Below are positions 1 through 64,000 of a DNA stretch of 64,000 bases, piece after piece. Origin of the DNA: Bugula neritina (Eukaryota > Animalia > Bryozoa); contig OZ037768.1 in NCBI GenBank assembly GCA_964035545.1, positions 9,394,741-9,458,740 of the forward strand, in the 5' to 3' direction. The position numbers were made by a program, and so were the translations under genes. Within the stretch, counting starts at the first letter, position 1, and every line of letters starts with the position of its first letter. The notes below the pieces were generated by a model that ran no database searches, was not told the DNA's origin, and saw only the letters and a list, made by a program, of their open reading frames with translations.

Positions 1-2503
1 CTCTACTCCATACGCCTGCAAACAGAAGGCACACACAGCTTAACTTAAACTTCAATAGAGTATTTTTAACGGGCAATCTGGCGCACTCCGTTAGATATAA
101 TTTTCTATCTGACACAGAAAGGTTATTCAGTAAATAGTTGACTTCAACATCACACTGAGGAAGTTTATTGGCTGTAATATAAACCATCACTTTTTTAAAA
201 AAAAAAGATACATTACTTTCTTTTTTAATATAAGGAATGAGGGCATTTTTTAAAAATATTTATAACTAAAAATTAGTTTAACCATAACAAATGCAGCACA
301 ATTGTTGCTACTAATTTTAATCAAGCATAAACCTGTTGATTACTCAATGTTTTAAAAATCAATCCTATTGAAGCCTAGCAGTCTTAAGAGGCAACCTTTC
401 TGGTTGTTACTAAAGTAATATACTTGACAAGGTATAGGTAAACTGGGAGTAAAGCTAAGTAGTCTAATTGGAGAGTTGGCCATACACAATATAAGGGTGA
501 ATGTACATGCAAATTCAGTTAGGAACAGCTTACTAACACTTTTGTAATAATCTCTGTATGTGACGTCCTCTCCTCTTTTCTGAAATGTGTTGGTTGGGTG
601 AATATTCCATGCAATGTCATCAATCCGGTAGGTCTTGTCGTTATACCTAACACATACCCAAAATACTAGGGAACCATATACATTAAATACTCTGAATTAT
701 GAATATTATTGTAATTACAGAATATTTTTGGGCACAATTGTTTATGGAGACTAATGAAAAGAGTAGTTACAGCCCAACGAAAACATGTATCAGCCGACTA
801 AAACTTGCTCAAAAATGCTAGAATTAAATTTCCCAATTATAACATGAGATGTTTTAATTGATGAGTTGAGCATACAATTGCATCATTTAAAAGAAAAAAA
901 CAATAAAATCCTATTGCTTAATTTTAACCTATAATATCGACAAATTACATGAAAATTACATGAAGTCGTTTATTTATTATGTGTAAATAGCTAACATTAT
1001 ACTAATACTAATTATACGAATAACAGAGAAGTAGGAAAGTTTAAAATACCTGGTCATAACGATCTCTCCAACCAACTGCTTCGTGGCCAAGTCTTTGAGA
1101 CGATTAAAGTCTTGGCCACAATTATTGTAGATAAGGTAAAGAGTGTCTAGTACAGAGTCGGTTCTCAGCACCTTGTGGGAGATGTCCAAGTTCAGGAGGA
1201 TTTGTTCTTCATACTGAAGAATTGAGGTTTTGAAGCCTGGCCATATTTCTAGGCTAAAAAAATTAAAAATAAACAATATAAATATTCCCAGTAAAAGCTC
1301 AATTTCACATCGATACACAAGTTGATAAAACACAACTCACTTGTGATTTCGAAGCACCACAGCACCCTTAGGGGAAAAGTACGCCCGCTGAACTTCTTTC
1401 ATTTCAAGATCAGCAAGAATCTGTCGCATCATCACATTGTAGACGTGAAGTCGAGTTTCTGAATAGGGGGCGAGTTCCGAGACTCGCTTGATGCTTACTC
1501 TAATCCTCTCATCATCATACTTCCGGGTCGCAACAAACTCTGTAACCTGAAGACCCAAGAATCCAGTCACAGTATTTTGCAAAATTCACAGTGAAGGTGA
1601 GCTTGTGATTATTTGCATGTAATAGAATACGGAGAAGAGATGGTATTTACCTCATCAGCCAATTTGGTGGCAGAATACAAATGCATTCCATCAAAAAGAT
1701 AGAATCGGAACATTCGATCAGCATGCTCGCCAACAAGGCCTTTTCTCAACTTCCTGCTGTCTATAGGTGGATCAAACTCGCACACATACTGATAGAGCTG
1801 CCAGTCTTTATTTTTTGCTTCAATTGCGTAGTAGTTGGTTTTGAGGGGTAGTGGCCGACCTGAGGTTCCTGTAAAGAGATCAAAACATTTTATCAAGTTT
1901 ATTACAACTAGCTAAACATGGACAATGTTGAGGCACAGCCACTTCTAATGACATACCCTTTTTATCAGTAATATGAGCTGGTTTAGTTTCAGGATCTCTG
2001 TATGAGACCACTCTCCTCTCTCTCCTAGCGTCCCCTGTTCCCAGACTGAGCTGAGCCATGCCAGTTACTGGTAGATTAGCCACTCCAGCACCAGGCCTGT
2101 TTTCTCCTCGAGCACCACCCCTGCTAGAGGCTCTCCCAGCGCCATTACCATTACTGCCATTAGCGACAGGCTCACCACCAGCAATGGGCTGCAAATATAA
2201 ATTCAAAAATTGAACAGCTCCAACAAATATTTTACTCACTCATCTATTGTATACCAAGAACTGTGCATGCAAGAGCAATAAACTATTAATCAGTATAATG
2301 AATGTTGTCACAATGCATAATGTATTATCAATTAAATAACAATAACATAAACTAATTAGCAGTACCTGAGCAGGAACTTGCTGTCCTTGCGGTGCAGGTG
2401 CAGGCCCTGTCCCTGGACGCCTCGGTGGAGCAGCGCTAGATCCAGCACTAGGGGGAGCTCCTCTTCCACGGGCTACGCCTCTTCCTCGAGCTCTTCCAGT
2501 CAT
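1..2503 (-). CDS. piwi: Piwi-family Argonaute, N-terminal half (runs off the window start)
   Basis: Coding exons 2503-2366, 2188-1957, 1868-1651, 1546-1341, 1253-1050, 646-538, 15-1; all GT-AG and phase-compatible. MTGRARGRG start with RG repeats, [39 protein letters not shown] entry [17 protein letters not shown]. Paralogue (PIWIL1-like) not certain. Confidence 0.95.
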
Positions 2504-3540
2504 TTTCTCACTAAATTATAATCTACAATTGAATCATATTACGATAGTGTTTATCTAAAAATAGCATGTAGTACATAAATGTCTATCTATTCTTACCATT
2601 ACCATTAGAGTGAATGTTAATGCTGGCAATTGAAATTATTATAATTATAGTACTAATACTAAAATCAATACATTCATGATTCATAAGTCTTTTTTGAAAG
2701 TTTTAGTTCAAGACATTTGAAAATAAAAGTTCAATTGGCAATCAAAATAACAAAATTAAGCCTGCTTATACTTATAACAGTGCACTTTATTTAAAGTAGT
2801 GGCTGGTAGCAACTCCAAAAGAGCAAACATTGTATTCAAGCAGAAAATTATAACAAAATAGTGAGGGGTGAGCATTTCCCATCAGCTATTCAGATGGCAT
2901 CACACTCTCAGCCAGCCCCAATAGATACAGGGCAGTGATTTCAAGAATTAATTATGAGATGTTGACAACCACACTAATATTCATGACACTTGGGTTTAGT
3001 GCTCATCAATATATGACAGCTGTTTAAATAGATGGTAGTGCTCATTCACCATGTTTGAATAAAACCCTTGATTGGCCCCATCGAATAAATTTGAGGAGAA
3101 GATTTATGCTGGGTGTATTATGCATAACTCACACTACTCTAAGCAACTTTCTCAATGATTACATTTACTGATTACATCTACTCCTACAGTGAGTTTCAGT
3201 TTACTGTTATAAAAGACCAATATAATTATTAAAGCAGAATCAACTAATGTTAAATTTTAATTCACTTTAAAATAATAATTGCTATTCAATATAAATTACT
3301 ATTAGTCTAAGATGATTACTATTATCACAGCATTAGGTCAATGTCAATAAGTGAATGTCAATGTGTTAAAACAATTTCATACTGGTCCTACCATGCCTAT
3401 TATTGACAAGTTCAGATTAATTCAATGTAGTCTTATATCCACCCTATTAATCACTGTTGAGAACAAAAGAGGTTGTTCACTGACAAAATTGCCCTAATTA
3501 GTTGGACTACAAAAGTGAGAGTGTATAACTTATATTTATA

Positions 3541-4002
3541 CATTGGGAAAACAAAAGTAATTGCAATTAATTATTTTAACTTCTAACTAAAATTATAATT
3601 GATAAATATTTATGTAATTGCAATTAATTAAATTCATGTTTTTATTTGTTAAGATTTTGTAAAGATGACCAATTATTATGTAGCTTGTTGTCACCTGGCT
3701 TTTAAAGCCTAGTTTTTATGTGTTTTGAAATGCAATTCTAGCTGCACATTTTCTTCTGTAACTGCAAAACTACTGCAGCTATGACATTATATTATATATA
3801 GTTTTAATCAGAAGGAATGTGCCGATCACTTGAAAGAATTTTTAGTAATCATGGTCGAAAGTAAAAAACATTTGACCGTCCTACATTAGCTATGTACGTA
3901 ATTCCAATTACATTTTTATACACCAATCACAAATTACATGCAATTATTTGAAAAAAATGTTATTAATTACAAACAATTACAAATTACAATTACCCCAACC
4001 CT
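3541..4002. mobile_element. Degenerate non-autonomous DNA transposon (hAT-like)
   Basis: Right end CCCCAACCCTA preceded by clustered AATTAC repeats, mirrored by GTAATT repeats at the left; left terminus decayed, no TSD found. Confidence 0.35.
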
Positions 4003-4119
4003 AAAATGGGCAACGACTAATCACTAACCTAAATTTTTAAAGACTAAATCTATTTACATGGTTCAAATCCACGTAAAACTAGACATAAAAGCTACAAAAT
4101 TTCTCATAATATGGTTAAT

Positions 4120-5200
4120 ATAATTACGATAGTCTATAAGTATAGGCAATATGAATATCATTATGGCAAGTTGATGCCACATTCGAACTACTACTACTGA
4201 GTATCACTATCAGTATGAAACATGAGTAATAATAACCAACAGTCACACACTATTTTAAACTTTAGGTTTAGCAAAACTAACATATAACTCATAACCATAA
4301 AAGTCTAAGACCTTGAGCACTTTCCTGCATAATGATAATAAAAACATTATCAATTATAATAATGATAATTTTACAGTCACATTTTGACTTAGTCTTAATC
4401 ACTTACAGTTAGTGTTACCGAGTTACACTTACAGGAGTTACACTTACAGCGAAAATACTTAGGCTAATTGTATTTACTGCAAGTATAAAACTAAAAGTAA
4501 ATGTAGCTGTAACTATAACTAAGTCTAAGTGTAAGACTAATAGTAATAGTAACAAGTGTATCATTAACATAACTCAGTAAGTTACTGAGTAACTGTAACT
4601 CAAGCTGAAGCTGCAAGACTAAGTCAAAGTGTACCTGTGAGTCATTGCCAGTAAGTCACTTAGTCTTACAGTTATTCTTAGTCTTACTCATAAATTTAGT
4701 CTTACTCTGTGAATTAGTAGCTCAAACTGTAGGTGCAACTTTTCAAATTTAAAGGTAATCTTAGAATGAAACACCTAACGTTAAAGAATAATTATAAAAA
4801 ATGCTAGTGGTAGTAAAAACAAGTTTATAGTCTGACGGCAACTCCATACTCTTAGTCGCAGCCATAGCATCTAGCTCATTTGGCCATAGGCATACTGATA
4901 CTGATAGTCATAATGATAATCTTAATCATAAAGCTAAACTTAAACTAAACTCTAAAAACTTAGACAGAGATGAGATTTGTTCATTTAAGACTAACACAAA
5001 CTAAAACTCTTAGTCGTACTCCAAATTCAGGTATAATTATAACATAATGATAAACAATAAATATAATAATTATAATAATAATAATAAGTATTAACAATAA
5101 TATAATTATTAATTATATTTATAAATATTATAATTATTTTTAACAACATAACTCATAAACGATAAAGTTAAACATTAAGTTTAACATAATCATAAAGTTT
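4120..5200. repeat. (ANWNTN)n hexamer-lattice tract, piwi intron 1
   Basis: AGTATC ACTATC AGTATG (4200-4217); ATACTG ATACTG ATAGTC ATAATG ATAATC (4892-4921); weaker patches near 2590-2690 and 3290-3370. Boundaries approximate. Confidence 0.75.
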
Positions 5201-5333
5201 CAAAAATAAATTACACACGAACTGATTTCTTAACAGTTTACAGAACTCTTTGCAGTAATAAACATCCAATAATTAACAACAAAAAACACAACCGAAAGAG
5301 AATTTCAAAATGTGCATACGAGCGTCTTGACAC

Positions 5334-5400
5334 GCTTACCTGAATGGTCGACTCCTGCAAAAATGGCGTCAAGTTTTGGTTGCGCACGCACAACACAAGA
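5334..5400 (-). promoter_or_regulatory. Putative non-coding first exon/promoter of piwi
   Basis: Minus-strand donor CAG|GTAAGC at 5340/5339, matching acceptor TGTAG| at 2523/2522 just upstream of the ATG; local CpG-rich patch; YY1-type motif AAAATGGCG at 5360-5368. Confidence 0.6.
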
Positions 5401-6264
5401 TCTTGCAGCAATGCAACAATCCAAAGTGAACTTTAACCCTTTGAGACAATTATATAACCACCATTGTTCAATTTACTACGTGGTTGACCACTGCTTTCGT
5501 GGTAAAGCCATAAAATGTTGTGATTGGCTAAGATATACAGATGACCCCCTCCCCCACTCAAAACCAATTACACTTTAGCTGAGACAAATCTAAATGCTTT
5601 TTTTCTAGATACTTGAAAATAAAGCAGTAATAGACACATTATTAATAATGATTTGTGCCTTTGCTGGTTTTTAATTTTTTTCTAAGCTTAATGCAGATGT
5701 ATAGTTAATGTAGTTGCAGCCAGTCAAGATAAAACATAATAATAAATTAGTCATAATTTTTAAATAAATGCAACTTTGTGGTTAAAATTATTTTAGTCAT
5801 GTACACCAAGGAGCTAAGCTTATTGCAAACTGACTACTAGACAGATAATATTATAACAAACTTTAATGAACTTTAGGACACCAAATGCTTTATTGGTGAT
5901 ATCAAGTCTTCAGTAATATTTGATTCCCTACAAAACAGATATAGATTATTTTAGAAATAGTATAACATTAATGAAGGAATCTAAAATCCTGTGTTGTAGA
6001 TGAGACAGATTTAAAAGATTTATATTCTCAAGAGACCTTTTAAATGCACACCAACATAAATTTATACAGAAAATAGAATGGGTCACCCCTGTGTGACTTT
6101 GTTAAAAGTATTATACTACTTAAAATAATAAATGAATGATCCCTGTCACCACTGAGTTATCAAACAGCAGTGCTGGTAATGTATTGTAGAGGCAGCATTT
6201 CAAGGCCCATACTAATACCATAATATAGTATATCTTTACATCACATAAAAGCATCCATTAAGTC

Positions 6265-6795
6265 TAAGGCTGTCCAACAGGCTGCACCAGCCTATATTTA
6301 TGTAGCCCTCAAAGGCATAAAACTAAAATTATTTTTCACAGTATACATGAATTGGAGTTAAAAACGGTTTCATCCCAGATATCTGTTCAAACAAGAAGCA
6401 AAAAATATGTAAAATTAATATTTTCATTAAGATCATAGAAATTTATTTTTGTGCGAAATACGTGATTTATTTAAATATACATATATTTAAATAGTATTTA
6501 AATAAATTGCACATAAAATATATATTGTACCAAAATAAAAAATAGCGTCTAACTGGGAAGCGTCTATCTGGGATGACACCTTAAAAACCACCTTTTAAAT
6601 GTCTTATTTATACACAACATGCTGTACCTATGCATTAACTGTTGGGACTTTAATGTGTAATGATTCATAAAAATTTTGAATAAAATAATTTGAAAAATAC
6701 TGCTGCTCTGGCCCCCAGCAAAAGCTAAAGTTTACAATGTGGCCTTAAATATTCCCTTTCAGTGGCACTTGATCTGAAAAGGTTGGACACCCCTC
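6265..6795. mobile_element. Old hAT-like MITE relic hosting the element at 6366-6580
   Basis: Imperfect TIRs TAAGGCTGTCCAAC / GTTGGACACCCCTC (11 of 14 match); no TSD recovered. Confidence 0.4.
6366..6580. mobile_element. 215-bp MITE, Merlin-like
   Basis: 16-bp TIRs GGTTTCATCCCAGATA / TATCTGGGATGACACC (1 mismatch); perfect 8-bp TSD TTAAAAAC at 6358-6365 and 6581-6588; GG..CC termini with 8-bp TSD fit Merlin. Confidence 0.7.
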
Positions 6796-7439
6796 CCTGA
6801 TTTAGTCACTAGAACCATACTCTTGCCGTCTCTAAGGTCATAATTGTTTACTCAGAAGGAGGTCTGCTATAGTATTTAGAATTTAACTTTTAAATTATTA
6901 TCCTGTTTGACACAACCCTTTCATTACCTGTGTCTGCTTTCTTGTACTCCTAGACCATACAAGTGAGCATTGAGTATGCTAGTGCGAAATAATGGGAATC
7001 ATAAGCCACTAAGTAAATATTTTGTAACCTTTTATAGCTAGAAACAACATAATAGTATTAGGCATAACTTTAGCAAAGTGCAACTTTGTGATGGAAAATA
7101 ATTGGGTCATGTGTGCATTCTACTTTTCTTTTTCTGTCTTCTTAAGTTCTACTGAGCTGAAGTAAATCACAAAATAGATAATTTAGAAGTTGATAAAAAA
7201 GTTGTTAAGATAGCCAAGATATATATGTGGAAGTATTACTATGGCTATAAAGCTATTAGATAGCTTTACTGCTGGCTCCTTCAAAACACAGAAAGCTAGT
7301 AGCTATGGACAGCTTGCATTGAAGCATTGAATAGCCCTGTAGCCCACCATAATATATATATTATTATAGCAGAGCCATAGTTGGGCATTTGTGACTGAGA
7401 TATTTCATTTGATATGACGTATATGACATCCAGTAATAA

Positions 7440-7762
7440 GTGGCACAGTTGATAGTGGCACAGTTGATAGTGGCACAGTTGATAGTGGCACAGTTGATAG
7501 TGGCACAGTTGAGAGTGGCACAGTTGAGAGTGGCACAGTTGAGAGTGGCACAGTTGAGAGTGGCACAGTTGAGAGTGGCACAGTTGAGAGTGGCACAGTT
7601 GAGAGTGGCACAGTTGAGAGTGGCACAGTTGAGAGTGGCACAGTTGAGAGTGGCACAGTTGAGAGTGGCACAGTTGAGAGTGGCACAGTTGAGAGTGGCA
7701 CAGTTGAGAGTGGCACAGTTGAGAGTGGCACAGTTGAGAGTGGCACAGTTGAGAGTGGCACA
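7440..7762. repeat. 15-bp minisatellite, 21 units plus a partial
   Basis: 4 x GTGGCACAGTTGATA followed by 17 x GTGGCACAGTTGAGA. Confidence 0.98.
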
Positions 7763-10363
7763 AATGGAAAAGTAGGTAAAATGTCACACTTATGTCAAAT
7801 ATTCTCAAATTCAAGCTCATACCAATATATTGGTGACCGTCTATCTGGGGGTCGTCTATTTGAGCTTGAAAAGAGCACCTTTTGCTTGCTTATTCAATTT
7901 CAGATAAAACCTATAGACATTTTGTTGGTCATTTAAAGAGGTCAAAAAACTTTGAATAATTAAGCTGACTAATGGGTGGCAATGGCTACACAGTAAAGTA
8001 CATAATATAAAGTAGTAGTCAGCTGTGTGTACAGGTAAGACATTTCAGAACTCTTGTTCCTTGTTATGTAACTACATGTGATTATTTTTAGGAGCTTAAG
8101 TTATGTAAATGTGATTATGTTAAACTCTTCATAATCTGTTTATTGTTGTTATGTAATAAAACTCATTTAGTGTGTAACCACAAGTACTTCCCAACGTCAT
8201 ATGATTGTTCTAGATTCTAGTGCATATAATATAATATGCTTGTTTACACTTACTTAATTTGTTAAAACACTAACTGTTTGTACCAGCTTACATACAGGCA
8301 TAAAGAAGACCCATGGCTGTATATTCTGTAGTAGCTAATATTCTGCTATATGTATTTTATACTGTGTACACTTTTTGAACCTGCAGTATAATGAACCTAC
8401 AACACGGTGCACTTACTATCTGAAGTGAAGCTAGATGGGTAGAAAAATAAACAGAAACCTCAACAACAATATGTGAGGAATAACCAAATGTAAAGTAATT
8501 AATTGAAGACCTCACCTCATTGTTAAAAGGATTGTGTGCAACATATTTTGTGTATTATGTTATATATTGCAAGTTTTAAATTTTTAACAAATTATGGGTT
8601 TTGTTTGTCAAATATAAATTTATCCATAACACAATTGACATCTTGCTTTTATTTTGATCAACAGCCAACAAGTTTTTGTTTTGTGACTTGGGTAATTGAC
8701 AAAAATATACACCAGTAAAGTTGGTTCTAGACTATGTTATACAACAAATTTTCATTTATAAAACATAAACATTTTAGTATGCTCTGCTAAAATTTGAAAA
8801 GTTGCTTGATCTTCAGATATATGAAGAATGATTTAAATTTAAAACTATTAAAACCATCTAATTTAGTTGCGGTTAGAGCTTTCAACAAATAGTAATATAT
8901 AATTATTATCATTACCATACCATGAAGTTTGAAGTTGGGACATAACTCTAAACGCCAGATCCCCCTCCCCCAACTACTGGACAGCTCATCCATTTACAAC
9001 TCGGAGCTGCTTAAAGAACCATTTTTGTATTTAATGCTATAGTTAGAGGATTTATAAGCAATTATTTGTATTACATGGACTGTTGGTAGTTTTCCCCACT
9101 ATGTTTTTCAAATATGCCTGTAGCATAATATTATTATAATAAATGTTTTGAGTTTGTCAAGTTTTCAACAATTTTGTTTTAACTAACTGTTTTAAGATGT
9201 TATAAGGATATTAGATTGCAAATATTAGATGTTATGAGACATTAGATTGCAGTCATTTTTCAGTATAATAGCTGATTTATTTATAAATTCAAAATGTTTA
9301 TAACTTGGGTTATGATTATTTGCATAAAACCGTGCCTATAGCAAGTTCCATGTCCTACCCTGTTGAATACGCAGGCTCTTTTATTGGAAGTAGTTGAGTA
9401 TTATTGGGTGTTTGTGATGTTCACTATGACATCATAAATTGAATGAAAAATCCATTGCATTATGCTGGATGTGTGCATTAATCATAAACTATATGGTGTG
9501 TCTTTCAACAACAATGCTACACTTATTCAACATTCATCAGAACCCACAACTAATTCATAACTCAATTTTACTGAAAAATTGAAAAGTAGAATAGTGTCCA
9601 AGTGCACAGCTTAGCTGAAGAATTTATCAGTGAGGTTTGTATTTGAAATGGTTGATAAGTCTTGCACAAGCTCATGGTGTATATTATTAAAGTTGGACAA
9701 AACATTGACAATGTTAAATTGGTACTGCAAGTGGTCCTATATATTATCTCATATGTAATGCAAAAGAAACAAAATTTGTGCATTCTGTTGTTAGTGCAAT
9801 AGTAGCCTATAACTTTTATACAAAAAATGAATGTATAAACACAATTGATCAGAGTCTCTACTACACATCCATTATATTTAATTGTCACTATAACCACCAT
9901 TCTCTAATAATAAGGTATAACATATAAAGGTAAAAGTTTTACAATACTAGTGAAATAAAATCAAATAGATTACTCAATTTGAGCTTTGAATCAACTAGTA
10001 AGAACAGAATAATTTCAACCACAGTGACAGATTCTATAAATTAGCAACACCATTTCAAAAAATGTCATAGTATAAAAATTTATTTGCAAATTTTAAAATG
10101 ATGAAAGAGAATATATAGCCATCAACAAAACTATTTAAAATTACTGAACTTTTGAAGGAGTGATTGTATGGTGCATCACAAGAATAGATGTATAAAACAA
10201 TCATTTGAATTTACATGATAAAACTTCATACATAATGGTTAAATAAAGTGGCAACTAATTTTATTTAGAAGTTAGGTATAGTGAATACTTAAAATACTTC
10301 AAATATTACGTAAACTTTTAAACTACTTTAGAAAAATACATTTCAAAATCTATGAAGTAGCAG

Positions 10364-11353
10364 TTACATGGTGAATGATGTGTATCCATTCTTACTCATC
10401 CACAACTTCAATTGACTAGGAAAATCGGTCATGATTCCCATTGCTCCGCATTTAGCTGCTCTTTCCCATTGCTCTTCCGTATTTAAAACAAACATAATCG
10501 TTGGAACTCCACGTTTGCGGAGATGAGTGATCAACTTCTCATTTGTGAAAAAATAATCCAATATTCGCAACAAATGATTGACATATGGACGCCATTTAGA
10601 GTATATTGGAACAACATCTATATACTTTAGACCAATTTCAAACATTGGTATTTCAAAGCAATCAGCATAGACAGGAACAAAAGGGAGCAAGCCAGTGCAG
10701 TATAAAAACAATGTCATTATTACCTCTACACCAGAATAATATAATAATATATTGGTATTTAAAGCTCTGACACTTGTCATAATGGCAGATGAGCTATTGC
10801 CCCACAAGGTGCGATCTTCTCTTTGATATTTCTTCACAAGTTCCGCAACCGAAGAAATTAATTTCAAATTGTGAGTTTTTATATCAATATTGATTAGCAT
10901 GGCAGGATATTTTTTGAACAAATCTTCCAACAAAAGGATTTTTCTTTCACTTTCAGGAACTTGTTTTGTTAAATGATGGCCTTTCATAAATGCTAATTGC
11001 TGGGTGCATAAAAGAGGTGGTAAGTCATAAAAATTTGTCTCACTGATAAGGACGTCTTCTCCACACAATCGCAACAAGTTATTATCATGCGCAATAACTA
11101 CATAGTTATCTTTGGTCATTTGACAGTCGATTTCAAACATATCTGTACCTAGAGCTGCCGCATAATCAAAAGCCTTCATGGTATTTTCCAAATTCTCCCC
11201 AGCACCACCTCTGTGACTGACATGCAAACACAAGGCTCTTTTGTCTTGTGCCAGTTTTCTTCTTCTTGGTTTGTGAAGAATTTCTGGCTTCAGTCGTAAA
11301 ACATATGAGAGTGTGCAGTAACAGCCAAGCACTAGAGTGACAGCAAACCACAT
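10364..11353 (-). CDS. GDPD1: Glycerophosphodiester phosphodiesterase, GDPD1/GDPD3-like lysophospholipase D; single coding exon
   Basis: N-terminal TM segment, SHRGGAGENLENT, EIDCQMTKD..VIAHD, INIDIK, GIMTDFP. First in-frame ATG at 11353; 5'UTR acceptor at 11406/11405. Confidence 0.92.
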   Translation of the reverse strand: MWFAVTLVLGCYCTLSYVLRLKPEILHKPRRRKLAQDKRALCLHVSHRGGAGENLENTMKAFDYAAALGTDMFEIDCQMTKDNYVVIAHDNNLLRLCGEDVLISETNFYDLPPLLCTQQLAFMKGHHLTKQVPESERKILLLEDLFKKYPAMLINIDIKTHNLKLISSVAELVKKYQREDRTLWGNSSSAIMTSVRALNTNILLYYSGVEVIMTLFLYCTGLLPFVPVYADCFEIPMFEIGLKYIDVVPIYSKWRPYVNHLLRILDYFFTNEKLITHLRKRGVPTIMFVLNTEEQWERAAKCGAMGIMTDFPSQLKLWMSKNGYTSFTM

Positions 11354-13239
11354 TCTTGTATTCTTTGAATTGTTCAGATGACCCAATGTGTTACTTCACA
11401 AATATCTAAAGCAACACAAAACGTTAGATACCAACATGTCCTTTTTAGTTTTATGTAATATAGACTATTATTTTTATGAGTTCTAAAGTTCTAAAGAAGT
11501 GCTGGCATAGATTCTACACAACTAAAAATAATGCATTTCTAGTAAAATTTTAATAAGCAAAATATAGAGCAACTTTTTATGAATGGTTTAGATTCTAGAA
11601 AAATTTGAAATTTTTCTCAGTTTAAGCAAAATTTTTAAATATATGTATATTGAGAGCTACTCAATAAATATTAATATTGATATAGATGTTAATAGGACAA
11701 ATAAAAGATCTGCTAGTTCAGGGGTTTACTAAAAATAGCATAAAAACAGAAATTACAAACAAAAATCACAAGGAGCACCTAGTATATATACTTTTTTAAT
11801 TTTATGAAGCAAATACATAACTGTCAAAATTTTCTACCCAATATTGATAATATTCCAATAAGCACGCAGTTACAGACCACCTCATAAACACCCGCAAATA
11901 TTGTTACACGGCTTTATGCTGCAACTTAAAATAAGTGTATTGTACTAAATGAAAGCTACCAATGTGTAGTTATACTACCCAGCTGCCATCGTGTTTTTAT
12001 ACTTGGTAACAATATCAAGTTTTAATGCTTCTTGTTCTGTTGCTAGTAGACTAGTTGAAAAAAAATTAACTGAAGCTCTTCAAAATCTTGGCATTATGTT
12101 TAAAATATTTCAAATGATTTCCTTAGTTATCCTTTTTCATAATCTGTAAGTTTTAATAACTGACTAATATAAAATAGTGGCAACTAAAAACTGAAATTAT
12201 TTTATTTTCACCTTGACTATGACTATAACTAAATTAATAATTATTATGACTACATCATCATAAAAATTATTTTAATGATAACTTAAAATAGTACCAACAT
12301 AATATAAATTTTGGGTTTGCACTTTTGCAGCAACAATTCACTTAGCAATGTGGAGTGAAAATTTATATCAATACATTACTGGCCAACCACAAATGAAAGG
12401 TAGAAGAGCCAGTTTACTAGGAGTTTTCTTTATTACTGCACAAGCCTAAGGTATTTCTCAAACCTACACAGTATATTGGCCAAGTTTAGCTGTGCATGCA
12501 GAATTCGAGCTATGACAGCCAAAAACACTCTTACTCAGTAGTAAAGCACAATGATAACATTGACACAAATGGTAGATCCTTTGACGCTGCACCAACCTTC
12601 GAACGCAGGACAACCATGTGTAAGTTGGATAAAACTGAGAAACTATTAAGCAAAATGCAACAGACATATCATTAAGCTGCACTAAAATTGAGCAATGACC
12701 CTAATCTAAGAGCTCAAAGCTTTCAGAAGAGAAAACTCAAAATAACTAGAAGAGAACAAGATTCATCTAAAAAATCTAGGTGAATAAAATGACAATGCAG
12801 AAAATAAAATAAAATCGGATTACAAAAACTAAATGCTATTCTGTGTGACACTACTGAAGATCAATCCTGTAAAGATCAGTGGATCCGAAACACTCTCTAA
12901 CTAAAAGCAACTGCTTCAGATCCTATAGACAACTACTGTAGGTCTCACTGAACTGATAAAGAGTCACTAAATTGAAAATCTTCAGGACCTGATGAGAAAC
13001 TAAATCTACTTGTTGATGTAATGATGTCATTAGTGTGCCTGAAACACATATTCAAAGCCTCAATTGATTATGAAAAGCTGCTCACACAGTGAAAGCCAAC
13101 GCAAAATGATGGAGCACATTACACTTTACTTTAAGAACCAAAAGCTGAATAATTTTCTCTACAACAGGCAAAATGAATCGCAAAGAGGTATATATCTGTG
13201 CTACTTATCATGAGCAGCAAAGACTAAAGAAGCAATAAA

Positions 13240-13560
13240 TACTTGACTTTTGACAAAATGCCTCATGCTCTACTGGTGCATAAACTGAATTTAATACCTC
13301 AAATATACTTATAACGTGTGAGCTGAATCTAAAATTTTTTGAAGCACAGAAAACAAAAAATAGTTAACAAAGAGCAACCTTCCTTGAAGCTAAAGGTAAC
13401 TTCAGGGTTCTCAAAGGCTTCAGTTAGGAGCCATCACTATTTCTAATATAAATCCATGATATTCCTATAAAATTCAACTGTAATGCAAATCTTTATGTTG
13501 ATGATACAGCACTATATTAGCCTGTTAACATTAAACAAGACACTGCTTTTATTGAATAAG
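13240..13560 (+). mobile_element. Decayed non-LTR retrotransposon RT fragment (may extend left to about 12300)
   Basis: Broken translation TFDKMPHALLVHKL ... PSLFLI*IHDIP ... NLYVDDTAL matches LINE RT motifs KAFD, PLLFLIYIND, YADD. Confidence 0.75.
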
Positions 13561-13599
13561 CACTAGGTCTGCTGCCTGAGATGAGCTAAGATCTGTATA

Positions 13600-14440
13600 C
13601 TGATACCCAATCACTATCACTATGACTGTTATAATTTAAATTAAGTAATACTAAATATTAATACTGTAAATGTAATACATAATGGCTAATACTATTACTA
13701 ATAGTAATACTAATAACTATAATAGCTACTAATAATTATAAGTATATTAATATTACAGTTACTGTTAGTAATATTACTGCTAATAGTAATACTATTACTA
13801 TTAAGAACTCCAATACTAATAGTCATAGTAATAGTATAATATTAAATATAACTATTATTACTATTAGTATCAGTATCAGTATTACTATTACTCTATTAGT
13901 ATTACAGTATCAGTAATATAAATATACCTAATATAAATGATATTATAACTCGTATTACTACTATGTTTATAGCAATACACTTACAGCCAATAATTATACT
14001 TATACTAGTGTTTAGCCTTATCATAATGATAATCATTATCAATATCATTATGCCAAATATAATATTAATAATACTAAAAGTAAAAGTAAACGTAAAACTA
14101 AATTAGTTAAACTAATTTGCATTACTTTACTTAATTAAAAGAAAGAGTTAAACAAACATATTCGATTTTTAATTTTATATTATTGATATTAATATTTATA
14201 TCATATATCACTATTATATTATAATATAGTAATTATAGATATATTTCATTTTATAATAAACTCTAAGGACTGAAACCAAAATGAATGAAATTAAAATAGG
14301 ATTGGGAAATAAAAATTAAATACGAGAAATTTCTAACAACTATTACTAATACTATAAACTTTAAACTTATAGTTATAAAGGTACTAAACTACTGCAATCT
14401 ACATCAACACTGTAGACTACAGTAATTGTAAATAGTAAAT
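13600..14440. repeat. (ANWNTN)n hexamer-lattice tract, GDPD 5'UTR intron
   Basis: ACTATT AGTATC AGTATC AGTATT ACTATT ACTCTA (from 13860); ATACTA AAAGTA AAAGTA AACGTA AAACTA (from 14071); short remnant at about 12210-12300. Confidence 0.8.
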
Positions 14441-14553
14441 TTGCTAAAATGGCAGTCTAGAAATCGAATATAGAAGGTAATTATTATCATACCGATATTC
14501 TATTAGTATTACTTGTGGTAAAAATTATCAACTGTAGATTTTAAACTTTGACC

Positions 14554-14830
14554 CTTCACCTGGACTTGGAGTCTCGTCACAAAGGTTTTTACGATCACTC
14601 AAGATTTTTTGTTCCTAGATGAAAGGTTAAAAGGCGCTATTGCGCAGGATGAAAGTCGAACTGCTTCTATAAAAAACAACCATTGTTGTCCCGTGGGTAG
14701 GCGTAGCTTCAATAGGATAGCCACGTTATTCATAAAAGCGTTCCAAAGACATGAGCCATGCGGATGACCCATAGGCCGTAAGGATAAACAACTCCCGCAC
14801 ATTTTGAACACAATATTATATATCAATAAC
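14554..14830 (-). promoter_or_regulatory. Putative non-coding first exon/promoter of the GDPD gene
   Basis: Minus-strand donor CAG|GTGAAG at 14560/14559; adjacent CpG/GC-enriched patch 14570-14800. Confidence 0.5.
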
Positions 14831-15640
14831 GCATATATACCACATAGTGGCTACATCAGGTGACAATATTTATTACAAGTCCAACCAAGTTTTGTTCAAC
14901 ACTGAATAAAAATTTGTTGACGAGCTTCATACTTTTGGCTGATAGCAATGAGCACCAATTACAAGCAAGGGCCTTTTTACTGCAAGTGCTCTATACTTTT
15001 AGAAACTTGACTTTTTAAATGCTGGGATAATCAAACTGTTGTGATTTGTTCTAGTGTTGCACTGCAAAGTACTCATTTGCAGAAAACGTTATCAGTTTAA
15101 ATCAGATATTGAATTTTTTTACAAAGGGTGTTCCAACATCTACCAAATCTTTTGCATGTAATATAATGACCCTACCATAAGGGTATCTCAACATTCAAAT
15201 TGGCTAAATGATTCGATTGCATGCACATTCATTGCAATTGTCTATTTTGCATCACACATCTTCTTACAAAAAAAAAACATTTTATTTTTGGAAACTGTAC
15301 ATACATAAATGTTTACAACACACAGAAATTTATTTTTACTTGCTTTCCTCAAAATTTTAGGTTGCAGCAGTGGTTATATGTTTTAAGAATAAATAATATT
15401 ATAATGAAAAATGTTTGTTTTTAACGTATATTTAAATGGAAAATTTATTACAGTAAGAAAAATATACATACATACATACATACAACCTAATACAGTATAA
15501 AGTAAAAAGCCAAGGCTAATAAATAAAATTATTTTCAATAATTGAGCAATAATTACTATCTTCAGAAGTATTCTTAGCGTTCACCTAAATGTTTATGAAA
15601 ACGATTTCATATAATATGCTTGTCAGCAGAAATATTACTA

Positions 15641-18626
15641 TTAAACCTCAAGAAGATACGTTTTCAGCACAAATGGTATATTTAATTGCTCAACCTGATT
15701 TAAAGGATTGACTTTTAATAACTTTTTCCTAATAAGTTTTTTACACCACCATGCCAATGAAGGAGGATTAGAAGTCACATGCTTTAGCCAACGCTTGTTT
15801 TCTTCAGCCCACCCATCAACATACATGTCAAAAGTGGGCACACTGAACATCTCTGCATTGAGATAGCAGCCGGCAGCAACTAAAGCTTTAATGATGCTCA
15901 ATTCTTCATGATGAACCGCAACAAATAATGGTGAAACGGGTACATCATAAATTTTGTCAAATTGTTCTTCATATATATTTTGTCCTCTACAGGGGACTTC
16001 CGCATCGACATTTCTTGCTAACAACAATTGCACAGATGCTAAAGAGCGACTGTAAACGGCGTTCCATAAGGGCGATATATTCATATTGTTGCACAAAGAT
16101 GGATTGGCATTATGCTGTAGGAGTTCCTTCACCATTTCAGAATTGCCATTATGGGAAGCATATATCAAAGCTGTATCACCATCATTGTCTTGCTGATTTG
16201 TATCACAACCTAATGATAGTAAGTATTGAACACATGGCATACTATCCGCATGACAAGCCAGGCCCACAGCAGTGTTCCCATCATAAGTAAGGAGATTAGG
16301 GTCAGCACCATACCTACACAGCATCTGAACACCTTGCAGATTTCCTTGCCATGCTGCATAATGTAAAGCACTATAATAATTTGACTCATTCTTCTCGGCA
16401 TTTGTCACCACTTGATCAATCAAGTCTGGCTTGAATTTAACAATAGTCTCGGCAACTGATAATTTATCCGTATTCAGATGTACCATTAGAGCTGTACCAC
16501 TAGGACTCACCATAATGGCAGGGTCAGCACCTTTAGAAAGTAGCAGCTCTGCGGCACCTGCAAAGGAACTTGTTAATCAACATCAAAATGTTTACAGAGC
16601 ATAATATTATTTTTAGATCTGGCAGCTAAAATTTCCCAAGCATTGTTTCATACTTTTAAGCCAATAGACATATTAGGGGATGCATCTGAAAAGTTTGCTG
16701 TCATTTTTAAGCACATTATCACAACATATTTACACAAGAGCAGCTACAACATCCTTATTTTTAGACAGGACATCGTACACAACAATGTTTGTCAAAACGA
16801 CAATCGAATATTTTGCATGTTTAGGTATATTAAGGTTAAGCATAATTTCAAAGATGACACCTTTTAGCCAAAATATTCGATAATCTAACTTCTCCCACTA
16901 GGATGTAGGTATTTTCAAGTCATAAATTTTATTTTATTTTTGAATACACACTTAGATAAAACCTAAACACTATATTCACCATAAATTGTGATTATAATCA
17001 TGCTTAATTAAAATGAGCCTATAAGTAACATATTATATAGCAATATACATGATGACGGTGTAAAGTAGAGAGCAGTGTATCCTTCCTTTATGTCATCATT
17101 GATATCCCCAACACCCAGTGACAGCAGCCAAGAAATAACTTCAGGTGCACCACGCTTCACTGCCAAATACATGAGCTCCTTCCAATGAGCTATATTGATG
17201 AAATCAGGTCCTGGATAATACAATAAACATCATAATGGCACAGAATCAAGCCTGCACGTACATATCAAATCGTCCACCCTGACTTTAGAGATCTAATAGG
17301 TGTATTTCTGGGTTTTTTACTTCTCTAGTATTCAAAGTGTCGCCCAACCATTATATTTTTGAAATCGTCAAATGTTGAATTGAATTACAACATTACTCGA
17401 GCCTAAAACCACACTAGAGATAGCACATTAAAATGCAAGATTTATTATACATGTATCTGCTGATAAAATATCTATCTTGACATTGATTAAAAAACATCCA
17501 AAGGCACTAAATTTTAATTCATGAATTAATTTTCAACTACTTAGTATATATACCACGTAAATACTTACTTGCGTGTAAATATAGACGTGCTCCTTCTGCA
17601 TCGTTGCTGATAACACGCTGTGTCAGCAAGCAGTCCTTTTTTACGAATTCTTTCAGTGAGTCAGGTGTATAAGCAAACCCTTTACTTAAAAGTAAATTTG
17701 CGGCAGCATGACGTCCATTCATTATTGCCACGTCGAATGGGAAGAATTTTCCTAAACTAGTAGTGGAATACATGTCACACCCTTGGTTCAGCAAACAGAC
17801 AAGTATGTCCACTTTAGCCAAACCTGAAAAATGAAACAAATGATTAAGCACTGAATATAATACAGTGCTTTAAAATATAGGATTAGAAATTACAAATATT
17901 GCAATTAATAAACTTAGGATTTGACACAAAAAATTACTCTACTAGCGCTAAAATATGTTGATTACATAACTTACAAAAAACTGGTAGATCATCATTGACA
18001 GATAAATTTTTTTGTAAAACAAGCAGAACTTATGCAAAATATTTTAGGTTTTTCAAAAATATGCTAAAAAATAAAACTTTGGATAGTTTTACAAATTGTG
18101 TAGCCACATACCAGCTGCTATATGTAGTGGGAAAAAGAAGAACTTTTTTGCTGACTTGCTATTCTCAGATAACCAATGATGACATTTACCATTAGCTATT
18201 AGATGCTCCACATTACCTAAATATATATTTCTCAGTGCTTTTTTGAAGCACGGGCAATCCCTTCCTACATCTAAAAAAGTAAAAGCACAGAGCGAGCTAC
18301 AACGTATATTACCTAAAGTATGACATAACGGCTATCCATCAATAAAATTGGCAATGCTGTAACCGATGGTTACCTGTAACTTGACTAAGGTCAATGCATA
18401 TAAGTGCACACACAAAGCTCTATCACAACTACCTAACCTTATTATCAATATGTATTTAAAATATTCAGCACTTACCTATAGCTATAGCCTTAGAAAGTTC
18501 ATGTTTGTAACATTTGATTAGTGTTTGAGAATCATAGGAAAAAATTAGTTGAACAATCTTTAATGCAGTACCACTTGGAATTATATTGTCGACAATTGGA
18601 ACTGATTCTTCAATGCTTTGATTCAT
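15641..18626 (-). CDS. Ankyrin repeat and SOCS box (ASB-like) protein
   Basis: Exons 18626-18476, 18270-18217, 17823-17569, 17210-17049, 16557-15641, all phase 1 GT-AG. Ankyrin repeats (SALHYAAWQG, GDTALIYAS, SPLWNAV) and C-terminal SOCS box PPSLAWWCKKLIRKKL..LNIPFVLKTYL. Start codon tentative. Confidence 0.85.
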
Positions 18627-18739
18627 CCTATAAGTCAGGTAACAAAAGAAACCAGTGATACTAGTATTTTTGAAATTGTATGATATCATGTCATGTCTGC
18701 AATTTGCAATAAATAAATAAATCAATCAAAAGCATGGAA

Positions 18740-19875
18740 TTGAATAATGATATTGAGCAACATAAAAATCAATGTGGAATTATATTAGCTCATTCTGATT
18801 AAGATTACAATTACATTATGATTACATTTTCAAGAAAAACTCTCTCGGCAGACTCTAGTATTTTAAAAACACATATTTATATTATTGTAATAATCATATC
18901 ATTCTGATTTCAATTATGTGTGTATTTTACCATAATCATGTGATTTTATAATTCTATCAACTATGACAATTACCATTAATATTACCATCATAATAATAAT
19001 CATGAATACAACAATAAAAATAATAGTCATATGTAAATCATTATTATAATGATATTGTTAATCATAATAATAATTATATCTACTATCTAGATTAGGATAA
19101 TCATCAAGATTATGATGATAATAATAATCTAAATAGTAATCATAATCAATAATCATGATATTTATTGTCATTACGATTAAGCCTTAGTCTATGACTATAA
19201 ATATAATCATCGATCACCATTATCATTATGATTATCACAATCATAATGATATTGATAATCAAATGATTATCATAATCATTATTATTATTCATAATGTTAC
19301 ACTTAGTGAGTTAATGATATTCATATTGATAATAATAATAATAATACTAATAGTAATAGCAATCATTAATCTTAAAATAATGTATCACTATCAGTATCAC
19401 AGCTATTACTATCAGTAACTGTAAGTACTATGTTCAACACAACTACTACTAGACAAAACTGAAAATTTTGTGATCATCATTAAATAATTAATGATTAATC
19501 ACTATCACTATGATATTCACTTATTGAATTTGATTATCATTATGATTTATGAACATTAACATGACTAAAATTCAAAATGGGAAAAACACTTTAACTTTTA
19601 CTTTAGTCTTTATGTTTACACCTTTACTTTACTTACTACATTTTGATTTAGTTTTACTGTCAACTTTACCTTTCGTCCTTTAGCTTTAGTTTTACTTCAA
19701 GATTACGCAGCACAGATTAAACATTTTGAAACTATATTAATATTGATGCTGTTTATCTCTCCTATAATTAATTATAATCACACACATAATAATCATGTTG
19801 ACATAATAATATAATAATAAATTATAATAATATATAACTTATAAATATATTTATATGTATGATTTAGTTTGATTT
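18740..19875. repeat. (ANWNTN)n hexamer-lattice tract, 5' region of the ASB-like gene
   Basis: ATTATC ATTATG ATTATC ACAATC ATAATG ATATTG ATAATC (19219-19260). Confidence 0.8.
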
Positions 19876-20229
19876 AGAGCGACCGCAGTGTCGTAGCCGT
19901 GTACACATGCGTTGATCAAAACAACATTATATTTTATGCCTGCAGTATAATTTTCTCAACTGTTTATAACTTAACTAAGTCATATATTAAACTAAGGAAC
20001 CTCAGCAAAATCTTTGCCAGGCACGGGAGACGTCAGCGCTCTTCACATTTTAATATTGACCCAGAAAAGTCACGTGTGTAAAAAACCACACGCAAAAGAG
20101 CTGTAGGTGCCTATAAGTATTAGCAGTATTAGTATAACAATAAGTATATGTCCAACAACAACAACTGCAAGTACATTTAACTTTGCGATTACATTAAAAG
20201 CTTCTGCAAATTGACATTGGAGTTAAGAT
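19876..20229. promoter_or_regulatory. Putative bidirectional promoter, ASB-like / AMPK alpha
   Basis: Short CpG-containing patch between divergent genes; CRE-like GACGTCA 20029-20035, E-box GTCACGTG 20069-20076. Confidence 0.6.
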
Positions 20230-27797
<7,568 letters not shown>

Positions 27798-28775
27798 CAG
27801 GCTGCAGACAATTCCATTAGATCAATGGACAGGCTGAACCAGTGAAAGTGCACAGAGTGCTGAAAACCTAAAACCATTTACGTGTACAATAATTGAGAAG
27901 AGGCAATACCTTATAAGTTGACGTAATATTTTATTACACTATAATAGTTGTATCCTATATATTCTATATTAGTTTTGTGGTCATTTTCATACATTTTTTA
28001 TAATGTTATGTTTTTGTTGATAAGTCCCATATTGTAAATTTGATATTGATGGTAAAATCAGTAAAGTTTCACGTAAAAGGATTGTGTCGTCCATATTATG
28101 TTATGCTTATATTTTTATATTGAAATGATTCATTTTTAATAATTGTGTACTAAAAATGTTAATGGATTAAAATTGATTGCGCCACTATGCATACCAAAAT
28201 TATCCATAAAGTTGTCACATTGATTTTCAGTTTTGAGCATTTTCATTTTATTGCTTGTAACACCAACTTATAATAAAGAAATTTGAAAACATTCAGTGCC
28301 AAAGGTTTACATATATTTTTTATGCAAACATTTCGTTAACTTAAACAAATGAATCTGTTTAATTATGGAGATGTCATTGCTCTGAAGAAAGTAATCTCGC
28401 AGCTCTCGAATCTCGGAATCTGTGGCTCAATTAAAGCGATAATTTCTGTTGTGAGGGACATTTTTCACATGTAAGCTATTGACACACTTTCCCTTTCAAC
28501 TGAGAGCTTACATTCTATGGATTCAAAGTTTTAAAAGCTGTTTTGTCTACCAAGTCAAACATAGTTGCTCTACCACACAAGTGGCAGAACACAGATCTGT
28601 AGAGTTATCTTACCATTGTAAGATAGCATTTAATGAAATGTTGGCTAAGCGACGGATAAAGAAAAATCGCTTGAAGCAACACTGAGTTGGAAAGTGACTA
28701 AATGCAGTGGTTTGGGGGTCTCAGGTTGGCCTTTTTCGCAAACTGAAGTCGCTCCCACTGAGCTGGAAAAGATAA

Positions 28776-29542
28776 TCACGGGCTTTCCATGTACCGATCT
28801 CAGATCGATCTCGCTGAGATCGATCTGAGAAATGTGCTCAGATCGATCGTTTTTCCATGAGAGTGTCAGATCGATCTCGCGAAGTTGCCTCCTCTTAAGT
28901 GAAGGATACTTTAAAAGTATAATTTGTTCACCTATTTGAGTGATTAAAGCTACTACTGTTGAAAACAAGATGGTAGTAGTCTAAAATTTAATCTCAGCTA
29001 TAAACTATACGCAGCAAAGCTTTCAGTGTATGGTAATTTAGCCAATTTAAAATAATTAATTTTAATTTTTTAGCTCAACAGCTTATATAAAATTGATGGC
29101 TGTCTTGAAGATTATTAACAAACTTACAGGACTTTTAGGCTTAAAATTACAAAGAAAATAGCTAATGAAACTAAGTTTTGATAGTCATTTAAATTCATTT
29201 TAAATTTTCCCATTTTTTTACCTTCTACTGCATATAATTGAGTTTTCTTAATCATTGTACTGAAAGTCAAAGTTTTGGCATCTGAAAAAGTAATTATCAT
29301 GATTATTTAATACTTTGCTTAGTAGTTATCAATAAGTTATCATTTTTATCAGCAGACAACATTGTAGCGCGCAGTCTTTTTCTACTTCTCAGATCGATCT
29401 GGCGTCTTTCCATGGTCTTATTGACATGAGATCGATCTGAGTTCGAGCTCTACAGACCGACCAGCTCAGATCGACGGAGATCGATCTTTAGCGTCTTTCC
29501 ATGGATCGATCTCTCTGAGATCGGTACATGGAAAGCCGGTGA
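28776..29542. mobile_element. About 770-bp MITE with subterminal AGATCGATCT palindromes
   Basis: 28-bp TIRs TCACGGGCTTTCCATGTACCGATCTCAG / CTGAGATCGGTACATGGAAAGCCGGTGA (1 mismatch); GATCGATC and TTTCCATG motifs clustered at both ends; AT-rich core; TSD unresolved. Confidence 0.8.
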
Positions 29543-29751
29543 ATTATTATTGAGTTCATTGGTCGCTCCGACCCACTGCGCCAAGTGACCCTCAACTTGG
29601 TGCTGTTTCAAGCAATTGATGAGCTGCACCGCTTCAAGGACGAGCCTGTGCAAGCTATACAGTATACAATTACACGCACATTACAATATTGTTAATTTAT
29701 TATTTTTCAAGCTTTCAAATTGAAAAAAGTTGAAAATTTCTTACTACTAAA

Positions 29752-32700
29752 ATGACTCCAACATTTACTAAGTTACCAAATCGTCTGTCAATTATTGCTA
29801 GGCAAATGCTGAACTTGAAAGGCATAAATTTAAAGGTATGGGCCAGTGTGAGTGACAGAGTGAGACTGAGAGTGGGAGTTTGAACTTCAGGCTAAACAAT
29901 AACAATTATGATACCAATACAAATAAGTATAACTATAAGACAAAAGTATTACTATAAGTATAACAACAATAATTCCTACACTCCAACAGTCACAGGCAAC
30001 ACTCACTCAACAGCATTAGTATTATTATTAATATTATTATTATGATTGCTACTACATCTAATAGTAATAATTATAATGATAATGATTATTGGAATTTTGT
30101 AATTACTGTGATCATTATAATTATGAATAATAATAATTAATTCTCAAAGTATCTATATAAATATTTATAAATGAATAATTGCAATTATAATATTATTATT
30201 AATATTATTATAAACTAATGAAGTAAAAGTGATAATTATAATTATTAGGCCTAATAATTATAATATAAATATAATTATAATTATTAATATTAGTAATAGC
30301 AATACTAATGTTAGTAGTAATAGTAATACTAATAGTGATACAATTAGTATTACTGTTAGACTTAGAGTTTATGTCACACTTACTGTTGCACTAATTTTAA
30401 ACGATTTAATGTTATATTTAATTGTTTTACTACTAATAATCTTAATCATAATGGTCAATGATGATAATTGTCATACTATTACTATTAATATTAGTGGTAG
30501 TGATAGTAGTACTGTTAGTGACTTTGATACTCATGCTGATACTAATAGTCATACCCATGCAATACTACTTAATTTATTATAATTGTGATTTTGTGTATCA
30601 GGTATTAGTGTTGTGCTTAATGCTTGACTTTAGGCTCATGGATGCAATTCAGTGTGAATCAGTCTGTCATAATTATGTTAATAATGATTGTCATGAATGT
30701 AGCTTCAGCTTCCATCACAATGACTATCTCGTATAAATATAACAGATAATAATAATTATTATGTCACAATGATATTCAATTCAACACTGATACCACTTCT
30801 TTCATTTATCATTATAATATTTATATGGTAATGACTATGATTTGGTCTTGAGAGTTATGCTTGTCGCTTCAAATTGAATTATGTTTAATCAGTAGTGGTA
30901 GATTTAATATCAAATTCTTCAACCTCAGTAAATTTAAAGGTTGAGTTTAGCATATTTTAAAGTTTGAAGACTAAATTGAAGCTTTATCAAATTATAGGTA
31001 GTATTTAATATTGTTTATTAGTCATATTGTAATTAAATGTGTATAATCTTTTAGCAGTTATGGTAAAGCTGATGAGTGTTAATTTACATGACTTTCTTTT
31101 CAATTGTATTATAGGAACATTGTTGCAATGTGTGTACTCTTTTATTTGTTATTTTAAAACTGAGCAGTAAACTACTGTTGTTGCATATTATGCTCAATAG
31201 GTTAATTAGATTGTTATTATAGACTAGTGTATTTCTCCTACTTTTATATACAGATGTCTCAAAGAGCTTCATTCAGCAGTGTTAATAACATGGATGAGGA
31301 AGTGTTGTTTGATGCAGTGGGGTCAGCTCGAATTATTTCTTTGAATAGAGTAAAAGCACTTAACTCTCTTAATTTGAACATGGTGGAAAAGATAATGTCA
31401 TCTATGCAGGTATACAATTTTGATTTCACTGTACTTATTGAGTTTGTTTTTGCTCACACATTTTCACCATAAGTATGATGTTGGTTTGTTAAAGGCAATA
31501 GTATTTTTCAGACCTGGGTAGCTCCTGGCTCAAACGTCTCCATGATAATAATAAAAGGAAGTGGCGAAAAAGCTTTTTGTGCTGGTGGAGATATAAAAGG
31601 TTTTTATTTCTATCTTTTTCAATAACTGTTTTCTTTAAAAAGCTTGTTATAGTGTGATGTTAAAATCGGTTTATCCTAGAAATTTCATTTATTTCTAATT
31701 TGTCATCGAATGTGCAAAATCTCTCTCTATCATCAAACAGGTAGATTTTTGTGTCTTCAACAAAAGCATGGCCATCAACTGTAGAGCTATATTTCAATAT
31801 ACTGAAGGGCCAAAACCTTCACAAAGTTATCCTTGAAGATTGGTGAATGTAGTTGCCAGTTCTGCATCATATTCATTGATCAACTACTAAAATGAATAAC
31901 TTAAATATCATAATTATTTAAAATGACTATTAAATCATCTTATTACTAATTATATTGGTTATTTCAAATAGATTATTAAATAATGATGAGTTGATCAATC
32001 TGTTTCAACTCTTGCCATCAATACTAAAACCTATATTAAGTCTACCACAATGTACAAGTCAAGTGGAGCTGTCAAGTTGACTAAATGAACTTTAGGTGCT
32101 CGAGTCATAAAGTACACACGTTAATTCAGCTACTTCCATGAATATATTCACTATACTATTTTTGACTTCTTATTAAAATGTTATATTTTTATGAGGAAGT
32201 TTCAACTGTTGGAAATAATCTTCAAATAGGCTGCAAAACTTTTCAACTCAGTAACATTTTCAGTTGAATAAAATATGATTGAAATGCTATCAAATATTAA
32301 TTCGTTTTATAGAGTACAATGTAAAATAGAGGTGGATGTATTTTCTGTTTTTAGCTGCAACAGAGGAAGGCAAGAAAGATCCATCTAGTCCCAACTCCAC
32401 ACACTTCTTCAGAAGAGAATATATGTTGAACCATTTGATTGGTGAGTGGTATTCATGGTGCTTTTACTGCTCAGAGTTTTTCAATAATGCATGTTGCACA
32501 GGATGGAAAAAATTGACACCAAATCAATATCAAGATGAATATTTAGAACAACAGGTTTCTTTGAATTTATGATTTATTGTATTTACAGTGCATCTCTATA
32601 ATATAATTACCTGAGTTGCCCAACATTGAAGGTTTTGAGGTTGAAGTATTTGCTAAAATATCACACTCTCTAATTTGTTTACTAACACCCTCTTATGAAC

Positions 32701-35700
32701 TACAAGAGAAAGAAAATCTATAAGCATGTTTTAAACTTCTGACCACTGTTTGATGAATGCAGCATCTATTATATTTAAAAGAACCGTATAGAGTTTGAAA
32801 TACATACACTTAAATGTTTACCTTTTGAAAATTCTACTTGACCGTTTTATTGTTGATTAAAATATATGAATATATATCTTTTATAAAAATTTTGTCTGAT
32901 AGTTTTTTTTATTAAACTTTTAGGTACCTGTCCTCTACCATATGTAGCTTTAATAGATGGCATTACAATGGGAGGGGTAAGTTGAAACTTGACATCAGAG
33001 TAATATCAATAGTTCAGTCAGTATTAAGGACTTCATTTTATTGCTTTTCAAAACTTCTGGTGAACTTCCCTCTAAAATATATTAGACGCTGAGTGTTTAC
33101 TGTAAGATGTATGAAATAACACATCTTTAAAGAACTTTTGACATGTTGAATTTATGCAGTATTCAAATATTTTATATATGTCTTGGCTAACATCTACAGA
33201 CTGTCTGAGAGTTTTGTGCTCAATCATATAAATACAATAGAGGGGTTTCAAACATCCCTCTAGGGGAATTTGTATTTTAAAGTTGTCTCCCCCTGCAGGG
33301 ATTGGGGGCAGTCTCGATGATATATAGAAGGCCCATAAAATAAGTAGAAATGTAAGGTTTGAGTGAAGACTACTACTAGTATAAGTTTCATTTTTTCTGA
33401 GATTAATATTTTGGCATAAGTACACATATGAGCAGTTTCAGAATTTTTTAAAAAAATTTTGTTAATGATAAATGGAACAAAAACAAAACTTCAAAGCATA
33501 TTTGTGGTTTTGGTTAGTGAGCAAATCTGAAGCTGGCAGCTGTCATTATTATTTGCTTTGCCGACTGTAACCAGCCTGTTTAGAGCTGCTAACCTTTCAA
33601 CTCTTAGGACAATAATAACATGCTCGTACACAGTATAGCTGCACTAGTGGGCTCTGTCTTACTGAACTCCAAATGCTCCAAATTATGGGTTGGAACACAT
33701 GCCTGTACGTTTATGAAGGCACTGGCTCATTTATATTAACATGTTCACGTACTTACACACCTATACTATGAAAATAACTAAGCCACCTTACTATCTAATA
33801 TTTCTATATATCAAAAAAATTATTATAAATATAAAGATATGTATTAAAATAGATAGATTCAATTTGTAATTTCAAACAACATCTTATCTAAAAATGCCAA
33901 ACACTGTGTAACTATATATATGTTTTAAAAGCATTTGTTTACATGGCATGCATGCAAGTCAATGAAAATATTTAGAGAACAGTAAAAAGAACCATATAAA
34001 TTTCAGAATAGTTTCTTTTTTTCTGAGATGAATATTTTGGAAATGTCCCACAATTCAACATTTAAATAAAGTCTGTAAAAGAATTTTTCACAGTGTATTT
34101 TCAATGAAGAATTATTTTTGCAAGCTGGTTTGCATTTGTTCTGGCATGCCATTTTACAGTGGTCTAGTTAACTAGGTCAAAGTTCATTGAGGTGGACATG
34201 TTTTATTAACCTCCGTGTGTTGATAAAATACCATCATTGGATTTAGAGCTTCTCTAAGCAACTTCACAGTCTGATTAAATATCTGCGATACCTGCCTAGT
34301 AGACAATCCAAACTTAAAAAATTAATATACTAAATCCTTGTATTACATGTATGGATGAAAAATAATGCAACAAATTGGCTAAAGCATGTTCAAGTAATGT
34401 GAAAAACTCGAAATATAAATGAGTCAAACTAGAGCTAGTCAAGTGTGTGGTGTTTTTGGCCGATTTATATGTGTTGTTTAATCAGCTTATTATGTAGGGA
34501 TGTAATCCTATATAATGTAATTTAAGTTAGACAGCTAAAGTTGGACAGTTCTCATCGGGCACTTTCTTGAACAAGCAGTTATGTAATATAGAGAGACAGC
34601 TACTCAACAGAGAGCTTCAAGCAAGCAAAATTCTTGCAACAAGGTTGATTGAATACAAAACAGCTGCTGTTATTCTTATAGCAGCATGCATTGTATAAGA
34701 GATAGCCTGATGGTTTACATAGTTTACATACAGTGACATACCACTGAAAATTATTAGAAACCACAGAAAAGATATAAAGGAGAGAATGCTGGCACAAAGG
34801 AAGTATAGCAATGTGGTCAAATATATGGCTGAAAACTGACCTAGAGATAAATAAGTACAAAATGTACGTAATATAGCTAAATCAGCAAAGCCAAATGATT
34901 TGATATAAAAAGTATTATCTGGGAATTTAGTAAAACTTTGTAGCATTATTTAAAACTCCACCTTTGAGCAAGACCCGTATGGAGTAAAGCCAATCTTAAT
35001 TTCATTAGTGTCATAAGAATGCAGTCATTATGACATAGTTCGGTCTTTCTATACTTTACAGCTGGTACTAAATGTACATTTTAACTCTTTTTTGGAAACA
35101 AGCCAAGTTGCTTTGGCTGAAAAGTGCTTTTTTTGATGATTTTTTTTCTGCAATGCAGCAGTATATAATTTACAATGCTCCAAAAACATTTCTGTATTAG
35201 GAATGTTGGTATACAAACAGCTTGCAAGAATAATTCTTCATTGAAAATACGCTGTGAATTTTTTTTACAGATTTAATTTAAACGTTGAATTGTGGGACCT
35301 TTCCAAAATATTCATCTCAGAAAAGAAGAAACTATTCTAAAATTTATATGCTTCTTTTTACTGTTCTCTAAATATTTTCATTGACTTGCATGCATGCCAT
35401 GTAAACAAATGCTTTTAAAACATATATATAGTTATACAGTGTTTGACATTTTTAGATAAGATGTTGTTTGAAATTAGCCTGGGGCCACACGGTGCGTATT
35501 TTCGCATGCGAAAATTGAAATCACAAGTAGCAAAGGTGTCCACTGTAGCGTCAGTGATGCGTGATAAACAAAGCGTTCATTTTTAAATCGCACTCGCTTT
35601 CAATAAAACGCAATTTACTGGAATTTAGCACTAAAATAAAGAAATTGGGCTCGCTTAATAATACCAGCCAATTAGGTGACGACGACAGAGACGATTCGCA

Positions 35701-38700
35701 CTTGCGTTGAAAATGCAGAGCGACAAGTGCGAATGTTTTCTCAACGCGCACAGTGGACACCTTTGCTACTTGTGATTTCAATTTTCGCATGCGAAAATAC
35801 GCACCGTGTGGCCCTAGGCTTACAAATTTAATCTATCTATTTTAATACATATCTTTATATTTATAATAATTTTTTTGATATATAGAAATATTAGATAGTA
35901 GGGTGGCTTAGTTATTTTCATAGTATAGGTGTGTAAGTACGTGAACATGTTAATACAAATGAGCCAGTGCCTTCATAAACGTACAGGCATGTGTTCCAAC
36001 CCATAATTTGGAGCATTTGGAGTTCAGTAAGACAGAGCCCACTAGTGCAGCTATACTGTGTACGAGCATGTTATTATTGTCCTAAGAGTTGAAAGGTTAG
36101 CAGCTCTAAACATACTGGTTACAGTCGGCAAAGCAAATAATAATGACAGCTGCCAGCTTCAGATTTGCTCACTAACCAAAACCACAAATATGCTTTGAAG
36201 TTTTGTTTTTGTGCCATTTATCATTAACAAAATTTTTTAAAAAAATTCTGAAACTGCTCATATGTGTACTTATGCCAAAATATTAATCTCAGAAAAAATG
36301 AAACTTATACTAGTAGTAGTCTTCACTCAAACCTTACATTTCTACTTATTTTATGGGCCTTCTATATATCATCGAGACTGCCCCCAATCCCTGCAGGGGG
36401 AGACAACTTTAAAATACAAATCCCCCTAGAGAGATGTCTGAAAACCCTCTATTTCAGGGTTATATGCTCTGGTAAATTAGCTTGATAATAAATGCTAATT
36501 ATTTTTTGGTGGTATGTATATAATGCCAAGTATTACTTGCTAACAATGCTTATAATATAAGTGGTTGAAGGTTATTTCTTAGCTATTATTTATAGTAAAA
36601 AGTTTGAGACTTTCTGGTTCTAACAAGCCTAGTATTTGATAGACTGGATAATACAATATATTCCAGAATTTAAAAAGACAAAATGCTCAAAAAAAGAGTA
36701 TCATTAAACTTTAAACAATGCATTTATAGGACACCCTTGTGTTTTTGAGGTACCTAAATAGATCAAATGAACTCAATTTTTTCAACCACATAAAAAGTAC
36801 TAGATGGCCTTTTGGTATAAAAGTTACAGCTCTGCTCTATCAGAAAAGTGGCTTTTTGTAAACCGTCTGGTGATCTGTCTGAGCAAATTATTTTATAGTC
36901 TTGAAAAAATATGCTTTTTCTACTTGTATTCTTTATTTTATTTACTATATTTAAAGTCCAGATTCTATAATATTCAAGATATAAATTTCAGCATTTACTG
37001 CAGTTAATTATATTTGTATAAAAATTAAATGGTGGTTTTGTTATTTGATGCAGGGTGTTGGATTATCAGTGCATGCTCCATTCAGGGTAGCTACAGAAAA
37101 GACATTGTTTGCCATGCCAGAAACAGCTATTGGTAATCTCTCTACTAACTGAAAATAAATAAATATTACTGTACAAAGTAGTTGGACAAAGTTATAAAAA
37201 ATTGTTCACTGTTAAAATATTTCAAATTTCAGGTAACTAATTAGAAACTTGTGCTACTAATTTCTGTCAGGTGATCATTCTATAATATAAATTCTTTATT
37301 ACCAGCTTATGAACACTGTCAAGATTCAAATATTAAAAAAATTTATGACTATTTTGAAATTTCATAGAGTAAGACAATAATTTAAATATGTTTTGATTTA
37401 AAAGGCAATTTCCACAAACATTTTATCATTTTAATTTTATATATAGCTATAAGATAACCTAACAGCTATAAGATAAACTAAATTAAATTTGAAATATCTG
37501 ATGGTGTGTGCTAATTTGCTCTTAATAGAAAATTTGGTTGCTTTTGTTTAGTTGGTTGGTAGTCTTCCAGTAGTAAGTTTTATTAGTGCCAAGTTCGTAT
37601 TTTTCAACCACCACTGAAGTTAGAATGAGCATTTTTGTACTTGCTTTCAAAATAATGTTTAGTTTGATGTAAAGTTTGAGCTTTTATTTAGAGAAAACAA
37701 CTTCATAGGTATTTAATATTTAATGTTTTATTATGTACATTGTAACTGTTGTTCACTGCTGTAGTCTTATTCTTCAGGTTTGTTCCCTGATGTGGGTGGC
37801 AGTCACTTTCTTTCAAGACTCGAAGGTTCTATTGGTTTGTATTTAGCTCTGACCGGTTGCAGACTGAAAGGAGAAGATGTGCATAGAGCTGGCATTGCTT
37901 CTCATTACATAACACATGAAAATGGTTTAGTACGTCTCCTTAGTCTTGTTTATTAGAATGTATATAAACTTACTTGTTCGTTTTATTCAACAGTTATACA
38001 ATAAGGTTCTTATTATCTATTTATATTTTATTGTTATTTATTCAGTTTCACATAACAATGAAATTGTTATTATAATTGGTCTCTTTAGCAATTATTCATG
38101 TTAAACTTTTAGTATGAAAGGATGCAAGCAGATCTTCTGACACTGAGTAATCCAACTCGAGACTCCATCAATGAGTTACTTGATTCATTTCATAAACAAG
38201 TGAGAACTCCATAGTATTTCAGACATTTATGCAGTTGTCTGTCATGACCAGTGCCCTATACCAAGTTTATGGAAATGATATATTATTTGTTTTTTTTTCA
38301 TAACCTTATTGCTTACAGTATTTGAGTTTCTTGTTGTAATGTTTACAGAGTTGCACGAAAAGCCCTTATTCCCTCGCTCCTCATCTGCCCAAAATAAATG
38401 AGATCTTCAGCTTGCCCACGCTGGAGCAAATATACGCTGCCCTGGAGAGTGAAGACTCAGAATGGTCTAATAAAACACTCAATACTCTCAAAAAGATGGT
38501 AGGTTTTCAAACTGCATATGCTTGACTGGTAGAATGAATGTGTGTAAGTGGTATACTTTTTTGTAGATCAAACTTTAATGTAAAAATAAAGTTTATAATA
38601 AATTTTCATTGAGAAATATCACACTCGCGTGCACAGCAGTGTTTGTAAACAATTTGGATGAGTGGTTGAAACTTCAAGAAAGATTGGAGTTATCTTTTCT

Positions 38701-39216
38701 CTTGAGTTTGTATAAAATATTGTTGCTGCTGTACAATTTACTTAGCACAATTATCCTTACCACCTAATCATAAATAGCTGTTGGGACTTCCTTTTAATAA
38801 TTTTAAAACATAGAATATTATTAAGGAATCTGTAATTAAAATGCAAATAATGAAAATTGCTCGACTAAATCTAATTGATATAATTTTGTGACTAAATGAA
38901 CAGTATTGTATATTCAACTGTATGAAATGTGACATATGCATCTGTATTTTAGTCTCCTACTTCTATGAAGATAACAATGGAACAACTAAGGCGAGGTAAA
39001 ACTATGAATCTAGCGGAATGCTTGAAAATGGAACTACGCATGTGCAGAACCATCATGTTGAATAAAGATTTCTATGAAGGGGTGAGGGCTGTGCTGATTG
39101 ATAAAGACCATCAACCTCTATGGAGACCCAATAGTATTGAAGAAACTAGTGATGAATATGTTCAAACATACTTTGAGCCAATTCCAGAAGGGAAGGAGTT
39201 GGAAATAAAGTCTTAG
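29752..39216 (+). CDS. HIBCH: 3-hydroxyisobutyryl-CoA hydrolase, mitochondrial
   Basis: 10 exons: 29752-29835, 31254-31409, 31512-31599, 32355-32441, 32924-32976, 37054-37132, 37778-37929, 38113-38199, 38349-38498, 38953-39216. [62 protein letters not shown]; exon 1 resembles a transit peptide. Confidence 0.95.
29840..30990. repeat. (ANWNTN)n hexamer-lattice tract, HIBCH intron 1
   Basis: Starts 9 bp into the intron: AGTGTG AGTGAC AGAGTG AGACTG AGAGTG GGAGTT (29845-29880); later ATACTC ATGCTG ATACTA ATAGTC. Confidence 0.8.
34184..34342 (-). pseudogene. Transposase helix-turn-helix relic (Harbinger/ISL2EU type)
   Basis: [45 protein letters not shown] resembles the DLAYRFG.S.STVSRIF..W...L...L motif upstream of DDE_Tnp_4 domains; recognised by eye only. 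Confidence 0.55.
35477..35819. mobile_element. 343-bp PIF/Harbinger (Tourist-like) MITE
   Basis: About 70-bp near-perfect TIRs GCCTGGGGCCACACGGTGCG... / ...CGCACCGTGTGGCCCTAGGC; TTA TSD at 35474-35476 and 35820-35822; empty site with a single TTA present in the opposite arm. Confidence 0.92.
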
Positions 39217-39449
39217 TGTAGAAATAAAATTAGTCAAGTCAAGGCCAAAGCTCGCTCTGGGATACATAGCAGACAGTCAAAGCTTTGGTATGCTGTATTT
39301 AAAAAAATATTAAATTGATTTTCCGGTAGATTTTAGGATGATAAATTATGTGTGCGTAATAATGCTTTTGTAATATGTAAAAATAAGATTTATTTTTTTA
39401 GAAGTAATTAACAAATAAATTTACAACATTAAAAAGCATTGGTGAAGTG

Positions 39450-41809
39450 TTATTCATTTGTAGACCTTATTTGTGTATTGACATGTATATTCCTGCGAGT
39501 ATCTAAATTGGTTGGTGGACCAGAGCGGCGTTGTGCAATAAAACAACATATAAACACGCTGGTTATTCCAATGAGCGAGATAGTGGAGGTTATGTTGAAA
39601 AGCTCTGCATGGTCATATCTCAAGTACCATAGAATACACAGCATGAACGCAAACAGGGGTACCATAAGATTACCAGTTTCCAGCATTGGAGTGTCTGGTG
39701 CGGGCCTAGTTGGAGGTTCGTCACGGTTAACAGAGTCATTTATTAGAGCATGTATTGCCATGTTATTAATAATGTTATAGTGCTGCAGGGTTCTTTGTTC
39801 TTGAAGTACTTGTCCATTGCATATCAATCTGATGAGCTTATTAGAAGACAGCTCGGCAGCAAAGTTGCACCTAAAATATACAGATAGGATATACAAACGG
39901 TAAAAAGTAAGCATTGCTGTAGTTTAAGTTTGCTAAAAATATTTTCCCTCAAACCAAGTGCATTAACTACCTTATAAAATCTTGAACTGTGTCAGTTACT
40001 TTAGCTCTTGTCAACCTTTCATTGTCATCAATAAATTTAAGTCGAATTTGTATTGTGTCCTCAGTGTCTGAAGGTTGTGTGCTCTCCTCACTGCCCAGTA
40101 CTGTATCACTGTTAGACTCTGAGGCTATGGGTTTTTTCTTGTCTGAAGGATCTCCCTCTACACTGGAGACTGAATCTGATGGTTTCTCTAGTCCAGCATT
40201 GGCACCAGGAATATTCTAGAATAATTATGAAACATCAGACATTCAGTTATTTAGCACTACTTACAGATGACAATATTGTAAAAGGAATTACTTGCTACTT
40301 CAGAGTTTAGAAATAAATCTTCTTTCCATACAAAAATATTGATTGCTTACAAACTCAACTGAAATTATTCATATTTGTGTAAGAAATCGAATACAATAAA
40401 GTTATGATCAAACAAAATGCTTCTGAAACTATTTATTCTATACTTCTGTTGGTTATTCTAATGCATAACAGGGGCCAAACATATTACAGGTGAGATCAAG
40501 TGGAACTACGTTATGTGACTGTTTTTTGATAGAAAGTCATTTTGGCAATTCTAACTGTTCTACAGTTCTGCCAGTTGAAAGTAAGTGCTGCCCTGAACAA
40601 TTTCAACATATATTTCAAAACGATTATCAGCATACAACCGCTACAAGAAAATCTGAGGTCTTTCAATGCATAACAGGAACCCTCCAGTTTCTAAGGATTA
40701 TCAATTGTCATGTAGTGTAGCTGTTATGTAATATAACTGATTAGTAGATGAAAGTCAGTGATAAGACTGTAAGCATAACAATAGCAGACCTCTGTAAGTC
40801 CATCACTACTATCGGATTCATCACTATCTCTATGAAGCAAATCCTCAGCTGCTGAATTCAGTGTTTCTGTATTGCTGCCATTTTCTATACAAAATAAAAA
40901 TTTAAAAGTACGATTTTCACATGTGACTCCACACAATGACAATTTACTACACACTTTGAAAAATATTGCAAGTTGTCTCCTCTTTTGGAACCTCATATAT
41001 AAAAATCATATGAAAGTTAAACAGAATTTTGCCTGACAAATTCAAGTGGTTAATTTGAGCAAAAGTCAGCAATATTTTGTTGCAAAATCTAAGCAATTGA
41101 AAGGATTGCTTCACAAGAGTTAGTTTTATTGGACAAGCATATGTTGCATATTTTTGCAAGTTAACTTATTTGGTGCAATACATGGTGTTGCAACTGTGCA
41201 TCAATAATAAAATCCTAGTCATTATTTAAAGCTTGTTACCCCAATAGTAATTTTTTAATAAAAAACCAGCAACTACATACTTGGCTTATATTCGTTTTAG
41301 TATAGTAAAGTTTCCACATAAAATAGTATTTAAATTATATGAATTTGAAAGCTAATGAAAATTTCAAATTTCACCTGCTGTGATGGAATTTATTTCTTCA
41401 GACAAATCCCTGGCCAAATTATCGGACTGATCATTAGTTTCAACGTTTTCTTCGTCAATATTGTCTGACCTCTGGGCTCGAAGAATAGTGGTTTGAGAGG
41501 GCACTGGCTATAATCATGAAAGGAATTAATCAATTTGACAAGTATTCCAGTCATCGAAGACAGTACAAGTTTAAATTTTAAGTATACGTGAACATTTGGA
41601 CTTACATCAGTAGTAGAACTGTTTATATGCCTGTTGAGTTCCACATTACTTCGCTGAATTCTTACGGGTGACAGCCTTGCCTGACTGTTGGTAAGATTTG
41701 TAGAAGACCAGGCTAAACTAAGTAGAACCACTACAAGTGCCAGACCGAAACCTAAGAGAACATCATTTCCAACTCCTTCTATGATTGCACCACTTAAATC
41801 TTGCTCCAT
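39450..41809 (-). CDS. TMUB1: Transmembrane and ubiquitin-like domain protein (TMUB1/2-like)
   Basis: Exons 41809-41606, 41507-41375, 40884-40790, 40215-39971, 39870-39450, phase-compatible. IIEGVGNDV plus TM helix and LAWSST, UBL domain IRLKFIDDNER..IRLICNGQVL..IHALI, C-terminal TM pair ILWYLRYDHAELF. Confidence 0.9.
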
Positions 41810-42089
41810 ATCCTAACTAAATAAATAAGAAATTTACTCAAAACAATATTTACCTTGCCCATTTTGCCCAAGGTTTATTCCCAACAGTATAAAGATACGA
41901 TCTTTAAACAATGAGAATACAATTATTAAAATATTATCCCGCCAAAATATTGTTTCTATTAATTATTTAAGGTTGTTGATCAGTTTTACTTTCTTATACC
42001 CTAGGGCCTAGAATATAGCTAACTATACATTGAGATAATGCACCAAATTACAAACTTTTTAATGACATCAAAATTACGAAATATAGTTT

Positions 42090-42684
42090 TCAATTATCAA
42101 TAATTATTAATTAGTATTGTTGTATTTACTATTGACTTTAGGTGCATAATCACAATGACAATCATTATTGATCGTTAGTTTCCAGCTATTAAATACAACA
42201 ACTAAATATTAATAATCAATATGAATGCGACAACTATTAATTGCCAATCTTAATTAAAGTATCAGCTACAATAACCATGAGTATGATTATGACCATCACA
42301 GCTGAACTCAAAGTGAAGGCTAACGAAATTAAATAACTAAGTATATCACAAGGCCAAGGCAAATGTTATTGATATCATTATTCATTGATGATATTGATTG
42401 AAAATTGACGGAAAATTAATTATAATTATAAACTGAAATTGAAACTGCTGTTGTAAGTGTAAGACAAAACTAAGAGTTAAGCTCTGTAGACTGTAAGACT
42501 AAGAGCAAAGGTAAGTGAACGCATTCACAGTGACATTCAGTTTCACATTGAGGCTGGCTATTGGATTCGATGCCAAGGGTAGCTATGTATGATAGTTATA
42601 GTATGAGCATCAGTACGAGTATGAGCAGCACCTGCACTGTGAAACATAATTAGAATGTCAGATACGACATTATATTATTACTAT
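42090..42684. repeat. (ANWNTN)n tract, distal half (TMUB intron 1)
   Basis: AGTATG AGCATC AGTACG AGTATG (from 42600); ends at the LTR element's TSD. Confidence 0.7.
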
Positions 42685-43309
42685 TGTAATGTTACGAAAT
42701 AGGATGTTTACAGATATTATAACTTGTAGTACAATCACACACAATCACAATGTCATTAACCTCAAATTAGCCTAACCACTAGCTGCTAGTAGTCTACCTA
42801 ATGCTTCTTTAATCACTACCCCAAAACAGTAGCTACGCATGTAGAATGATTCATAGTCAGCAGCTATGCTTGCATCAGCTGTGATGTCACACGATGCTTG
42901 TTTACTTCAGCCCACTTCTTGAAACAGTAAGATCCTACCCCAAAATAGTAAATTGTAAAATCATACCTCTTACAACACAATAATGTTTATCAAATGGATT
43001 AGTATATAAGACAAAACCATTTTTAGTAGTTGCAATATTGTTAGAGTCATGCTGTCAGTTTGGACAGCATCAAATTTATGTAAGACTACTAAAGAGTAGC
43101 ATTATTTGAAAGACTGTGCAAAGCCACAGCATTAACATAACAGTAGACTAGGAGAGAGAGAAAAGAGTTTTTATGGTCAGCATTTGGTCAGTATTTGGTG
43201 ACTCAAATAAACTCTGATCACGTCTAAAACCCTCCCTATTCCTAGTCAGGCTGTATAAGCTAGAGTGTCACTCTAAAGCAAGAGTCATAGCAAAGAGTGT
43301 CATTCTATA
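42685..43309 (+). repeat. 5' LTR (625 bp, intron-less form)
   Basis: Starts TGTAATG, ends CATTCTATA; TATATAA near 43003, AATAAA near 43206. Confidence 0.93.
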
Positions 43310-43909
43310 GTAAAAACTCTTACTCAAGTCCGGGAGTAAAAACTCTTTCTCAAAGTCCGGGAGAAAAAGCTCCATCTCAAGTCCAACAAAAGAAGTCGAC
43401 AAACATAAGACGACCACAAAGAGAACCTCACTTCTACCCACCTCAACTATATAAACATTATTAACATTTATCAGGATTATTCTCAACTCCTCTCAACTAC
43501 ACACAAAGGTGACCTGGAATCAGCAGATTGGTGAGAGATTACCATATAACCCTCACCTTCACATATAAGTGACATAATTATAAAGAAAATAGTTGAATGG
43601 AAAGTTATTAGAATAATTAGGCTTGCATGCAGATTTATTTTTTGGAAGTATTGTAATTATAGAAACTCCATTTGATAAACATTGTGTCAAAGCCCCATAA
43701 AATTAATTAGGATCTCCCTGTTTCTGATTGGGCAGTTGGGTGCAATCCCTGTGCTGGCATCAGCTGTTTGTTTGCATTAGCTGTTGGCTAGTGATAAATC
43801 TTGACAAACTAGTCCAAACTAGTTTTCCTACTGAATTTAGGTTATAAAATAGCTGTAGTAAGTAAATGCATGCTTTTCACTAACTGTCTCTATTACTAAC
43901 ACAGCAACA

Positions 43910-46654
43910 ATGAATGATGACACATCCACATGTAGTAATAGCATTAGGATTAGCAGCCGAGTCAAAACCCTATCTACAAAGGGAAAACAATTAGAGGTAG
44001 AAAAAAGGTTTAAATCTGTCACAAGTGCAATTAAAAGGTTTAGAAGTAGGCATGCAGCAACAGACAATCATGATAATGAATTTTGGGATGACATACAACG
44101 AATTATGTTAGATGCAGATGCTGACTTAGCAATTCTAAAGTCATTAGCTCCAAGTCATCCTCACCTTGAGGACTTAACACAACAAATTAACAGTATACAT
44201 GAACAATGTAAGGGCGAAAGCCATTCAGTACATGCTAGCAGTAAACACACATCAAAAGCAAGCTCATTCATCTCAGCCAAGACAAAATTGCAAGTTGCAC
44301 AATTAGAAAGTGAAATGGAAGCCATGCAAAGACAGGCTGAGCTAGAAAGGCAGTTAGCCAATGTCCAGTTGGAACTAAGTAAAAGTAAGCTGTTAGAAAA
44401 ACAGAAACAACTGAGAATAAGGCAGGAAATAATAGAGGAACATGATGTAGATGTTAGAGATGAGCTAGCAGAGTATTTAGATAATTGCCAACCAATAGTG
44501 AATCAGGAAAGCAATAGTGAAGTTATTTTTAGTAGGCCAGTAGAAGTTTTGCAAAGCAACCAACCACAGCAAATAGGCAGCATACAAAACAACGAATCAC
44601 AGCATTCTACATGCAGTAATGAATACCTGGCCACATGCTTAACAAGAGCAATACAAGCCAACAATGTGCCGAAGCCACCAATATTTAGGGGAAATCCCTT
44701 AGACTTTATAGATTGGGAATATGCCATAGAGAGTTACATCAAGGATAAAATGATAGGTGATGATGGTAAAATGTATGTCTTGAAACAGCATGTTGATGGA
44801 CCTGCTAGAGAAGCAATTAGTGGCCTATGCAGTTTACATACACTAGCAGCATACCAAAAGGCCAGAATAATTTTGAAAGAAAGATTTGGGTCAGAATTCA
44901 CAGTTGCTAATGAATTTCGAAAGAAAATTAATGCTTGGCCCAAAATGAAACCACATGAACATAAGCAGATACAATCATTTTCTGACTTCCTCACACATTG
45001 CGAAATAGCAGCAAAAGATATTAAAGAGTTGGAAATTTTAAATGATTGCGAAAAGAATCTTGAGCTCATGTCCAAGCTGCCAGATAACATGATAAATAGA
45101 TGGAAGCGTGAGGTAACCACGCATAGGAAAAATCACAGGAGTTACCCCAGTTTTAGTCAGTTTGTAAAGTTTGTGCAAACAGAAGCGGAAATCCTAAACG
45201 ATCCAATCACTTCATCTTTGCTAGGTTCAAGGGTCATAGACTCAAATAAGCCTCAAAAGCACAACAATAAGGGCATTAGCTTTGCTACTAGCATAGAAAA
45301 GCATTCTCCTGATGTTAAAAGTACAGAAAACCACAAAGCTAAACTATGCCTCTACTGCAATTACAGTAATCATAGCACACATGAGTGTAGAAAACTGGCT
45401 AGCATACCAGTTGATCAAAGACAACAGTTCATTACTAGTAAAAGATTATGCTTTGGTTGCTTGAGAATAGGTCACATGACAAAAGAATGCAGAAATAGAG
45501 CTACTTGTAAAATATGCCAAAAAAGGCATCCTACTGTAACACATAGAAGCAATCAGCCAGCTACACAAGCTAACAACAGTAATACCAAAGTAGAAACAGT
45601 GCAGGTAAATGAAGTAGCAAGTAGCAACAACCCAGAGCAAGTAACAGCTAACAGCAACAATACAGTGGCTAAAACAAATGGCTTGTGCTCAATGGTTGTG
45701 CCTATATACCTAGCAACTGTAGATAACCCTAATGAGGAAGTGCTAACTTATGCACTCTTAGATAGCATGTCAGATACCACATTTGTAACTAACCAAGTTG
45801 TTAGTAAGCTACAAACAGCTACAAGCAAACCAGTTTCTCTTAAACTAACAACAATGACAGCTGACAACTTGGAAATGAAGTGTAAGGTGTACAATAACTT
45901 GACCATTAGAGGACTGAACATGCATGAGCAGATACAAGTAGGAAAGACTTACAGTAGGGACAGCATTCCAATTAACAAGCAGCACATACCCACACCAGAA
46001 ATTGCCACTAGATGGCCACACCTTAAATGCATTGCAGGTGAAATACCACAAGGTTTAGATATAGAGATAGGAATGCTTATAGGGTATGACAACTCCAGAG
46101 CTTTAGTGCCACTTGAAACTAAAATAGGCCTTGCAATCAATGATCCCTTTGCTCTGAGAACACCTCTAGGATGGTGTATTGTAGGCAATAGTGGTAAGCA
46201 TGAAACAAACTCATTTCCCACATGCAATAGGGCTATGGCTCATGAGCAGAACTTGAGTTCAGATATCTTGAATGTCCTACAGCAAGATTATACCGACACA
46301 AAGTACATTGGTACTCATAACATGTCACAGGAAGATGCCAAGTTTTTAGATAACATGCGCAACAATATTAAACAAAGAGAAGACAATTATTACAGCATGC
46401 CACTGCCGTTTAAAAATGCTAAGCCACAATTACCAAACAATAGACAATTAGCTGTGCACAGACTTGATACCCTCAAAACTAAAATGCTTAAAGACCAGAA
46501 ATATCGAACAGATTACGTGGCATTCATGACAGACATAATAAACAATGGCGATGCAGAATTGGTGCCTACAACTTGTGAGGCAAGCAATCATCAGTGGTAC
46601 ATTCCCCACTTTGGCGTGTATCACCCCAAAAAGAAAAAGATTAGTAAAGCATAA
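43910..46654 (+). CDS. Bel/Pao Gag-protease polyprotein truncated at the start of RT (914 aa)
   Basis: Coiled coil, PPIFRGNPLDFIDW capsid-like region, three Cys/His knuckles (CLYC..H....C, CFGC....H....C, CKIC...H....H), protease ALLDSMSDTTF, TPLGW, RT entry WYIPHFGVYHPKK then break. Confidence 0.92.
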   Translation: MNDDTSTCSNSIRISSRVKTLSTKGKQLEVEKRFKSVTSAIKRFRSRHAATDNHDNEFWDDIQRIMLDADADLAILKSLAPSHPHLEDLTQQINSIHEQCKGESHSVHASSKHTSKASSFISAKTKLQVAQLESEMEAMQRQAELERQLANVQLELSKSKLLEKQKQLRIRQEIIEEHDVDVRDELAEYLDNCQPIVNQESNSEVIFSRPVEVLQSNQPQQIGSIQNNESQHSTCSNEYLATCLTRAIQANNVPKPPIFRGNPLDFIDWEYAIESYIKDKMIGDDGKMYVLKQHVDGPAREAISGLCSLHTLAAYQKARIILKERFGSEFTVANEFRKKINAWPKMKPHEHKQIQSFSDFLTHCEIAAKDIKELEILNDCEKNLELMSKLPDNMINRWKREVTTHRKNHRSYPSFSQFVKFVQTEAEILNDPITSSLLGSRVIDSNKPQKHNNKGISFATSIEKHSPDVKSTENHKAKLCLYCNYSNHSTHECRKLASIPVDQRQQFITSKRLCFGCLRIGHMTKECRNRATCKICQKRHPTVTHRSNQPATQANNSNTKVETVQVNEVASSNNPEQVTANSNNTVAKTNGLCSMVVPIYLATVDNPNEEVLTYALLDSMSDTTFVTNQVVSKLQTATSKPVSLKLTTMTADNLEMKCKVYNNLTIRGLNMHEQIQVGKTYSRDSIPINKQHIPTPEIATRWPHLKCIAGEIPQGLDIEIGMLIGYDNSRALVPLETKIGLAINDPFALRTPLGWCIVGNSGKHETNSFPTCNRAMAHEQNLSSDILNVLQQDYTDTKYIGTHNMSQEDAKFLDNMRNNIKQREDNYYSMPLPFKNAKPQLPNNRQLAVHRLDTLKTKMLKDQKYRTDYVAFMTDIINNGDAELVPTTCEASNHQWYIPHFGVYHPKKKKISKA

Positions 46655-46933
46655 AGGTAGCATAACTCCCAGACTCACAATTATTGACTTGACAGATGCT
46701 AAACATCTTATAATACAGTGGGTACAAACATAGTCATTTTCAGATGAATATTACAGGCTAAGTAAAAACAAACATGTAAGTAAAGATAGAAACACATAAA
46801 ACTGAGACGACTTAATTCGTAAGGTAAAGGTGCAACTAGCAACTACAGAGTTGAACAGTAAAGGTGTGAGACTAGCTCCACCCACATACTTAGATAGGCC
46901 TATCCACAAATTAATTTACCTATTTACCCCATA
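46655..46933 (+). pseudogene. Residual pol fragments of the Bel/Pao element
   Basis: LTIIDLTDAKHLIIQWVQ (pre-integrase linker) and DLIRKVKVQL..YLDRPIHKLIYL* (Pao integrase C-terminal tail) juxtaposed by deletions. Confidence 0.75.
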
Positions 46934-47040
46934 ACCTTTGCATGCATACCTATATTAGTATTTTAGCTTAGTATTTTAAATGCATAATAATATAATTGTT
47001 AATTCCCTCTAAGTGAATAGAGAGAAATTAAAGGGGGGAG

Positions 47041-47882
47041 TGTAATGTTACGAAATAGGATGTTTACAGATATTATAACTTGTAGTACAATCACACACAA
47101 TCACAATGTCATTAACCTCAAATTAGCCTAACCACTAGCTGCTAGTAGTCTACCTAATGCTTCTTTAATCACTACCCCAAAACAGTAGCTACGCATGTAG
47201 AATGATTCATAGTCAGCAGCTATGCTTGCATCAGCTGTGATGTCACACGATGCTTGTTTACTTCAGCCCACTTCTTGAAACAGTAAGATCCTACCCCAAA
47301 ATAGTAAATTGTAAAATCATACCTCTTACAACACAATAATGTTTATCAAATGGATTAGTATATAAGACAAAATCATTTTTAGTAGTTGCAATATTGTTAG
47401 AGTCATGCTGTCAGTTTGGACAGCATCAAATTTATGTAAGACTACTAAAGAGTAGCATTATTTGAAAGACTGTGCAAAGCCACAGCATTAACATAACAGT
47501 AGACTAGGAGAGAGAGAAAAGAGGTAATGAACATCTATTTACAATTATATATCGTTATTACATTTTTATGTTATAAAGTTTTTAATAATATGGGCTGTAG
47601 TTGCATGCTATGTTGAATCATTATTTCATGCTGCTATCTACAATTTATGATATACATTGCTAGTGCTTTTACATACATACTTATTATATTGCGTACATTT
47701 TGTTTGCCTTATGCCTTATGTTGTATCATTATTATTTTAGTTTTTACGGTCAGTGTTTGGTCAGTATTTGGTGACTCAAATAAACTCTGATCACGTCTAA
47801 AACCCTCCCTATTCCTAGTCAGGCTGTATAAGCTAGAGTGTCACTCTAAAGCAAGAGTCATAGCAAAGAGTGTCATTCTATA
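47041..47882 (+). repeat. 3' LTR (842 bp, retains 217-bp GT-AG segment 47524-47740)
   Basis: Matches the 5' LTR apart from about 4 substitutions seen by eye and the 217-bp segment (842-217=625). Confidence 0.93.
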
Positions 47883-48600
47883 ACTATAATAACAATTCTT
47901 ATTAGTACTACTACTAGGAGTAGTCTATTACTGCTACTATGACTATCAGTATCACTATGAGTATGAGTATTACAGTTAATATTACTGTCACATTTAGTTT
48001 ACTATTACTATTACTATTAGTATTACTAATTACTAATTAGAGTCAAAGTTTCTTACATACATCTCGGTCCCCTAGGCCTATCAGTATCACTATGAGTATG
48101 ACTATTACTATGACTATGTACAGCATGAGCATCAGCATGACAAATGATTAAATTTAATTATTTACCATGAATGATGAATCATAATCATGATGATCATCAC
48201 TATGACTGTCAGTATGACTATCACTATGAGTATGAGTATGAGTATCAGACATCAGATTCAATGACAATCATAATGATGATCATTTTCAATCTGATCATCA
48301 TCATTATCAGCATTATAAAGATAATCATTTAAAGTTAATGAACATCAATATCAATATGATAAAATTATTAATTAAATAAACCTAGTTAAACTTAAAACAA
48401 AACTGAAAGTAAAAGTGAGTTGTAATGCACTTGCAGGCCATTGTTGCTGTAGCTATAGTGATGTTCATGGTGCGAAAGTAAATTAAAGAGCTACAGCTAT
48501 ATTTGCTTTACACTGGGTAATCATTGTATTATCAGCAAGTCTAAGTACTAGAGTATTCATCATCATATTGATAACATGACAACTGAACATTACTGCGAAA
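47883..48600. repeat. (ANWNTN)n tract, promoter-proximal half (TMUB intron 1)
   Basis: ACTATG ACTATC AGTATC ACTATG AGTATG AGTATT (47936-47971); candidate minus-strand donor G|GTGGGT near 48634. Confidence 0.8.
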
Positions 48601-49426
48601 AAAACATTAGCTGTATCAGTTTCCAGAACCCACCCATTGCGATTAGTAAGCAAGACAACTCCGAGACTAAATTCTCAAAAGGTTGCGTTTTAGAGAATTG
48701 TCTTCCCTATGAAAAAACTTGAAGTTTTGGAACGTGGTGATTCTATGAGCAAAATATCACGTTCTACCAAAAATAAAACAGAAACAAAAAGCAAATGCCA
48801 CTAGTTGCAATCTTACTGCTTTTACAACCAGTTCATTACATGAATAAAAATAAGCAAGCCGGAATACTAGTTCACTGCAATATTTTACAGATGCAAGTGA
48901 TGTAGCCACTGTTTGAAATAATATTATATAGGTTATATGCAACATTTTTGGTTTGATAAAGATTTCTCTGAACGCACAATTCATTATTTATACACTTGTC
49001 TAAAATTAATAGCAAATTACAAATTTTTCGTCAGCTAAACAGAATATTCATCATGTGTGCCCTAATCCAATGATTATGTCACAACCATCGTCAATTAAGG
49101 GTCTATTTTTATAAAATGTTTCCCCGAAAAATTATTTTATCAATTAACAATGATGTGCTATGACGAAATATTTTTTCATATCCACAACATAATTCTGGAA
49201 AAGCTTTAATTATTTGTTTTCTATGAATTGTTTTAAAATGCAGCACTAAAAATATACTCATCAAAGCTATACTTGGCAAGCTTTATGAAATGTTTACTAT
49301 TTTACCATCTGTAGGGGATGCTATGTACATTTATAAACAAGCTAAAAATACAGATCCACTTTTATTATAAATAAAAAAACAATGTTTCTATAACTTGAAG
49401 TTCAAAAACATGATGTAGGAAATTTT

Positions 49427-49800
49427 ATTAGATTTTAGTAAGGTATTTGATGCAATCAATCATAATTTTTTATTAAAAAACTAAAAAATACTCAGCTTTT
49501 CAAATCACAGTATCAAACTAATCTGAAACTATCTGTTCAATCGTCAACAATCCCTTATCATCAATAACATTTATATTCTGATTTTATACTGATCACCTGT
49601 GGAGTACCACAGAGATATATACTTAGCCCCTAACTATTCTTAATATATATAAATGATCTACCAGATGTAACTACGCATTTAGAGCCTATATTATTTGCTG
49701 ATGGCACTAACCCTTCTTCAAATCAAAAGATTTACTAAGCAATATAGACACCATAAATTATAAATTAAAGAAAATTAAAATTTGGTGAAACACAAATTTA
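49427..49800 (+). mobile_element. Decayed CR1/L2-type LINE RT fragment
   Basis: LDFSKVFDAINHNFLLKKL, ITCGVPQRYILSP*LFLIYINDLP, LFADGTN. Confidence 0.85.
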
Positions 49801-50146
49801 AATTAACTGTTGGCATGAGCAAAACTAACTGATAAATTAAATAGCTCAAAACTGTTTAGAATCATGGGGTAATACAGCAAACATTTACCTTTAACCATTG
49901 CTCTTACTACTAAAGAAAATATTTAAAATTATGTATAAAAAGCGCTATCTTTTCATTCAAACTATTATTTATTGACTATTCAATCATGCCTATTCACACC
50001 CTTCACACATTCAAAGTGCCGGTGCTCGCACATAAGCTTTACTCTCAATCATCACATCTTATACATCTTATACTGTCAGGTTTTTCGAATTTAGCTTACA
50101 GACTGCTTCACCCACAACTGCAAGTCAATGTGAGATAAACAACTGT

Positions 50147-50250
50147 AAAACTTTTGCCTCCACTGGGATTCGAACCACAGACCTCAGGCTTGCAAGCAGG
50201 CGCGCTAACCAGTTACACTACAAGGGCCACAGGGTAAACACATCACTACA
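50147..50250 (-). mobile_element. tRNA-related SINE-like repeat, copy 2
   Basis: TAGTGTAACTGG (A box), GGTTCGAATCCC (B box), anticodon arm does not pair; homologous to 20961-21060. Confidence 0.65.
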
Positions 50251-53200
50251 CCAACAAATTTAATTCATGCTGTGGAGAGGGAGGAGGTGGTTTCAAATGA
50301 GAACTGAGGAGCTTCTGAATACAGCAAATCTAAACTGCTAAAATAAAACTAAAACTTTTGGACTATTGAAATTAAACCCATTTAGTATAGTTTTTTTATC
50401 GACTTTTGACCATTCATAGTTTGTTCGCCTCGACTAGCTGCGGTGCTATTGCGCCATACGGCCTTGTCATTAATATTTTTCTTTTTCAGTTACATGTATT
50501 TTTTCACTTTTGACTAAATGTAACAAAACATTTCACCAAAATGTGAGATTGATTTATAATGAAATTTGTAAAAAAAACAGCTGTGCAATAATTATGTTTT
50601 CATTCTATTAGAAAAAAATTATTTGTTAGCAAAATAATTATAACAAGTATATGTAGCATTATACTAACATACCACATTAGAATATTTATTTTACTATGTA
50701 ATGCATGAAATGTCTGAAGCATCTATCTATTGTATGGTAATTATTTTATGCATGGGAACTAAATAGAGCAGCTATTTTGCATTGTTTAAATTCAATAAAA
50801 GTAATGAATACTATATTACTATAAAAGCAGTAACTTAGGTCTTCATGTTTTTGTGATGCATTTATTTCCAAATGTGGTGGTAACATTCAAAGTTAATTAG
50901 GCGGATGCCATATTAATATTAAACAGAGCTTATCTAAAAATTAATTACTTGCTTTTTGTACTATTTTTTTCTTGTTCTCAAATATTCTCAATGCTTTTCT
51001 AGATGAACTTTCTTCACTATCAAACTTTAATCTTTTTTCATCGAAGCGCTTCCAACTTTTAAAAAGTTGTCTTCTCAAATTTAACAGCTAAGACTTGCAT
51101 AATATTAATTATTTGTTATATGTGGCAGTAATGTTGTGCTTAATTTTAAAGTTTATATCTCTTGAGCTTATTTTGTTAATAAATAAACATAAATACCTCT
51201 ATGTGATTTATCCATACACGAAATTTCGACTTTCATATTATCATGCATTGAAAAGGCAATAAACCGATATCAGTGTTGAATCCTTATAAGCAGAATAGCA
51301 TCATGTTACAGCATTTGTATTGTGTTAAAGTTAATTAATTTTAAAACATACTTTACTAAACCATGCATACTTGACCTAAAGAAGAATTAATTGGAGAGCA
51401 TTCTTAGCAAATGTTTGATTGGAGAGTAAAAAGCATGTCTTTGACACAATACTGCATGTACATATCTTTTCAATAATTCTACAATATTGTGTTTCTATCC
51501 TTAACATTAATTATATTAAAATTAATTATGGGTAATAAAACTATCATAATAATGGAGCAGTGATATGCAGCATAATAGTTCTTACTTTCTAATGATTTCT
51601 AATCAAAGTAATATACTGAGAAATAAATAAATCCAATTAAATCAAACTGATAGAGTACCTATATCATTTGTAGGCACGGGTTCTATCATACTAAGACTGT
51701 TATATTACATAAAATTACAACTTGTTCTCTATAGATTATAGTTATTTATGCTATACACACTATCTCATAATAACTTAAATCTATTTTTTGCAAGTCTGAA
51801 ACTTGTTTTAGGACATAATTTATTGTTTTTTCTCCTTTTTTGCAATGTGAGTTAAAAAGCTTTACTTAATGCTAATTACTTTGTCATCTAATTGTACATT
51901 TTATCAGATTGTAAAATTTTATAACTGTTCAAAAAATTTTGTAGTTTTGCAGTACTAAAACCTCCAACACTGTAATTTATGAAATTTAATAAACCATATC
52001 TAGTTTAGCACTTGTTGGCATAACAAGACGATGGTATTAACTATTGATGCCAAATCAAAATTTATAATTTTTTTCCAACCTGCTAGCTTGGTGACAGCAA
52101 GAATATTATACATTTGACGTATGAAACACCAAGACTAGGGCACAGAGCCATAACATTTCACTAGTATCATAAATTACACAGCTATATGTCAATAAAAATA
52201 TCAAACTGCGTATGCAAGCAACTGCATGTAATAGGTTTTTAATATGGTCTAGGTAAGCACCATTATTTCTCCATTGTAACTTTCATTTCCTCCTCCATAT
52301 CCAAAGTCATTATTGATATGTTCCAGCAACTTGAAATAAATGTAAAGGATTAGTTATGTTCAAATGCTCCTAGCACAATTTTCTACAAACATAGTTTTTA
52401 TTAAAAAACTCCTAAAATTTTTTTCTACTGATTTTGCTGTTAAAAACCTAGTCCCTATATTAGCAAATGATCTACTAAACCATTCATGTTGTAGCAAAAG
52501 ATTGACTATCTCAATATGATCAGGTATAAATTTATTACTATGATAAATCATATGGCTTAATGAAGTATAAAAAATCATATTTATAAAGGTTTTATGCTCA
52601 ACATTATAATACTCAGCTGTTTTATTGTAATTATATTATATAGTATTTAGTGTTTCAACTCTGTTGTTAGACTGATAGCCTTCTGGTGTACTATATAATA
52701 ATATTTAAATAATAATATTGTCTAGATTTAGCACTATTTTGTTATAGATCACAAGAACCTAACTGTATTGTTGCTAGTAGAAATAACAACTTACGAAAGT
52801 GCATAGTGCAGTTTATAATGGTCTGTACATAATGCTTAGACACAATAATTATTTCACACTTATTCAATTAGCAACCAGGTGTTAGTAACAGCTCTCGTGG
52901 CACACTCACTCTCACAGACTCATGTTTTTTTCATCACTATTCGAATATTCATTGTTGTTTCTTATGATCAGACAAGGCACTACCATGTATGGTGATATCG
53001 GTCAGGTTGGCTGTGTTTTCTTCATGTGGTGCAATGTTGAACATTGTAAATATTGGTGACACTCAAAAATATTGAACTTGCAGCAACAGCAAGACGGGAA
53101 GCAAAAAGACAAAAACTATTTTAAAATATTTTATATTTAGCTTGATTTATGTTTCGATAATTATTTTGCCTATAATATGGAAAGTAAAAGAAAATATATC

Positions 53201-56200
53201 GTTTTTTGGAACGTGTAAATTGTTAATATGCATGTATAATACCATATTCTGCCAAGCATACCTAGAGCATTTATAGAGCATAATTGCTATCTGCTTTTAT
53301 AGTATGGCAAAATATATAAAAATATATTTAAAGGACAAATGAGGCGATTAGGTGGCTATACTATAATAACTACAATATTTATGATTACATATTTTATTAC
53401 AGCACTTTTTTCTTCTATGTTGGTGTCTGTTTAGCACTTAGTAAATCCTACTACTGTATTGTGCTTACTTTTTTTTATAAATGGAGAAAAAGGTTAGATC
53501 TATAGGTACTTAAAAAGTTGTTATATTAGCACTAATTACTAAAAATGAAAACATTATAAACTCAACTAATGACTATCTAATTATCTAAGTCAAGTATATC
53601 ATATATAGTTATAACTATATAATTTTATATAACCATATAGCTTCATATGGTTTAAAAATAAAAGTTTTGATTAAAGGAATTATTATAGAGAATCATATTA
53701 TACAGATCAATTTTCAATATATTCAAACTTCATTAATTCATTATAAAGTTGCATATATACATATAATTTTCAAGTTATTTGGAAAATTAAAGAACGTGTT
53801 GAAAGCTATTGAAGCTATGTTTCAAATTTAGGTCTGTCGAAAGCATATCTCTTTTTAGATATACAAACTAACTTTCTAAGATCAGACCAACAAATACAGC
53901 AAGCAGATGCCATTTCAATACTTTTGAATCATAAAACAGTTAAGGTAATTGAATTGCCACTAGCTAAATAAACAATACTTGACCTGCAATCAATTAACAT
54001 TACACTAACAATGCTCTGCAACAAAAGCAGATTGACGCAGAATAAGTTGGTGAAGTTGCCCCTAGCTGTACCATCCCTATCATTATAGCATTAATCAAGA
54101 TGAATATTATAGCTCACAGTGTGTTATGAACAGATGTTACTGACGGGTGTGTTACACCATTCTACCTCCGTCATAAACATCATATCCACTTCCAATTTTC
54201 ATTTCTTGACATATTTTGAGAATTTCATTGCTACATAAGGAAGTATACTGGATAGTATTAAACTTATATACTTTATATAAATGCAATAATAATTTTATGC
54301 TACACAATATAGCAGATATGTATTTGACTTTAATCCAAGCCAATAAATTGCTTATAGCTAGTTAATGTCTAAAACTATCAACTCTTTTACAAGTGAACTG
54401 TATTATTGAAAAGCTCTGGCTCTAAAATACACAGTAAGATTAAAAAATAATTTTATTGATCAAGTAGTATAAGTTAAACAATGAATAGTTCTCACGTCAT
54501 TGCAGAGAAATCCTATCAGCCTGCGAAGCTGAAAACTTAAAGCTTTAAATTCCCACTAAAAATTACATTAAACAAAATGTAGCAACGTTTTAGTGTGGTG
54601 CTTAAACTAAATGATTTCTATGTTTGAATCTTTTATAGCACCCTTTTGTGATTATCTGGTATACACAATATTTTATAATTGCTGTATTGTAGCGTTGCTA
54701 TAATTTCTATGTCTATACTGAATTCTTTTGCGTAGTCAAAACTCTAAAGGTCAGTAAATTCCTTGATTCTTTATATGCAAATACTTTTTGAGCCACTAAT
54801 CTAAATATAACGTGTTTTAATAGACATGGGTTAATGTTTTTTAAAATACTGACAATCATTGATATGACGTTACAAAGGTTGACACTACTTTCTTATTCTT
54901 GTTTTTGGAATCAATGTTTAATTGTCTGATGTACACTAATGTCTATCAAGAAAAGATTAAAAAGAAATTGATTCATTTTGTGTATACAGTAGAGTGCAGG
55001 TATTTTGGGCCACTTGCCCATTAAATGGTACCCAAGAAGACCTAATAGCTAGAGCACATGTATTACACAGTACCAAATATTCATTGATACCCGAATATAC
55101 TAAGGCTATTAGTAACTTCAAGCAGAAGTTCTAATCAATCTTTATACTATTACCTATTTCCACAGACTCGTTTAGAAAGTTGATATATTCTTTTACTAGC
55201 TACATTATTTATTGACCCAGTTGTTGTCCCTGATCACGCACAGATAAACACAACAGTTGGTCAATTCATAAAGTATACACAACATCTCAAAGCTAGATAA
55301 CTTTAGCATTTTCATATGAGTAAAGTTTTTCTTAAACTTGCTTCTTCTAGTTTTACACATAATAGTTTTTGCACCGTTGCATAGCATGGTTATTTCTATA
55401 TTAGTAAAACTAACTAAACTTAGACAAATTCAATTGCTTTTCAGTATAATCCCAATTTTTTGTACTAGCCATGCATTTAATGAAACAGTACTTTTCACTA
55501 GCCTTAGCTGATTCATAGGATATCTGCAGGTGTACAGGAATAGTCACAGCCAAATTTTAAAATATTAATTACTAAGATAATCTTGCAGCATTACATGAAT
55601 ATGCTTCAAATATTTGTAAACATGTAAATGTGTCAATTTGTCATATGTGTCATTCTTATACGAATTTTACATGAATTATAAAACTTTTTCTTGTGTTACA
55701 AGCGCTTGATATGACTAGTGTCAAAGAATTAATTTAGATATGAAATTGCTTAAGCCTTAAAGTAATTTCATAAGTCGTGATAAATACTGTGATGTAAATG
55801 AATATTATTTTAAGTTATTACAGAGATGTTATAGCATTGTCGAGAGTTTCCAATAAATTAATTTCTTTCCTTCAATTTTTATCCTGATAAACAATGCAAA
55901 CAAATTGTCTAAGCCCTAAAGCCTAAGCCATAAATTCAAAATGCTTTTGCATATCTATATTATTTATTAAGTTGCAACTGCTGATGAACTATTTAAAGGG
56001 TAAAATATTGTATAATAGGAGAAAGGTCTAATAAGGATAATAAAAAATTGTATGCTCTAATACTCGTATATTTTCAAAGGAGTTTTTAAAATTTTGATAA
56101 GCTGCATTACAAATCTATAATGAATTTAATTTCTCGAAATGATTTTGTACAACAGATAATTTGAAAAATAGCATAGTCACAAAATGTATTCTTATTATAG

Positions 56201-57866
56201 GCACTGTTTGCAAAAAAGATAATAACTTTTAAATCTTATTATTATGTAATAATACAAAAATAATGCTATAAATAAATAATACATCTGCAGTATAAATGTG
56301 TCAGGTGTAATCACATCTGTACACCCCAATGCAAGGCATCAAAGTATAAGACAATCAAGGAATTCAGGCTTATCTTGATAACCACATTAATGTAGTAACC
56401 TCTATAGTCTATACAGACTAAACATCATCTCCAGATTGGAGCAGATATTTCAGAGAGCATATAATGGATGTGTTCAGCTGTAGCGAAAATAAAGAGCTAC
56501 ACCACATCTGGAAGAATATAATACTGTGCTTTATTATGGCGTTTTTCTGCTTTATTGTTTTGTAGAAACATTTTTTATTTATACATTTCATTTATCAGGT
56601 GCAGAAAGAGCATCTTCCAAGTATTATCATAAAGTTGAATCATTTAGAGCGAAGCTTGCATTCACGTATTTGTGTATATATTAAAAATGAAAATGTTGTC
56701 ATTTGGTAATCAACTTATTTTTTTTGTCTGTTTTTCTTTTTTCACACAACAATGATGACCTCAGGAAAACCAGAAGGAGTGATTGCAAATTTGTTTTCAT
56801 TTTTGTACAAATGCGTTTTGGATGGACGGACCAAACATGTTTTAGCTGCCAGACAAGTGAAAGTTGAAAACTTGTGGTTGTTCTTTATACCTGCAGTAAC
56901 TAGCCGCAATAATACTTTAATATTATAGTTTTGTAGATCTCATTCAATGAGCTTTGCAGCTTACAAGTTTTTGCTAACATAAACTAAACAAATAATAGTG
57001 ATAAATTTTTTCTACAAAATTTTACTTTGCTATTGAAATTCAATTTGTTAAGATTTTTGGTTATTTTTGTAGTATTTTAAACCATATTATATTACAATAC
57101 AGGTATGAGTATGAGATACCAGGTAAGAGGTGGTTGCATGTATTATTTAGATGAATTCTAAATATTGTATATTATACCTCAGTATGTTAAACATTTGGTT
57201 TGCATTGATTTAATGTATAATTGAACTGGTAATTTAGATTTACATTAAAACGATCAGTTTTTATCTATTCCAAAGAAGTAAAATAACATGATTTTGCAGC
57301 TTATATAAGAATGTTTACTCGCATATAGCATATTAAACAGCAAGTTAATATAAGGCATTTGCTATAATTGTCAAATATAATAAACTTGATTGAACATGCT
57401 CTTTTAATATATACTAAAACATTGTAGTAGTATGAAAATATCAGGCAGTTTCTAAAGTACAACATTGTATTGATATTGGTGGAACACATTTTATCTTTTG
57501 GAGTTGCTTTTTCTCTGTGGCTAATGAATGAATGCTTATGAGCAAATCTTATCATAGCATTTTATTCAACTCATAATGTTTTTGTTAATTTCTTTGAGTA
57601 GATTCTAGAAAATCTATGCTTGTTGATGTTCTTTTTCATAGTATAATTAGCAGAGGGAAACCTGATTAATTTTCTAATTATTATTTTTCTATAGCTAAAA
57701 CATAACTCATAATTTTTAGATCTACATCAATTTTAAAGCAATCAGCAAAATAATTAGGCTTGTTAGAAGAACTCATTTATGTAGAAAATGTGCATTATTA
57801 GTATCAATATCTCATTATAGGCATACTAGCATGTATATTATATACTGGCAGGGGTATTATATACAA

Positions 57867-58284
<418 letters not shown>

Positions 58285-61200
58285 ATGTTGGCAAAACTTA
58301 GTGAATATTACATCTCAAAGCACTATCACTATAATCAATTGCACCATAATATATTTTTACACTAGCATTTGATACAAACTCAATAAAAAATTAATATAAT
58401 TTTTCCCTATCATACCTATGCACTGTCAATGGTGTATATATAGCATAGCAAGTTATTCATGAAAATATACTCAATGTAAACAATGTAACCTTCAAAACTT
58501 GCTTTCTTATTATAAGGCATAAATTAATTATTTCTTGCTGTACAATTCACATCAATTTTGTTTGAATAGCACCGAAGCTAAAAATATATTATATAAGTCA
58601 AGTATGGCTGTCTAAATACTGTAGTCATCTCAGCAAGGCTACATGTTACGGTCTTCTTACCATTTCTTTCTTGCATGGGAGTCTAAAGCCTGCACAAGAC
58701 TACAAACTGGTTGTGAGAAACAAGCTGTAAAAGGAATTATTCTAAAACACCTGGCAGATTGTCGTAAGTGTAAAAACACCATGGAGATATTTCATACATG
58801 TAGCTATAGCAATCACTTAGTAGATTATCTTGCACTTCATTGTATTATTATGACAATTACGTAAGATTTACTATATTTCCAGATGTTGAATTTCATGACC
58901 AAATATGAATCGGTTCAATAGACTTTTCACATGGTATCAAAGAGCAGGCTTCCAGCTCCTTTAAAAAGTTAGGTTACCAAATCACTTGTGCCAAGTATTT
59001 TTTGATAATGACTAGAAACTTTGCTACTTTGTGTATATCATGACCATTTAAAACATGAACACCTTAAATTAAGGACATTGCTAGCAAATACAAAAAAATT
59101 AATGCAAATTATATAGTTTAATTAATGGGTTCATACAACAAAGCTTTTGGATGGTCATGTCCACTCCTGATTGGATCGAGGAAATGTTTGTTTTTGATGT
59201 GCTTTAACAAAGGAGTTTAAAATATTCTGCATTGTAATGGTTTTTCATTTGCATCCTGCTGATACTTCATCCACTGCACTGTTGGTTGAAGATTTCAAAC
59301 ATTGCCTTCCTGTACAAGAAGGGAAAGATAGCGGAATGTGTCAGAAAAGATCATGTGGTCAACTGAAATGACATTCATACTTATTGATTAACCTAAACAG
59401 TTATACATTACCTTTCAATCTCTGGCACAAAAGATGATTATAGTAAAACAATATGTAATCGGAGAATGCATTGCTGCAGCTTTCCATTGTATCTTTACGT
59501 TTTGAATTTATTTATGTTGATTTAACAACTTTTGTCAATCAAAAGTAAAAAAAAACTAGAAGAAAATTTAACATTTTATGATTGTTTAAACTATAAGTTA
59601 TCATTGTAAAAATTGTATGACATAATAAAATGTGTTAGCCTTGCAGTAGAAACCTGGTTTTGACCTATCATATCAAAAACAATAATTTTTTTTTCATTAG
59701 CAATCGTCATATTTTGTTCACAAAGAGTATAGAGTTCAGCCTTGTTATTTTAACTATTTTGTTGGGGCAAAAATGAGATACTGTATAAATTTAAAATATA
59801 TTGGTTTCTTTCAAACTTGGAGTGCAGTTATTGCTATAAAAAGCTTGAAACGGTTGCAGCTCCTTTTCTTGTCTAATATTTATTTGATCTGGCTATCATG
59901 TAGCATAAATAAACATCACTCCTGATTGAACTGCAGGTATTTTGCCAATTTCAGTGCAGGTACTTATTATTGCAATATACACAAATATTATTCTAGATAT
60001 TTCAATCATTCATTCATTGACATGGGCAGATGTGAATGCAATATCTGTCTCAGACAAGAATGCCTTTTGCTAATTTTGTTTGTTAATATTTTGATTTCCT
60101 GATGGCAATCAAGCAGTTTTTCACTTGTTTAATTATAAACATGATAACAAAGACAGCCATTCTCTAAAACAGTAATAAGAGGTCCAGTTGTGTAGACTGA
60201 GTTGTTCATGAGCAGCAAGTGTATGATTAGGGAATTTTAATTTCAAAACTTGCAGACGGTCAGCTGTTGAGGTGCTTATAATAAACTGTTGAGCTAGCTG
60301 GTATAGGCACTAGGCACAACATCTATGGCCTATCAATAGTGTCATCCTTTATTTGACTATAATTGCTCAAACTCATTCATAACTTCATAATTGAACTATT
60401 TTTTCAACAAACTTAAGGTAACCTGAGTGATTAGTCATTAAGTTGTCAATGCCACGACCAACAAAGCAGTGCAACATTTAACCCTTAACCCAATATTGGT
60501 AGAGAGTAGTAGTTTTTATTGACACATCGCCTTCATTTGTCAAATTATGTCTGCATTACTGAAGTGCAATGAATAATTGTCTAGAGCAGCGCTTTGTTCC
60601 TTCAGTATAATTTCTCTTGTCATGCTGCTAGACAGTGTCACAGGCTGCTCTGAATTTTTTGCAGAAGCACTAGCTTATTTTAGCAAACAATAACAACTAA
60701 GTTCTAATGAAAATTGTAATGAATTGAGAAACATAACATCAAACTAGTTATTATTAAAGAGATAATTTATATTTTGGTATTTTGTAAAAAATGAGATTTA
60801 GACTTTTTTGTTGTTATACAGCTATTTGATTCTTATAGTTTCACAAAATGTTTTTATTGAATTACAAAACCCACAACCATATTTGTTGCTGTAAAGATTT
60901 TTTTTTATTTGCATTTGCATCTAATCACAAAACGTTTGAATTATAATCATCATGAGTATGGCTTGTTGTATATTTTCAACTAGATAGCCATGCTCAAAGA
61001 TGCACAAGTATCCAAGCATATGATTGGATAGTTTTACTCTACATTCATATCATTATTTAAAAAGGCATAAACCTGCACAGGTGCCTCACCTGGCCAGATA
61101 GATTCAGAATCACAATCAATTGCAAACAAGAAACACTGGTAGACTGTAATCCGTCTGTCTAGCATACGCTCATACTTATAGTCAATCAGGATTACCGCTA

Positions 61201-61518
61201 CATCTGCAGGAAATCAATATAACCTCCTGGAATATTGTATCTTTCCACATTCACCAAGTACACCTCCAACAACCAAGAGTGGATAGCGCAGATTTCAACT
61301 TTTATTTAAATCTCGTCTTTATTTTCAACATTTGGATCTTTTCTCAAGATTTACGAATGCTAAGCTGTTCGGTTTGGTATACAGTATATATTAGATTAAC
61401 AGTATTTTATTTAGTACATATTTGTGGAGAAAGTGCTGGCTAACCATTAACATGTTAGATATTATTTTACTGTTAGTAGTTTAATTGTTAGAGTTGAATT
61501 AATTCTTAACTTATTAGT

Positions 61519-62077
61519 ATGCTTGATTATCAAAATACATCCGAACAAATGACACATCAACACAACAGCATGATTTCGTATCAAAATACTCACTCTCAAC
61601 CTCACCCAAATCCTTCGGGTTCAGACTCTTATTACAACTATTCTGGTAACTCTTCAGCAACTGGAAGACAACCATTTTCCTTTAATACAGCACCCTTAGC
61701 AGCTCTGCATAGTATGACTGATATGAAGCCATCTCAGTCAATGAATTCTCCACCAGACTCGATTGTACCCGCTTACAATCCTACAGCTTACTATTCTATG
61801 AACGTTAAGCAATGTCTAGATGCAGCAGCCGCTACACCACATGGTATCTCTGATATTCTAAGTAGACCGGACTTACAGGCACAACTGCAAGCTCGACTAG
61901 GACAGGGGGTGTACTATAACAACAGTAGTTGCTCGCAGACCACTACGCAGCTCAGTCCGGCATCGTTACGCCACACGGGAAAGAATATCCCTTCTACAAG
62001 ATCTCTTTATCATTGGCCAAATAACAGTACAGTGTTACCTGCGGCCAGTCAAACCTCCCCTTGGCACAGTAAACATG
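61519..62077 (+). CDS. Nkx6: NK6 homeobox protein, first coding exon (homeodomain exons beyond the window)
   Basis: Nkx6 signature peptides PLAALHSMTDMK and ATPHGISDILSRP (eh1/TN motif); donor G|GTGAGT at 62077/62078. Confidence 0.88.
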
Positions 62078-63934
62078 GTGAGTTTACTTTGAAAAGATAA
62101 TTAATGAGGTTTTTCCTTCTAAATTTATTTTGTCTGATATTTTAATTGCGTTGAGCAAATAACTAAACACACTTAGACTGTTGTATTATTACTTCATAAA
62201 GTTTAGAATCTAAATTGCTAGTCAAAAGTTAAGAAAAAATTCTTTGTGAGTTAAATTATTAAGATTAAATATTATTTTCAACTTTAACTTGCATACTTTC
62301 AAGAACTTGTATAAAGAGAGCTATTGAATGTCGATCGAAGTTTTCATCATCCAACTATTTATGGTTCTTATATTGCTGAAAGTGAATAGAACTTTGCTTT
62401 TTAAAGAAATAACTATATATTAGTTTAAGCAATTAGTTTTTAGACTACAGAAATAATTTTTCACTTGAAATATTGTAGATCATGTCACCAGTTGAACTTT
62501 AAAAACTTGCGTGTATGAAATGGTTTATGGCTAAGATACATGAATATCTACAAATATTACAAATCTGCAATACTTTGCATTCTATATGAAAAGTTTACAG
62601 ATTTAGTATTTAATGCTAACTAAAGTAGCATTTGCTTCAAAGATGAGTAATGCAAAATTAATTTATGTAAAATGGAGAATGATTAGCCTTGGACAAGTTT
62701 ACAATTTAGACTCATGCCTGTGGTTTTATACTTTCATTAATTACTATTTTCTTATATTCTATTAGGGATACTAATTTCTCCAGCAATTGATTCTAAATTA
62801 TAGCAAAGGTTTAAAATTTCTTGTTCACGAAGCAAAATAATTTGTAGCTGCAATATTTTTGTGCTAAAATTTAAAAGAGTTCAACTCCATCAATCGATCT
62901 GTTTGGTATGCTGCAATAAGGAGTTTTTACTTTTGAAGCTCATATTATGTTTTTGCCTAGCACAGGATAAAAACAGTGTATGTAGTCTAAGAGAGCAAAA
63001 CTGGTATTGTTGTTGTTAAATTATATATTAATGAGACATTCAATAAAGATTTTTATATTTTGTATGATATCATATATTCCAACATCATGGTTCACGTCAC
63101 CAGATTTTTATGCTAAAGAGATTGAGCAACTTTCAAGCTTTTTGACTTTCAAAACAGTGTTATGAGCTATAATCTAACAACTATTATGTGCAGTTTAATT
63201 CACTACAGTTGGACAGTGTAGTATGTGCTACATCATAAAGTTGCTTGTACATGTGAACAAAATTCAAGTTATAATGACTTGTATAAATGTGCAATTATGC
63301 AAAAATTAGATTATATGGTCTATGACGTTTATTGTCATCTAGCATATACCTGCATACACCATCCTTAAAACATTTACCTTCAATCTAAAATTACAACATG
63401 CGCAATAAGTTACCTTTTATTTATTTTCAAAAAAATTGAATTATAGCGGTGACATGTATTGATTAAACATGTCACAAATTAGTTTCAAACTTGTTTTATG
63501 CTAATTTTATGTAAATTAGGCTGAACATGTGGAGAAACATAAAATTTAGTTTTACACCTTTAATTTCCCTTTGATAAGAATTAGTTTGTAAATTATCAGA
63601 GTCTCATTATATAAGAACAGTTTAAATTTTTAAACTCTCTTTGCTAGAAAAAAAGTTAGTTAATATTTTTCAACTACAAGAATTTCGTGGGTTTCCAGTC
63701 ACAATTATTGCTTTAGAAACTGTTGAGGGAGAAAGTTTTAAGCTATTGATTAAATTTTTTTATAAAGCAAGCAGCTCTACTGTAACATATAATTGCACAA
63801 AAAATATTGTTGAAAATAACGGCTAGTTATACTATTTTTTAAATTTTTGATTGACCATTTATAGCACTTTTTATTATTTCTGCTTACTAATTTATTCAAG
63901 CTTGTACTTAGGTTATATAGTTTATACTTTAAAA

Positions 63935-64000
63935 AGGGATCAGGGGTTAGAGCTTTTGGCTTAATAAACACAAAGTCATGGGCTCGAACCCCAGTAAAGG
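63935..64000 (+). mobile_element. Degenerate tRNA-like/SINE head at the window edge
   Basis: GATCAGGGGTTAGAGC followed by B-box-like GGCTCGAACCCC; truncated by the window end. Confidence 0.3.

Follow-up and report, generated by a model that had tools for sequence, protein, structure and literature searches.

Tracts of AT-rich, non-coding DNA in the bryozoan Bugula neritina carry a degenerate hexamer lattice, A-N-W-N-T-N, and the data support their recognition as a genome-wide, promoter-proximal and strand-symmetric 6-bp class. The lattice resembles a scar left next to promoters by an unusual error in the copying of DNA more than it does a conserved code, and the best explanation for the tracts is that they are cryptically simple repeats turned over in place by duplication and deletion of 6 bp.

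The window analyzed is a 64,000-nt stretch of assembly GCA_964035545.1 (tzBugNeri2.1), in which seven intervals (piwi, GDPD, ASB-like, AMPK, HIBCH and two TMUB pieces; Table 1) were scored by lag-6 identity against dinucleotide shuffles. Identity reaches 0.44-0.54 compared to 0.29-0.34 after shuffling (z 8.0-14.8), with troughs at lags 5 and 7, a second peak at lag 12 and no excess at lag 10. Triple A.W.T. units occur 7-22 times per tract, against 0.3-1.7 expected. Perfect runs of at least 12 bp make up 7-20% of tract sequence and runs of at least 18 bp 0-6%; with perfect repeats of at least 12 bp masked, the lag-6 z is still 7.5-11.1. The lattice proposed in an earlier note is therefore real, standing 8-15 standard deviations above the shuffles and surviving the masking of microsatellites. 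An unsupervised scan of the whole window recovers exactly these seven intervals; apart from them, only a (TG)208 microsatellite gives a signal at lag 6. The tracts have a GC content of 0.20-0.31, are CpG-poor (CpG o/e 0.36) and depleted of A-tracts (AAA o/e 0.59), and some contain a period-3 component. Hairpins with arms of at least 6 nt reach 15 per kb; the figure is 11.4 for lag-6 Markov nulls and 7.6 for sequence outside tracts. As the note had also held, neither one satellite nor a shared transposon family accounts for the tracts: 366 distinct units were counted among 1376 in phase, TRF consensus sequences differ from locus to locus, and BLAST between tracts yields only short, low-complexity matches of 68-87%. 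An assembly artefact was likewise rejected, as this is a HiFi assembly (PMC11480708) and the same tracts are found in an independent assembly and in JGI contigs. No published description of the pattern was found, in agreement with the note, in a literature search largely outside subscription journals.

Table 1. Features of the window, with strand and supporting evidence (z, lag-6 identity against dinucleotide shuffles).
Feature	Position	Strand	Evidence
piwi tract, 5'-UTR intron, begins ~140 bp past donor	4120..5200	-	z=14.8; also in second haplotype L001
piwi putative 5' exon end and donor, CpG-rich	5334..5392, intron from 5339	-	sequence; kept in L001; function putative
piwi 5' exon region, YY1-like motif and NRF-like GCGCA motif	5360-5368; ~5381-5390	-	function putative
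GDPD1-like single coding exon	10364..11405	-	98% to B. neritina EB796_021569
GDPD1-like acceptor, used in transcript-like contig L006	11405/6	-	L006 match starts at this AG
GDPD tract, 5'-UTR intron	13600..14440	-	z=11.1
GDPD putative donor CCAG/GTGA (cut after CCAG)	intron from 14559	-	kept in L001
Ankyrin/SOCS-box (ASB-like) coding region	15641..18628	-	Pfam; 547-aa gene annotated in GCA_010799875.2
ASB-like ATG, immediately past an acceptor	~18627	-	
ASB-like tract, lying between coding start and shared promoter	18740..19875	-	z=12.4; aligned to L163
Bidirectional ASB/AMPK promoter region, CpG-rich, TCACGTG E-box	19880..20229	.	sequence; Watersipora shares divergent arrangement
Short lattice in presumed AMPK 5'-UTR	~20095-20150		sequence
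AMPK alpha, coding exon 1	20230..20326	+	sequence; annotated in second assembly
AMPK tract, from first donor onward	20327..20930	+	z=10.3
HIBCH-like, coding exon 1	29752..29835	+	sequence; ECH gene start annotated in L163; last exon matches ECH_2
HIBCH tract, from first donor onward	29836..30990	+	z=14.3
TMUB tract, distal part	42090..42684	-	z=8.0
Young BEL/Pao-like LTR element inserted in TMUB tract	42685..47882	+	direct repeats, Pfam, flanks
TMUB tract, promoter-proximal part	47883..48600	-	z=13.7
Homeobox gene, first exon ('seventh promoter')	61519..62100	+	homeodomain match beyond window end, C4:9458979

The tracts appear to lie in first or 5'-UTR introns, behind the starts of genes. A position downstream of the TSS had been claimed for all loci; what is directly shown is that at AMPK and HIBCH, both on the plus strand, the tracts begin at the donor of the first coding exon, while the placement at piwi, GDPD, ASB and TMUB is suggested by donors, acceptors, motifs and CpG-rich flanks. 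In the transcript-like contig L006, the first 23 nt at the 5' end are unplaceable. One side of the tracts is flanked by CpG-rich, promoter-like DNA (11.5 vs 6.8 CpG per 500 bp, p=3e-7). Genome-wide, lattice follows a donor-like motif in 222 cases and precedes it in 146, a weak difference that is inflated by a repeat. The seventh promoter is that of the homeobox gene, which we take to be Nkx6-like; no tract is present in the 13 kb upstream of it. The two TMUB pieces of the earlier description are a single tract split by the insertion of an LTR element, whose direct repeats match across 300 bp at 100% and across 144 bp at 98% and which encodes a 914-aa DUF1759 ORF (43910-46654, Pfam). The element is flanked on either side by ACTAT, a possible 5-bp target duplication. 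The HIBCH tract is broken in the other haplotype by unrelated sequence, probably an insertion, so that two tracts tolerate multi-kb insertions. Among other bryozoans, a second, non-sister species has the same lattice in the same arrangement, and in Watersipora the lattice is absent at the four orthologous genes checked; the divergent arrangement of ASB and AMPK is kept there.

The unit vocabulary is more restricted than the 'free even positions' first described, since position 2 prefers T over C and G, which are about equal, with little A, and position 4 prefers A over G and C, again about equal, with little T; S bases remain S yet flip between C and G. Because the HMM matrix of units is symmetric by construction, symmetry was retested on 18 oriented tracts, where ASTAT and ATAST occur 197 times each; the strand-symmetric consensus thus holds apart from a mild sense-strand skew of T>A and G>C, the former in 17 of the 18 tracts. 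A control with the pattern reversed (22,039 vs 24,569) carries no information, as the lattice itself also fits that pattern. Neighbouring units that differ at a single position do so by C<->G in 103 of 224 cases (46%) and by transitions in 22%, compared to 6% and 62% among ordinary substitutions. These C<->G changes are nearly always central in A-S-T or T-S-A, and 98% of them lie between complementary flanks, as do 55% of unchanged S. In one fixed context, taken genome-wide, the variable site is G in 16 instances, C in two and A or T in none. CG/GC pairs at lag 6 are enriched as much as CC/GG, and the same flip vocabulary is found in many unrelated metagenome contigs.

Turnover was assessed by comparing tracts and outside sequence with a second B. 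neritina haplotype, in two alignable haplotype groups and with indels left unpolarised. Substitutions amount to 0.073 per site in tracts and 0.074 in the background, the neutral rate, and are mostly transitions, with C<->G at 13/164 (8%) and no rise in C>T. The rate of C<->G substitution per S site is raised 2.1-fold inside tracts (p=0.02), with 0/5 at in-phase S sites. Indels are more frequent in tracts (26.9 vs 15.0 per kb outside) and more often a multiple of 6 in length (24/60 vs 25/181, p=3e-5), the modal size being exactly 6 bp (20 of 60 clean indels). Among these 20, eight join units one C<->G apart and four are perfect, whereas none of the 12 6-bp indels outside tracts is of the C<->G type and slippage with ordinary mutation would give an expected share of 1.6% (p=4e-10). 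The perfect:C/G ratio of 4:8 shows no difference from the standing 285:299 (p=0.22), and for this reason the observed indels could be deletions from pairs that were already flipped. A reverse-complement patch is compatible with about half of the 6-bp indels, although a patch of 3-5 nt is indistinguishable from a single transversion. The search for long templated sources of haplotype-specific inserts gave nothing decisive; the longest inverted match has 20 nt and is of low complexity. The lattice pattern persists between haplotypes while its bases turn over.

On balance, a promoter-proximal process of strand-switch duplication probably builds the tracts. Duplication and deletion would cluster in the non-coding sequence immediately inside promoters that are active and CpG-rich, and the extra unit would often carry the complemented centre of a palindromic triplet (ACT<->AGT, TCA<->TGA; A<->T less often). 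The simplest mechanism may be a micro strand switch, in which a polymerase or repair flap copies 3-5 nt off the opposite strand, departing at a palindromic triplet and resuming synthesis 3 nt back, with the flips presumably arising during insertion. Repeated rounds could convert AT-rich DNA into the self-complementary lattice. The focus on promoters may stem from chromatin being open there, from replication starting there, or from breaks tied to transcription or meiosis. In a neutral toy model, hand-tuned and with an assumed 6-bp step, duplication with complemented centres at W-S-W triplets, starting from random DNA, reproduces the lattice, the real vocabulary and the statistics, while plain slippage reproduces neither. 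Together with neutral divergence, tolerated insertions and the absence at the orthologous Watersipora genes, this favours the TSS-linked mutational footprint among the three options originally offered. The strand switch needs a return point before the departure point, an order not observed in human-chimp template switches (PMC5453318). Neither the sharp limit of about 1 kb behind promoters nor the patchy distribution among bryozoans is accounted for by this mechanism, and about a third of 20 Ras-family loci have no tract within 6 kb, which also speaks against it.

Ordinary slippage with point mutation, under which first introns would tolerate hexamer and (AAT)n/(ATC)n repeats in various states of decay, agrees with the modal 6-bp indels, some perfect duplicates and the period-3 component, but simulations yield 38-52% transitions and 8-11% C<->G among unit differences, against the observed 22% and 46%. 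This difference spectrum largely refutes it; the signal that outlasts masking and the equal enrichment of CG/GC pairs also speak against it, and it is highly improbable. If slippage were combined with a context-specific C>G point mutator (a deaminase or abasic-site bypass in single-stranded DNA near the TSS, exchanging TCA<->TGA and ACT<->AGT), the raised per-site C<->G rate would follow; yet these are still few, in part probably artefacts that indels leave in the alignment, and the in-phase sites and unraised C>T also make it quite improbable. RNA-level function, where self-complementary first-intron sequence forms nascent hairpins or binding arrays that aid splicing, elongation or self-recognition, would suit tracts on the transcribed side, often from the donor onward, the weak genome-wide donor order and the folding of the HIBCH tract (z=-4.7), but the other four tracts fold inconsistently (z -1.9, -2.1, -0.4, +0.4) and unit classes are exactly strand-balanced, which renders it improbable.

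A selected promoter-proximal code, for which slippage supplies units and selection retains those that keep the lattice, is possible but on the unlikely side. A dimeric or polymerising protein might read W-S-W triplets at 6-bp spacing, indifferent to strand, or the DNA might set a nucleosome or methylation boundary where the unmethylated promoter gives way to the methylated gene body. The tight association with CpG-rich flanks, a pattern that outlasts its bases, the genomic CpG o/e of 0.38 with a cytosine-methylase locus on C1, the non-sister bryozoan and the tract-free homeobox gene are in its favour, and the PATCs of Caenorhabditis elegans offer a functional precedent (PMC4947018; bioRxiv 10.64898/2026.08.08.743475). 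Against it, the substitution rate is not reduced, two tracts accept large insertions, Watersipora lacks the lattice at four orthologs, and C<->G flips, a small part of tract point substitutions, would not easily come from selection alone.

Several known systems resemble the tracts in part. Cryptically simple DNA, reportedly described by Tautz, Trick and Dover in 1986, and degenerate hexanucleotide microsatellites are likewise low-complexity and non-coding, with unit-length indels, neutral divergence and locus-specific units. The tracts change length by whole units in the same manner, but they contain nearly no perfect runs, the signal is not made up of perfect or near-perfect tandem units of 1-6 bp, unit differences are complement flips in place of transitions or other ordinary interruptions, and a self-complementary register is common to loci and confined to the first kilobase behind promoters. 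CpG islands and unmethylated promoter domains are composition marks at gene 5' ends as well; the tracts, however, have neither high GC (20-31%) nor high CpG o/e, and adjoin the CpG-rich patch. PATCs, which are pervasive, periodic, largely intronic and without a shared family, were recently ascribed to mutation linked with transcription, and a function has been shown for them (PMC4947018; bioRxiv 10.64898/2026.08.08.743475). The tracts share their periodic, non-coding, largely intronic nature, but have period 6 (and also 4 in bryozoan X) in place of ~10-bp An/Tn clusters on the helical repeat, are limited to the 5' end and show no transposon minisatellite source. Short-range template switching, which follows a four-point model (PMC5453318, PMC7954356), and small inverted triplications (SITs; PMC13334657) are a further parallel. 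The proposed event is similar in that a short reverse-complement patch would enter at a palindrome, whether or not sequence is also directly duplicated, and in favouring AT-rich DNA; its patch, however, would be 3-5 nt inside a 6-bp gain compared to about 150 bp in SITs, and neither kilobase lattices nor promoter marks are known to arise from these processes.

If the mutational reading is true, a template-switch-like micro-event operates at thousands of independent loci at a density unreported elsewhere, the origin of simple repeats and strand symmetry becomes testable by population or pedigree sequencing, as does the cause of DNA damage just inside promoters, and Bugula and Watersipora provide clean positive and negative sister genomes for such loci. 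The tracts could secondarily have gained a role in chromatin, much as has been proposed for PATCs. It is unlikely that a DNA synthesis or repair activity, coupled to promoters in some bryozoans, is dedicated to writing the self-complementary W-S-W lattice behind active promoters in their thousands, now as a functional chromatin mark such as the boundary of unmethylated promoter and methylated gene body; if true, gene 5' ends would bear a mark that writes itself and has no relation to CpG islands or PATCs. A functional lattice would represent a new kind of promoter-proximal mark, and under either reading it is a practical marker for the 5' ends of genes in a poorly annotated phylum.

The period-6 pattern is real. 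Lag-6 identity reaches 0.44-0.54 in the seven tract intervals at piwi, GDPD, ASB, AMPK, HIBCH and TMUB, whereas dinucleotide shuffles give 0.29-0.34 (z 8.0-14.8). With perfect repeats of at least 12 bp masked, z is still 7.5-11.1, which bears out the phased hexamer runs that an earlier note had reported from the sequence. An unsupervised scan of the window recovers these seven intervals and no others. Identity with ordinary microsatellites or with the periodic non-coding DNA of Caenorhabditis elegans (PATC) is ruled out, as is a transposon or satellite family, so that the earlier view of the lattice as neither one satellite nor a shared transposon is upheld. The tracts fit best under cryptically simple DNA, set apart by their unusual mutational signature and by lying close to promoters; a literature search found no published account of the lattice. 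The PacBio HiFi assembly tzBugNeri2.1, with 20,264 annotated genes (PMC11480708), comprises 216,009,554 bases; the window is its segment C4:9394741-9458740. Genome-wide, a six-unit pattern occurs 24,569 times. Since the first 100 matches listed form about 22 clusters (manual count) and only three of the seven tract segments in the window hold a six-unit run, the genome is roughly estimated to contain at least 5,000 tracts.

Their placement points indirectly to the transcribed side of putative promoters. The earlier note had put every tract downstream of an inferred transcription start; AMPK and HIBCH come closest to showing this, since there the first coding exon's donor marks the beginning of the tract and the gene start is annotated in the second assembly, while the others are placed through donors, acceptors and CpG-rich flanks. 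The piwi and GDPD tracts lie 3' of a donor that both haplotypes retain, on the downstream side of a CpG-rich patch. At ASB and TMUB an acceptor immediately precedes the ATG, and the tract lies between the ATG and a CpG-rich patch. The GDPD protein shares 98% identity with B. neritina EB796_021569. In the transcript-like GDPD contig L006, the 5' end joined to the acceptor (L006:1-23) has no genome match at up to two mismatches and may represent either a 5' exon that has diverged in another cryptic species or a leader added by trans-splicing. A flank survey of the window and 20 Ras-family loci yielded 31 tracts, 26 with both flanks scorable: one flank is CpG-rich, at 11.5 CpG per 500 bp, where random intervals reach 6.8 on their richer side (p=3e-7), and the opposite flank is not (3.8). 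Tract pairs often bracket a single CpG-rich gap, and 17 of 18 oriented tracts show the T>A skew expected of DNA inside transcription units. No tract lies near about a third of the 20 Ras-family loci scanned, nor near the homeobox gene of the window. On small contigs of the published host assembly (e.g. C66, C101, C110), in-frame TAA/TAG codons within Ras, proteasome and E2 genes suggest ciliate-code contaminants; another, C303, carries an uninterrupted cytosine methylase.

C..G and G..C pairs at lag 6 show as much enrichment as C..C and G..G. Single-base differences between adjacent units are C↔G in 103 of 224 cases, compared with 6% of ordinary substitutions, and transitions make up 22% rather than 62%; complementary flanks (A-S-T or T-S-A) surround 98% of the C↔G differences. 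Of 18 genomic matches to one fixed 24-bp context, 16 have G at the variable position and two have C; none has A or T. Strong bases are kept strong but change strand, and the even positions are therefore not free, contrary to the earlier note.

Alignment of the window with the second assembly, GCA_010799875.2 (four tracts, 2,233 clean sites), gives substitution rates of 0.073 in tracts, 0.074 in other non-coding DNA and 0.039 in coding exons, with C↔G accounting for 13 of 164 tract substitutions. Non-coding DNA differs by ~7% between the two assemblies (window against L001 and L163, contigs of the other haplotype), which is consistent with cryptic species. Indels are 1.8-fold denser in tracts than outside; one third (20 of 60) have a length of exactly 6 bp, and lengths divisible by 6 account for 24/60 compared with 25/181 outside (p=3e-5). 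Among the 20 six-base indels, the units are identical in four, differ by one C↔G in eight, by another single base in two and by two bases in six; HIBCH adds one further C↔G case, and 6-bp indels outside tracts show none (0/12). Under slippage and subsequent ordinary mutation, 1.6% C↔G cases would be expected (p=4e-10), and C↔G makes up 8/10 single-mismatch indel pairs, compared with 30% standing (p=0.001). The C↔G indels may be deletions from already flipped unit pairs, because relative to perfect pairs they are not over-represented (p=0.22). Large interruptions occur within tracts, at TMUB in the window haplotype and at HIBCH in the other; the two TMUB pieces belong to a single tract, into which a young LTR-type element has inserted, and no reverse transcriptase is seen in this element.

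Features located in the window and in contig L001
Feature	Position	Description
Minisatellite	7439-7762	near-perfect, 15-bp unit, 21.6 copies; unaligned in second haplotype
GDPD acceptor	11405	used by L006
MITE-like element	~28768-29542; L001 4149-4937	palindromic, GATCGATC-rich; insertion-polymorphic, upstream of HIBCH (window haplotype) or GDPD (other haplotype)
BEL/Pao-like LTR-element insertion	42685-47882	914-aa DUF1759 ORF ending early; second repeat truncated
Microsatellite	57867-58283	perfect (TG)208

Besides deletion from flipped pairs, many six-base tract indels could be read as a gain during synthesis: copying would reach a palindromic triplet, a 3-5 nt reverse complement would be added there, and synthesis would resume 3 nt back, leaving six extra bases with a complemented centre. 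Related kinds of event are already known, namely short-range template switching (PMC5453318, PMC7954356) and small inverted triplications that arise from flaps (PMC13334657). The return-before-departure order that the Bugula indels need of a four-point template switch was, however, not observed in PMC5453318, which disfavours the plain four-point event and favours a flap or repair route.

A toy neutral simulation, hand-tuned, applied 6-bp duplication with a complemented centre at W-S-W triplets and produced the real tract vocabulary from random AT-rich DNA. By the same computation, simulated and real values are 0.19-0.34 and 0.22 for lag-6 excess, 13-34 and 21 for triple units per kb, and 45-72% and 33% for C↔G differences. 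Plain slippage gives 3-4 triple units per kb and differences dominated by transitions, and duplication without the flip forms the lattice yet fails to reproduce the C↔G excess. Flip-duplication would thus be enough to build the lattice, a statement of sufficiency only for this hand-tuned model. Candidate causes of confinement to the first kilobase are open chromatin, replication starts and promoter-linked breaks.

Watersipora subatra keeps the gene order AMPK-ASB-GDPD and the divergent AMPK/ASB promoter (contigs L149, L007), and no tract occurs in the 74 kb of its sequence that span these genes plus DARS2, nor in three further short loci from probable bryozoans. In JGI metagenomes, a pattern scan finds the flip vocabulary on numerous unrelated contigs, in many cases within long open frames. 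One source, Ga0224501/Ga0224511, is bryozoan by DARS2 placement and has full tracts close to where the DARS2, RETSAT and eIF3a genes begin, among them a period-4 T-S-A-S variant; the comparison with related species raised in the earlier note thus finds the lattice here and none in the Watersipora loci covered. C↔G accounts for 94/99 of its lag-6 differences, a value inflated by choosing loci with a flip-containing pattern, and for 13/21 at lag 4. TGA(C/G)TCA, an AP-1-like palindrome, is abundant in the period-4 tracts beside period-6 tracts (L076, L092, L103). A single-gene DARS2 tree places Watersipora closer to Bugula than this bryozoan (support 94/97); together with the lack of Watersipora tracts, this weakly suggests that the lattice was lost or gained repeatedly.

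Neutral base divergence, tolerated insertions and tract-free Watersipora argue against a strict requirement for the lattice, and RNA folding of the tracts is inconsistent between loci. The genome is CpG-depleted (observed/expected 0.38) and has a cytosine-methylase locus. PATC is a periodic element built by mutation yet functional (PMC4947018; bioRxiv 10.64898/2026.08.08.743475). By analogy with this precedent, and since the pattern persists and adjoins CpG-rich patches in such a genome, the tracts may have a role in chromatin.
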